The notes below the pieces were generated by a model. It did not search any database. It saw only the letters and a list, made by a program, of their open reading frames with translations, and was not told the origin of the DNA. Below are positions 1 through 64,000 of a stretch of 64,000 bases of DNA, one piece after another. The stretch is from Schizochytrium sp. TIO01 (Eukaryota > Protista > Bigyra: Labyrinthulomycetes), in the NCBI GenBank assembly GCA_004764695.1, contig SMSO01000014.1, positions 2,971,648-3,035,647 on the forward strand, given 5' to 3'. The position numbers and the translations under genes are program-made. Each line of letters opens with the position of its first letter. Position 1 is the stretch's first letter.

Positions 1-249
1 GCGAAACTCATTGTATCGCCGCTGTAGCTCCCATGCAACATCTCCTGACCGGAGCCGCACGATGTAAACGACAAACTTCGCACCAGATTTGTCTCTGACT
101 ACTCTGTAATCAGGGATATTAAGAGACTGAACATTTTCCAGAAGGCTATCCTTCCGCAAGTCTACATTGTTGAGTTGCTCCGTGAGCGTAAACATTTGCT
201 TAGGATCTCTGTGTTTGATATAATCCACGCTTTCGTGGACACGCTTCAT
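1..249 (-). CDS. PX (Phox homology) domain protein, 5' part only; runs off the left edge
   Basis: Not in the ORF track because there is no stop in the window. Manual translation from ATG 249 gives MKRVHESVDYIKHRDPKQMFTLTEQLNNVDLRKDSLLENVQSLNIPDYRVVRDKSGAKFVVYIVRLRSGDVAWELQRRYNEFR, with the PX pattern IP...FVVYxV...WxxxRRYxEF. Confidence 0.8.
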   Translation of the reverse strand, partial: MKRVHESVDYIKHRDPKQMFTLTEQLNNVDLRKDSLLENVQSLNIPDYRVVRDKSGAKFVVYIVRLRSGDVAWELQRRYNEFR

Positions 250-2367
250 ATCTCAAACACGTCGCAGACTGCTCACAAAAGTAACAGACGTCGCAAACTT
301 TCTTCTATATATAGTTTGCAGCTTCTAAAATGGGCCTTTATTCAGTTTGCTTATATGACTTGAAGAATCACTTTCAACGAAGCAGCTTGAAGAAGCTTGG
401 ACAGAAAGGTTTGGTCGCAAATCCAATATCCCAATCAGCAAAAATGTCAAAAGCCAATTATCAAATCAAATTGTCAGATCAGAATACTCTCCACGCCTGA
501 GCAACTAGCACTCGGAAACTAAAGGCGTCCACGTTCGTGACAAACCTCAAGTCCTTCGTTTAGTAGCACACAAGTAGAGACCAGAGTAAACTAGAGTTTA
601 GCACAAAACTAAGCCCAGCAGTGACGGTGTTGAGATTAAAGGGATTGCACGCGAAATCTTGCTCACGACAAGAGGACAGGAGCGACCCGACCTGAGCTAT
701 GCCAAGCCAGGGCGGCCTAGCTGACTCTATTCAGGTCCCTCGTCCTCAGAGGAGGGTATCGTGGCCGGACCAGACTCGCTGCGTGCGCGCGCGCGAGGCT
801 GCTGCTGCCAATCGGGGTCTGCGGAGTTTGTCTCAGCAGAAGAAGCGACCAGAAGTGAGAAAGAAAGAAATAAAGTAAGAAAGAAAAAACTATAACTCCA
901 ATGAAAACTCGACCACATCCCAATCATGGATACCTTCTTACGCGACTTGATGTATTGTTCATTTATAACGCACAATATATGACTCTCATTCTTTTGTTTA
1001 TAGGTAGCAAAGGAAACACATTCCATCTCCGATTATTAGTTTCTTTGAGCGCTCGCTCTAGAAATCAGAAACTCGCGAAAGGGCGGCGCGCAGGGCGGTT
1101 CAAGGATATGGCGAGGGAGTAAAGCTCAAGCGAAGGGTGCCACACGATCTCACTGTGGCAAATGTGGAGTTTGAGCAGGGAAGACAGGTGCGTCCAGGAG
1201 AAAGACAGGCGGCAAGCTACGATTTCCGGATGTGGTCGAGACTTTTTTAGCTCTCTGTTTTCTTGGAACACTTCTTCTTTCTTCTTTCTATCTGTAAGAA
1301 ATGACTTTCACTTTCGAAGTCACTTTTTCTTTCTCCTCTTTCCATGTAAATCCTCTTCGACCTTTTAGTTTTCCTTCCCTTCTCACAACCTCATATTACG
1401 ACTTGTATCATCCTCAAAATTGCACTTTATATCTCCATCTTCCTTCACATATTGGTAGTTGAGTCCCCCCAGTGATAGTTGCCCCATTTTGGAGGAGAAT
1501 ATAGAAGTCTGTCCCTTAGCACGCGCGGGAACTGTATTAGGTCACCACACTGGCCTTTTCAGAGGTAGTGCTAGTAAGAGACGGACGCGTCTTTATCGCC
1601 TCAGTGTCGTTCCTCACATAACGATAGCCAGGCGCACACTATCTCCTCTGGCTCCACAGAAGGTTTTTTTTTCTTCTTTTTTTTTCCACCTTGTGATGTG
1701 AGTTTTCCAGTTTTCTACAAGATTGATTATAAAAAAAAAGTAGTAATAAAAATAATAATAAGTAAATCAGTGAATGATGATTCCAAATCGACTTTCTTCC
1801 TTTCTTTGTCCTTCTCTCTCACTCATTTCATTTCCCCATTCTCATCCATTCTCTCTTAAGAAAGAAAGAAAGAAAGAAAGATACTGCGAAAACGTGGAAT
1901 TCTTTCATTCTTTCATTCTTTCATTCTTTCATTCTTTCATTCTTTCATGTGATGCTGCGGCGCAAAGAGAGATACAGAGTAGAGATAATACAGAGATACT
2001 GACAGCCACCCTGTCATTCGACCTGACAAGCTTCGACGCGGCCTCTGTCTTCGGCCTCCACGTCCTCTACTCCTCCCAATAACGAGTTCGCCCTTCGGCC
2101 TTCGCGTGAACTGAGGTCCGTGCGTAGTCTCCACGAGACCGCCCTCTCTCGTGCCACTTCAATGCCACACGCGCATCACATCTGGCGCCGGCTAGCCCCT
2201 CCTAGTGTTAAAGGTAGGGGCGCCATGGCATTCTTCTGCGAAAGAAAATCGCTTTTCAGGTATTCATTCATTCATTCATTCGTTCGTTCGTTCGTATGCA
2301 TAGGAAGAGGAGTCACTTCTACGAAGACTTGGACAGAAAGCAGAAGAAGATGACCAAACGATTATCA

Positions 2368-2490
2368 CTCAGTCAGTCAGTCAGTCAGTCAGTCAGGCAA
2401 AAACATACACGCCTGAAGACACGGCGCAAAGAGAGGAAAAGAAAGATTGCGCCGCGTTGAATGAATGAATGAATGAATGAAGAATGAATG
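2368..2490. repeat. (TCAG)n and (TGAA)n tetranucleotide microsatellites
   Basis: Visible tandem runs at about 2368-2396 and 2458-2490. Confidence 0.9.
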
Positions 2491-3138
2491 AGTTATTTAT
2501 TATTTATTATTTATTCTTTCGTTTTTTTTGTCCTTGAAAAGGTGATTGAAGAAATAATCGAAGAAGTTGAAAGCGCTTTCTTTGGCAAAGCGATCGAGCT
2601 GAAAACAGGTGATCCTTTCCCTCCTTATCCCTCTTGCGAATCCCTTTATTTCACTTTACGAGTTTATCACACATGTGCTTTTTACATCTACGTTTACATT
2701 TACATTTATCTTCAAGCTTAAGTAAAGGTGTTTTTCACTCCAGTTGTTTCTATAAAATTAATTAAAATCATGTTAAAGGACTTTAATAATTTGGAAAAGA
2801 ATCAGAGCACTCCTCTCACTGTGCGATACTTACCGGACCAGGGGTGATATAATTAGGGGAAGGTGGGAGGCTTGAGGCAAGGGCGCGTGTTTGCCACAAG
2901 ACCGGGAGAATCAACGCTTGTTGGGTTTGTATTTATATCTGCGGTGCAAAGAGCGGGGCCAGTCAATGGGTGGTCTCTGTTTAAGTTTTGCTTTGCTTTC
3001 TTTCTTCTTTGCTTTGCTCTTGTTTTACTTTTGCTTTTGCTTTTGCTTTGTTTTGCTTTGCTTTGCTTTCGTTGAAAGAATCTCTCAGAGAATGAAAAGT
3101 TTGTCGAAGACAGAAAGAGATTGTCCACCATAAACGGC

Positions 3139-3175
3139 ACAGCAGAGCAGAGCAGAGCAGAGCAGAGCAGCGCAG
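3139..3175. repeat. (GCAGA)n pentanucleotide microsatellite
   Basis: Tandem agcag units. A degenerate (TTTGC)n run lies nearby at about 3026-3068. Confidence 0.85.
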
Positions 3176-3410
3176 AACTGAGGTTCTCTCTTCCGTGGCA
3201 GGAAAGCTAAATCGCAGGCGATTGGTCGATCGACTGATCCGCTGATTGGTTGGTGCTTTGATTCATTGAGTCATTCATTGATCCATCGATGATTCACTCT
3301 CATGGCCAATTGACTCACTCATCAAGAGCATCGAGTGATCAATCAATGAATGCATTGTGATGAATAAATAAATACCGCTTTCGACGATTTTGAATGAAGT
3401 TTGCTTTCAT

Positions 3411-3567
<157 letters not shown>

Positions 3568-3875
3568 TCCTTCTAATAGAAATCTTCTACAATCACTCTC
3601 ATTTAAGTGCTAAAGAGAGAGAGAGAGAACGATAGGCATTGAGAAGAAGGAGAAGAAACAAGCCCACGACTACGAGCCGCTGGGAAGGAGGCGAGCGGCG
3701 ATACCCCGTGTCCTCCGCCTGGAGCAGCGCATGGCGGCGTACGCGGGGTGCGGCGGAGGCTGCTGCCTGGCGGCCAGCCAGCCCTCCTTGGGGTCCGCAG
3801 CGGTGGAAGAGCACATCATCGCCACCTCCGTCATCATCGCAGGCTTTTCGTCACCTGCCGCTTTTGCTTTCTCTG

Positions 3876-4121
<246 letters not shown>

Positions 4122-7100
4122 CTGCTTTCTTTGTTCCTCTTTTTGCTGTGTTACTTTCTTTGAAGCACTACATAGTAAGTATCTATAGCATGCTGGTAGC
4201 AGTCCTACTGCTACTGCTACGGCGGCATTGCTTTTCTTTTCGGGAGTCTTTTCTTCGCCCTGTGAAGAAGTGCTAAAACTATCCGTGCGGTGAAGGAATG
4301 AATGTGAATGCGCGTTCCTACCGTTCGTAGCTTTCACTGCATTGCAAGAATGACAGCAACAACAGCAGCAATATCAACAATATCAGCAACAGCAGCAATA
4401 TCAGCAATAATATAATCAACAACAATATCCATCACCAACAACAATAATTGCAACACGGGTTATCGTCATTAGAAATAACTAATAACAAGAACAATGTTTT
4501 AATTTATTATCATTATTCTTATTAAAAAAAACAAATTATTTACACTTAAAACTTGATTAATGGCAATACCAACAACAACAACAACAATAATAAGAGATAA
4601 AAGGTTAAATTGGAATAATAAGTCACAAGCTATGAAAACATAAGAATGCGCTACGCATCGACGAGGGTGCGTGCTGATGCTGCTGCTGCTTGCGTGCTTC
4701 TCGTGGAGCTCTGCGGCTGTGCTGGCGAAGGGCCACATGCACTGCACAGCGTGGTGCGTAGTGCCTGCCTGCCTGAGGAGTCCGTCCACACGACCTCCAA
4801 GGGCCTCGAGCCGGAGGCAGTGCCCTCGAGACCATCGCAATCTGGTGATTAGTTTTCTCATCATTCTGCCACTTTTCTAGTTAGTTGGGTTCTCACTAAC
4901 TAACACTACGCCTAAGCCCCCCTTAGCGGGCACACCGTCGCCTAGGGAATAGCTAAGACCTCCTAGGACACTGCTAATAGGGGTGATGAGAGGAAAAGAA
5001 AGAGGCGCCGAAGAGCTGCGAAATTCACGATTGAAGTGAACCTTCATGCATGTAGAAAACCGCCTCTGGAGGCGTAGCGCGTGGCGATTGATGGCTTGGC
5101 CGGTGGGTACGGTTGTACTGATGCACCGCCCGCTTTCTGAAGGCCCTCTGCAGCTCATGAGCGAGGGAGGTTCTGGCGTTTCGAAGGGACATTGGATAAT
5201 ATTTCATGCATTGTAACAGGCACCGGGTCCTATGTGGTGCATAGGTAAGTCCTAGAGGTAAGAAAGAATGCAATCATTCGGCACTTTGCGCATTGCATGA
5301 GAAAGAGCAGAATTGAGCAGCACGAGTTCGTGAGAACTCTGCATGCACTCTACTCTACTCTAGTTCTGCTGGAGTGCAAGGCAGAGATAGCGCGCTGGCC
5401 TTGCACGAACCTGTGGACGGCAGCAACCTGCGCACAGGAAAGATCTCCTTGCCGCGGCCAGCGCAAAGATCTTGCCTCAAAGCTGGAGTGATGAACTGCT
5501 GTTCCACAGTTCTTGAAGCCGTCATCGAGCAGCCCAATTACACGGCCAAGGATGGGCGCAGGCAACTCCGCAGTTCTGGCGTTTTACCAGTACTTGATGA
5601 GTTTCTTTTGCTTATGGTGGCAGTGGTCTATTTGTTTGGAGTGGTGGCAAGCCTGGGTTCATTGCAAACCTGGGTTCTCGCCTCTGTCTTTTGATTAGGT
5701 TAGCTAGTTCGTGGGCTTCGGTTGGCCTACGTAATAATGTCAGAGTTTTGCTGGCGAGTTCAGGATGTTGGGAGGATCCTCTGTGCTCTCCTGTGGTGGA
5801 CTTCTGCCCCTGTAAATATATATATATGACTGACTGATGAAAGAACTCGTTCAAGTTAAGGATGCCGCCTCGAAAGTAGGTTTAAGTTGCATCGTGTGCA
5901 AAGGATGTGATCTTCTGCCATGGGAGCGACGATAGTTTGTTTATTCCAGGTACACACTGTTGCAGCATTTCGACCCTCTTGAAAGACAAAAATCACGAAT
6001 CAGATGAGTCAAATATGGAGAAAATTGGATGACTTGAACATCCTCTAGTCCTACATATTTTCTTAAATTTAACTTTAATTAAGAGTTGCTTATACTTTTC
6101 AAGATAGAGGTATAGATTTTAATTTTAAAGTATAGATTTTTTTTTATAAAATAAAATAAAAAATTATAAAATATAAAATGAAGCCGAATAAAATGAGATG
6201 TAAAAAGCAAAATAGAAAAAGTGAAACAGAATAGAGTAAAATAGAGGACCTAAATCCTCAGGCTCGGACGCAAAACGTTTTAGCTTAAGCAGGTACTGCA
6301 CTGTCAACGCTGACAAATATCTCTGTGTGCGCTGGATGAAAGAGATTGAAGCGAGTCCTTTGTCAAAACTACGTTCACTCCTCAAAGCCACCGAACAAAC
6401 AGAACCTGTATATGTATATTTTATATATTTTTTTAATTTAAATTAAAATTATACTTTTATTATTTAATAAATATATATATAATAAAACTATTCGATTTTT
6501 ATTGATTGTTTTCTTAATGATTCTTCACCACTGCCTGGAATGGATCCCATGATAAGAGCGCAAGAATTGCAATAGACATCTCCAGAGCTGGAGCAGCAGT
6601 GCTTACGCAGTGTACAGAGGACAGTGATCGGCACTTCGCGCCATAAATTCATGATCCCTAAACTTAGGTTTCCGTTCTGACTGTCAGAGTTCGCAGGTCT
6701 GTGGCAAGTATTTCACCCAAATCAGACAGATTCGTAGGGTATCTGCCACCTTGAAATTCTTTCTTGTTTGGCCCATAGGAAGGAATGAAGGAATGAATTC
6801 ATTGGTGACTCCGAAAACTTGGAGCTCCAGTTGTCCATCGTCCAAGCAAGAGCTTACGAGAGACGGCATAGACTACGAAATTGAGGACATCCAAGATCCT
6901 GCTGTTGCCAGTTTCGCTCGTCTAAATGGCGTCCATTGTTGGTTGGTCCCAGAGCTCGGGGTCTCTCCCGCTGGTCGGCTCCGTAGCCAGCGCGAGGTCC
7001 AACGTTGTATACATCTTTCTCAAGTTTTGTTGCAAGAGCGAGCAATGAATAACCTAAGTTGTCCATGTGTAGATGTTGACAGATTCCTACAAACTAACCT

Positions 7101-7840
7101 AACGGAGGCGGAGTACTCCACTTTGGTTTGACTTCGTGGCAATGGCTTTTCAAGGCATTCGCAGAACCAGCCATCTTCTGCCTGGTATGTCCTTCTTCGC
7201 CTCAAGGCATTGCATTGCATTGCATTGCATTGCATAGCGTCTGCGGAATCGCGGCAGCAATCGTCGTGTGTCGGAATTTGGAGAGGCTAAATCGAAGCAT
7301 GGAGCGTAGCAGCGCTTTGGTGGTAGAAAGCCGTCACCAATCACTCACGCAGTGGGCTGGTCGTACCAAGATCGACCATACGTACGTACGCTCGCCGCAA
7401 ACCAGTGATGATCGATCAGATCATCCATAAGCCAAATAAATGTTGGTAGAAGACAGCGTGGCCATTGCAGTACATTAGTTCCATCGGACGAAATGGGCCC
7501 TCAAAGCCGACGAATGACTGGCGCTCGGTCAGGTGAAATGCTCGGCTGGCTGGGAACTCGGTGGACCGCGGGATCCTCGATCTCGAATTCCTCGAGAACC
7601 AGGATCGAGGCGGTGGCAGGCCGGATGAACGAACAGCAACGCATGAATGGGTGTCAGATGGCGATCATCTGGCGCAGGTTACTAACAGGTCAAACAAGAG
7701 TGGAAGGTGACCAGACGATTCTTCGAGCATGGTTATGAATGCAAGCGTGTGATGGTTCCTAGAAACCGGAGCATCGCCGTGCTCTCTAAATCAGTGCTGA
7801 GCGCGAAGGTGGGTAGGTATAAATCTATTTGTCTATCCAC

Positions 7841-7842
<2 letters not shown>

Positions 7843-7871
<29 letters not shown>
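7843..7871. repeat. (TCTA)n microsatellite
   Basis: Visible tandem run. A (TTGCA)n run lies at about 7208-7235. Confidence 0.9.
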
Positions 7872-10863
7872 CTTGAAGCTTGGAGCGATTTGGGCGCAAA
7901 AAGAATTCGTAGGTACCTGACTCTGTACCAGGATGCGTTGAGCTATTAGCCTTTTCCGAATGATGGCGAGAAGCAGTGGATTGGAGTCAAGTCGCGTGTG
8001 CCTCGATCTGGCTTGGATAGAGACGGGCTGAAGTTTTCTTGATAGTTAAATGTAGCCCCTTTCACAGTGCAAAGAATGCAATAAGCGTAACTCATGACTA
8101 CTCTACTCTTTGACAGAGCTGTTTCTGCTTGGCATTGCTGTCTCGAAGGGTTTAGATACATCTTTCAGAAGCGGCCTTGCAATACTCATAAACCGCATGC
8201 AGTAATCTTTGGTACCTGCAGGTGCAAGCTCGCGCAGTGCACTTCTCTCTGCTCACTGTTCTCGTCAGGAATTTCATTTGATTGAAAATGTGATTGTTAC
8301 ACCGCACGGCTATAGACAGACCATTGTGGCAGCAAGTCAACCAAGCAATCACTTCCGTGCTCACCAATGGTAATTACTTTCCGGTGCCTTCGCCAATGCA
8401 AATCAAAGGGTCTTATAATGAATGTGGGCTTAATAAGCGTCTGACCCTTTGTGCAACTGAGTTGCCTCGCCGTGTGTACTGTACGCTTCTCGCGCGCGCC
8501 ATAGCTTTCCAAGAAAGAAAGTCTAAATTGTAGTGTATACTACAACAGCGCAAACTCATGTAAAAGGCTTTGAAAACTCGAGCGAAAACAAAGATCAAAC
8601 ACCAACAACAATGGCAAAGTTTTGTATGTCGGACCTCAATCCGAAGCTGCAATTTTCATGAGGGGCTAGTTGCAAGAAAGAAAGCTTTAATTAATTTTTA
8701 AAAGTATTAAAATAAATTCAAGTTGAATAATACATAAGATATTGGAGAACGAGTCAGTCGTCTAAGCTTATTCGCAGGCATGCGCTACTTTTAATATATA
8801 TATAATTCAAAGACCACATGGCGACCACGTGCCTTTTAATTTTGCCTTAAAGTTCCGTTGGTCAATATAGACAGCTCCGTAGTAGTCTTGGATTCTACTT
8901 AGATGTCTACCTACGCATGCCTTAAGAATTTGTTTTAGTTAGCTTAGTTTTTTGGCAAGAATTCTGTTAGACTGTGCGTTTGGGGTGCCAAGCATCAAGC
9001 TAGATACCACCACGCAACACAAAGATAGCTTTTATAACTTTTATTCCGGACCCTAGCCTACCTATCCCTAGCCTTTCTCAAACTGCCAGTACCTAGCCAC
9101 TTTGTTTACTTATTTTGTTTCTTTGTTTCATGCTTTCAAGATTACAAAATACAAACAAAAAAACAAACATTATGTCGAGCAAGGACATAAATTCAACTCC
9201 AGTTTCCAGCAACTCATTAGCAATGCCTAGCTAGGCGAAGCTTCCAGCAGCCTTGCTCTGATATCTCCGACCAGGCTCGTTTCTATACAACTCTTATAGC
9301 GGCAAATACCATAATGTAGTTAAACTTTATGCAATCGCTTACAAAGCGGAGAGCCCCTTACTTGGTAGACAGGAGCAACCAATTCCTCTCGAATTGAAAT
9401 TCACTGCTCTGTACTACGTGCTAATACCTTCTACCAAGTGGACCCATATCAAAACGCAAGTTTTCATGCGTTGTTAGAGGTACACGCGCCACTCTGGCCA
9501 AGATCTTCTCGAAAGATGCGCATAAACCAGCTCCATGTAAATCATTACTTAAACAGGAAATTGACACACAAAGACTTGTAGTTATCTGCATCACAGTTCT
9601 TTGCTACGTTCCAGAGCAATTGACGCCACTCTCTTCCGATTCGCAGAACGCTGCTTCCTTGTCCCTTTGTAATGAAAGCTTTTTACAACAGCATTTGCAA
9701 ACAAAGATCTTCCGAGAGCCAAACCGGCCAGGTCCTGGAGCTCTTGATTGCAAAGTAGGATTCGCATGCATGAATAACACCAATCGCATTCGCAGCTGTG
9801 GAATCAACCCCATCATATACTATCAGGCCAAAGCTGTCATATTAGCAGGCCAAGCCGTCGGTCGCATCGACCTTCTTTTGTAGCTAGCATGAAGTAAAAA
9901 CACAGCAACACGGAAACCACAGAAGTTGAAACGCAATGTGCAAACACCGACAGAGGCTCGGCACGGGAAGTGCAGGATGATTCTGAATCAGGCTAGACTT
10001 TCTGTGGCATCTCAGTGAGTGAGTGCTTAATTCAAGGTTTCACCTTTTCCACTTCCGAACACCGCCTCAGAGTCCTAACCCACCCACTTCAAGTCCGAAG
10101 AAGACTTATTGTTGATCATTAAATGCGCTTGCGCAAAACAATTGGACCTCGACTTGAGTCGGTCCCTTTCTTCTCAAAGAAAGAGTGATTTTATGAATGA
10201 TTCTGTCGGTCCCAGGATCATAGGAACAAGAAGAAGAAGAAGATGGTGGTGGCCATCCTAGCTAGAGGCTGAAGAAGGCTGAACGACATCATCGGAAAAA
10301 ATGTAGATGGGTTCATTTCCCCAACCCTCGACTTCGTGCCATCATGAAATGGACTTGGTGGCAAGAAGGGAGCTCAGGCCGTGTCAGTCAAAGAAAACAC
10401 AATGAACGCTGAAGCATTAAGGCCGGCGGCAGAGGGCTCAGGGGGTACTGTAGATGTATATTCACCAAATACTGACTTCTTCTCATGTCTGTAGCATTAT
10501 CTGATTGTCTCTACTCCTTCGAAGTAACCTATCGTACCCCCTGATAGGGTAGTTTGGGAGTCATTCAGCCCTCTTTCTATTTATTAACTATTTATTAGTA
10601 ATAGGGTATTATGCGTTGAAACAAAGGAGTCCACAGAGTACCCCCACATATGCTAGAAATGGGTTCTGCATGATATCCTAGCTTATAGAAGGCTAAAGGG
10701 TCTGCGCAGCGATGGGTGGCGAAGGGGTTATTACAAGCAGTTCTGTGCGCAAGACCTTGATAGAGAGGACATCTGCAGCTTCGCGGAAACTAGACCTGCG
10801 AACAGGCGTCCGGTATTGACAACTTGCTAGTTGCTTCGACAACGTAACGACTGGAAGCAGAAA

Positions 10864-11784
10864 ATGACGGAGCTTGAGTGCAGGGATCTTGCAGCAACTC
10901 GGCAAGCTGAGCAAGAAAGGGCACGCGAGGAGCGTGGAGGTGTGGCTTACACGTTGCTTCACAGGAAAGTTGCAGCTGCAAAGAAAACTGAAGACAATGG
11001 CGAGGCCAAAAACTCTGAAGCTGTGAAGGAAGAGAATGCCGAGGTCGGCGAAGATGAGTCTTTTGAAGCATTTGCGGAGCGCGTGAAGACTGGCGCTCAC
11101 GTCAAAGACCAGTCCCTGACTGAGAGCACTGTTTCCCTTTGGAGCGAATGGATGCTCAATTTGCAGCTCACGTTTCCTGAAGAGAGCATTCAACCTATCT
11201 TTTCTGGAGGATGTTGGGCTGGAACTGTTGTGTGGCCTGCTGCTCTTCTGCTCTGCGAGTACATCCACAAGCATGTCGACGTCAAGGACAAGCGAGTTCT
11301 CGAGCTTGGTAGTGGACTTGGGGTGCCTGGTATGGCATGCCAGCTTATGGGTGCTCGCGAGGTGATCCTTACTGAGCAAGAACCCCTGCCTGACCTTTTG
11401 CGTCGTAATGTGGAGATCAACTTTCCTGAGAAGGAGGGCGATAACAAGACTGCCCGCCCGATTGTGGACACGCTTGACTGGGAAGAGCCTGAGGAGTCGT
11501 CCACAAATGCGCAGGAACCCTTTGATGTGATTCTTATTTCTGACTGTGTTTACCAGGAACTCTATGGTGACTCCTGGCGTGCTTTGGCCGATTGCATTCG
11601 TGCTCTCAGCCGCGCAAACAAGGCTACAATGACTTACAATGCTCTCGAGCGCCGTAGGGCGGATGGTGTTCACGAATTCTTGCAATACTGTACCGAAATT
11701 GGAGTCAAATATAACCGTGTGCTCACGTATGCTGGTCCTGAGAACGAGGATCTCGAGATCTATGAAATGTGGACTGAGGAGTAG
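10864..11784 (+). CDS. Methyltransferase family 16 (METTL21/EEF2KMT-like protein lysine methyltransferase)
   Basis: Motifs GTVVWPAALLLCEYI, motif I RVLELGSGLGVPG, VILTEQ, LDW and FDVILISDCVY. First ATG is at 10864. Confidence 0.88.
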   Translation: MTELECRDLAATRQAEQERAREERGGVAYTLLHRKVAAAKKTEDNGEAKNSEAVKEENAEVGEDESFEAFAERVKTGAHVKDQSLTESTVSLWSEWMLNLQLTFPEESIQPIFSGGCWAGTVVWPAALLLCEYIHKHVDVKDKRVLELGSGLGVPGMACQLMGAREVILTEQEPLPDLLRRNVEINFPEKEGDNKTARPIVDTLDWEEPEESSTNAQEPFDVILISDCVYQELYGDSWRALADCIRALSRANKATMTYNALERRRADGVHEFLQYCTEIGVKYNRVLTYAGPENEDLEIYEMWTEE

Positions 11785-12550
11785 GCAGGAGACGAACTTC
11801 TCGTGTAAACAGCATATTATTTGCGTCACGGCTATTTGAGCATCACCAACGACGACATGTTATAAGCTTGCTTTTATGATCCTCCCTTCTTACTTACTCT
11901 TACTTGCCCTTTCTCTTTCTACTTTTCTTTGACAAGAATTATTGGAACTTTTCGTAGGATCGACTGGAAAGCTATTACGAGGGAGGGAATACAATGAATC
12001 GTAGAGGAAATCTCCTTCATGGACTAATTCAAATCAAGATAAAGAAATGTAACTGTGTTTTCTACTTTGATATATATTCTGGTCTCTGTTTTTTAATCCA
12101 CTCTCACTAGAGAAAAGTTTCAATTTCTTTTGGCCGATTCCTTCTTACCTGTCTTGGTGTATAATGTGACTTTATCTCGTTGCAAACAACTGACAGTTGT
12201 GATACTATTAAGCTCAATTGTTAACTACGAGATATGGATGCTTAACGTGCTTGAATGAAAGAATGAAGCATCAAAAAGGCGTCAGGGTACATTTCCAGGA
12301 CAAAATATGCCTAGTGTTTGTAACATCAAGAATACATCTTAATTACAACAATATAACAACAACATAATTTTATTTGAAAGGACAAAAAAGGCATTAGTAA
12401 TGAATAAAACCAAATCAACTATGAAAGGAAATATTGCTACGTATCCTCAAACTAAGATTAACACGCGTTCTTGAGGAAGAAGAAAAATTTTATGCGAGAA
12501 AAAATGCCAAGAAATCCTCAGTTACTCCTCGCCTGAGTTTTATTGGCAGC

Positions 12551-15500
12551 TTAACGGCGTCTCAGGTAAGGACCTCTCTCGCGGAAGACCTCCTTGAGGC
12601 GAATATCGCCTACACGGATTGCAGTATCAAAAAGATCACTGAACTTGGATACAGAAAAGATCGGGTGGTTCTTCTTGTTAAAGTGAGAACGCGATGCCAA
12701 CGTGAGAATCTCAGACATATATTCCTGTGCTTCTTGCACAAAGTTTTCAAGCGCAAGTTCACGTGAAGAGCTCTGCTCTAACAATGGAGTTTGACGAGCT
12801 GGGGAAGACCGCCGCTTGAAAAGCATCGCAAGAGCCCCTCTCTTAAAAGAGCCGGAAGTGCGACTCTTGGCGGGGAAAGTCAGGGCAGAGACCTACCACG
12901 AGGAAGCTTGAAAACCTTAGACTTTTCCTTTTGCAAGGCGATACTAAGTTCTTCTAGATCTTGCTTTCGTGCCTTGACCCGCCAGCGTCCATACCGCCAA
13001 GCTTCAGCGTCATCCTGCCAAGCACATTCAAAAACAAACAGCTTTATCTCCAGGCCGTCGATAGATATTTCGGTTGCGATCTCGTTTTTAATTCGAAGGA
13101 AAAACGAGCCATGCTGGAATGGGAGGGGCTCGCCAAGCCACACCTCTTTTTCAGGCCGAATGAGCACGCTGCTATCATCAATTGTGCTGTCACCTTCATA
13201 TTCCGAGCCTTGCGAAGAGATCTCCGAATTGCGGCGCTCCAGAGCATAATTCATATCCTTCACCATTCTCGCCATTTCTTCGGGTGTAATAATCTCCTGA
13301 TTCAACAAGACCCTTAAGAACCTCAAGCTGTTTTCTGGCAGACTCAGTCGGGGCATCCATCTCCTTCGGATTAATTTCTAGCATAAGACCTGCGTGGGTG
13401 CTCTTTTTACGAAGCGGTTGTGGTGGGGCATCTCCATTCTCCACGCGCTCCTTTCGATTAATATTATGCTCCAACTCCTCCTCCGCAGCCAACACACGCT
13501 GACTTGTCATTCTAGAAAGGTTTGCATGGTATTCATCAGTGCTGTTCTTCAGCTGCTGGTAGGCAGGATGCTGTTCAAATTTCTTACGCGTTGCAGGGTC
13601 AAGAAATGCGGCCGGTGCGCCATCAACTAAGCCTTTGACAACACCCGAAGCGGCCAATTTGGCATTTTTGAGACCACCTCCGATAGAGTCACTGATCTCT
13701 GCCCAGTATTTGGAGGCGTTAGCTCTGAGTTCCTCATTACGCTGGCGACGGATTTCATACTCTGCTTGCTCCTGCTCGAACTGCCGCTCATACTTTTCGC
13801 GGATCTCAGCACGGCGTTGGTCATCAACCTCCTCACCGCTGGCCTCAAGCTCATCAACTTCACGAGCAGTCGCCCGAAGTGCGTCTTCGTACACCTCTTT
13901 CGAAATTCGATCTAAGCGTTCTTCATCAGTTTCATCGTCAACATCAGGTCCAGCATGTGTCGTAACTCCAACGAGGTCTTCAGCTTCGTTCAAATCTTCG
14001 CTGTCTGCGTGGTCGTCATCATCATCAGGCTCGTATGCACCCATACGCATAGTCGCGACCCGAGTCGGTGTACGCATTTTCTTTGATCGACTTGATGATA
14101 CGCTTGCCGGAATCGATTTCACATCCTGGTACACAAACTCATGATCCGGATCATCGTCATCGTCATCACGGGCCGCGCGCTGCTCTGCGATGATTGTCTT
14201 ATGGCGAGTGAGCGCTTCTCTAATTCTGCGGACCTCGTCCTGGGCAGCACGCTCCATCTCAGCCTCCAAGGCCTGGCGCTCCTCTTCTTCACGCTGGCGA
14301 CGCTCTTCCTCTTCGCGCTGGCGGCGCTCTTCCTCTTCACGCTGGCGGCGCTCTTCCTCTTCAGCCTCTTGCTTAGAGCGTTTCATCTTTCGCAAGATAG
14401 CCTGCGCCTTCCACATGCGGTAGTTCTTCTGGATACAGATGGCAGCAGCACGACGCTCCTGAAATAAATGCACAACGAAGTACTGTCGGGCCAAGTAGTT
14501 GACGGCAGCATGACGAAACTTCATTCGGGAGTAATACAGGCGGAAACGCTGGACCACGGAGTTCTTCTTTTCGACCACATCTGGGTCCGTTGAGGTGACC
14601 CACAGGCCAGCTTCCTGCAGAACTTTGTCAAGGCTCGACAACTCACCAGCTTTGAAAAATACTCGAGTGTGACCGAGCTTGAACGTATTACGGGGAATTT
14701 CAAAAGCCCAAAAGAGCGCTGTAACAAACATTTTGCTATCAATTTCACCATTACCTGCTAGTTTCGCACGATGAATCGCATCTTCTGGAAGTACCGACTT
14801 GTAAGTATCCACGAGCGACGAATAAGCGATCCGGGTGGGAAGACCACTTCGTAAAACAACAGCAGTTTGCGGGATGCTTAGATGCTTAAGCTGATGCCCC
14901 ACATATGCCCTATCAAACCAGGAGTCACTTTTGCCGCGCTTCATTTCTGCGTTTGGTTTCACACATCGAATAAAGGAGCACGCTGTTGCATCCAAAGTAC
15001 CGGTAAGTTCAATAATCTGCGACCGGAATGCACGGACAATCGAGCGAACGTTGCGTTTGCCATTTCCACTCTTTGCCGCTTCCTTCACTCGTGTCTCAAA
15101 TTCCTCCGCCAAAATTGGCGAGGAAGACCCGGCAAAAAGGTCGTTGGCCTCCTTTGGCAAAGCATCATTGTTCTTGACCAGAAACTTATCCACAGTGTAC
15201 ACAACTGCTCCCGCATAGTGACGAATACGGAAGCGTTCATGGGCATATTGCGGATGAATTTTTGGGTTGTTGTAGCATGGATGTTTAGCGAACTTTTTAT
15301 TATAGACTTTCAGGAGCTTTGTATCGCTGGGGTCCATAGCACGACATTGGTCATCAAGATCCATGAGAATGGAGTCTTTGTTTTGACGAGTGGGGTCATC
15401 TGTACCAGGATTTTTCAGTTTACCAGCGAGAAGCTCCATCGCCGGCTCATTTCCAGGTGGTAAATTCATCGTTTGATCAATGATCAGACCCTCACGCTCA

Positions 15501-17113
15501 TAGAGAGACAGTTCAGCTTCGAAGACTTTCTTATTAAAGGTAGCTTGCAAGCTCTCATTGGTATAGTTGATCAGAAGCTGCTCAAAGCCATTGCGTCGAA
15601 AGGATTCAAAACCAAAAATATCGAGTACGCCAATAAATGGCAAGTCATTCGGGTTCACAGAGCCCGCTGTTTCATCAAGCGCCATGTTAATTTTGTTGAC
15701 AATGTGGTCAAACAAGGCGCTATACAAACCTTTAGCAACAGCGTCACGTGCAAAGGAAGCCGAGTTTGCGTTCAGCGGGGTAACAATATCGCCGTCACGC
15801 ATCGATAAAATACGCTGGATTAGCAAGCGCTCAAGCGACCCTTCTTCAATGCCAAGCATTTCTGCAGCGGCGCCGAGCGGATCGTAACTCCCATTGAGAG
15901 AAATCACCTTAGCAATGTCACCTTCGGCAGCCTCTTCGTCTCGGAACGAGATATTACCCAAATGTAAGACACCTGCAAGAACACGCCAGATGGCGTCACA
16001 CTCAGATGCGTTAAATCCCAACGCATCAAGAGCATCCACGAGTTCCTCAAATCGCTTGCTATCTGTCTTGTGCATTTCGTCTTCAAAAGCACGAGGGCTA
16101 AAGTCTGAAGAGTTTGTACCGCGGTCAGGAGAAAGATAACGAAATCCAACGTTGCTCTTCGCTTGTTCAAGGCCTAGCTCAGAAAGCATATTTCCATCCA
16201 TGCCTGCCAGCATAAGATAGAAACAGTGATAGTTTCGTTCACCTTCTTCGTGGATTGTGACACGAGATCTCTCAAGAAGGTACGTTTTGACGGAGGCGGC
16301 ACTAATTTTCCAGACAGCCGGTTCACCTCGAGGGGAATCGATTTGTTCAAAGTGCAGCTTCATGAATTTACCGAAACGTGATGAATTGCCATTACGCAGA
16401 GTAGATGCATTACCAAAGGCTTCAGTGATTGGGTTAGAGTCCAGCAGACGCTGATCGATTGCTGTGAGTTTATCTGAGGCCTGTAGGTTAAGTGTTCTCT
16501 GTACTAAGTGGTGAAGAACCATCTTACTGGACTCTGTCTTTCCAGCACCACTTTCGCCAGATGTAACTACACTCTGATTGATGATTGAGTCATTATCAAC
16601 ATGGTGTTTACGGTTGTCTCCCGCAAAAGACATCTGCTGAAAGGCGAACTCCGCGACAGCAAACGGGTGTGGTGTATTCGCGGCACTCCGTGAGCCTAGT
16701 GCGCCTTCTGGATCTGGAATGTGTTTTAGAGGGTTGACTGCTACAAGAATGTTGCCCATAAATGTGTAAGGCTGGTCGTCATAGGCACGCTGTTCAAGGT
16801 TATACAGCATGCACGGCTCGTTAATGTGATGTAAAGAGGTCATATCAGATTCCACTGTATGGTTGCGCGGTAAGAGAGCCCGCTGACGAACGTCAATCTG
16901 TTCGATGCTCCGCTTGTTTTCAAGTCGAACCGTCGCAAAGATACCAGCCTGAGACAAAACTTTACAGGGAATCCAATCATGGTCGATCTCTGGATTGCTA
17001 ACCCACGCATCTTCGTTTGGCGCGAAAATATACATGATTTGATTTTTATCCGCATCGTCAGCGTCTGTCTTTCGAGGCTTGCGGCCGCTTAGCCGAGCCA
17101 AACTTTTCCGCAT
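12551..17113 (-). CDS. Unconventional myosin: motor, IQ, ER-rich single alpha helix, acidic linker, SHOCT-like and PX-like tail; two apparent frame breaks near 13294 and 12872-12885
   Basis: P-loop GESGAGKTES, switch I NSSRFGKF, switch II DIFGFE, IQ AAICIQKNYRMW and EEERRQRE repeats. The tail continues into ORFs 12880-13356 and 12551-12826 after small indels. Confidence 0.9.
14277..14362 (-). repeat. 24-bp coding tandem repeat (EEERRQRE, about 3.5 copies; SAH segment of the myosin)
   Basis: The unit ctcttcctcttcacgctggcggcg repeats with minor variation. Confidence 0.9.
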
Positions 17114-20100
17114 GATTCAAAGCCTGAAGAGTCTTCTGTACTATTTGGATCTTATCGAGATAGTTCTGCAAGATCGCTTGCAGAGACGCAGGCCTCTGCT
17201 CAGCAAAAAATGTTTGGGTTTTGCTCGCTACCTTGGTTTCAAGATGCACAACACTGATACGAGACACGGTATATCTAGCACGCTCGTTTGGGAAGCTTCG
17301 ATGGTATAGTGAAGAGCCGCCGCTCAGAGTGCGTACTGACTATGATTTTCTCAAATGAAAAGCCTTGCTGAAGGTACGTGTAGGTAGGTATCTGCGTACT
17401 GATTTGTGCAATCTGTGCAAGCAAATCTGCTCACTATCCTATACTGAGACAGAAGTATTCTTATTCTTTCGAACAAACGAAAATAATTGACGCTATTCCT
17501 GCCAAACTGCGAGCGAGCGAATAAATGAGTGAGCGAGGGAGGAGCGAGCTCAGAAGTATGGATTTCAGGCCGCCAAAGGCTGCTTGAACCACGATACTAC
17601 AATAAGAATCCAGAGCCCCAACTTGCAATCCTACTCCGTCAGTTTCTATGGTCGTTCTCCACAAGCTCACGGCAGGTCAAGCCCACCGCCACGAATATAA
17701 TTTGGTATGACTGCACACACGTCCACGGGGCCTTTCGACTATGCGTTCTACACAAAGTCTCTTTTAAAGGTTACCAACGAGCGCTATTTGTTGCGCTAGA
17801 GTTGGTATGGAGCGAGGGGATGCAGCGAGCGCTTTGTAGAAGATGTTTTGTCCACAACGACGACACGCAGACAATATGGAAAACAGCGAGCTCCACGCTA
17901 TCTTCGTGTAGAATAGCCCTATCGCTTGACACGCGCGCGCGGATAATAAACTGTTTGTAAAGGCAGAAAGGAACTTGATATTGGGAAATGCAACGTGAGA
18001 CAGCGCCTGCACGTACGGCCGAGACCTGCACGCGCCAGACACTCTAGACTGGCGACACCAGCAGGGTGGCGTGTTTGCGCGACTGCAGGCAGAATACTCC
18101 ACCCGACCTGCGTTGAACTTATGCAGGGCACCACTCAAGAGAAGTTCCGATGGGTATTGATTGCTCGATCGACTGACAGACCGACTAAAATCATCAAGTT
18201 TTATTTACATTTTCAACAGGGTCTTTTAAATAAAATAAAATAATAATAACACCTCGTTCTCTATAGGGAGTCTTAAATAACTCTTATCCATCCTTGCAAT
18301 AAAAAGTATTCCAATTTTTATTATATTTTTAACTTTATTTTAAATTTAAAATATAACATAAAAGTACTAAGTGTTTTCATTGATCATATTTTGGTTAGTA
18401 AAGCAGTGGCTGCACGTGGGGAGATTCTATTTTATACTGTAGAAGAAAGCTATACTTCATAGTCCATACCATTCTTACAGAAGGGTATTTTTTTAATCTA
18501 CTGTGGAGGAGGTGCCCTATACAATGAAGAAAAGGTGGCAAGGGCAAAGGGTGTGTACAAGGCTTTCCAGCAGCGGTCTTCGCGCTGGCCTCCTCCTCCT
18601 CCTCCTCCTCCTATTGCTGTTCTTTGAAACCTTCTCTATCCAGTTGCTGTGCCGCCTCATGAGCTGCTCAGCTGCCTCATCAGCTCCCTGCTGATTCTCT
18701 TCTCTGCTCCCGGTGACGGTGGCATCGAAATGGAGATAGCCACGTGAGGGCGAGGGATGCGGCACGTGCACGCTATTAGGTGCACTTCAGTAATTTACTC
18801 TCTTTTTTCATTTTCTTTTTTTGCAATGATTATATTCAAAACCTCGAGGTTTATGTTGCTAAAAATGTTTTAAAAGAACTTTTTTATTTTGAAAAATAAA
18901 ATTAAAAAGAAATTGATAGCTGCTGGACTAAAGAAAAGTTTAGCACTCAGTGAGGGATGCATTTCTTGAAAGTGGGTGAGGGCACTGAGTTAAAGAACTG
19001 AAGGAAATCGACGTTCTGATATATCATGCAAGTGGGAGATGCATAAGTTATCGAAAGCCAATGGAAGGTGGGTGAGCGTCTGGCTTCTCGTTACTTCGTC
19101 TTGAGCAGCGCCGGAATAACTCAGAAAAGCCAGGTCTTGCAGTTGGTTTGCACAGAAGGTGCCCTGGAACTTAAGCCCAATCGCTTTAAAATAAAGGCAT
19201 TCTCTGTTATTTGAGCTTCCTGATTCACGAGTTCTTTACTCAGGACATGCCGCCTTGCACGGTGTGTACATGTGTATGGAGGTAGGTACTAATGTCAACG
19301 TAGTACACAACTTTAGAATTGAAATAAAGGATAGTGAGCTCTGTGGTCCTATGGGCGACGAACTTCAAGATTATTTATCATGCGCTAACTCGAAAATGAA
19401 CTTGAACTTGGGACCGGCTTGCAAAGACGGACGAAAATGAGTTGAGTAGTAGACATAGTTTGGGCAAACCTCGGTTGTCTCGTCTTGGAAAGCTTTCAGT
19501 CAAAACAGGGGTGGTCTTTAGGACTCAAGCAAAAGCGATGATGGTGGCCCTGGTAATAAATTCGACGACGTCAAGGCTTCAGATAGAAAAAAAACATAGT
19601 GCTAGGGTGGGGCAACATCTTTTCTCTCTTCACTAGGCCTCTTCTTCTTTTCAAGTATTTAAGGAAGGCGCACTGTGACGATGTAACGTTTCAGAACACA
19701 ATCGAAGGTTCTGCTAGTTTCAATGATATCCTCATTGTCAACAAGGAAACCTTCAACGACGACGAAGATGCACGGAACTCTTTGAACGGCCTCATTGGCG
19801 AGTCTTGTACACTCAATTAGGTATAACACGTGTTTCCCAATCTGCAAACTGCGAGGCAGTTGAAATCCCGCGTAATTAGATAAAGAGTAATGTCTTCAGC
19901 AAATAAAGACATCTACTCTACAAGCAGGTAGGTGCCTGCCTTTCTACTGGCAAAGTACGAGGTAAACTATGGTTCTCACTATTCCACCTTTTCCACCATG
20001 CACGTTCCGGGTTATGGAGCGCGCTTTCATCATCGTGATGTAAACTAAGAGAAAGTCCATGGAATACTTCAAGTATTCGCGATATCTACCATCAATACTA

Positions 20101-23100
20101 GGTCTGCTAGGTGTGACAAGGAACACAACTATGGTATCATCCTTTCCATTGTGAGAGCGAGCGCTCATCAGCGCTCGTCAGAAGGTACTCCGTTTCAATC
20201 CTTTGACTTGGCAAAAACTAAACCAAAACATGCACTTGAGATACTAATCCCCCAACTCTCTTCTCTGCTCTGCTCTTCACTTCACGTTTCGTCACGTTTC
20301 CGTGTAAAGATCCACTATGGACAGTGGCAACGAAGACCAGAACTTAATGTCGGTCATAAATGTCTATCTGACAGCACAACGTTTCGTTCCTAGTAATCTT
20401 TTGCTGATGTCGAAAAGTAGGAGGAGCAGATGGCGGTCTTGACACTGACACATTCGTGGATCACCTCAAGACGCTCCAAGATCTCTAGCTGGAATTAAAT
20501 GTTTGTCAAAGGCTGTGCACCATAACAAGCCAAAGGCGAACGGCCTCAGGAAGTTTAATGATGGTAGCCTGGTGCAGTCGGACGGTCGTCATTGCCGAAT
20601 CAATGTCAGGGCACGTTCACGTTCACGTTCACGTGATGATACTAATCGCTAATTTCGATTTAAGAGAACGGGAGCATGAACGGGAACGCGGTCGTAGTCG
20701 AGTTGATCGTGGTCGCAATGAACGCTGGCGTTACAGGGATTGTGACAAGGTGGTTCATCAGAAAGGAGAGGAGTTTAATTGGCATGACGCGAGCTATGAT
20801 AGACTCGATTACATAATAAGAGTCCGTTCCATTGATCATAATGTCTGGGTCAATGCTTTCTGCAGGTTTAACTTGTGTAAAGACGAGAAATGCACAAATG
20901 CATTTTTTTCCCGAAGACTGAGGCGCTCAATGTCAAACAATGCAGTGTTTTCAACATCAAATGGTGCACTAGTTGTGCATACGAGTGCAGTATGATGGTC
21001 GGCCTGCTGGCGTTCCAGGTACGGGATCTCCTTCAATCGTGATGGGGATGTTCATTTCTGGACGCCACCTTCGCTAGGGGGGGGCATGGACGTCTTCACG
21101 ATCGACTTGCGTTGGAATGAGGATACAAGAAGATCCACGAACTGGCGCACGCATACTACAACGCCCTTTGTAAAGATCACCTTCATGATTCCAGATTTTG
21201 CCAAAACCATGCTTCACACTCTCCCAATCTTGGGAGAGTGCGCAGAGTGATCCTCACTGACGGGTGAATGAATCTCCCCTACGAGCAACGTAGCTCATAT
21301 ACAGAGGGATCGTTCGTGCATGAACGCACGCAAGCCATATTTTGAAGATGTCAATTATGAGTATAATCGATGCATCCCAGATCTCAGAAGTTGTGAACTA
21401 CAATCTGCGCCATGACGATGGCTAGCCATGATTTATTTTGTTGTTCGATCAATTTCTGCACTCACTAGCGACATGCAACACCTATTGATCCTTCAAATTG
21501 GGTAGAGATCCAGGCCAAAGCAATCACTCATTTGATCAATTTCTTACCATATCAATTAATGTACCTGCTATTATCAATTACTATACAATTTCATGACGCC
21601 TTTCTTGGTTGATAAAAGTTGTATTTATCTACAACCATAAGTTATTTTTGTGCGGTCTTTCTATAAAGAATTTTCGATCATGCGTCGCTATGTCCACCGC
21701 CAAAATGTCCTGCGCGCCTAAGATTGGACAACACGTTGATGGTTTTAACCATCTAGTCCCAGTATTTCCCTTCGGCACATCTCAATCTCCACGTATGAGA
21801 TAATCAGCGTACGCAATGTCTTGTCCAGGACGTGAAAGACATCTTCGAAGATGTAAACCATGTAAAGACCCAGGAGGAAGACAATTCCATATCGACAACC
21901 CTGAAAAGGTGCATACTCCGAACATCAATTATGATTGGAGATCAGGGTAAGACTCTTTATCGGGCAAATGCGGAAAGTTTCGGTAGATAGTGGGGAAATA
22001 AAGTTAGTCAATAATAATCGTACAATACACTCCATCGCCGAACTTGTTGCCGCCTCAAAATGTACGGCATTAGTGGTGCCCCAGCTAGGTAGTCTAGTGT
22101 GGAGTTTCCCAACCTTATCTACTTGTAGACTTACATTTTACCCCCCTTGAGTTTCCTGGAGCAAGAGCTTCAAGCAGCACCACGGGGGCTTTGCAAAAGT
22201 TTTGCGTTTGCCCGAAGTGCCGCCCTGGAGCCTCAGCCTGTTCTCTGTATCTTCAGAACCGATTAATTGATTGATTGTTTGATTGATCAAATGCTTGACT
22301 GATTCCTTGATTCCTTGATTCTACCGTATGAATTTCTGCATTGCCGGAGACTTCAGCGTCTCCATCCTTCCGTACCAAAGAACGATCGCTCGCAAAGAAT
22401 CCTTCGACGGGCCTTCTGCCCGGGTGCCAGCTTCCTTCCCTCCGCTTCAAAGGATGATCGTGATGTACTTTGTTTTGTTTCAGGTTTGATTGATTTCCCA
22501 TACTCATCGTAGAGGCTGCCACTGCTAGCCCCTTGATAGTCCTTACTGCTAGAAGTGCTGGACCCTGCATGCATGGTCCAGGTCCCTTCGGAGCATGTGC
22601 ATTCGCCATACTATATTTGACCATTGAAGTTGATGCATTCGATGCATTCGATGCACGCGATGAGTTGAGTGCATGAGATGCGCCCGATGGACTTGCGAAG
22701 CCTGAGGCTGCAGTAAGACTTCTTGGCGAGGTATGATATTCGTAATAGGCTGCGTGCATTGATCTATTGATTGATTGATTGATTGATTGGGTCCGCTTAA
22801 TCGTGCATGCATGGGAGGAGTACTTTTGATGACGGATTGCTTTATTGAATGATTGAGCTTGAAGAAGGCAGTGGGATGCAGTGAAGCTGAAAGGAATGGG
22901 AGAGGAGTGGGGATACTGGTGAGTCCTCGAGCACGTAGATAGACATGTCGGGGTTGATGTAAACCTGCGCAATTGGTTTGGTTTCATGGGTTTTGGTATA
23001 TTGGTAGTTTTAGGTAAAGTCGAACTTTTATGGAATTTGTGGAATTTGTCGTTCGAATAAATCATGACTGAAAACCTCTGAAAGATCTCGAGCAATCCAA

Positions 23101-23718
23101 CAATCAGCTGCACTCGTCGATCACGGAGAAGAGTTTGCCTTGCTAGCTAGTTGCGACCACTCAGCGCTGAGACGTGGCAATCTCGCTTGCAGCTTTAGTT
23201 TCTGCGGTTGGTTTTCTAGTGGTCAGATCGGCATCTCCGCGGGAACCGGAACTTGGTGAGAGGCTTAGCTTTTGGGGCACAGAGCAGCAGAAGCAGCGCA
23301 GGCAGCAGTGTACTACAATTGTGCTAAACGAAGCAGACAGCGTCGAGAGAAGTTGATTCGTTTGTTCTCGCCTTTTCGCATCGACTGATCGCTGACTCGT
23401 GCATTCAATTATTCCATTATAATCTCGTGCATTCAATCATCAAGTCTCAACATTCGCGCGTTCATTGCTTGCGGGAAATACGACCGTTCCGACGTGGCTG
23501 GAGGATTCGCGACTGACGAAGATTGTGAATATCGAACAGCAGAACTTTGAGAGAAAGTCTTGGAATTTCACGAACTCTAAACTTGTTTTAGACAAAGGAG
23601 CAGCAGCGACAGCAGCGATACGATTGTCCAGAAGCAAACTCGAATCGTAAAGTCGACCAGCTCGTAGGTAAGGGGCTAGCCAGGTACCGCAGCTTCAAGC
23701 TTACATAACAAGTTGAAA

Positions 23719-24750
23719 ATGACAGGTATTGAGGTGAAGATTATGGCAATGCTTGCAATCATCATGGCTGTCATGACGGTGAGCACCCAAGCCCAGAGGG
23801 TGGTGCCTGCGACTGCCAAATCTACTACCGTATCTCCAAGGATTGTAGGTGGCTATATTGTAGATCCAAAGAACCGGCCCTGGATGGGTGCGGTGCTGCT
23901 CACACCAAGTGGATCGCAAACCTCCTCCCTTTGTGGATGCTCGTACATTGGAAGTGCTGACTCCTACCATTATATCTTGACTGCAGCTCATTGTATTCCA
24001 ACGAGCGGATCCTTTTCTGCAGCAGCCTACTTTCTCCAAAATGACCTTGCCTCGACAACTGACTCGGACGCAATTACGCTCACAAGCGGTGTTGATGTAA
24101 GTGTCCACCCAGACTTCACCGACAGCGACAACAACTTCTTGCAAAATGACCTCGCTATTATCTGGTTTTCAGACTCCGATGTTAACCTTCCGAGCCCAGC
24201 CACCCTCGCTTCTAGCAACTTTAGGGATCTGCAGGATGGAACTGAGGTTACCATCACAGGCTATGGCTCATTGCAGTACGAAGGCGACAACTCGGACCTA
24301 AACTTACGTCAAACTAATGTGAACATTGTTTCAACTTCAGAGTGCTCGTCAGATTACTCTGCTGGGTCACAGATTAATGAGGATATGCATATCTGCGCTG
24401 GGGCCTCTGGCCGGGACACCTGCCAGGGTGATTCAGGAGGCCCTTTAGTCTATAACATCACTGAGACTGATCAAGTTCAAATTGGAATCACGTCTTTTGG
24501 GTACGAATGTGCCGTCAATGGCTACCCAGGTGTCTACACTCGCGTTTCTTCTTATCAGTCTTGGATTGAAGATACAGTCACCTCTTCGGCAAGCACCAGC
24601 GATACCACGCTGCAGTTTTCTAATGGTGGTAACTCAACTTTAAGCCCTACTCCATCCCACGCCTCTCGCACTGGCGTCGCAAGCCCTTTCATTGGTGTGG
24701 TCTTTGTTGTGTCTAGCTTAGTGCTCTCCGCGCTTAGTGGTAGAACCTAA
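23719..24750 (+). CDS. Trypsin-like serine protease (S1A) with signal peptide and C-terminal hydrophobic tail
   Basis: R|IVGG activation site, catalytic TAAHC, NDLAI and GDSGGP, S1-pocket Asp in DTCQ, a Ser/Thr-rich stalk and a hydrophobic C-terminus. Confidence 0.95.
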   Translation: MTGIEVKIMAMLAIIMAVMTVSTQAQRVVPATAKSTTVSPRIVGGYIVDPKNRPWMGAVLLTPSGSQTSSLCGCSYIGSADSYHYILTAAHCIPTSGSFSAAAYFLQNDLASTTDSDAITLTSGVDVSVHPDFTDSDNNFLQNDLAIIWFSDSDVNLPSPATLASSNFRDLQDGTEVTITGYGSLQYEGDNSDLNLRQTNVNIVSTSECSSDYSAGSQINEDMHICAGASGRDTCQGDSGGPLVYNITETDQVQIGITSFGYECAVNGYPGVYTRVSSYQSWIEDTVTSSASTSDTTLQFSNGGNSTLSPTPSHASRTGVASPFIGVVFVVSSLVLSALSGRT

Positions 24751-25139
24751 GAAAGTAGTCCCAATATCGACTACAGTGTTTCAGGGTTGGCTTAGATTGC
24801 TGCTGCTTCTATTTGCGTTCATGTAGTTCGATTCTGATATGTATGCTCGGTGGCATTTAAAGTGAGAATGGTATTCAATAATTATGTGCTACCGGGAGAG
24901 CCGCCTTCTCTTTATAAACTTTAATTTTTAAAAAGGATATTATTACCATGATATCATGAAAAAATCTGTTATCTTTGTGTTTTGAAGTACACATGAACAT
25001 TGGCTTGCGTCGAGGTGTGCATTATTATCTGTATATTTGTTTCACAAACGTAGATGCGTTATGCACTACGTTAAGATTGGACGTATATCATAAAAAGAGC
25101 TTTCGTCTCATTCTGACTCAAATGCCTAAATGTGCCTTA

Positions 25140-26224
25140 TCACGGTTTTTGACCAAACGTATTTAATTTAGGTAGGGCTTCCTTCAGACCGTGGGGAATT
25201 GAATGAAGCTTATTGTTCGCCAAATTTACGCGACAAGGCGCTAACTCTGCAAGCTCTTCGGGAACAGAGGTCAGTTGATTGCCATTTAGGAGTAGAACCT
25301 CAAGGTTCTTAAGTTGCCCTAGAAGATGCGCTGGGAGGAAAATACTGAGTTTGTTCGAGCTCAGGTTTAATGACTTTAATGCAAGCAGAGACGCAAGCTC
25401 CTCTGGAAGCTCAGTGAGGTGATTTCCGCGCAAAATTAATGTCTCAAGCTTTGCCAAGCTGCCCACGCATGGTGGAATAGACATAAACTCGTTGTTATCC
25501 AAGGCTAAAACTCGAAGTTCAGGCCAACAGTTTGATTCTGTGCACGCCTCTGAAAACTCCTCAATTCTATTTCCAGATAAACGTAACACTCTTAACTTCT
25601 TGAGCGCTGCAAGTTCTGCAGGGACCTTTGTGAACATATTGTCGTCTACAACAACTTCCTCCAAAGACTTGAGCTCTGCAAAACCCTCACTCAGGTCACT
25701 AAGGTTATTTTTACCAAGATCCAAGTGAACCAATGATTCGCATCGAGCAAGTGCTTCAATTCCTGTCAACATAGCAACATCAATAATGTCAAATCCAGCT
25801 TGTAAGTAAATCGTTTGGAGTACGTCTTTTCTTTTGGTTTTATTTCCCTCCTCTAACTTACCACCTAATGACACAAGGTTGTTTCCATAGAGTGAGAGGT
25901 TAACAAGGTTGAGCATACAGTCCACTTGCTGAGGTCTGCAGAGAACAGGCCGGATACCTCCCATTGGGAATTCCTAATTTGACGCAAAGCATACAACGTA
26001 AACCTATCAGTCAGAACATACCCTGTTCTTATTGCAATTTTTTTGTATTAACCAGGCCCCTCTCGCTACAAGTTCAAAACCCTACAACACCTGTTAAGCC
26101 CAGTGTTTTCATTTGGGGTCATTTCATTAGAAATAAAAGTACGTACCGCAGACCGTCGTGCCAAGAACATGTCATGTCGAGGATCCTCCTCATCAACGAG
26201 GATCTCCTTGATCTTGCGTGTATC
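25140..26224 (-). CDS. Leucine-rich repeat protein. Exons 26147-26224, 25862-25973 and 25140-25762; first exon uncertain, possibly from ATG 26601
   Basis: Multiple LxxLxLxxNxL repeats. GT-AG introns 25763-25861 (GTAAGT..ACAG) and 25974-26146 (GTACGT..TTAG) join in frame: DTRKIKEIL...ARRSA|EFPMGG...VSLG|GIEAL. Confidence 0.8.
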
Positions 26225-27040
26225 CTATATAATCCTCAAATTCATTATTTGCGTCAGTGTTGATTTTCCTTATTGAAGCTTCACTACCTATCCATATCTA
26301 TTGTCATCCATTCAGCCATCCAGCTAGCAAGTAGGTATCAACAGAAAAAGACACCTTGGCGTCGCTATGAACATCCGGAGCACCATCAGCATCCGTGCGC
26401 ACGGATTAACCCGGATCTTTTGTCACCTGTTGCCGGTTTCTTCAAAAACCTACTCTTTTCACAAACATTCTCCTCAAAAATCCCCCCTTCAGGATATGAG
26501 CAGCTCTGTTGCACAGATGAAGTTTGTTGGCCAAGTCTACGCAGCACAGTGCTTTTGACCTCGCCCGAATTGGCCTCTCGCCTAACGACCGCCACCTCCA
26601 TTTACGGTCTATTTGCACAACCCATTTGACAAAACATTTAGGCCATTAAATACACCGCGGCGAGGACATCTGACCCTGGGTTTGATAAGATTAGTGGGGC
26701 ATGTGTGTTGCAATGAGAGGCGGCGAAGGCACTTTCCGGCTACGATCCATTGCAGTTTCTCGATCCGCGGCTGATCGAGGAGGTGGCTCATTCTCCGATC
26801 GTGGCTCGGAGTGGGTTGGTCTAGCAGATCGACATCTCTGGGATCATCGGCGGGTTCATACCTGGAGGCCCACGTGTGTGTCTCTCTGCTGGGTTGATCT
26901 TTCGATCATCGGTCTGGAAAGACGAGCAACTAAGTTGCTGCACTTTACGTGTCTATAATAAATAGCTGGCGTTTGCTTCGCTTGGGGTTTCACAATTTAA
27001 GATCTTCTTCGTGTGTTCTTAGAGAAGCGACCGTAGGAAA

Positions 27041-30000
27041 ATGTCATCTCAGCAGCAGCAGCAGGAGGAGGCTTCGGCCTCGTTCGAGCATGTTTCGGAC
27101 AAGTTTTCTTTCCCGGAGATGGAGCGTGAGGTTCTTGACTTTTGGGAGGAAACCGATGCTTTTCAAAAGAGTATGAAGATGGCTATCGAGGAAGGTCGTC
27201 CTGAGTACACCTTTTACGACGGTCCTCCTTTCGCCACTGGTCTTCCCCATTACGGTCATATCTTGGCTGGTACCATCAAGGATATTGTCACTCGTTATGC
27301 CTCCTTGACCGGATTCCATGTCTCCCGTCGTTTTGGTTGGGATTGCCATGGTCTCCCCGTAGAGTATGAGATTGACAAGAAGCTCGGAATTACCGGCAGC
27401 GACGATGTTGCTAAGATGGGTATTGCCAAGTACAATGCTGAGTGCCGCAACATTGTGACACGCTACTGCAGCGAGTGGGAGCGCATTGTGAAGCGCATGG
27501 GTCGTTGGATTGATTTCCAGAATGACTACAAGACAATGGAGCCGTGGTACATGGAGTCCGTATGGTGGGTGTTTAAGACAATTTTCGAAAAGGACCTTGT
27601 CTACAAGGGTTTCCGCGTCATGCCGTACTCCACCGGTTGCACCACTCCTCTCAGCAACTTCGAGGCTACCTCCAACTACAAGGATGTCTCCGACCCCGCC
27701 GTTACGGTTGCTTTTCCTCTTGTGGATAACCCCGAGGTTTCCTTCGTGGCCTGGACCACCACTCCCTGGACTCTTCCCAGCAACATGGCACTCTGTGTGA
27801 ATCCCGAGTTCGTCTACGTTCACATCAAAGATCTTGCGACTGGAAAGCAGTACATCCTCAGCAAAGACCGCCTTCCGCAGCTGTACCCGAAGATGTCTAA
27901 GCAGAAGGACAAGTACAAGGGCGGCGAGTGGGAGATTGTTCGTGAGTACACCGGAAAGGAGCTCGAGGGCATGAAGTACGAGCCTATGTTCCCGTACTTT
28001 GCCCACTGGGAAAACGCCTTTCGCGTGCTCGTCGATAGCTACGTCACTGCCGACAGTGGTACAGGTATTGTTCACAACGCACCTGGCTTCGGAGAAGACG
28101 ATTACCGCGTGTGTATGGAGCAAGGTGTCATTGTTGCTGGAGGCGAATTGCCCTGCCCTGTGGATGCCGATGGAAGGTTTACCAAGGAGGTCACCGATTA
28201 CGAAGGACGTTACGTGAAGGAGGCTGATAATGATATCTGCAATGATATTAAGAACAAGGGCCGTATGGTGAACAAGAGCTCTGTGATGCACTCGTACCCT
28301 TTCTGCTGGCGTTCCGATACGCCGCTCATTTACCGTGCTGTACCGAGTTGGTTTGTGAAGTTGGAGCCGATCAAGGAAAACCTTTTGGCGAACAACATGG
28401 AGACGTACTGGGTGCCTGCATCTGTGAAGGAGAAGCGTTTCCACAACTGGCTTGCGCAGGCGCGCGACTGGAACATTTCTCGTAACAGGTACTGGGGAAC
28501 ACCGCTCCCGATCTGGATGAGCGAGGACGAAGAGGAGATTGTGGTGATTGGATCTATTGAGGAGCTCCAGGAGCTCTCTGGAAAGACCATTACAGATCTT
28601 CACCGTGAGAGCATTGATGATATCACCATTCCGAGCAAACAGGGCAAGGGAGTGCTTAGACGCATCCCCGAGGTCTTTGACTGCTGGTTCGAGTCAGGAT
28701 CCATGCCGTACGCTCAGCTGCACTATCCTTTTGAGAACAAGGACCGTTTCGAGAAGGGATTCCCTGCTGACTTTATTGCAGAGGGCCTTGACCAGACTCG
28801 TGGATGGTTTTACACACTCATGGTGCTCTCTACGGCGCTCTTTGGAAAGCCCGCCATGAAGAACCTCATCGTTAACGGCCTTGTGCTTGCTGAAGATGGC
28901 AAGAAGATGAGCAAGCGTCTCAAGAACTACCCTGACCCCATGAATGTTGTGGAGTCGTACGGTGCTGACGCTCTCCGTCTCTATCTGATCAACTCGCCCG
29001 TCGTACGTGCAGAGCCTCTCAGATTCTCTGAGGATGGAGTTCTTCAGAATGTCAAGGAGATCTTTAACCCGTGGTACAACGCGTACCGTTTCTTTGCGCA
29101 GAACGTTTCACGCGCAGAGCGTGACCAGGGCTGGAAGTTTGACCGCAGCGTTGCCGTCGAGAGGGCCCGGGCCTCCACCAACATTCTCGACAGGTGGATT
29201 CAGGCATCATTGAACGGACTCATCAAGTTTGTGCGCGAAGAGATGGCCGCATACCGCCTGTACACGGTTGTCCCGCGTCTTGTTGACTTCATTGATTCCC
29301 TGACCAACCTGTATGTACGTCTGAACCGCATGCGTCTCAAGGGAGGCTCTGGAGAGGGCTCCGACGAGGATACTCAGACTGGACTTTACTGCCTTTACAC
29401 TGTACTTTTGTCGCTGTGTAAGCTCATGGCACCGTTCACGCCGTTCTTTACAGAGTTCCTGTACCGTAGGCTCGCAAGACCCGAGGATGACCGCCAAGAC
29501 AGTGTTCACTTCCTCAACATTCCCGACGTTGATGAGTCCCTCCTTGACGAGAAGATGGTCACCCGCGTGCGTCACCTTCGCGAGGTCATCGCTGCTGGTC
29601 GTCTCGCGAGAGGAAACGACCTTCCGCTCAAGCGCCCTCTGCGAGAGCTCATTATTGCTAACACGGATCAGGAGATCCTCGATGATGTCCTTTCCCTTAA
29701 GGAGTACATTGAGAGTGAACTCAATGTACGCAAGGTTACTGTGACCACTGCAGAGCAGGATTACTGCAAGCTCGCCGCCAAGGCTGATGGATCTGTTCTT
29801 GGTAAGAAGCTCGGCAAGAAGTTTGGTGCGATCAACAAGGCTGTGCAGCAACTCTCGCACGAGGAGCTGGCTGCTTTTCAGGCATCTGGCACCATCGAGG
29901 TCGAGGGCGAGACACTCACTACCGAGGAAATCTTCCTCAACCGTGTCGTCGTTGCTGACGAGTCTAAGTACAAGGCTAAGGTCACCCCCTCGAACGTTGT

Positions 30001-30528
30001 GGTAGTCCTTGACACCTTTTCGATAAGACGCTCTTGTATGGTCAGATTGCTCGTGAGGTGACCAACCGCGTACAAAAGCTCCGTAAGGCAGCTGGCGTGA
30101 AGATTGAGGATGTCCTTGACGTGTACTACAATGTGGAGGGCGATGCTGAGGCCGTTCAGATTGTGCAGGAATCCATTGAGGCTGAGAACGAATACATCAC
30201 ATCTGTGATCCGTCAGCGCCTCCACCCATCCTCCAAGTGCCCAAGCTACGCACCCGTACTCGCTACTAACACGGACGAGGTGAACGAGACTCAATTCACG
30301 GTCATCCTCTGCCACCCTTGCCCGGCCCTACTCAAGCAGGACGCTCTTGCCAAGTCCCTCAACGTAGATGTTGCTGTGGCACAGTCCCTTATCAGCGCCG
30401 TTTCCTCCATGGACCCCAACTGGCTCCGTACCGAAGGTTCTTCCTCTCTTGAGCTCACTCTTGACGGAAAGCTCTACAAGCTCGAGGCTGGCAAGCACTA
30501 CTTCCTTTCCATTGATGAGATGCCTTAA
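27041..30528 (+). CDS. IARS1: Cytosolic-type isoleucyl-tRNA synthetase; one frame break near 30017-30020
   Basis: DGPPFATGLPHYGH (HIGH), GWDCHGLP, WTTTPWTLP, GTGIVH, WNISRNRYWG and KMSKR. The C-terminal AREVTNRVQKLRK segment continues in ORF 30034-30528. Confidence 0.95.
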
Positions 30529-30983
30529 ATCCAGCATTCAATAAATTTCGCTGTTTTTTAATCCTTGGTTAAGATTTATATTGGCTGCGTAAAACCACAT
30601 GTAGCTACCTATTTCTTCTTGAATTGTGTCTCTTGAATCTATTTCATCCCGTCGACATTTGAATTTCCACTTATCTTGGTACAGTTCGGAAGCTACTTCT
30701 TTCTCGCGCCGCAAATATTAGTGAAGAATCCCTGTTCTCTTTTTGTTTTTTCTAATCTTACAACGAAAAGAATCCAAAAAGGTGGACATCGGTTCTTTTC
30801 TGTTGAAGAAGTCTTCCAGGGCTCATCTCTTAAGGGGTTGTTTTTCCTTTTTAAATGGAGATATTCGGGATCAATTATCTCTACTTCACTAGATCAACAT
30901 TAGAGACTCAATGATAACATTTTTATATTTATCATACGAAAGACGAAAACAGCTGTTGTCACGCTATCAAGTCATTTAATAAT

Positions 30984-31950
30984 TCAGAGAAGCCCTTGTC
31001 GGGCATATTGGTCTGCATAAGCAAGTTGCTCTGGAGTGTCTATACCACTATGGAATTGACCTTCAACGACGCGAAGATATATATTGTGACCAGCCTCTAA
31101 AACCCTTAACTGTTCAAGCTTTTCTTGGTCTTCAAGTGCGCTTTCGGGTAAACTGCTAAAAGCACGCAAGAAATGGAAACGAAAAGCGTATAATCCAAGA
31201 TGTCGCAACACAGTGTGAGGGTCATCTGGCCCAAGGTCGCGGGGGTAAGGGATGAGCGCGCGTGAGAAGTAAAGTGCTTTACCTTGTGCTCCACGGACCA
31301 CCTTCACAACGTTTGGGTCTGACAGAGATTGAATGGTGCCCCTCCATTCTAAAGCCACTGTGCCCATCTCATATGTGGGATTTTCCTGCATAGCCTGAAT
31401 TAGACTTTGAATATGACTAGGATTGACAAACGGTTCATCACCCTGCACATTAATAACAAGGTCATGTTGATCCAGGCCCAGAGACTCACATACTTCCAAA
31501 ACTCGGTCAGTTCCTGATGCATGATCTGGGCTTGTCATCATAGAATTGGCGCCGAATTCTTGTGCCGCTAACTGCACGCGGTCATCATCCGTCGCAATAA
31601 CAATATCGTCTATACCTGAGCATTTTGCTACCTGTTCGTATGTGCGCTGGACCATGGGTTTCCCTCCGATCTAGATCATAGAATGTATCACAATTGCGTC
31701 AGCTCTCTCGCACACATCTATCCTTGCTCAACCAGCACAACATATGCATCATAACCTCACACAATCCAATGTTCTAGGTCTCCTCGAGCAAGAAGGCTTT
31801 CCATTTGAGAATCTGTGGATTGTTCAACTGCCTTTACGAGGAGGGTGTCTGATGCTTTGGGCCTTCTATACCTTAACTTACCTCGGCCAAAGGCTTTCCT
31901 GGGAGCCGCGATGAGCCCCACCTTGCGGGGATGCACGCCACGACTCGCAT
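30984..31950 (-). CDS. kdsB: 3-deoxy-manno-octulosonate cytidylyltransferase (CMP-Kdo synthetase), 2 exons (31882-31950, 30984-31670), 251 aa
   Basis: Exon 1 MRVVACIPARWGSSRLPGKPLAE joins IGGKPMVQ across the GTAAGT..CTAG intron 31671-31881. Motifs SGTDR, NVQGDEP, VKVV, ALYFSR, HLGLYAF, EKLEQLR and GIDTPE. Confidence 0.93.
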
Positions 31951-32371
31951 CGAAGTAAACAGGATGATCGGCCGTGAGCCGGTTCAACTTCAATAGAAAA
32001 ATGCTGAGACCTTTCCCACGTTACTCTTTGAGTGCTAATCAAAGGGGACAAGTGTTGACCTCTGATGATGAGGGTAAAACAAGAATGGTTTGGTTTCTTG
32101 CGAAGTAAGCGAGCCTTTTCTGTTTTCTGTCGAAGAAGCTCTGTTCTTTTACCTTTTGATCATTTTATCATTTTTTTCACTAATATAATTTTATTTTTTT
32201 AATTTTAAATTTAAATAAAAAACTAAAACTAAAAAACTGAATAATTGTAACAATATAAAATCGGCGTGGGTCTAGCTAGTGGTAAAATTGATTCATATTT
32301 ATATATATATATATATATATATTAAAAGCGTTTAATGCAAATACTTGCAGAGATGCAAAAGCAATCCCTAA

Positions 32372-35300
32372 CTACGAAGACACACGCCCAGAGTCATTTT
32401 CAGGAGGACGCATACGTACGATCTTCACATCAGACGCAGCCGAAACAGAAGACACATCGTGGGGCGTCAGCAAAATATACTGTCTCATATTACCGGTCTC
32501 AGACGCTCGCCGGGCAGCTTCCACAATAAGCTCCAATGAAATCTTACGATAATCTTGATCCATAAAAACATCGAACTCATCCATCACACGCCACGGAGTT
32601 TGTATTGCCTCACCAAGAGCCATCAGAAACGAAAGCGAGGTAAAAGACGACTCACCTCCTGAAAGTTGGCCTGCATCTTTAACAGAGGTATCTTGACCTT
32701 CATCCTGGCTCATATGGGTATTTGCAGTCTTGTTCCAAGTAAAATTCAAAGCTTTCTCCTTGTCGTCGAAATCTACTGTGCCAGAATGGTTCCGATAAGA
32801 TAGATTCTGGTCAAAGAAACGTTGGATTCTCGTTTTAAGAAAGTTCTTAAGTTGCCTAACGTTTAATTTACGTTTTCCCCTTCCATTCTCCACTCGTTCT
32901 TGTACAACAATGTGAAGTTTGATTTGATTCTTTTCGTAGGATTTACTCTTTTTCTCGCGAGTAATCTGCTTCTCCAATTGTAACTTCACTACATCTAGAT
33001 CAACACCTTCGTATTCCATGCTGACTCTCTGTTTGTCAGCTTGCAACGATTGCTGAAATGTCCGAATGTTTGCATCGGCTTGGCCAGAAGTCAAGTCTGC
33101 CGGCACATCTTCTTCAACGCCATCAGTGTACGCTAACGCTATCTTCTGAGCTTGATCATATCTATTTGATTCATCTCGGTGCTTTTTATCAGTCTCGTTC
33201 ATTCGTTTCTCTGTTTCCTCTTTCTTGGATTTGGCGCGCTCCAAAGATGCAACCACATTAATCGAACTTTGCTTGATCTTGTCCAACTCGTTCTGAGCGT
33301 CCTGCAGAGCAATAGCCAACTGTTGGAGCTTCTCTTCCACAACACGTTGTTTCTCCTGTACAGGCTGAAGCTCATGTGCAATGGATTCTTCGTCTCTTGC
33401 AAAGCGCTCTCGATCCATCTCCAGAGTCGTGATTTCGTTATCGAGATTCTGGATCTGCTGAGAAAGACTCTCCCGCTCAATTTCAACTTCATCATCATTC
33501 TTCACTTTTTCGTCCGTCGACAAAATCTGTTTCTGTAGCTCCTGGATCTCTGTCTCGAGCACCAACTTGCGCTGTCGGGTCTCGCTTATCCCTTGTTCAA
33601 GTTCTCCGCGCTTTTGATTCGAGTTTCGTATAGTTGCATCAATTTGTTGTATCTGCTGTGAGAGCTGCCGCATTTCCTTCTCGGTATCTTGTAGATTATT
33701 GCGGAGCGAGGTCTCCAGCTCTCGAGTATCTTCCACAAGCATCGGCGTCTTGTTGCTGCGACCAAAATATGCCTGCTTGTACTCGTTGCCGTTCTTACGC
33801 AGCTGATACGTATTGGCTTGCATGTCAAGCATAATACTCAAATTCTTGGGCTTGTGACGAAAGGTCACTTCTTCTGCTACCCTGCTCGACTCGCAAAGAC
33901 CAGTGGATTCGATCTTCGCCATATCCAACAACACGTTGAACACGTTGGGGTTGTCGGTCTTGATAATGTCCATCATGCATACAACACTGTCGCTTTGGGG
34001 GCGAAACGCGTTCTTATCAACTCCAGGATATCTTTCAGAAGCAAATTTGCGAATCAATACATTCGGCGCAGGGATGTTAGCCTGTCTGCACAGACTCTTG
34101 AGTATGGCATAGTCGTTGTTATCGAACAACACGAGACGATTGATTGCGTTTTTCAAATGAAACTCCACAGGGAAGCGCCACTTCTGATCGCTCAACGAGA
34201 TGTTGAGACCAGTATGGATAGGAGCATACTTGAATCTGGACTTGTTCTGCTCAATTAGACGTAAAACCTTTTGCATCTCACGACCAAAGCATGATGTGCG
34301 GTCATGGCTAGAGGCTCTCCCTTCGATGGGTGCAAGCGCTGTAAGTATGTCTTTTTTTTCGCGCTTCTTGCGATCGAGTTGTTCTTTCAGTCTAGTCAGG
34401 TTGGGAGTGTGAATATTGACATGTTCTTCAGAGAGCTGGGTAAGTTGAGCTGTGAATGCTTCACGCTGGCTGGATGTCTCGTCTCGCTCCTGGCGTTTCT
34501 CGTCCAACATGCTTCGAAGTTGCTTGGCTTCGTTGTATGCGGTTTCATTCATTCGTTTGGCATCCATGGCTAGCTTCTCACGTTTCTCCTCACAGCTGCT
34601 GCGGGCGTACTTGTGTGACTCTATAGTTCTCTCTGTAGCAACAGTTCGTCTTTTGGCCTGACGTAAGCGTTCCATGTAAGTTTCCATAGTAAGTTTGATG
34701 CGTTTCATCTCGTCGTCAAGGTCATTCTTCTCGGTGTCGAGTTTGGTGACTTGGTCCTGAATGCGAGGAGCGTCTTTTTGTGCGTGTTCAACCTGTGCCT
34801 GGAGGTGTTGTACCTTTTCCTCGCGTTCTTTGAGCTTGGCTTGCAGCTTTTCGAGCAGTGTGGCAGAGATTTGGACTTGTTGTCGAATATCCCGAACTTT
34901 GATCCAAGTTTTCTGTCGCATAGCCTTTTTGAGGTCCTCTTCTTGGTTCTCAAGTCGTCGAATGCGACCCAAACTGTCTTCTAGGAGCTTGCACTTTTTC
35001 TCAAAGTTTCCTAAGTTAGCGACACGTTTTTCGAGAGATCCGTTGCCAGACTCGAAGGACTTGAGTTGATGCTCAAACATGCTATTAATGGCAGCAAGAT
35101 GTGTTGCCTGCATGAAGATCTTATATTTCTCCTTAGGAGAGCCATGTAAAAAAGTCTTGCTGGTTTCCTGATCAAGAATACAGGATGGGTTGTCGACGTA
35201 AATATTGAACCAGCGAACAATTCTAGTCACTGTTGTTCTATTTCTAGAGATGACCTTTTGGGTCTTGGCATTCATAATTTTAAACGAAGAAGAGCCCGAC

Positions 35301-36010
35301 ACTCTAAGGGTTCTCTCTATACGAATTTGTTCGCCATAGGACTTGAACTCGAAGGGAAAAGGTCCGACGTTACAAAGCTCAACAGCTACAGTTGCATCAG
35401 AATTGCTTCCATGGCGAATAAGGCTAGAAAGGTTAGCGCCACGACTTGTGTTACGCGCTCTCAGGCCGAGACAAATTTGAAGTGCTGCGACAATAGCGGA
35501 CTTTCCTGATCCGTTTTGCCCGGTAATGAAGTTGATGCTCTTATTGAAGCTGATTCGGAATCGTCGGTGGCACATGAAGTTAGTGCACTCGATAAGCATG
35601 ACTTTGCCACAATCGTCTCGGATCATTTCTGAAGGAAGTGGTACACTGTGGTCGTTCGCATCTCCATCTTCGTTAGAGCTAGATATTGGACTGCCGGGAT
35701 AATGCTGAGTATTGCTGTCTTGTGTAGCGTCACTATCTGGTGCCTGTACTGGAAGCTGTTTTGTACCGCGGCGTGTTGCGATGTTGGGGGTGTTGGAGCC
35801 GCTGGAGTTGGGTTGGTGGTCGGTGCTAGGAGTTTCGAGTCCCCTTTGACAGTGCTCCAGGGGACCCGGAGGAGTTATAGATTCTTCGCGCTTGTGTTTC
35901 TTTCTTGGATGCATTGCATCACAGGGGGGAGACTCGCTACTATCCCCAGTCGATGTAGACGAGCATCTACCCTGAAGTACTTCAACCTCGTCGCTGGAGT
36001 CTGAGCTCAT
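32372..36010 (-). CDS. SMC6: Structural maintenance of chromosomes protein 6, copy A
   Basis: NFMCH, Walker A GQNGSGKS, Q-loop LDQ, coiled coils and hinge, signature LSGGESSF and SMC6-type MDEFDVFMD. First ATG is at 36010. Confidence 0.93.
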   Translation of the reverse strand: MSSDSSDEVEVLQGRCSSTSTGDSSESPPCDAMHPRKKHKREESITPPGPLEHCQRGLETPSTDHQPNSSGSNTPNIATRRGTKQLPVQAPDSDATQDSNTQHYPGSPISSSNEDGDANDHSVPLPSEMIRDDCGKVMLIECTNFMCHRRFRISFNKSINFITGQNGSGKSAIVAALQICLGLRARNTSRGANLSSLIRHGSNSDATVAVELCNVGPFPFEFKSYGEQIRIERTLRVSGSSSFKIMNAKTQKVISRNRTTVTRIVRWFNIYVDNPSCILDQETSKTFLHGSPKEKYKIFMQATHLAAINSMFEHQLKSFESGNGSLEKRVANLGNFEKKCKLLEDSLGRIRRLENQEEDLKKAMRQKTWIKVRDIRQQVQISATLLEKLQAKLKEREEKVQHLQAQVEHAQKDAPRIQDQVTKLDTEKNDLDDEMKRIKLTMETYMERLRQAKRRTVATERTIESHKYARSSCEEKREKLAMDAKRMNETAYNEAKQLRSMLDEKRQERDETSSQREAFTAQLTQLSEEHVNIHTPNLTRLKEQLDRKKREKKDILTALAPIEGRASSHDRTSCFGREMQKVLRLIEQNKSRFKYAPIHTGLNISLSDQKWRFPVEFHLKNAINRLVLFDNNDYAILKSLCRQANIPAPNVLIRKFASERYPGVDKNAFRPQSDSVVCMMDIIKTDNPNVFNVLLDMAKIESTGLCESSRVAEEVTFRHKPKNLSIMLDMQANTYQLRKNGNEYKQAYFGRSNKTPMLVEDTRELETSLRNNLQDTEKEMRQLSQQIQQIDATIRNSNQKRGELEQGISETRQRKLVLETEIQELQKQILSTDEKVKNDDEVEIERESLSQQIQNLDNEITTLEMDRERFARDEESIAHELQPVQEKQRVVEEKLQQLAIALQDAQNELDKIKQSSINVVASLERAKSKKEETEKRMNETDKKHRDESNRYDQAQKIALAYTDGVEEDVPADLTSGQADANIRTFQQSLQADKQRVSMEYEGVDLDVVKLQLEKQITREKKSKSYEKNQIKLHIVVQERVENGRGKRKLNVRQLKNFLKTRIQRFFDQNLSYRNHSGTVDFDDKEKALNFTWNKTANTHMSQDEGQDTSVKDAGQLSGGESSFTSLSFLMALGEAIQTPWRVMDEFDVFMDQDYRKISLELIVEAARRASETGNMRQYILLTPHDVSSVSAASDVKIVRMRPPENDSGRVSS

Positions 36011-36342
36011 GAGGGGTCGTGGCGATCTACTGTTCGTCAAGTTTCCTCAGAAAGCAGCACTGGTTGATTCTGGTGCAGTGTTACTCGGCTTTAGATTGTT
36101 TGCGGGGTTCCGAGGGGCGTGAGACTGGGTGAGGCCGGGTGAGCTGTTGCTTGTGATACTGTTTTGGATCAGCTTTCGATTTATGCTTTGAAGCATCCGA
36201 AAGAAGGCGTGCTCTCTGTTTCATCTGTTAGCTTTCTGCAGATAGGGAGAACTCTATTTGTAGACTGAGAGCGCTCGCTCTCAAGGGAGCAAAGGGAAAC
36301 CTGGACACCCTGATGTAAGTAGTAATGTTTAATTAGACGTCC

Positions 36343-36389
36343 CTTAGTAGTACCTAGGTCATAGTAGTACCTACTCAGGTACTACTAAG
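36343..36389. repeat. Perfect 13-bp inverted repeat enclosing a third direct copy
   Basis: cttagtagtacct (36343-36355) pairs with aggtactactaag (36377-36389). An internal tagtagtacct lies at 36362-36372. Confidence 0.85.
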
Positions 36390-36798
36390 CCTGGCTCTTC
36401 ACAACATTATTATGTTTGGTTGCTGACACTTCGCTGGGAGTGAAAGAAGCACTGCTAGTCGCACTTCGCTGTGTTTGTAAATAGGTGAGCGGTGTCTGTA
36501 TAGGTTCTATTCCATTTCCTTCCGCTCTCGCTGGCCAGAGATTGCTCATAAAAATGTTTTAACTTTGGTTGAAATGCAAACCAAAACTGTAGCCGGTCTT
36601 TTTAGAAGACGTAGAACTTGAAGCGCCGCCACGGATCGTCTTTTGTTTTTGCCTTTCTTTCTTTCTTTCTTTCTTTCTATTTTATTGCTTTAAAAAAATC
36701 CATCTCATTGGTCATATCATTAGGTTTTAAATTTCACAAAGTATCGAAAACGATTCACTTTTTAGTAAGACGATGAGTTTCACATACATTAGTTGATT

Positions 36799-38730
36799 CT
36801 ATTCGTTTCCTGGGCCTGATGAATCGAACAAGTTGTTCGTTATAACACGCTGGTTAAATACACGAAAAACTCTTTCTGAGCAAACAGGCCCAAGTCGTCT
36901 TGACGTCTTAGAAATGATAACATCTTGAAGATGTCGAGCTTGCTGTTCCTCAGGTATTCCTCGCAGTTGATTTTGGTAGAGACGACACAGAGTTCGAGGA
37001 GTCGCAAATTGCTTTGTGAGGGCCTCTGCCATGGCTCCGCTTATGCCTTTTATTTGTTTTAATTGTGCTGCAAATATCTCTCCTACGGTTCGTAGTTTGC
37101 CTTTAGCATTTGCCAAGGAGAATGCTTCGTAGGTGCGGCCGTGATTTATGGTGGATCTCAACCATTCATCACAACTTGCATTTACAGTCAGGTCTGCAAT
37201 TATGTAGTGCATCCGAACAATGAAATCTAAAGAATCCCGAAAGCTTTCAGTATGGACGAGGGTGATTCCGTCTCGAATTTGAGTCCTTGCCATGGCAGTC
37301 CGTAATGCCAGAGGTTTGATACTTGTTTGTTGAGAAGGATCTCCTTCTACAAGATAGATGACTCTCTTCAAGCCGCATCGCTGTAGGCGATACTTTTGTT
37401 CTTTGTACCTGTTGTCCTTGATCGAACTAGCTAAGTCAGCGACCTCCTTTCTTTCAATGATGTAATCAAGGACGTACTCTTTTTTATTTTCCAACCGACT
37501 TCGTACAATCCACATAAAATCTCCTAAAGACAGCGATCGGGTTTCAACATTTGGCACTTGCTCGAGGAGTTTGCTATGAACAACAGAGCGATCTCGTTTT
37601 TTATTTTCTCGAGAGTCTACCAGGAGGATCAGCTCCCACTCTGGATGCTGACCAACCCCCCTCCCAAACGTTTTCTTGATACCTGATAGCGGCTTTGGTT
37701 TTAACGTTTGAAGACAAATCGGCGACTGTGCAAAGGATTGCGAGTTCTCCTTATATACATTATTCGCGAGTTCGCCGCTAAAGTTCATTTGAGAAGAAAC
37801 CATCGGTTTAAGTCCAGAAGACGAAGAGGAAGATTTTGTGTGAGCTTTCGTTGCCAACAGGGAGCAACTGTCCTCAATGATTTCAATTTCATCATCGTCT
37901 TCTTCAGCTTTGTCTGTTTCTTTCTCCGCAATCGCAGAACCACCATACTCATACGTTAGGCTTGATGTTTTGGGTGGAGAATCTTCCAAAACTGATGCTC
38001 CAGGCAATACCGATTGAAATGGAGGTTTACTCTGGGCTCCATGTTCGACAAGCTTTTGTTTGTGTATATCTCGTGCGAAAGAATAGCCCTGATCAGTAAG
38101 CTGTATGAATTCTACGCTAGTTTCTGGGCTCTGAAATCGTTGCAGATAGCCTTCATTTTCTAGTCTTTTACAGTACTCAAATACGCGTTCTGTGCTTGGC
38201 ACTGTCAGATTCCGCTCACGGCGAAAAGTTTGCACATTTGTAGCTACTATGTCATAGGCCAAAGATTCCCTTCCTGTTCCGGCAGAATAAATACCCAAAA
38301 TCGTCGCGTAACCTAGCGTGCCACTGCTCAACGGTACCTTGCTTCTACGACGTTTTGGGCTTTGACCAATATGAATGCCGCCGTCGTCACAGGAATTGGC
38401 ATTCGAGCTAGGTTTGCGCTTGACAGGATTCCCACTTAGATTCGACTCGCCTGGAGTGGCTTGAGAAGCAGTCACATTTAGATGCGAAACCCGCAGATGT
38501 TCACATCGTGCTCGGTATAGCATTCCAGCGGACACTGTGCCTATACCGTGCACTCTGCGAAGGTCATCCTCTGTTCGTAGCTCTTCTGGGAAATTAGCAA
38601 GTGACCGTCGAGCGTAGCGAAGGCGGAGCGCTCTCTTCGAGCTCTTGTCCCTCAACTCCTCCTTGAAAATCTCACGCGAAAGCCAATCAACGAGACATTG
38701 ATTAGCCTCCACGAGCGCTCGTTTCCCCAT
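36799..38730 (-). CDS. MUS81: Crossover junction endonuclease MUS81
   Basis: N-terminal HhH (RVHGIGTVSA), a winged-helix-like segment, ERCC4 nuclease LLVDSRE...LGDFMW...IERKEVADLASSIKDNRYKEQKYRL...IYLVEG and C-terminal HhH (QIKGISGAMA). First ATG is at 38730. Confidence 0.92.
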   Translation of the reverse strand: MGKRALVEANQCLVDWLSREIFKEELRDKSSKRALRLRYARRSLANFPEELRTEDDLRRVHGIGTVSAGMLYRARCEHLRVSHLNVTASQATPGESNLSGNPVKRKPSSNANSCDDGGIHIGQSPKRRRSKVPLSSGTLGYATILGIYSAGTGRESLAYDIVATNVQTFRRERNLTVPSTERVFEYCKRLENEGYLQRFQSPETSVEFIQLTDQGYSFARDIHKQKLVEHGAQSKPPFQSVLPGASVLEDSPPKTSSLTYEYGGSAIAEKETDKAEEDDDEIEIIEDSCSLLATKAHTKSSSSSSGLKPMVSSQMNFSGELANNVYKENSQSFAQSPICLQTLKPKPLSGIKKTFGRGVGQHPEWELILLVDSRENKKRDRSVVHSKLLEQVPNVETRSLSLGDFMWIVRSRLENKKEYVLDYIIERKEVADLASSIKDNRYKEQKYRLQRCGLKRVIYLVEGDPSQQTSIKPLALRTAMARTQIRDGITLVHTESFRDSLDFIVRMHYIIADLTVNASCDEWLRSTINHGRTYEAFSLANAKGKLRTVGEIFAAQLKQIKGISGAMAEALTKQFATPRTLCRLYQNQLRGIPEEQQARHLQDVIISKTSRRLGPVCSERVFRVFNQRVITNNLFDSSGPGNE

Positions 38731-40048
38731 CCCTCTACAGAAGCAAAGCTTCGGAGGCTGCAAATATCCTTTTCCTGCAAGTTATCGCAAAGCTAAATTG
38801 TCTACCACTCATAAGAACTTGAGGCCCAACATAAATTGGCGCTCCTGCAACGTGAAAACACCTTCTCCTGTGCTCTCGATGGGCTTTCTGCTGCTCTCAA
38901 TTGAGTTTTGGTTGTAAGGGTAGTACTATCCTACCAATGTACATAGGGAGGGTAAATAAGCATGATTGACTACTTGCTACCTACGTAATACTAGCAAGTG
39001 TCTCAAAATAATTATAATGCAGTAAACATAAAAATACTCGGCAGAGGGTTCCTCATGGCAACCTACATTTAAAAAGAGAATGGAATTGAGGGTAAAATAA
39101 GAATCAAGCTTAATACTTGATCCACATTCTAATATATGATATTGGCAATAAAAACTTAAATACACACCATATTTTAATTTCAAAAATAAGAAAAAGACGT
39201 CAACTGTAGTAGGCTTATTCGACTGCAAGTGGTTGATTTACAATATTGGCGTCATGCCGTACTTTTGTAAAAATTAAGGAAGAAAATAAAGATTAAGTTC
39301 TACGCAATTAAAAGATTGAGAGTCAGCTTGTCATTACTCGTCTTGATTTATATTAACACTTCTTTCATATTTGCTTTTCTCTCAAGACCAAGATACCATA
39401 CTTAGTAAAGGCAACTAGTAGAAGAAATGATATATATATATATATATATATAATTATCGCCAACGGTTCAATGTTGCTGGACTACATATCCTCTTTGAAA
39501 AACTCTATCTCACGATTGATGAGAACAGGTATTGGGAATTATTCAATTTTCTAGTTTGCCTGTGTCGATGTGTTCTTAGGGGTAAGCAATAACAGAACCT
39601 ATAATATTCGATCCGTCCTTGAAACCTGCCAAAACTATCGAAGATCTCATTCCTCACGTCTTGAATGCTGGTTTACTTAAGTGTTGATTCCGGTGTTCGA
39701 CAGCGGCCAATTCTCAATACTTCTGGTCCGTATAACCAAAGTATTTTATTTTACTACAACAAAACCCTCAACATTCAATGCGAATTGAGGAGAATTGAGA
39801 TGAATGGACGGCAATATCGAATCAATATACATTTGCCTGCTGCTTTCGATCAGTTCCGTCACTTCTTCCTGATATAATACAACAAAATATTAGACCAACT
39901 CTTTTTCACCTCGTACTAGTGAATGTGAAGAAATCCTTTAATGGTAAGATAACAAGTAAAATTAAAAATCTATCACTCTTGGAATTCCCTGCCAATGTAA
40001 CATAACAATCGTTATCTTCGAACACTGTCTGCGAAATTACCAAATCAA

Positions 40049-43000
40049 CTACGTAAAACTGGTCTGCTGCGCACCTCCAAAATCAGTTTCAGGAGGACGC
40101 ATATGTACGATCTTCACATTAGAGGCAGCCGGAACAGAAGACACATCGTGGGGCGTCAGCAAAATATACTGTCTCATATTACCGGTCCCAGACGCTCGCC
40201 GCGCAGCTTTCTCAATAAGCTCCAATGAAATCTTACGATAATCTTGATCCATATACGCATCAAACTCATCCATCACAAGCCACGGAGTTTGCATTGCCTC
40301 ACCAAGAGCCATCAGAAACGAAAGCGAGGTAAAAGACACCTCACCTTCTGAAAGTTGGCCTACATCTTTAACAGAGGTATCTTGACCTTCATCCTGGCTC
40401 ATATGGGTATTTGCAGTCTTGTTCCAAGTAAAATTCAAAGCTTTCTCCTTGTCGTCGAAATCTACTGTGCCAGAATGGTTTCGGTAAGATAGATTCTGGT
40501 CAAAGACAAAATTGATTCTCTTTTTGAGACATTCCATACGCCGGTCCCTTTCCAAGTTCTGCTTCAACATTCCCGCCCTTTCTAGATCCAACGAAGCACT
40601 CTCGCATTTGATTTTCTCCTCTTCGAGCAGCTTACTATACTTCTGGCAAGTAATCTGCTTCTCCAATTGTAACTTGATTGCATCTAGATCAACACCTTCG
40701 TATTCCATACTGACTCTCTGTTTGTCAGCTTGCAACGATTCCTGGAATGTACGGATGTTTGCATCGGCTTGGTCAGAAGTCAAATCTGCCGGCACATCTT
40801 CTTCAACGCCATCAGTGTACGCTAACGCCATCTTCCGAGCTTGATCATATCTATTTGATTCCTCTCGGTGCTTTTTATCAGCCTCGTTCATTCGTTTTTC
40901 TGTTTCCTCTTTCTTGGATTTGGCGCGTTCCAAAGATGCAACCACATTGATCGAACTTTGCTCGATCTTGTCCAACTCGTTCTGAGCGTTCTGCAGAGCA
41001 ATATCCAACTGTTGGAGCTTCTCTCCCAGAGCATGTTGTTTCTCCTTTACAGGCTGAAGCTCATGTGCAATGGATTCTTCGTCTCTTACAAAGCGCTCTC
41101 GATCCATCTCCAGAGTCGTGATTTCGTTATCGAGATTCTGGATCTGCTGAGAAAGACTCTCCCGCTCAATTTCAACTTCATCATCATTCTTCACTTTTTC
41201 GTCCGTCGACAAAATCTGTTTCTGTAGCTCCTGGATCTCTGTCTCGAGCAACAACTCGCGATGTCGGGTCTCTCTTATCCTTTGTTCAAGTTCTCCGCGC
41301 TTCTGATTCGAGTTTCGTATAGTTGCATCAATTTGTTGTATCTGCTGTGAGAGCTGCCGCATTTCCTTCTCGGTATCTTGTAGATTATTGCGCAGCGAGG
41401 TCTCCAGCTCTCGAGTATCTTCCACAAGCATCGGCGTCTTGTTGCTGCGACCAAAATATGCCTGCTTGTACTCGTTGCCGTTCTTACGCAGCTGATACGT
41501 ATTGGCTTGCATGTCAAGCATGATACTCAAATTCCTGGGCTTGTGACGAAAGGTCACTTCTTCTGCTACCCTGCTCGACTCGCAAAGACCAGTGGATTCG
41601 ATCTTCGCCATATCCACCAACACGTTGAACACGTTGGGGTTGTCGGTCTTGATAATGTCCATCATGCATACAACACTGTCGCTTTGGGGGCGAAACGCAT
41701 TCTTATCAACCCTATGATATCTTTCAGAAGCAAATTTGCGAATCAATACATTCGGCGCAGAGATGTTAGCCTGTCTGCACAGACTCTTGAGTATGGCATA
41801 GTCGTTGTTATCGAACAACACGAGACGATTGATTGCGCTCCTCAAATGAAACTCCACAGGGAAGCGCCACTTCTGATCGCTCAACGAGATGTTGAGACCA
41901 GTATGGACAGGAGCATGCTTGAATCTGGACTTGTTCTGCTCAATAAGATGTAAGACCTTTTGCATCTCACGACCAAAGCATGATGTGCGGTCATGGTTAG
42001 AGCCGCCCCCTCTGAGGTTTGAAAGATTTGCGCGCATGTCATTTGCTTCGCGTTCCTTGCAATCAAGTTGTTCTTGCAGTCTACTCTTGTCGTCTTCGTG
42101 ACTGTGAATATTGACATGTTCTTCAGAGAGCTGGGTAAGTTGAGCTGTGAATACTTCTCGTTGGCTGGATGTCTCGTCTCGCTCCCGGCGTTTCTTGTCC
42201 AACATGCTTCGAAGTTGCTTGGCTTCGTTGTATGCGGTTTCATTCATTCGTTTGGCATCCATGGCTAGCTTCTCACGTTTCTCCTCACAGCTGCTGCGGG
42301 CGTCCTTGTGTGACTCTATAGTTCTCTCTGTAGCAACAGTTCGTCTTTTGGCCTGACGTAAGCGTTCCATGTAAGTTTCCATAGTAAGTTTGATGCGTTT
42401 CATCTCGTCGTCAAGGTCATTCTTCTCGGTTTCGATTTTGGTGACTTGGTCCTGAATGTGAGGAGCGTCTTTTTGTGCGTGTTCGAACTGAGCCTGGAGG
42501 TGTTCTGCCTTTTCTTCGCGTTCTTTGAGCTTGGCTTGCAGCTTTGCGAGCAGTGTGGCAGAGGTTTGGACTTGTTGTCGAATATCCCGAACTTTGATCC
42601 AAGGTTTCTGTCGCATGGCCTTTTTGAGGTCCTCTTCTTGGTTCTCAAGTCGTCGAATGCGACCCAAGCTGTCTTCTAAGAGCTTGCGCTTTTTCTCAAA
42701 GTTTCCCAAGTTAGCAAGACGTTCTTTGAGTGCCTTCTTGCATGATTGATAGTGCAGGAATTGACTCTCAAACCTGCGTTGATCGTCATCAAGATTTGTC
42801 GCACGCATGACGCTCTTATATTTGTCTTTAGGAGTGCCACGCAGAAAAGTCTTGCTGGTTTCCTGGTCAAGAATACAGGATGGGTTGTCGACGTAAATAT
42901 TGAACGAGCGAATCATTCTAGTCACTGTTGCTCTATCTCTGGAGATGACCTTTTTGGTCTTGGCATTCATAATTTTAAACGAAGAAGAGCCTGACACTCT

Positions 43001-43705
43001 AAGGGTTCTCTCTATACGAATTTGTTCGCCATAGGACTTGAACTCGAAGGGAAAAGGTCCGACGTTACAAAGCTCAACAGCGACAGTTGCATCAGAATTG
43101 CTTCCATGACGAATAAGGCTGGAAAGGTTAGCGCCACGACTTGTGTTACGCGCACTCAGGCCGAGACAAATTTGAAGTGCTGCGACAATAGCGGACTTTC
43201 CTGATCCGTTTTGCCCGGTAATGAAGTTGATGCTCTTATTGAAGCTGATTCGGAATCGTCGGTGGCACATGAAGTTAGTGCACTCGATAAGCATGACTTT
43301 GCCACAATCGCCTCGGATCATTTCTGAAGGAAGTGGTACACTGTGGTCGTTCGCATCTCCATCTTCGCTAGAGCTAGATATTGGACTGCCGGGATAATGC
43401 TGAGTATTGCTGTCTTGTGTAGCGTCACTATCTGGTGCCTGTACTGGAAGCTGTTGTGTACCGCGGCGTGTTGCGGTGTTGGGGGTGTTGGAGCCGCTGG
43501 AGTTGGGTTGGTGGTCGGTGCTAGGAGTTTCGAGTCCCCTTTGACAGTGCTCCAGGGGACCCGGAGGAGTTATAGATTCTTCGCGCTTGTGTTTCTTTCT
43601 TTGATGCATTGCATCACAGGGGGGAGACTCGCTCCTATCCCCAGTCGATGGAGGCGAGCATCTGCTCTCGAGTACTTTGCCCTCGTCGCTGAAGTCTGAG
43701 CTCAT
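40049..43705 (-). CDS. SMC6: SMC6 copy B; intact ORF with degenerate ABC signature (LSEGEVSF) and altered Walker B/D-loop region (WLVMDEFDAYMD)
   Basis: Near-identical to copies A and C over most of its length. Walker A is intact. First ATG is at 43705. Confidence 0.9.
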   Translation of the reverse strand: MSSDFSDEGKVLESRCSPPSTGDRSESPPCDAMHQRKKHKREESITPPGPLEHCQRGLETPSTDHQPNSSGSNTPNTATRRGTQQLPVQAPDSDATQDSNTQHYPGSPISSSSEDGDANDHSVPLPSEMIRGDCGKVMLIECTNFMCHRRFRISFNKSINFITGQNGSGKSAIVAALQICLGLSARNTSRGANLSSLIRHGSNSDATVAVELCNVGPFPFEFKSYGEQIRIERTLRVSGSSSFKIMNAKTKKVISRDRATVTRMIRSFNIYVDNPSCILDQETSKTFLRGTPKDKYKSVMRATNLDDDQRRFESQFLHYQSCKKALKERLANLGNFEKKRKLLEDSLGRIRRLENQEEDLKKAMRQKPWIKVRDIRQQVQTSATLLAKLQAKLKEREEKAEHLQAQFEHAQKDAPHIQDQVTKIETEKNDLDDEMKRIKLTMETYMERLRQAKRRTVATERTIESHKDARSSCEEKREKLAMDAKRMNETAYNEAKQLRSMLDKKRRERDETSSQREVFTAQLTQLSEEHVNIHSHEDDKSRLQEQLDCKEREANDMRANLSNLRGGGSNHDRTSCFGREMQKVLHLIEQNKSRFKHAPVHTGLNISLSDQKWRFPVEFHLRSAINRLVLFDNNDYAILKSLCRQANISAPNVLIRKFASERYHRVDKNAFRPQSDSVVCMMDIIKTDNPNVFNVLVDMAKIESTGLCESSRVAEEVTFRHKPRNLSIMLDMQANTYQLRKNGNEYKQAYFGRSNKTPMLVEDTRELETSLRNNLQDTEKEMRQLSQQIQQIDATIRNSNQKRGELEQRIRETRHRELLLETEIQELQKQILSTDEKVKNDDEVEIERESLSQQIQNLDNEITTLEMDRERFVRDEESIAHELQPVKEKQHALGEKLQQLDIALQNAQNELDKIEQSSINVVASLERAKSKKEETEKRMNEADKKHREESNRYDQARKMALAYTDGVEEDVPADLTSDQADANIRTFQESLQADKQRVSMEYEGVDLDAIKLQLEKQITCQKYSKLLEEEKIKCESASLDLERAGMLKQNLERDRRMECLKKRINFVFDQNLSYRNHSGTVDFDDKEKALNFTWNKTANTHMSQDEGQDTSVKDVGQLSEGEVSFTSLSFLMALGEAMQTPWLVMDEFDAYMDQDYRKISLELIEKAARRASGTGNMRQYILLTPHDVSSVPAASNVKIVHMRPPETDFGGAQQTSFT

Positions 43706-44944
43706 GAGGGATCGCGGCGATCTACTGTTCGTCAAGTTTCGTCAGAAAGCAGCACTGGTTGATTCTGGTGCAGTGTTGCTCGGCTTTAGATTGTGTGCGG
43801 GGTTCCGAGGGGCGTGAGACTGGGTGAGGCCGGGTGAGCTGTTGCTTTTGATGCTGGTTTGGATCAAGCTTTCCAATTCAGACACTCGAAGCATCTGCTT
43901 TGTCTATTTGTTAAGTGCACATAGAGACAACTCTAATAGTGATTTTTTAATGTTGAGGAGTTTTTTGAGAGCGCCCCTAATTGTCTGCTTTCTCTGCAAG
44001 GTAAGGAACTTTCATGGGCATATCGAGTCTAATGTAGGTTTTGGGGTACCTGCTCTCTGTAATGCGTATCTGTTTGCTACTGCGTTTACATTACAAAAAG
44101 GAATATTGTTCTGATTGGGCATGATCTGGCATTGGTTGGGTATAAGTTGTAGCACCTCGATGTTCTTTTCCTGGATGAAGAAAATGGGTTGAGCATTCTG
44201 ACAACGTATAATAGATGATGGTAACAACGGAGTACTTTCACAGTATTAAAAGTTGACAGCAGCTTAGGAACTCAGACCCTGGTGTCTTAGAAGGGAGTAA
44301 ACCGAGGTCCAGAGTTGAGTGCCTCTTAGTATGATTATTAGTATTATTTTTAATTGTATTTTGTTGTTGTTGAATAAAATATTTAATAACATTTAATGTT
44401 GAAAAATAAAATAAAAATTGAGATTAAAATATTTAATCTTTTATTTCTATTTCGCAGCAGCATAGTCGTAGAACCTATTTAATTACCCACTATTGCTAGG
44501 TAAAAATACAAAAAACAGAAAGAAACAGTTTAATCACTCTGCAGCTCGTACGGAGAAGCTCATGTTTCGTTGTCATCGCAGCCTAAAGTGTTGATTTTTG
44601 ACGTTCGGTCTTTTTTTGTCGCTTCACTCAAGGCCAACATTAACCACGGCGTCCATACCATGAGAGTCTTTCTTGAAACTAGGAACACTTCAGCTAGATC
44701 CCAGAGTATTACTGTACTAGAAGTCTATGGGTTGGCGGCCCTGATGAACGAGCTGGAGGAGGCGAAGGTAGGTGGCTATTTTGGCTTGACTTTTTACCCA
44801 AGGTAGTTCATTTTAACGCATCAATCTATCCGAGTTACCTCTGACTAGTGAGAGTATAGAAACATGGTGCTTCTTGCCAGTGGTATGCCTAGGTCTTAGC
44901 TATGTCCTTGTACCCATTCCTCCATTTAAAGCTGTCAGCCACGT

Positions 44945-45240
44945 TGGTCCTTCTTCATCATGGTTTCAACATCATGTTGATCAATCAGAAGTGGTATTCA
45001 TTCACAGGAGCTTCAATTAAAGGACACAACCAATCGTTCCGTGATATTCAATAACAAATAAAAATATCATAGTCGAGAGGGGCTCACCTTCTCAAAGCGA
45101 ATATGCTGATCTGCAAATTTGTTTCTGAAAGATATGACGGAAATAAGAGAAAACATTTTCGCAGCCGAGCTACCAATGCTGCATGCATGGTGGGCGTTAT
45201 CGAAAACCGATGATCCAAATCTGGTCGATGAGTTGATAGA
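44945..45240 (+). pseudogene. Decayed, inverted SMC6 hinge-region fragment
   Basis: The + strand reads LHHGFNIMLINQKW..ELQLKDTTNRSVIFNNK*..ANMLICKFVSERYDGNKRKHFR..ACMVGVIE/TDDPNL. This aligns to SMC6 IHTGLNISLSDQKW..EFHLKNAINRLVLFDNND..PNVLIRKFASERYPGVDKNAFR..VCMMDIIKTDNPNV, with a stop and frameshifts. Confidence 0.85.
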
Positions 45241-46634
45241 TTGTACTATGCGCTCTCCCGAAGTTATCTTTGAAAGTTTGCTTATCTAGCAACTTTATCG
45301 TGCTTCTTCTGTAATCGACACTGCCAAGTTTTAACCTTTCTTTGAATATTGCAAAGTTGAAATTAGACTATGATGGCGTCAGCCTCCTCAATTTTTAATC
45401 TCCGAAAGTTCTCACAAAGATGGACTCAACACCTAAGTAGTTAGTTGACTATGGATGGTTCAATTTCAGAGATATAGAATTTGGGATTTCATAGTCCTAG
45501 CATTTGTTCTTATACCCACATTCTTTAATCGCATTGGAATTGACTACCAAGATACTGATAAAAAGAATTAGACATTGGGAGAAAGAAGGGAGACCAACTC
45601 TCTTGGCCAAAAGAATCAAAGAGGTTGGATAGGTTGGCTCCTTCTGCTATTAAATTCAAGATATTTACAAGTTAAAAACTACACAAGCAGAATAATGTGG
45701 TTATTCTTGACCATATCTAACTAATAGATAAAGCAAAATATTTCGCTCACTAAATAGAAAATAGTACAGTTAGTTAATGATTTTGATACTACGTCTAGAT
45801 GTATATTTACGATAGATTTAACACAGTGTTGTTTCGCTTCGAGAGAACGTCTTGCTTTTTATTTTATTTTTTCTTTTTTTCTTTTTATCAATAGTAATTG
45901 CTTTTCCTTCTGAAGGCAAGAATAGCCCACTTTAGCAAAAAGGCGAGTATTGCAATAAATTATTTTTTAGACACTTCGACTATCGCTAACAATGCTAACA
46001 ATTTAGAGCTCTTAGACCACAAAATATTTACTTTAGACTAGAGGACGCGATGGAAAAGGGCCGTACTAAGGTTTATTAAGTTTTCCTGTGTATAGGTAAG
46101 TCTGGACAAAGTTTGTAACATTCAGTCTTCATTAAAAACTTAACTATTCGTAGCCCGGAGATATAAGATGCGTGGTTTCTCATTTCTCGAAGGCTGGTGT
46201 ACTTTAAATATTGATTCGAATCCTCCTCATTCGCCAGTTTTATTTAACTTAATTTAAATGACTAGAAAGAAGATTTTTCATAACCATAAATATCCACCTT
46301 AGAAAATAAAATAAAAATTAGAATAAAGTCAAAATATATTATTCATCTATACGAGGGTTTTGAAACAAATGTATAGCTCCTTGAATTAGTAAAGGACATT
46401 AACCTGTTGAAATAAAGCATCTGCTTTAATCCAGCGTATCTATAAATTTCAAGCCAGCGAAAGTGCAATTCAACCTGTCTCTTCTAACTACCTCATCTCC
46501 AAAAAAGCAAGCAATAATGTGAAAAAAAGAAAAAAAAGTAGCAACAGTTATTCATAACTTCACACATTACACCGACCTAAACATCAAGGTTTTTTCGCAG
46601 ATCAGTTGAATTTTTGCTAATATAACCTAATCAA

Positions 46635-49600
46635 TTACGTCAAACTAGTCTGCTGCGCTCGTCCAAAGTCATTTTCAGGAGGACGCATACGTACGATCTT
46701 CACATCAGACGCAGCCGAAACAGAAGACACATCGTGGGGTGTCAGCAAAATATACTGCCTCCTATTACCGGTCTCAGACGCTCGCCGGGCAGCTTCCACA
46801 ATAAGCTCCAATGAAATCTTACGATAATCTTGATCCATAAAAACATCGAACTCATCCATCACACGCCACGGAGTTTGCATTGCCTCACCAAGAGCCATCA
46901 GAAACGAAAGCGAGGTAAAAGACGACTCACCTCCTGAAAGTTGGCCTGCATCTTTAACAGAGGTATCTTGACCTTCATCCTGGCTCATTTGGGTATTTGC
47001 AGTCTTGTTCCACGTAAAATTCAAAGCCTCCTTCTCGTCGTCGAAATCTACTGTGCCAGAATGGTTTCGATAAGATAGATTCTGGTCAAAGAAACCTTGG
47101 ATTCTCTTTTTAAGAAAGTACTGAAGCCGCGCAACGTTTTGGTCACGTATTTCCCTTCCATTCTTCATTTGATTTAGTAAACCACTGTGAAGTTTGATTT
47201 GATGCTTTTCGTGGGATTTACTCTTTTTCTCGCGAGTAATCTGCTTCTCCAATTGTAACTTGATTGCATCTAGATCAACATTTTCGTATTCCATACTGAC
47301 TCTCTGTTTGTCAGCTTGCAACGATTGCTGAAATGTACGAATGTTTGCATCGGCTTGTTCAGAAGTCAAGTCTGCCGGCACATCTTCTTCAACGTCATCA
47401 GTGTACGCTAACGCCATCTTCCGAGCTTGATCATATCTATTTGATTCATCTCGGTGCTTTTTATCAGCCTCGTTCATTCGTTTTTCTGTTTCCTCTTTCT
47501 TGGATTTGGCGCGTTCCAAAGATGCAACCACATTGATTGAACTTTGCTTGATCTTGTCCAACTCGTTCTGAGCGTTCTGCAGAGCAATATCCAACTGTTG
47601 GAGCTTCTCTCCCAGAGCATTTTGTTTCTCCTTTACAGGCTGAAGATCATGTGCAATGGATTCTTCGTCTCTTACAAAGCGCTCTCGATCCATCTCCAGA
47701 GTCGTGATTTCGTTATCGAGATTCTGGATCTGCTGAGAAAGACTCTCCCGCTCAATTTCAACTTCATCATCATTCTTCACTTTTTCGTCTGTCAACAAAA
47801 TCTGGTTCTGCAGCTCATCGATCTTCACCTCAAGCAACGACTCGCGACGTTGGGTCTCGCTTATCCTTTGTTCAAGTTCTTCGCGCTTCTGCTTCGAGTT
47901 TCGTATAGTTGCATCAATTTGTTGTATCTGCTGTGAGAGCTGCCGCATTTCCTTCTCGGTATCTTGTAGATTATTGCGGAGCGAGGTCTCCAGCTCTCGA
48001 GTATCTTCCACAAGCATCGGCGTCTTGTTGCTGCGACCAAAATATGCCTGCTTGTACTCGTTGCCGTTCTTACGCAGCTGATACGTATTGGCTTGCATGT
48101 CAAGCATAATACTCAAATTCTTGGGCTTGTGACGAAAGGTCACTTCTTCTGCTACCCTGCTCGACTCGCAAAGACCAGTGGATTCAATTTTCGCCATATC
48201 CACCAACACATTGAACACATTGGGGTTGTCGGTCTTGATAATGTCCATCATGCATACAACACTGTCGCTTTGGGGGCGAAACGCGTTCTTATCAACTCCA
48301 GGATATCTTTCAGAAGCAAATTTGCGAATCAATACATTCGGCGCAGGGATGTTAGCCTGTCTGCACAGACTCTTGAGTATGACATAGTCGTTGTTATCGA
48401 ACAACACGAGACGATTGATTGCGCTCCTCAAATGAAACTCCACAGGGAAACGCCACTTCTGATCGCTCAACGAGATGTTGAGACCAGTATGGACAGGAGC
48501 ATACTTGAATCTGGACTTGTTCTGCTCAATTAGATGTAAGACCTTTTGCATCTCACGACCAAAGCATGATGTGCGGTCATGGTTAGAGCCGCCCCCTCTG
48601 AGGTTTGAAAGATTTGCGCGCATGTCATTTGCTTCGCGCTTCTTGCGATCAAGTTGTTCTAGCAGTCTGGTCTTGTCGTCTTCGTGACTGTGAATATTGA
48701 CATGTTCTTCAGAGAGCTGGGTAAGTTGAGCTGTGAATGCTTCTCGTTGGCTGGATGCCTCGTCTCGCTCCCGGCGTTTCTTGTCCATCATGCTTCGAAG
48801 TCGCTTGGCATCGTTGTATGCGGTTTCATTCATTCGTTTGGCATCCATGGCTAGCTTCTCACGTTTCTCCTCACAGCTGCTGCGGTCGGCCTTGAATGAC
48901 TTTATCGTTCTCTCTGTAGCGACAATTTGTCTTTTGACCTGACGCCGGCGATCCATGTGATCTTCGATAGTAGAATTGATGCGTTTTATCTTGTCCTCAA
49001 GGTCATTCTTCTCGGTTGCGAGTTCGGTGATTTGATCCCGAATGTGAGGAGCGTCTTTTTGTGTGTGTTCAAATTGAGCCTGGAGGTGTTGTACCTTTTC
49101 CTCGCGCTCTTTAAACTTGGCTTGCAGCTTTTCGAGCAGTGCGGCAGAGGTTTGGACTTGTTGTCGAATATCCCGAACTTTGATCCAAGTTTTCTGTCGC
49201 ATGGCCTTTTTGAGGTCCTCTTCTTGGTTCTCAAGTCGTCGAATGCGACCCAAGCTGTCTTCTAAGAGCTTGCGCTTTTTCTCAAAGTTTCCCAAGTTAG
49301 CAAGACGTTCCTTGAGTGCCTTCTTGCCTGACTTGTAATATATGAATTGGCGCTCAAACATGCTACTAATGTCATCAAGATTTGTTGCACGCATGAAGAT
49401 CTTATATTTCTCCTTAGGAGTGCCACGCAGAAAAGTCTTGCTGGTTTCCTGGTCAAGAATACAGGATGGGTTGTCGACGTAAATATTGAACCAGCGAACC
49501 ATTCTAGTCACTGTTGCTCTATTTGTGGAGATGACCTTTTGGGTCTTGGCATTCATAATTTTAAACGAAGAAGAGCCCGATGCTCTAAGGGTTCTCTCGA

Positions 49601-50105
49601 TACGAATTTGTTCGCCATAGGACTTGGGCTCGAAGGGAAAAGGTCCAACGTTACAAAGCTCAACAGCGACAGTTGCATCAGCATTGCTTCCATGGCGAAT
49701 AAGGCTAGAAAGGTTAGCGCCACGACTTGTGTTGCGCGCACTCAGGCCGAGACAAATTTGAAGTGCTGCGACAATAGCGGACTTTCCTGATCCGTTTTGC
49801 CCGGTAATGAAGTTGATGCTCTTATTGAAGCTGATTCGGAATCGTCGGTGGCACATGAAGTTAGTGCACTCGATAAGCATAACTTTGCCACAATCGTCTC
49901 GGATCATTTCTGAAGGAAGTGGTACACTGTGGTCGTTCGCATCTTCATCTTCGCTGTCTGGATAGTCGTTCATACCATTGTTAGTGTGTATCTTTGGTTG
50001 AGACAGTTCATCTTGGTCACTTTGGTCACTTGTTTCGTTCATTTCAGTCTCACGTTTTACGATTGATTCCTCATCGTCGCTCAAATCGCGCCTCCGTTTT
50101 GCCAT
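46635..50105 (-). CDS. SMC6: SMC6 copy C, with a shorter and different N-terminal extension
   Basis: All SMC6 ATPase motifs are intact (GQNGSGKS, LSGGESSF, MDEFDVFMD). Confidence 0.93.
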   Translation of the reverse strand: MAKRRRDLSDDEESIVKRETEMNETSDQSDQDELSQPKIHTNNGMNDYPDSEDEDANDHSVPLPSEMIRDDCGKVMLIECTNFMCHRRFRISFNKSINFITGQNGSGKSAIVAALQICLGLSARNTSRGANLSSLIRHGSNADATVAVELCNVGPFPFEPKSYGEQIRIERTLRASGSSSFKIMNAKTQKVISTNRATVTRMVRWFNIYVDNPSCILDQETSKTFLRGTPKEKYKIFMRATNLDDISSMFERQFIYYKSGKKALKERLANLGNFEKKRKLLEDSLGRIRRLENQEEDLKKAMRQKTWIKVRDIRQQVQTSAALLEKLQAKFKEREEKVQHLQAQFEHTQKDAPHIRDQITELATEKNDLEDKIKRINSTIEDHMDRRRQVKRQIVATERTIKSFKADRSSCEEKREKLAMDAKRMNETAYNDAKRLRSMMDKKRRERDEASSQREAFTAQLTQLSEEHVNIHSHEDDKTRLLEQLDRKKREANDMRANLSNLRGGGSNHDRTSCFGREMQKVLHLIEQNKSRFKYAPVHTGLNISLSDQKWRFPVEFHLRSAINRLVLFDNNDYVILKSLCRQANIPAPNVLIRKFASERYPGVDKNAFRPQSDSVVCMMDIIKTDNPNVFNVLVDMAKIESTGLCESSRVAEEVTFRHKPKNLSIMLDMQANTYQLRKNGNEYKQAYFGRSNKTPMLVEDTRELETSLRNNLQDTEKEMRQLSQQIQQIDATIRNSKQKREELEQRISETQRRESLLEVKIDELQNQILLTDEKVKNDDEVEIERESLSQQIQNLDNEITTLEMDRERFVRDEESIAHDLQPVKEKQNALGEKLQQLDIALQNAQNELDKIKQSSINVVASLERAKSKKEETEKRMNEADKKHRDESNRYDQARKMALAYTDDVEEDVPADLTSEQADANIRTFQQSLQADKQRVSMEYENVDLDAIKLQLEKQITREKKSKSHEKHQIKLHSGLLNQMKNGREIRDQNVARLQYFLKKRIQGFFDQNLSYRNHSGTVDFDDEKEALNFTWNKTANTQMSQDEGQDTSVKDAGQLSGGESSFTSLSFLMALGEAMQTPWRVMDEFDVFMDQDYRKISLELIVEAARRASETGNRRQYILLTPHDVSSVSAASDVKIVRMRPPENDFGRAQQTSLT

Positions 50106-51557
50106 GTTGTGATTATCGAGATATATGCAGAACCCACACAGTCAATTTGAGAGTACTTGGCTTTGAGGCAAGGGTCCAAGGGTTAAATATATATCAGCAT
50201 ATGCAGGTTGATTTGCGCTGCCGTTGATATATATCTATCTATCTTCAATGTGAAGGTTTTTGACAAGCACACAGATGAGAGAAGCTATTTACTTTGACAA
50301 AAAGGTAAAGGTTTCTACAAGACGCTTTTGTCGAATCCACACAGACCAACAAATATTCAAGCCAGGTACAGTCGAGGATTGCAACCAGCCTATCCCCCAC
50401 CAGAGACACGCCCAGGAAGCACGCTCAGAACGTGCTTGTTGCGTGGCTGGGCCGGGTAGATAGATGATCTGCCTCTTCTCTGTATTTGCCAATGAAATAC
50501 TTACTGGTCAGGAGTGAACTAGCACTATCTAGTGAGAACATTATGATAATGAGTGTCTAAAGTTCCTTCACATTCCATGGTTAGGAAAGGCTTCGTATTA
50601 TAGAGACCGTGTATCCATCGACTCTGCGTATATCTCATCCTGCTATCCACGCGATGTTCTGCGTTCTGTTTAGCGTTCTTTCATACTAGCATCTGTGTAG
50701 CTAAATTAGTTATAATTGTGCAATAATACAGGACATGTATTTTTTATTTCATTAGCGAAACGACTAGAGCAGTAGGCTTGGGAAAAAACGTCGTTGAGGT
50801 CGATAGCTAAGCTTAGGAAGGTTCTGAGGCGCGGACAAGTAGGTTATACCGCATAAGTAGGTTAAAGTTGAGGATGGAAGTGAAGTATTTTGAGGTTTAA
50901 GTAGAGAATAGAGAGGGAAAGTCGATTGATTAAAGTGGGAAGGCAAGAGGGAAGAAATCAACGAAGAGGGAGAAAAGGAGGACGGCATAGTCGAGCGCGC
51001 GAGCTTCCGAGGCCGCGCGAGGTACCGCCACCGCTGCGCTACGATACCACGCTGCGGTAGGATCCGCCTCGATTTCCTAGTCTAGCCTCCCTTCGCCCCG
51101 CCATCTGCTTCCCTGTGGAGACCTCGCCGGTCTGCCCGAAGCGGACGGCTCAAGGATTAATTAGTGCCTCGAGGCAACTTTGCCCAGTTCACGTCTACCT
51201 CTCTCGCTTGACGTCGTGTACGGCGAGGACGAATTCGCGAGGGTCCATCATAGGGTTTGAGGTTTCATATCAGGATCCTGAATCCTCTCGGATATCGGTT
51301 TTTTATCTCGCTTGACAGGGCTGCGATTTCTTTTGTGGAGGAACGCCTTGCTTTTGAAATATCGATCTTTCAAATACAGTAGCGCTTCTTTTACTTCTGC
51401 GCCATCCGTTTGTACTGCGTCAGCATCAGAATCTACGTTTAGAACTTCTACTACTAGTCTTTTCCTTTGTTTACTTTGAAGGTGGACTAGTTCTGTAGCT
51501 TCAAACCTTTGCAGCTGATTCTGCGATTGGATATTTCGAGGATCACCACTTGCCAAG

Positions 51558-53899
51558 ATGTTCTATTCCGACATTATCTTAGCTAAGAAAGGCCCTTTGG
51601 GCAAAATTTGGCTTGCCGCACATTGGGACAAGAAAATCTCAAAAACGCAAGTTTTTCAGACCGACATTGAGCGTTCTGCAAGTAAGTTTGCCAATTATAG
51701 CTTGGTATACCCATCCAATTTTTCGTAATAAGATTAAAAAAAAAGAGACTCGAGGTATGAATTAAAGAATGCCTGACTAACAACAGCATGACATATGTAA
51801 TTAATTGTTTGTACACAGTGTCGATCAAAGGAATGGGTGTGCCTCTCGCACTCCGTCTTTCTGGCCACCTTTTGTTGGGTTTGGTGCGTATCTACCAACG
51901 TAAGGTGAAGTACTTGTTCACAGATTGCAGCGAGGCCATGGTCAAAATTAAAATGGCCTTTCGCCCTGGTGTCGTGGACCTTCCCTACGAAGAGCATGGA
52001 CAGCAGCAGCAGTCTGGAAATGCTGGCATCACAGTTGCCGAATTCGAGATGAACTACGATGACAACGACTTCGAGAATGTGGAGCCTCAGATCGACGAAT
52101 GGATGCAACAAACTCTTGCTCCACAAAATGTATCCCGTAATGTGGATATCACCTTGGAAATTACTCCTCGTGCTAAGGTGCGTGGATCACGTGGATCTCG
52201 CAGCTCCCAAAGCAGCGTTGGCCAGCAAGCTGGAGACAGCGATGACGAAGAGGATGAGGAGCAGGACTGGACCCCTTTCGAGTTTGATGGTGCTGAAAGT
52301 GCCGGATTTGATAGCGCCACATCTGTGGAGCAAGCTCGTGAGGAGCCAGATCGACGTACTAGTGTTGCAAGAGCTGAAGAGGGTGCCTCTGTCACGAAAT
52401 TCTCACCAGCAGCTCAACACGATGACGACGAGGAGGAGGATGTTCCGGCACGTCTCGAGGAGCTCTCGGATGGGAGTGCTCCTGCTGGAGGTCGCGAGTC
52501 TCTTCTCTCGCGCAGAAGATCAAGTATGGCCGCAAGCAAAACTCAAGACGACATCAACGTTGCGATGGACTCTGACGATGATGATGGTGCTTTCAACGTG
52601 GCTGCGATGGATGACGATGACGATGACGATGATTATAACGAGGATGCGGAGGCTACCAAGGTCCGCAAGGTTAACGAAGAAGTTGATGAAGAGACTAAGG
52701 CTGCATCCGCTACTGCGATTCCACAAACTCCAGCTCTGACCACGGAAATGGTTCAAACAGTAGTGGAGGTGGATGACGATGAAGACGAGCCTAAGCGCAA
52801 GAGAACCAAACGTAAGAAGCGTGTATCCCAACCTGACGAAGATGTGGAGGGTGGAAAACGCAGGAAGCGCCGCCGTGCGGGCGCTCTTGAGAAAGTTACC
52901 TCTAAGAAAAATCTTAGCATTGAACCTGAAAAGCACACCAAGTCGCGTGTGCTTAGCCGCCGGCGCTTAGCAACCCGTGCTATGGAGGAGCACGGCATTC
53001 TCGCAAGCCGCTTGCTTTTCCAGGATAAGCCTACAGATTTCAAGACTGGGCTGTCTATGTGGTCTATTGGAGGTCTTTCGGAGGAGGTCGCAGCCACCTT
53101 GAACGCGCACACTCAACAGGAGCTCCCGTATCCTAAACGTAAGAAAACAGCGATCTCTGAAGAAGTTGAAGATACCGAGGCTGTCCGTCGCGCCTCTATC
53201 TCTGTCGATAGCGAAGATGTTCCAATGGGCTTTGACGAGGCCTTTGAGGAGGGGCCTTTGGTGGAGCGCCGTGCCAGCCACCGTAGTCGTCGTTCGACCA
53301 TGTCTGCGCCTCGACCTGTCCTTCCGGAGGCTGAGGACGACGATGATGATATTGCTGGATCAATGCCCCAGGATGATGATGATGACGACGACGACCGTGA
53401 TCGGGCGATTGGTCTCGAGGTCGCTGAAAGCGCCTCAAGGTCCTTGTCTAAAGGCCGCGTTTCGGTGGGAGGCCCTAAGCTTGATGATGATGAAGACGTC
53501 GTCGTTGAGACCAGAGATTCTGATGACGAGTCTGACGCTCCCGTGCCCATGGTCGAGTCTGAAGAGGAGGCTGAAGGTGAGAGTGAAAGCGAAAGCGAAA
53601 GCGGCAGCGAGAATGAAGACAATGATGAGGAAGGTGAACCTTCGAGTGAAGCCCGCTGGCATAAACGTACTGCAAACATGCTTCGTCTCTGCCAGGGCGT
53701 TCTTGAAAACACGGATTCAATCACATACCAAAGCTTGGCAGAAGGAAAGAACAAGCGCACAGTGGCAAGTTGCTTTTTTGAGATCTTGCAGCTCAAGACA
53801 TGGGACCGCATTGATCTCCATCAAGATGACCCGTACGGTCTAATCCAGATTGCGCGGGGTCCTAAGTTTGACGATGAAATTCCCACAATCAACAAGTAA
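51558..53899 (+). CDS. RAD21: Cohesin alpha-kleisin of the RAD21/REC8 family, 2 exons (51558-51681, 51819-53899)
   Basis: Exon 1 [26 protein letters not shown]... is spliced in frame (GTAAGT 51682 to CACAG 51818, branch TGACTAAC) to [24 protein letters not shown]-terminal winged helix [26 protein letters not shown]. ExxR separase-like sites SVEQAR and DTEAVR. Confidence 0.93.
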
Positions 53900-56545
53900 A
53901 CAAACACGTGGCGAGGCCTTGTCCTATTGGCACGCCTTTCCCGTTCCTTACTAATGTTCTCCACACTCTTGCCAAAATACACTTCGTCGTTGTTTTAAAA
54001 CTTCACTTCCTGCACCACATATCAGTTGCACCGCTGCTAACCACCAGAAGAGCTGCACGTAGGTCTCTGTTCCTATCTTACACATTTATCCATTGTAGTA
54101 ATTTTCTGCGCTTTTATCAATTCCAAATCTTTTCTTAAAAAAATTGATCTCGTTGCGGTTATCTCAAGGAATGGAACTAATTATTTAAAAAAAGTAAAGT
54201 CAAATGTGCAGAAGGAGTGAATTTTTACTGCTTGGGAGGCAAGAAACGAACCAAAGAGATGTCCTAGATCTTCGCGGTTGCGTACAAGATGCTTCTAAAT
54301 AAGTTTCTTAGAGGTTTTTTCGTTGTGATATTCCAATCTCAATATTTTGTGAGAAACGTTTGGGCCTTGCCTTAATCCATGCAGTTATGAAACGGTTCAA
54401 GGCATTTTGTTATGACTATACTCCTGATTGCTGCTCATGAACTGCACGATCTATGAAAATGAATGGTAAAGGCTTTTTGTTCCGCATATAGCTCTGTTGG
54501 GGTACACATCATTTGTATATTGGCGTTTCGTCATCAAAGCAAAAATTCCAACTAACCAAAAAAAAAAAACTGTGAAAGTCTCCACTTGTACACAACTATT
54601 CAGAGTTGTATATTTGCCAGGTACATACAATAATTAACGTTGGTCTTATCGATGTTGAGGCATACACAAATGGCGAACCACCAAATGTGCGCCACAAGGC
54701 CTAATATTAGTGGATCCCCAAAGCGTTAAATACTATACTCAGTAACTGTTTGTAATTACAAAAACTACAACTGGAAATGTAGAATCCTGCATAAGATGTG
54801 TTTTGCAAATGTTTGGTGATTACAGGTAAAACTGACCTTCGTATGTAGGATCTTGCCGTTCGTCCTATCATGATGCATGATGTTTGTTCATATAAAGATG
54901 ATTTGGCAACTACATTTTTTCAAGAATTATGTCCTTCTATCTCGGTCTTCGGTCTTTGAGTATGCAGATATCTGCTTTTCCAAATATATGCAGATATTGG
55001 TGTTCCTGCTCAGGTCTTGTCGTGCCAATATGCACTTCGCATTGACGCATCGAAAAGAAGGCGTACTGTGACGATAGTTGGTACATATGCCACCCAAAGT
55101 GATCCTGGTTTCTCAAATTTCAATGTGCTGCTTTCATCATCTGAGCATACCTATTGCTCTATTCGAACCTTCCACTAAGAGTAACGTTGGACCTTGATCC
55201 TTCACTTTCGCTCTTCGTGTTTCTCTCAGGCTTTTCCTCATTTAAGAAAGAATAAAAGGCAGTAAAAAACAGAAAATAGAACTTTATGCTCTGTAGGTTG
55301 GCGGCCCCTTTTGGTCCAATTCTATGACAGGTACTTATGCGCTTGGCGGCTGTGCGTTTTAAAATACCAGCAAGTGCTAACTAGGTACCCACTTCTGACG
55401 TTGGCGCTCTTTCAAGTATTCCGTTACCGATTCAGGTGAAGGTGTCCCCGTGCAGTCCTTACGGTTTATAAGTCTCACTGGCAGTTTCCTGGGAGCGAGG
55501 CTCTGGGGCCTCTTTTTTCTGAAAGAAAAGTCTGCAAAATGTTCTTTCTCGGTACCAAGACTAGAGACGGAAGAGAACGATCTCATCAATTTATTCTCGT
55601 GGCGTGTTTATGCTCTGAGGAATCGAAAGGCCAAATGCAAAACAGTTATTCGTTGCGTGGCGCTTTCCTGTATCAACCAGTGCGTGCAGGAACTGGAATT
55701 GGAGGGTCTGCAGTGTACTCTACTAGATGAAGATTTTCCTCCCTCTTAAAAAAAATTAATATTCGTTCTGGTCTCAGATCCCGACTTCAATAAAACACCT
55801 CCTCGTAAGTTAAGGAAGGATTGTGCAAAGCCAAACGGAAATCAAAGCACAGTCTCTTCGTACCTCTGCTGGGTTCCGAGCCTCTGCATTGCAATGTTTG
55901 CTAATTAGCTTCAGAGTCCGCGCACAAGTTTTAGGACAAGTCTTTCGCGTTCATCATGCGACTATTAGCTATTGAAGTGTTACCCAGTCGTCAAGTAGAC
56001 AGTACCTACGTAGATAGAAAACATAATTAAGAGCAGAAAAAGCTTGAGATTTCTCAGCTTCCGCCAGTCGCCACTGCACAGTCGTATGGTTGATTTGTTT
56101 AGAGACGCTTATTCGATACAGGTCGAATGCTGCTATGAGCAGATGGTGGGCTGCCTCCTGCGTCTGCACGGGCGAGGCAGAGGCTGTTGCCGATGGCTGA
56201 CTCTAGATTTGGTTTCTCATGTTACTTGTTGTTTTTTTCTAAGGAGAAAGAAGAAAGAAGAAAGAAAGTCTCTGCTAACCAACTACCTACGCTATTAGCT
56301 ATATAAAAGTAATCTCAAATCATTTGGTCACTCGTCATTCATTTATTTATCATTGGAAATCATTGAATCAAGCAAAGCCGATTTGCTGCAGACTCCCAGC
56401 ACGGGTCGACCTAAGACGCCTCCGAGACCTTCTTCCGCACAGCGATCCACCTTCTGTGACATATATCTCTGCTTCCCTTCTGTCTTCACTGCCTTCGTAG
56501 GCTTGGTTTTCTTCGCTCGTTCGTTTTCTTCAGACGCTTGCCATC

Positions 56546-57394
56546 ATGATGGAGGACCATGAGGAGCATGTCGTGGCGGAGGCTGCACCTCCCCACGCCC
56601 CCAAAGACAACCTGCTGCTCTCTGAAGACACTGATTTGTCTCGCGCAAAGAACAAATCTTCCCCGACCGTTTTCTTTGAGGAGACTTCTGCTCAAAGCTC
56701 GAGCCAGAACCAGAATTCTAGCCAGAATCATGGCCAGGCCAGGTCGAGTTTCCGCAAGACCAGCGCTGGAGGCCTCGCGGGAACTGCTGTTGATGATGTT
56801 TCGGACGATATGTCTCGCTCCCATTTGGACGATTACTACTCGCATAAGCCGAGATCTAGCTTCGACGATGAGGATGACGAGTTCCAACAGACGACAGGTC
56901 TTGAGGGCGCCATTCCCATGGACAAGATCAAAAATGGAGCCTCAAACGCCTTCGCATTCTGGCAATGGGGTGTATCCAAGGTCGCAGAGCAGGCTAAGGA
57001 GGTCCAGAGTCGTCTCAATGAGAACGAAAACTTCCGCCAAGCTAGCGAGAAGATGGGTCATCTTTATGAGGAGCGCGTGAAGCCTGGATTTGAGACTGTA
57101 CGTGAGGGAGCTCACAGTGCTTATGAAAAGGCCAAGCCTGCTATGGATGACTTTGCAGAGCGTGCAAAGCCTACAATTAGTGACCTTTCAGCCAAGGCTG
57201 GCGAGGGTTGGAATGCCACCAAGGAACGTGTGGGCCAGTTTAGTGAGGCGTGCAAGCCTGGTCTGGACCGCGCTGCTGAGACTACTCGTGAGGCATTTGA
57301 ACGTGTCAAGGCATCTGCCCAGGGGCAAAAGGATGGCGCTGCGCAGCACAAGAAGGATGATGATGACTCCTCGCCCCCGTTTACTCAGATCTGA
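56546..57394 (+). CDS. Hydrophilic protein with an acidic disordered N-terminus and proline-punctuated amphipathic helical repeats (apolipoprotein/LEA/perilipin-like)
   Basis: Codon usage resembles the neighbouring genes. Recurrent KP motifs (VKPG, AKPA, AKPT, CKPG) lie within A/E/K-rich helices. Confidence 0.7.
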   Translation: MMEDHEEHVVAEAAPPHAPKDNLLLSEDTDLSRAKNKSSPTVFFEETSAQSSSQNQNSSQNHGQARSSFRKTSAGGLAGTAVDDVSDDMSRSHLDDYYSHKPRSSFDDEDDEFQQTTGLEGAIPMDKIKNGASNAFAFWQWGVSKVAEQAKEVQSRLNENENFRQASEKMGHLYEERVKPGFETVREGAHSAYEKAKPAMDDFAERAKPTISDLSAKAGEGWNATKERVGQFSEACKPGLDRAAETTREAFERVKASAQGQKDGAAQHKKDDDDSSPPFTQI

Positions 57395-58691
57395 ACCATG
57401 TGACTTTCTTTTTTCTTCATTCTTTCCTTTCTTTCTTTCTTTCTTTCTTCCATTCATTTCATCTCCGCGTTTTTTAAACTTTCCGGGTTTGTCCTTTCTT
57501 CTTCTTACTTTCCTGCCGAATTTGATTCCTGCGGTATTTTGCCGCGTAACTTTCAATCTTGTAACTGACATTCTGTGAAGCGAGGTACTAGCCTCCTCCG
57601 CCAGATTGCATGCCTTTTTATTCTTAGGGTGCGACGCCACCTTCATTTTCTTATGGGGCGGTCTGGCGTGCACGTACGTCTCATAAAATGCCAGTAACTG
57701 ATGCGGTGAGTTGCGTACATCCCTCGTCTGTTGGACTCAGGCAATACGAGGTCTGCTGCAACAATGTCTTTTAAACACTCTCTTCAATTGGCACTTTTGC
57801 TTGTAGGACGTGCATCCGCAATTTCATCTACCTTTTTGTATGATCTCTTTTAGATTAGCTGTTGGAAACCTTATTAGGAATAAATAAATCACGCAATTCC
57901 GCCTGTTTGTCTTGCATCTAAGGACTCCCATATCAGTTGCTTTCGTTATATGTGTTGATTATTACTCAATTGTACAAACTTTTTCTTCTGAAGAATTCTA
58001 ACTATAACTTGGGACCTCATGCCAGAAAACAGAAGCTTTAGCTAATATATGGAAATGGAGAGACAATGCATTCTATTTGTTACTGCAGGTATACTTGTAT
58101 TACTCAGATTTAATGGCTCGAATCAGCTTGCTACATTTATGAATGTGAGTATAAAAAGACATCACACGACCCCGATTCTTGGTAGATTTGTATATCAAAG
58201 AATTAACAATCATTGATCTTTAAGCATCAAGGATACAAGTAGCCAAGTTGTCTAATTTAAGGTCGAAAGAAAACGAGTTTTTGTTATTGTTAAGTATGAC
58301 TAATTATTCTATCCCTAGGAGGACAGTATTTTGGGATATGTTTCAGTTAATTCAGTCAGCCAGTCTCCCTCTATCACAGGCAAATAGCGTAGATCAGTCA
58401 CGCCAGCACTAGCAACATTGAAAGTTCATCCTTGTAACACAAACTTGAATGGAATTCGCATCTGCTAGGTGCAGTTCCAGCTTACCTTTGTTTCAGACAT
58501 CACAATCGAATGTCTTATATAAAGGGCCTTATTTTTTCTGTTCCAGACGAGAACTTTCGATTACAACCACAAGACGCTAAGGCACTTTGCACTGAATCGT
58601 TGACTTGATAAAAACATTAGCGTGATGAGCAGTGACTTGACGAAGAATAAGCAGAGCTGACTCGTTTGACGGCGAACACCATAGCAACCTA

Positions 58692-59612
58692 TTAACTGTA
58701 GGTCACTTTACTCGGGGGCAAATGACCAACATCCCCAACACCCGAGACAGAGACGCTTCCGTTGTGCGCAACGCGAATTACAGTAATACCAGTGTTGTAC
58801 ACAGCGAAGCGGAGCCAAGCAGCAGGATCAAGTTGAAGCGCGCGGCATACAAAGTAGCGGATAACATTACCATGGCACACTAGAATCTCATGCGAGTCCT
58901 GCTCTTGGCGCAATGGGGCGCGGTGGATATGTTTGCGAAAGGCCGCTTCAATTCTAGCACCATCCTCATGGCACTCTGCGTCAGTCGGCTTGTAGGTGCG
59001 GGACGCCGGGACAGGCTGAATGGGGTGACCCTCACGGAGCATTTGCTCCATGTGTGCGGGGGGGTACATGCTCTCAGGTCCACGGACCTCCTCTAGAATG
59101 AGTTCTGCAGTCTCCTTAGCCCGCATCTGATCCGAAAAGTACATGGCATCATACTTGAAATTCTTGGCTTTGGCAATTTCCGCAAGACGCTTGCCGGTGA
59201 GCCGGGCTTGCTCGCGTCCAAGGGGGGTCAGCTTGCATGCGGCGTCCCACTCGAGCCACCAATCCTGGTCCAGACCATCATTATTTTCAATAAATTTCGT
59301 CTGAGATGCCTGCTCATATTGTCCATGACGAATCAAGTAAATTGTACGGCATGGGGCTGCAGGCTTAGCACCTCGCGACATGCGTTTGCGCTCCTCCTCC
59401 CATCGCGCAGTCCTCTTAGCGCTCACGTGTGCCATCTTGTCCCAATCGACGTTCCAATCAGCGTGTCGGTGCTGCGGATCTTGCTCAGGGCTTTCATTGA
59501 ACGCCAAGTTTCCGGTGAGACCACTTGTGATTCCCACAGCTACTAGGCCGAAACTCACGCGGGATTTTCCAGCTTCTGCTGCCTTCGCAAAGAGGCGTTG
59601 AAAGCCGTTCAT
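58692..59612 (-). CDS. PGAM5: Mitochondrial Ser/Thr/His phosphatase PGAM5
   Basis: WDxNWD-like DWNVDWD, LIRHGQY, LTPLGREQA, DGARIEAAFR and LVCHGNVIRYFVCRALQ, plus an N-terminal targeting or hydrophobic segment. Confidence 0.92.
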   Translation of the reverse strand: MNGFQRLFAKAAEAGKSRVSFGLVAVGITSGLTGNLAFNESPEQDPQHRHADWNVDWDKMAHVSAKRTARWEEERKRMSRGAKPAAPCRTIYLIRHGQYEQASQTKFIENNDGLDQDWWLEWDAACKLTPLGREQARLTGKRLAEIAKAKNFKYDAMYFSDQMRAKETAELILEEVRGPESMYPPAHMEQMLREGHPIQPVPASRTYKPTDAECHEDGARIEAAFRKHIHRAPLRQEQDSHEILVCHGNVIRYFVCRALQLDPAAWLRFAVYNTGITVIRVAHNGSVSVSGVGDVGHLPPSKVTYS

Positions 59613-61491
59613 GGTGTCTTAATCCTCCCTCCCTCGAGCAAGTGAGTTTGCGTGCTCCGACAAATCCTCCAAACACTTGTCTCGCCCGTCCTGATAAGTT
59701 TGGCTGTTGCCCTGCTAGCCTTGAAATTTCCCTAAACCAACCGGTTGAAACGCGAGTAGAACTGGGCTTTGTCAGGCGCTACGCCTATTCTACAGAGTCC
59801 AAACCAGCTTATGGTCTACAGCTCTGAAGAGCTTTGCTGTGCAAGGGACGCATATTCGCCGTTATATGGTCACAGATGATGTATGATCTAGCATTACTAG
59901 AAGCACTAAGAGAACCATAGCGGCTCAGCTTATCGTTAGTACTCGAGGTAGTAGAAGTAGTTAGTTCCTCATGTAAGAGCATTAAAGCATAGTGACGCAT
60001 AGGCTGAATGACGGTCAGCGTCAAAGATTAGTTGTCGTCTATAAAGAGAGCGATTACTGCAACCCAAGCTCTATCTTTCATAGATAACATGAAACCATTG
60101 GTGCCGGGGTTTAAATAAGAGCTGAGATGCTAAGTGAACTGAAGGCATATACTTTGGCCTGTCGAAGTTCTTCCGGTCAGCGACGGCGACGATTTAATGA
60201 ATTTGATGCCTATTGAATATAACACCCACCTAGTCATTATGTGGGGAGGTAATTATTGGTTGCGGTGAGACACCGTTGTGTGTCCCATTGGTAATGTGTT
60301 GAATGAATAAAGGACTATAATGAATGGCTGAAGGGGGCTGTGCATGTTCGCTCGCAACTCGAGAAGTAGGTACCAACTGTGCTTTTGATGTGTTCACGAT
60401 TGCACGTAAATGTGTATTGTACCAACTAAAGTTTTTGGAATCGATACGTTGAATATGACACATTTAATGAGCTACTGCGTCAAATTGGAGACTTTAGGGC
60501 ATCGAATGCTCATGGAGCGGTTTGTTAATTTATATTCTTTTGATAAAACGTAGGCTAACTATGCTTTTCGCAGACTCCACGTGTAACACCATTCGTGGAA
60601 ATCTCTTCGTTGAGTGGAGCAGAGAAAAGGAAAATTTGGTGTTTGTTTCAATCGAAACGTTGAACATGTTGCGTCTATTGAGGTGCTGGGTTCAAACTAG
60701 AGACATTATATACTCATGAAGTTATACTCTTTAGTTCTAGTTAGGTACGTAAACTATCTATGACTTTTTTACAAAGTCTCTTGGAGGGGTCCGAGTAATA
60801 TTGGGGCTTTCAGTATCGAGAACCCTCCCGTAGAGAGCAGGGGGTTGAGCCGAGCACGGGGGAAATTGGCACTTACTAATCACTCGCTCAGGATTTGGCA
60901 ACGACCGAGAGGTGTTCGTTCTCATTGCGAACCTCAGGATAGTGTCACAATCTCCGACACATGTTCATGTCCTTCTCCTCGAGGCTGAAGCAATGCCTTT
61001 GCCTTCCCTCAGGTCGCTTGAGCTAACCAAACCCCAGCTCACTTCAAACATAGGCTTGCGCTTGAAGATATTTCTGTTCTGGTTCGAGCTTAGTTAGTTC
61101 AAGGCCGCCATCGCCTCCGCACACCCGTGCCTCGCCTGACAGATGCACTTTCTGCAGTAGTCATCCCGGAAGCGCCACGGTGGCCCCAATCCTCACTCCA
61201 GTCGAGCCTGCCTTCTTCCGCCTGCCTAGCTTCGAAAGCTGTTTGTTTACCAAAACACGAGCAATGGCGAGCACCAGCACTGAGTCCTTCAGATCTTTGC
61301 TAGGCTACTTCTCCGTTCTTCTACCAACTCTGATTTCCAAACCCGACTAGCCCGGAACTGGATCTGACTGCTTGCCCATAGAGCCCTCAGACAGACAGAC
61401 ACTACCTACCTATAGCTAGCTAGCTACCTCTACCTCTAACCACGCCTAGGCAGGTACGTAGGTTGGTAGGTACGTACCAACCACAAATGAA

Positions 61492-61653
61492 TTCAAATCT
61501 CAAAATTCAAATTCGAATCTCACCATTCGGATTTGAATTTCGAAATTTGAATTCCAACCTCGGAATTCGAATTTGAACTCCAATCCGAGTTGCTCGCAGA
61601 TTCCAAGATAGCTCGAGGGCGCCCTTCGCTGCGAGGCCGCTCTGATTGGCGGG
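61492..61653. promoter_or_regulatory. Cluster of eight TTYRAA hexamers (CHR-like) followed by CCAAT boxes and an E2F-like TTGGCGGG
   Basis: TTYRAA at 61492, 61506, 61512, 61532, 61539, 61546, 61566 and 61572. CCAAT at 61580, ATTGG at 61645 and TTGGCGGG at 61646. Confidence 0.4.
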
Positions 61654-61673
61654 GCACGAGGCTCGCCCTACGC

Positions 61674-61695
61674 TGAGAGAGAGAGAGAGAGAGAG
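61674..61695. repeat. (GA)n microsatellite
   Basis: Visible run. Confidence 0.9.
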
Positions 61696-62375
61696 CCACC
61701 GTTGATCACCGGTGTCATCAGGTTTCTCTGTCTGCTTGCTTGCTTGCTTGCTTGCTATCCAACTTGAAGGTGACCACGACGCAGCCAACCTCCAAGTGGA
61801 AACTTATTATTACAAGTTCTGCCATCTTCCATTCCGCCTTTATAAACAAACAAACAAACAAACAGATTTACTTTCTTTTGATGATAATCTCATCATTCTT
61901 ACTCTTCTTACCACGATGATAAAATGTAATAGAATAGATTAATTTATTCTTTTAACCTGAAAGCAAAAATTGAGATCCTTTCTTTTCCATCACGATTGCT
62001 TCAACTTTGTTTTTCAATCTTTCTTTATTTTTTTTACATACAAACATACATACATACATGTAGAATATATAATTAAAAAAACATTTTAAATTAAAACTAT
62101 TCAATCTTAAAAAAGAGGCCTCGAGAGTTGCCAGGAAGATCCAAATATCGCAAGGCCTTCTTTCGTCCGCTTCTTCCGACACCCGCAGCCTAAGAGTGTC
62201 CTACCGCGCCGCTGCGGAAAACCCAGAGGGCGCCTTCTTTCCTCCCTCCCTCCCTTCCTTCCTTACGTGCCTATCTACCGCTGGATGCGAAGAAAGCTAA
62301 GCTAAGATAGGCTTTGCGTTCCCAGGCGGGCACCAAACCGATGCTGAGGAGCCAGGAATTCGAGAGAACTCGCGG

Positions 62376-62422
62376 TTCTTCTTCTTCTTCTTCTGCTTCT
62401 GCTTCTGCTTCTGCTTCTTCTT
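62376..62422. repeat. (CTT)n/(CTTCTG)n compound microsatellite
   Basis: Visible run. Confidence 0.85.
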
Positions 62423-63630
62423 CTCGTGGTCGTGGCGCCGTCGCGATCTTGAAAAAGATACCGCTTCTGGTGAGTTAGTTGGTAGGTAATTGACAATCGT
62501 GGGAAGTGAAAACTGCGCGGACTCACGAGCACACACACGCGGCAGAGGGTCGCGGGCTACCGTAAACTGTACCAGTCGGGACCAGGGTTATCGAGGTGTG
62601 GAGGGAGGGAGGAGGATCGTGATCTTACGATCGATGCCTTCGCCTTCGAAGTTTGCCATTCTTTGCCTTTGCCACTCTTTGCCTCTGCTGCCTCTCGGTC
62701 CCTCAGTCTCTACGTCGCTCGCTCAGCCTGCCATCCGAAACGCACAGACGGACATACATAAACACACGCACACGCACGAAGCGACGCCAGCCCAGAAGAT
62801 CTCGCTCGCCCTCGATAACCCAGGGCCCGATGGAGCCCAATCGATGATGGTGCAAACAGCGGCTGCACTAACTCCCCCCGTGACCCTCCCTGGCGCTCCA
62901 ACACCGCAGGAGATAGGCTGGTTCGCGACCGCCAAACCCGAAAAGGCCAGAACGGGGGCAGTCTCTAATTCCTCGCCCTGCTTGGAGGCATTGTTTCTGC
63001 GTACATATACGTATATATATACATATGTACATATATACGTATATATTATTTACATCTATATATTTTTAAAGGAATTAAGAAGAATAAAAAACTATGAGTT
63101 TCGATTCATTGAAAACTAATTTATTTTAGTGTAATTTGTGTTGAAAAAGATAATTAGATCTTCACTCAATTCGTAAAGTTAAAGGGATAATGAAATGAAG
63201 GATGATAAACTTCCTCTTCCTGTTGCTAATAACACTCTGCTAGCTAGAACGAGAGGGAGAAATAAGAAAGAGGCGCTTTCTTCGTTGCTATGTCCTACCG
63301 AGAGAGGGGCGATCGATCTATCTCTGCTCTTGAGGCGACCGGGATGCCGCCGCAGCTGGAGCCGAGAAGGAGAGGCCTCGCCGCGCGGCAAACAAGCCGC
63401 CGAGGCCTCCGCAGACTGGCCAAGCCCAGGCAGCAGCCGAGCCATCCTTTGCAACCGCTCCTCGGCCTCTTCGGGCCAGGACCGCTGCGATGCGCAGGCT
63501 CTTGTGCTTTCTTTCGTTTATGTAGAAAGTTTCGGCGAGCTGCCGTTTTCATCGAACTGTTAAGGCGGCTTTGCTTTGCTTTGCTTTGCTTTGCTTTGCT
63601 CTGTTTTCATTCATTCATTCATTCATTCTG

Positions 63631-63806
63631 ATTGATTGATGTATTGATGTATTGATTGATGTATTGATTGATGTATTGATTGATGTATTGATTGATGTAT
63701 TGATTGATGTATTGATTGATGTATTGATTGATGTATTGATTGATGTATTGATTGATGTATTGATTGATGTAATGATTGATGTAATGATTGATGTAATGAT
63801 TGATGC
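63631..63806. repeat. 12-bp minisatellite (ATTGATTGATGT, ~14 copies) flanked by (TTCA)n
   Basis: Ten perfect units at 63651-63770, then three AATGATTGATGY variants. Confidence 0.95.
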
Positions 63807-64000
63807 ATTCATTCATTCATTCATTCATTCATTCATGCCCAGAAAGCAAATGACGATTCCAACTGCTGAAGCATGGAAACTTGAGCTTTGCAGAGCGCCC
63901 AAAGCGAAGGCCTCGCGTTTCAAAGAAGGCGCGTGTCTGTGCGACGCAAGCGGCTCCAGAGGGCCTCGGCTGCCTTCGAATAGGATGAACGTCTGCGACG

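Follow-up and report, generated by a model that had tools for sequence, protein, structure and literature searches.

Five intact genes lie side by side in the window, a 64,000-nucleotide stretch of the 64-Mb genome of Schizochytrium sp. TIO01: three SMC6 paralogues, the structure-specific nuclease gene MUS81 and the kleisin gene RAD21. The first four are all on the minus strand, namely SMC6-A (ORF 32372-36040, 1222 codons, first ATG at 36010), MUS81 (ORF 36799-38763; intronless gene 36799..38730, with 643 aa encoded at 38730..36802), SMC6-B (ORF 40049-43735, 1228 codons, first ATG at 43705) and SMC6-C (46635-50105, beginning at ATG 50105, 1156 codons). RAD21 is on the plus strand and has two exons, the first (51558-51680) encoding 41 aa at the start of the Rad21_Rec8_N domain and the second (51818..53899) lying in the main Rad21/Rec8 kleisin ORF (51788-53899), for a whole protein of 735 aa; its ATG is head to head with that of SMC6-C at a distance of 1,452 bp. 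The gene families, positions and orientations given in the initial annotation were thus confirmed, including its spacing of about 1.45 kb, and its statement that no unrelated gene intervenes held up: no further recognisable gene was found in the spacers among the five genes, and the B-C spacer contains nothing but a piece of the SMC6 hinge region (44953..45241, plus strand), inverted and decayed, which is the relic of a fourth copy with ~66% DNA and 34% protein identity to SMC6 and four stop codons. The flanking genes are unrelated: one end of the cluster is bordered by a cytidylyltransferase gene and an isoleucyl-tRNA-synthetase-like gene, the other by a histidine phosphatase gene and a coiled-coil ORF.

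Gene identities and genome-wide complement

The three SMC6 proteins were identified by Pfam and PDB searches. Their best PDB matches were SMC6 chains (E=1.9e-68, with SMC5 reaching only E=1.7e-4), and all three align over their full length with SMC6 chains of known structure, whereas SMC5 and SMC1-4 score far worse. MUS81 was assigned from matches to ERCC4 (7.6e-30), HHH_8 and EME1-MUS81_C; it comprises an N-terminal HhH domain, the ERCC4 nuclease and a C-terminal HhH2, and its catalytic motif GDx(n)ERKxxxD is intact (GD at 403-404, ERK at 426-428 and D432). RAD21 matched the Rad21/Rec8 domains of both termini, with RAD21 orthologues across eukaryotes as best matches. For both MUS81 and RAD21, the window genes share 99% identity with MMETSP transcripts.

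Every one of the three SMC6 genes in the genome is at this locus, and every other SMC gene is single-copy (one SMC5 elsewhere and four dispersed genes for SMC1-4), so the SMC6 expansion noted in the initial annotation is real and unusual. The triplication is no artefact of the single assembly, because the copies are ~7% apart in DNA and an independent DNA run (X2) contains segments specific to each of A, B and C. NSE4, the kleisin of Smc5/6, is encoded by one gene 101 kb from the locus, NSE3/MAGE by a single gene, and a zf-Nse candidate is also present, while a six-frame genome search gave no match to NSE1 (PF07574). The two ERCC4 genes are MUS81 and an XPF-like gene, and EME1 has a weak candidate only, on another contig. 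RAD21 is the one Rad21/Rec8 family gene, no second REC8-like paralogue being found genome-wide, and is therefore the cohesin kleisin; since NSE4 is encoded separately, RAD21 was rejected as the kleisin partner of SMC6. MUS81 is, by its motifs and copy number, a single canonical XPF-family resolvase, and was rejected as a dedicated nuclease subunit comparable to JetD of Wadjet. Of the SMC-nuclease-kleisin module first proposed for this locus, the linkage and the SMC6 expansion stand, but the kleisin belongs to cohesin and the nuclease is an ordinary resolvase.

Conserved linkage and divergence of the SMC6 copies

The linkage is also present in relatives. In Hondaea fermentalgiana, MUS81 (GBG23952.1), a single SMC6 (GBG23953.1) and RAD21 (GBG23954.1) are on one 762,420-bp contig, gene adjacency being read from the consecutive accession numbers, and by the same reading Hondaea's single SMC6 adjoins RAD21 as SMC6-C does here. 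A more distant, JGI-sequenced relative, with an SMC6 of only 35% identity, has SMC6 (P0002) and RAD21 (P0134) on one 127,740-bp scaffold. Judged from these comparisons, the MUS81-SMC6-RAD21 linkage is ancestral and not accidental, and the SMC6 triplication is lineage-specific; conservation of the trio may nonetheless reflect general synteny of two fairly close genera, without selected linkage. Because the ancestral state had one SMC6, the set of three SMC6 genes, nuclease and kleisin is not a co-evolved unit.

The repeat unit consists of the gene body and ~137 bp upstream only, at 92.8% DNA identity, and the proteins are 86-88% identical. SMC6-A and SMC6-B have a 122-aa Ser/Pro-rich N-terminal extension in common, whereas the N-terminus of SMC6-C is short, acidic and its own. 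SMC6-C is the copy closest to outgroup SMC6 in every region (head, neck and hinge); derived regions are the N-terminal neck strand in SMC6-A and, in SMC6-B, the head C-lobe together with the C-terminal strand of the neck. Along the gene, dS ranges from 0 to 0.5. It is 0.37-0.39 against B and C in the A-specific variable patch (35006..35149, minus strand; aa 298-345, N-strand of the neck) and 0-0.1 elsewhere, and it is 0.40-0.50 against A and C in the B-specific patch (40502..40663, minus strand; aa 1025-1078, C-strand of the neck), where dN is 0.26-0.36 and odd-one-out counts gave 46 B-unique changes in 50 codons. An AF2 model (pLDDT 78) places both patches within head-joining helices, that of A where the head passes into the first arm helix (H243-341, C numbering) and that of B in the final arm helix leading into the head C-lobe (H945-1013). 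The odd-one-out copy switches in blocks (160 runs versus 243 +/- 8.7 when shuffled; 0/10,000 shuffles as extreme), and on this pattern the copies are mosaic via gene conversion, except in both neck strands next to the head. A neck dS of 0.4-0.5 amid an otherwise homogenised gene argues that the copies are old and the patches conversion-resistant.

Overall dN/dS is 0.60-0.70 among the copies and 0.55-0.66 on all three lineages. Positive selection was not detected, dN/dS being below 1 everywhere including the patches, and coiled coils are weakly constrained anyway. At conserved sites SMC6-A and SMC6-C have essentially zero replacements, whereas six replacements, F309V, R1059Q, G1130E, R1153L, V1160A and F1161Y, are confined to B at positions conserved in 13 or more of 16 orthologues. 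The signature glycine is invariant in a 40-sequence SMC6 alignment except in copy B, which reads LSEGE (40340..40354, minus strand) in place of the LSGGE of A and C. Copy B has also lost D-loop residues but keeps its reading frame, and the probability of an open frame surviving 124 neutral B-specific substitutions is 0.005. From motif knowledge, the signature Glu and altered D-loop predict impairment at the ATP site formed with the SMC5 Walker A, and the ATPase of copy B should thus be impaired.

Transcription and the upstream 8-mer

Expression was read from assembled contigs of runs guessed to be RNA ('RNA-like'). A 2.2-kb contig spans exactly MUS81 in three RNA-like runs, and intergenic depth in such runs is near zero. 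They contain the 5' end of SMC6-A, the patch specific to B and the 5' junction specific to C, which suggests that all three SMC6 copies are transcribed; the neck patch of A and the signature region of B are uncovered in them.

The 8-mer AATCAACC occurs in sense orientation upstream of SMC5, NSE4, the three SMC6 genes and MUS81. Its minus-strand positions in the window are 36062..36069, which precedes the SMC6-A ORF by 22 bp and lies approximately at the 5' end of RNA-like contigs; 39231..39238, ahead of the MUS81 ATG by ~500 bp; 43757..43764, inside the 137-bp stretch upstream of SMC6-B that is homologous with copy A; and 50206..50213, ~100 bp ahead of the SMC6-C ATG, where the context is non-homologous to A and B. 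It is absent in ~42 kb around SMC1-4, XPF, the EME1 candidate, NSE3 and an NSE2 candidate, and occurs genome-wide 2,882 times compared with 1,794 for the reversed control. The observed sharing was reached in 2/3000 permutation trials (sense only) and 15/3000 (either strand), values of moderate significance for an 8-mer picked post hoc. This sharing hints at co-regulation and is compatible with the co-regulated cluster suggested by the initial annotation as far as the SMC6 genes, MUS81, SMC5 and NSE4 are concerned, but RAD21 is without the element.

Interpretation of the locus

We consider it probable that the locus is an ancestral labyrinthulomycete block of housekeeping repair and cohesion genes, MUS81-SMC6-RAD21, in which SMC6 was repeatedly duplicated in place and the paralogues diverged. 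SMC6-C would be the canonical subunit, being the most ancestral-like of the three and in the ancestral position beside RAD21, and SMC6-A and SMC6-B would be sub- or neofunctionalised paralogues in competition for the one SMC5 and the one NSE4. The kleisin N-terminus and loader or regulator factors would, by homology, bind at the neck; with an N-strand of its own in A, a C-strand of its own in B and shared types in C, the three neck combinations would then give Smc5/6 rings with differing gate or regulator properties. Copy B could be a slow-cycling or regulatory variant and not a pseudogene. SMC5, the three SMC6 genes, NSE4 and MUS81 may share AATCAACC as a cis-element, in which case their functional link would be a regulon and not a physical nuclease-SMC machine, with RAD21 as a conserved neighbour outside this putative regulon.

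An alternative interpretation is that the locus holds neutral leftovers, with linkage from broadly conserved thraustochytrid gene order, recent, redundant SMC6 copies drifting as constraint relaxed, copy B becoming a pseudogene like the relic fragment before it, and no specialised function or co-regulation. The dN/dS on the three lineages suggests relaxed constraint, copy B is without invariant catalytic-site residues, the dead fragment shows that SMC6 copies decay at this locus, and the statistics of the 8-mer are post hoc. We consider this unlikely because three ORFs of 3.5-3.7 kb are intact, B being improbably stop-free by chance, A and C are essentially unchanged at conserved sites, the old neck patches resisted conversion while the remainder was homogenised, and copy-specific segments are present in RNA-like runs; moreover, SMC6-RAD21 linkage persists in the relative with the 35% identical SMC6.

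Less probable still is an antiviral arms race or episome silencing, in which nuclear DNA viruses would drive SMC6 expansion and neck change, A and/or B would bind or silence viral DNA or act as decoys for viral antagonists, and MUS81 would be a possible co-regulated effector. SMC5/6 is established as restricting episomal DNA viruses, and viral antagonists, those of herpesviruses among them, target it (PMC9980727, PMC9371351, PMC13690197). Aurantiochytrium limacinum hosts a mirusvirus both as a persistent circular episome and in an integrated copy (PMC12606086, 10.1101/2023.06.15.545109). SMC6 alone is expanded among the SMC genes, its divergence clusters at a protein-binding interface, and a maintained signature-mutant copy fits a decoy or clamp role. 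However, dN/dS in the patches does not exceed 1, the mirusvirus paper makes no mention of SMC proteins, the locus genes are sole copies of essential housekeeping functions, and the one-SMC6 trio predates the expansion, so that defence leaves clustering with MUS81 and RAD21 unexplained; that the window organism, very probably A. limacinum or closely related to it, is the mirusvirus host rests on the MMETSP transcript identity. Use of the copies in different life stages (vegetative cells, zoospores or a cryptic sexual cycle), by analogy with plant SMC6A/SMC6B and meiotic cohesin subunits, would fit the N-terminal extension and upstream region that A and B share, unlike C, and the SMC6A/SMC6B names in several plants among the database matches, but is very improbable given a single Rad21/Rec8 gene with no dedicated meiotic kleisin found, the same 8-mer on all three copies and segments of all three in the same RNA-like runs.

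The ancestral block with in-place SMC6 duplication can be set against known systems. SMC5/6 and Wadjet families both act on extrachromosomal DNA, and as in Wadjet (JetABCD) an SMC ATPase, a nuclease and a kleisin-family protein are encoded side by side here. Unlike in Wadjet, the kleisin is cohesin's and not that of the adjacent SMC, the nuclease is of the XPF/MUS81 family and not a Toprim JetD, the KITE subunit is missing from the cluster, the ancestral arrangement had one SMC6, and each gene is a eukaryotic housekeeping gene with its own transcription, SMC6 alone being present in more than one copy. The locus shows no sign of a bacterial-style SMC and nuclease defence module.

The likeness to the Smc5/6 complex lies in the SMC5, NSE4 and NSE3/MAGE genes and the zf-Nse candidate, and other eukaryotes too have annotated SMC6 duplicates that are specific to a lineage; the differences are three tandem copies with a relic fragment, ongoing gene conversion that the neck patches resist, one copy with a mutated signature and D-loop in a maintained frame, and the unmatched NSE1. 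In yeast, MUS81-EME1/Mms4 interplays genetically with Smc5/6 in resolving recombination intermediates. The MUS81 described here resembles that nuclease in its canonical domains, intact catalytic motif, single copy and pathway; it differs in being embedded in an SMC6 array, with linkage kept in Hondaea, in having an upstream 8-mer in common with Smc5/6 ring genes, and in the weakness of its EME1 candidate. RAD21 has both terminal domains and the best matches expected of a RAD21/SCC1 cohesin kleisin; no unusual feature of the protein was detected, and what sets it apart is its conserved position beside SMC6.

Gene content of the locus and its conservation in labyrinthulomycetes

Five long and intact open reading frames occupy window positions 32372-53899, as the initial annotation had proposed: SMC6-A (32372-36040), MUS81 (36799-38763), SMC6-B (40049-43735) and SMC6-C (46635-50105), all four on the minus strand and hence co-oriented as described, and RAD21, a Rad21/Rec8 kleisin recognised by Pfam, on the plus strand (51788-53899). 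The SMC6 genes were identified by Pfam and PDB searches; their proteins align end to end with solved SMC6 chains (residues 136-1217; E=1.9e-68 to 2e-52, compared with 5e-10 for SMC2 and 1.7e-4 for SMC5), their top database matches are named SMC6, and an AlphaFold2 model has the head, long antiparallel arm and hinge of the full-length SMC architecture. MUS81 carries an ERCC4 nuclease domain (Pfam, 7.6e-30), an N-terminal HhH (HHH_8, 5e-8) and a C-terminal HhH2 in the EME1/MUS81 C-terminal domain (EME1-MUS81_C, 8e-8), its catalytic signature GDx(n)ERKxxxD is intact (GD403-404, ERK426-428, D432), and a transcript-derived database protein gives an intronless model of 643 aa (38730..36802, minus strand). 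For RAD21, the transcript-derived protein P0250 gives a 735-aa model with two plus-strand exons (51558-51680 and 51818-53899), between which the Rad21_Rec8_N domain is split (51.9 and 70.3 bits in profile searches); the C-terminal winged-helix Rad21_Rec8 domain (1.2e-11) and best named matches to RAD21 place the protein among the kleisins. Since exon 1 is fixed by the transcript-derived protein, the divergent start codons of RAD21 and SMC6-C lie 1,452 bp apart, in line with the head-to-head spacing of ~1.45 kb first reported.

Rfam, tRNA and tandem-repeat scans and ORF searches returned no relevant match between the five genes, which bears out the earlier statement that no unrelated gene interrupts them, and small ORFs between RAD21 and the next gene had no Pfam match. 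The flanks hold unrelated genes: isoleucyl-tRNA-synthetase-like, cytidylyltransferase, a coiled-coil ORF and a histidine phosphatase. The cytidylyltransferase is KdsB-like (CMP-KDO synthetase family; 30984-31655, minus strand), with best matches that are 44-51% identical, among them several named CMP-KDO synthetase and ~250 aa long, the usual bacterial size; it may be an acquisition from bacteria. Elsewhere in the window, a tandem repeat with an 8-bp period forms a long array in two blocks (3401-3574 and 3864-4161).

The initial annotation had suggested a genome-wide count of partner genes. In the assembly searched (64.07 Mb in 37 contigs), the three SMC6 genes are the only ones, SMC5 is single (1099 aa, contig 6), and the four hinge-bearing SMCs, SMC1-4, are each single and dispersed. 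The Rad21_Rec8_N profile matches this RAD21 alone, on its two exons, which identifies it as the kleisin of cohesin rather than an extra one for SMC6; Smc5/6 has its own kleisin, NSE4, encoded by another single gene (336 aa) on the same contig (C13:2901871-2902881), 101 kb upstream of SMC6-A. ERCC4 domains are confined to two genes, this MUS81 and an XPF-like one at a distance of 1.15 Mb, a MAGE/NSE3 gene and zf-Nse (NSE2) candidates lie on other contigs, and contig 34 holds a weak EME1 candidate. A six-frame search of the whole genome with the Nse1 profile (PF07574) gave no match, which in itself does not prove absence; the NSE1 gene may be divergent or split by introns. Thus every gene of the cluster except SMC6, with its copy number, is the sole housekeeping representative of its family. 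The proximity of NSE4 to the array (chance ~0.3% for one specified gene in 64 Mb, with ~10 candidate genes checked) is only marginally notable.

A check of synteny across related protists, proposed at the outset, found the block outside this genome. The best named SMC6 match, at 43% identity, is in Hondaea fermentalgiana, with other labyrinthulomycetes next. Its MUS81, so named (GBG23952.1), SMC6 (GBG23953.1) and RAD21 (GBG23954.1) lie on one 762,420-bp contig and are also numbered consecutively in EukProt (P000478-480); judged by the run of accession numbers, the three are annotated next to one another, and one SMC6 alone separates MUS81 from RAD21. Compared with the order here (SMC6-A, MUS81, SMC6-B, SMC6-C, RAD21), this puts copies B and C in the ancestral slot and copy A beyond MUS81. 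A more distant JGI-sequenced relative, whose SMC6 is 35% identical, has SMC6 (P0002) and RAD21 (P0134) each on a contig of 127,740 bp. Contigs of 20,513 and 67,365 bp carry them separately in the oomycete Achlya hypogyna. The linkage in Hondaea and the JGI relative indicates that the block is ancestral at least within thraustochytrid-like labyrinthulomycetes. The best-supported reading of the locus is that these housekeeping genes of repair and cohesion were neighbours ancestrally and that this lineage has since amplified SMC6. Synteny of the flanks was sought with the cytidylyltransferase, which returned thousands of KdsB-like matches with the Hondaea orthologue not among the ten looked up, and a scan of metagenome contigs with the JGI SMC6 (P0002) yielded a single unrelated 1-kb fragment.

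Some database labels are at odds with the sequences that bear them. GBG23954.1 (P0129), at 743 aa and 47% identity the RAD21 orthologue of Hondaea, has both Rad21/Rec8 domains and is called 'NADH-ubiquinone oxidoreductase chain 2' in NCBI and UniRef, which looks like a misannotation. MUS81 and RAD21 are 99% identical to transcripts of MMETSP0958/0959, libraries that we take to be Aurantiochytrium limacinum ATCC MYA-1381, and we infer that the genome is that of A. limacinum or a very close relative. The headers of these transcripts (P0247, P0250) carry TAXON_ID=87120, which belongs to the fungus Rhizopogon burlinghamii; the number for A. limacinum is 87102, and a transposition of digits in the source metadata is the probable cause. 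In another MMETSP transcript-derived protein, P0128 (944 aa), the first 568 residues of RAD21 (99% identical) are followed by a PP2A B56 regulatory-subunit domain (PF01603); this model is either an artefactual chimera of transcriptome assembly or an alternative or read-through product.

Divergence and exchange among the SMC6 copies

SMC6 is normally a single, slowly evolving and essential gene, and searches of the literature returned nothing on it for thraustochytrids. Here the three copies are 86-88% identical in protein and ~92.8% in DNA. That the triplication might be an assembly artefact, named earlier as a possible refutation, was rejected in view of the 7% divergence of the copies and of an independent DNA run (X2), whose contigs hold segments specific to A, to B and to C. 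The repeat unit is the gene body alone, to which A and B add 137 bp of shared upstream sequence and a shared 122-aa N-terminal extension, unlike SMC6-C, whose N-terminus is its own. The intergenic spacers are non-homologous, apart from 290 bp of the B-C spacer (44953-45241), an inverted SMC6 hinge relic interrupted by four stops, which is evidence of at least one further, older SMC6 duplication. The B-C spacer was also considered as a dispersed repeat and rejected as one: its matches elsewhere in the genome are confined to the SMC6 genes.

Substitutions are unevenly spread along the copies. Pairwise dN/dS is 0.60-0.70 (0.55-0.66 per lineage), dS runs between 0 and 0.5 over the length of the gene, and the outlier copy switches in blocks, so that runs of odd-one-out sites number 160, compared with 243 +/- 8.7 after shuffling (0 of 10,000 shuffles reached the observed value). 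Tandem copies that undergo gene conversion or unequal exchange leave this block-wise pattern, and the mean divergence therefore underestimates the age of the duplication. Two patches escape homogenisation: aa 298-345, where A is the outlier (dS ~0.38), and aa 1025-1078, where B is (dS 0.40-0.50, dN 0.26-0.36). In the AlphaFold2 model of copy C (mean pLDDT 78), the first spans the head-to-arm transition and the beginning of helix 243-341, and the second belongs to helix 945-1013, which enters the head C-lobe; the two variable patches are thus the two strands of the neck, the head-proximal coiled coil. In other SMC complexes the neck binds the kleisin N-terminus and loader or regulator factors, a role expected here by homology.

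The copies also differ at conserved sites. Of the three, SMC6-C resembles Hondaea and the other outgroups most, in each of the regions compared (head N-lobe, head C-lobe, both neck strands, hinge), and in A and C the Walker A (GxxGxGKS), LSGGE, Walker B (DEFD) and D-loop motifs match the invariant columns of a 40-sequence alignment. Across 105 sites conserved among diverse SMC6 orthologues (13 or more of 16), private replacements are all but absent from A and C and number six in B (F309V, R1059Q, G1130E, R1153L, V1160A and F1161Y). G1130E turns the B signature motif from LSGGE into LSEGE (40340-40354), at a glycine invariant in every other sequence of the 40-sequence alignment; R1153L adjoins Walker B, and V1160A and F1161Y fall in the D-loop, all four positions being conserved in 13-16 of the 16 orthologues. 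At its signature glycine and D-loop residues, copy B departs from a catalytically competent SMC6: it is SMC6 by descent, and probably lacks normal ATPase activity. Its frame is nevertheless open over 1228 codons despite 124 private substitutions, for which the stop-free chance under neutrality is 0.005, a figure that counts substitutions only and ignores gene conversion. Taken together, these residues and the open frame suggest that B is maintained yet impaired at the ATP site formed with SMC5.

C would be the canonical SMC6 subunit, A and B maintained paralogues differentiated at the neck, and B in addition an ATPase-site variant. The main rival is purely neutral, combining general synteny with drifting SMC6 duplicates, and would reduce the locus to a lineage-specific tandem duplication of a housekeeping gene inside a conserved syntenic block. 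We regard it as weakened because all SMC6 frames are intact, A and C are clean at conserved sites, the neck patches are old and resistant to conversion, and the linkage of SMC6 to RAD21 is deep. With amplification of SMC6 in an ancestral neighbourhood as the preferred reading, the array offers a natural series of SMC6 variants that differ mainly at the neck, and in one case at the ATP-signature site, around a common SMC5 and NSE4, a ready experiment on how SMC rings are tuned by the neck and by asymmetric ATP sites.

Viral and SMC-nuclease readings

An attractive minority reading directs the SMC6 paralogues at episomal DNA. In mammals, SMC5/6 acts as a restriction factor against episomal DNA viruses and is itself a target of herpesvirus proteins (PMC9980727, PMC9371351, PMC13690197), and A. 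limacinum hosts a persistent circular mirusvirus episome, with starvation as the condition under which virions were produced (PMC12606086). Copy A and the signature-mutant B could have arisen from host-virus conflict, a proposal we consider unlikely: A and B would join the single SMC5 and NSE4 in Smc5/6 rings of variant composition, which would trap or silence the mirusvirus episome that persists in the Aurantiochytrium nucleus, or would alternatively serve as decoys for a viral Smc5/6 antagonist, with diversifying selection shielding the neck patches from gene conversion. Against it, nothing found here ties the SMC6 paralogues to a virus, dN/dS is below 1 throughout, and SMC proteins are absent from the text of the mirusvirus paper. 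The link is nonetheless testable, if unproven; were it true, SMC5/6 restriction of episomal DNA would be an ancient eukaryotic immune function outside animals, and a genetically tractable protist-virus pair would be available for its study.

The Wadjet-like SMC-nuclease-kleisin module that the initial annotation entertained does not survive the inventory: Wadjet encodes an SMC, its own kleisin, a KITE partner and a Toprim-type nuclease as one unit, whereas here the kleisin is the sole Rad21/Rec8 protein and belongs to cohesin, which together with the separate NSE4 rules it out as the SMC6 partner, the KITE protein NSE3 is on another contig, what might have been a dedicated nuclease is the genome's one MUS81, a canonical housekeeping enzyme from the ERCC4 family, and the ancestral arrangement has one SMC6.

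A shared upstream 8-mer and transcription of the locus

8-mers were enumerated in the 600 bp upstream of seven genes. One, AATCAACC, was found upstream of six of the seven, in sense orientation throughout: SMC6-A (36062), SMC6-B (43757, homologous to the A site), SMC6-C (50206, in unrelated context), MUS81 (39231), NSE4 and SMC5 (-305 from the ATG), the last two being unlinked to the SMC6/MUS81 cluster. It does not occur in the 600 bp upstream of RAD21, nor in ~42 kb around SMC1-4, XPF, the EME1 candidate, NSE3 and an NSE2 candidate. Any 8-mer common to five of six random 600-bp segments arose in 2 of 3000 trials when only the sense strand was considered and in 15 of 3000 on either strand; genome-wide, AATCAACC occurs 2,882 times, compared with 1,794 for a reversed control. 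The classical cell-cycle promoter motifs MCB (ACGCGT) and E2F (TTTSSCGC) were found in none of the upstream regions. We treat AATCAACC as a candidate shared cis-element, a post hoc lead of moderate strength, which suggests that the Smc5/6 ring genes and MUS81 may form a regulon whether physically linked or not. Conserved functional gene neighbourhoods are uncommon in eukaryotes, and here a MUS81-SMC6-RAD21 block is kept across labyrinthulomycete genera, with a candidate promoter element joining the genes of the Smc5/6 ring to MUS81. The window holds six copies of AATCAACC, four of them at the SMC6 and MUS81 sites; of the other two, one (56088-56095, minus strand) lies in the 2.6 kb past RAD21, a gene-poor region whose ORFs have no Pfam match, and one (9802-9809, plus strand) ~1 kb upstream of a lysine-methyltransferase-like ORF (10831-11784).

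Sequencing runs holding this stretch come from twelve studies under ten coded organism labels. Assembled contigs of X2 and of three RNA-like runs (X15, X17 and X20), whose RNA nature is only guessed, were placed on 34950-40900. In all three RNA-like runs MUS81 is a ~2.2-kb contig (36693/36728 to 38884/38949) and the depth of the MUS81/SMC6-B spacer is near zero; a contig bounded by the gene beside a near-empty spacer is consistent with RNA. RNA-like contigs also cover the 5' end of SMC6-A (35634-36060/36099) and the B-specific neck patch (40373-40699), and a loose contig end at 35672 runs into sequence identical to 49954-49983, the C-specific 5' region; the RNA-like contigs in this interval miss the neck patch of A and the signature region of B. 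At the level of contigs from presumed RNA runs, this suggests that all three SMC6 copies are transcribed. Within the MUS81/SMC6-B spacer, two of the RNA-like runs have low-depth contigs (depth 2-4) at 39463-39859, which may represent a long SMC6-B 3' UTR, a non-coding transcript or DNA carry-over.
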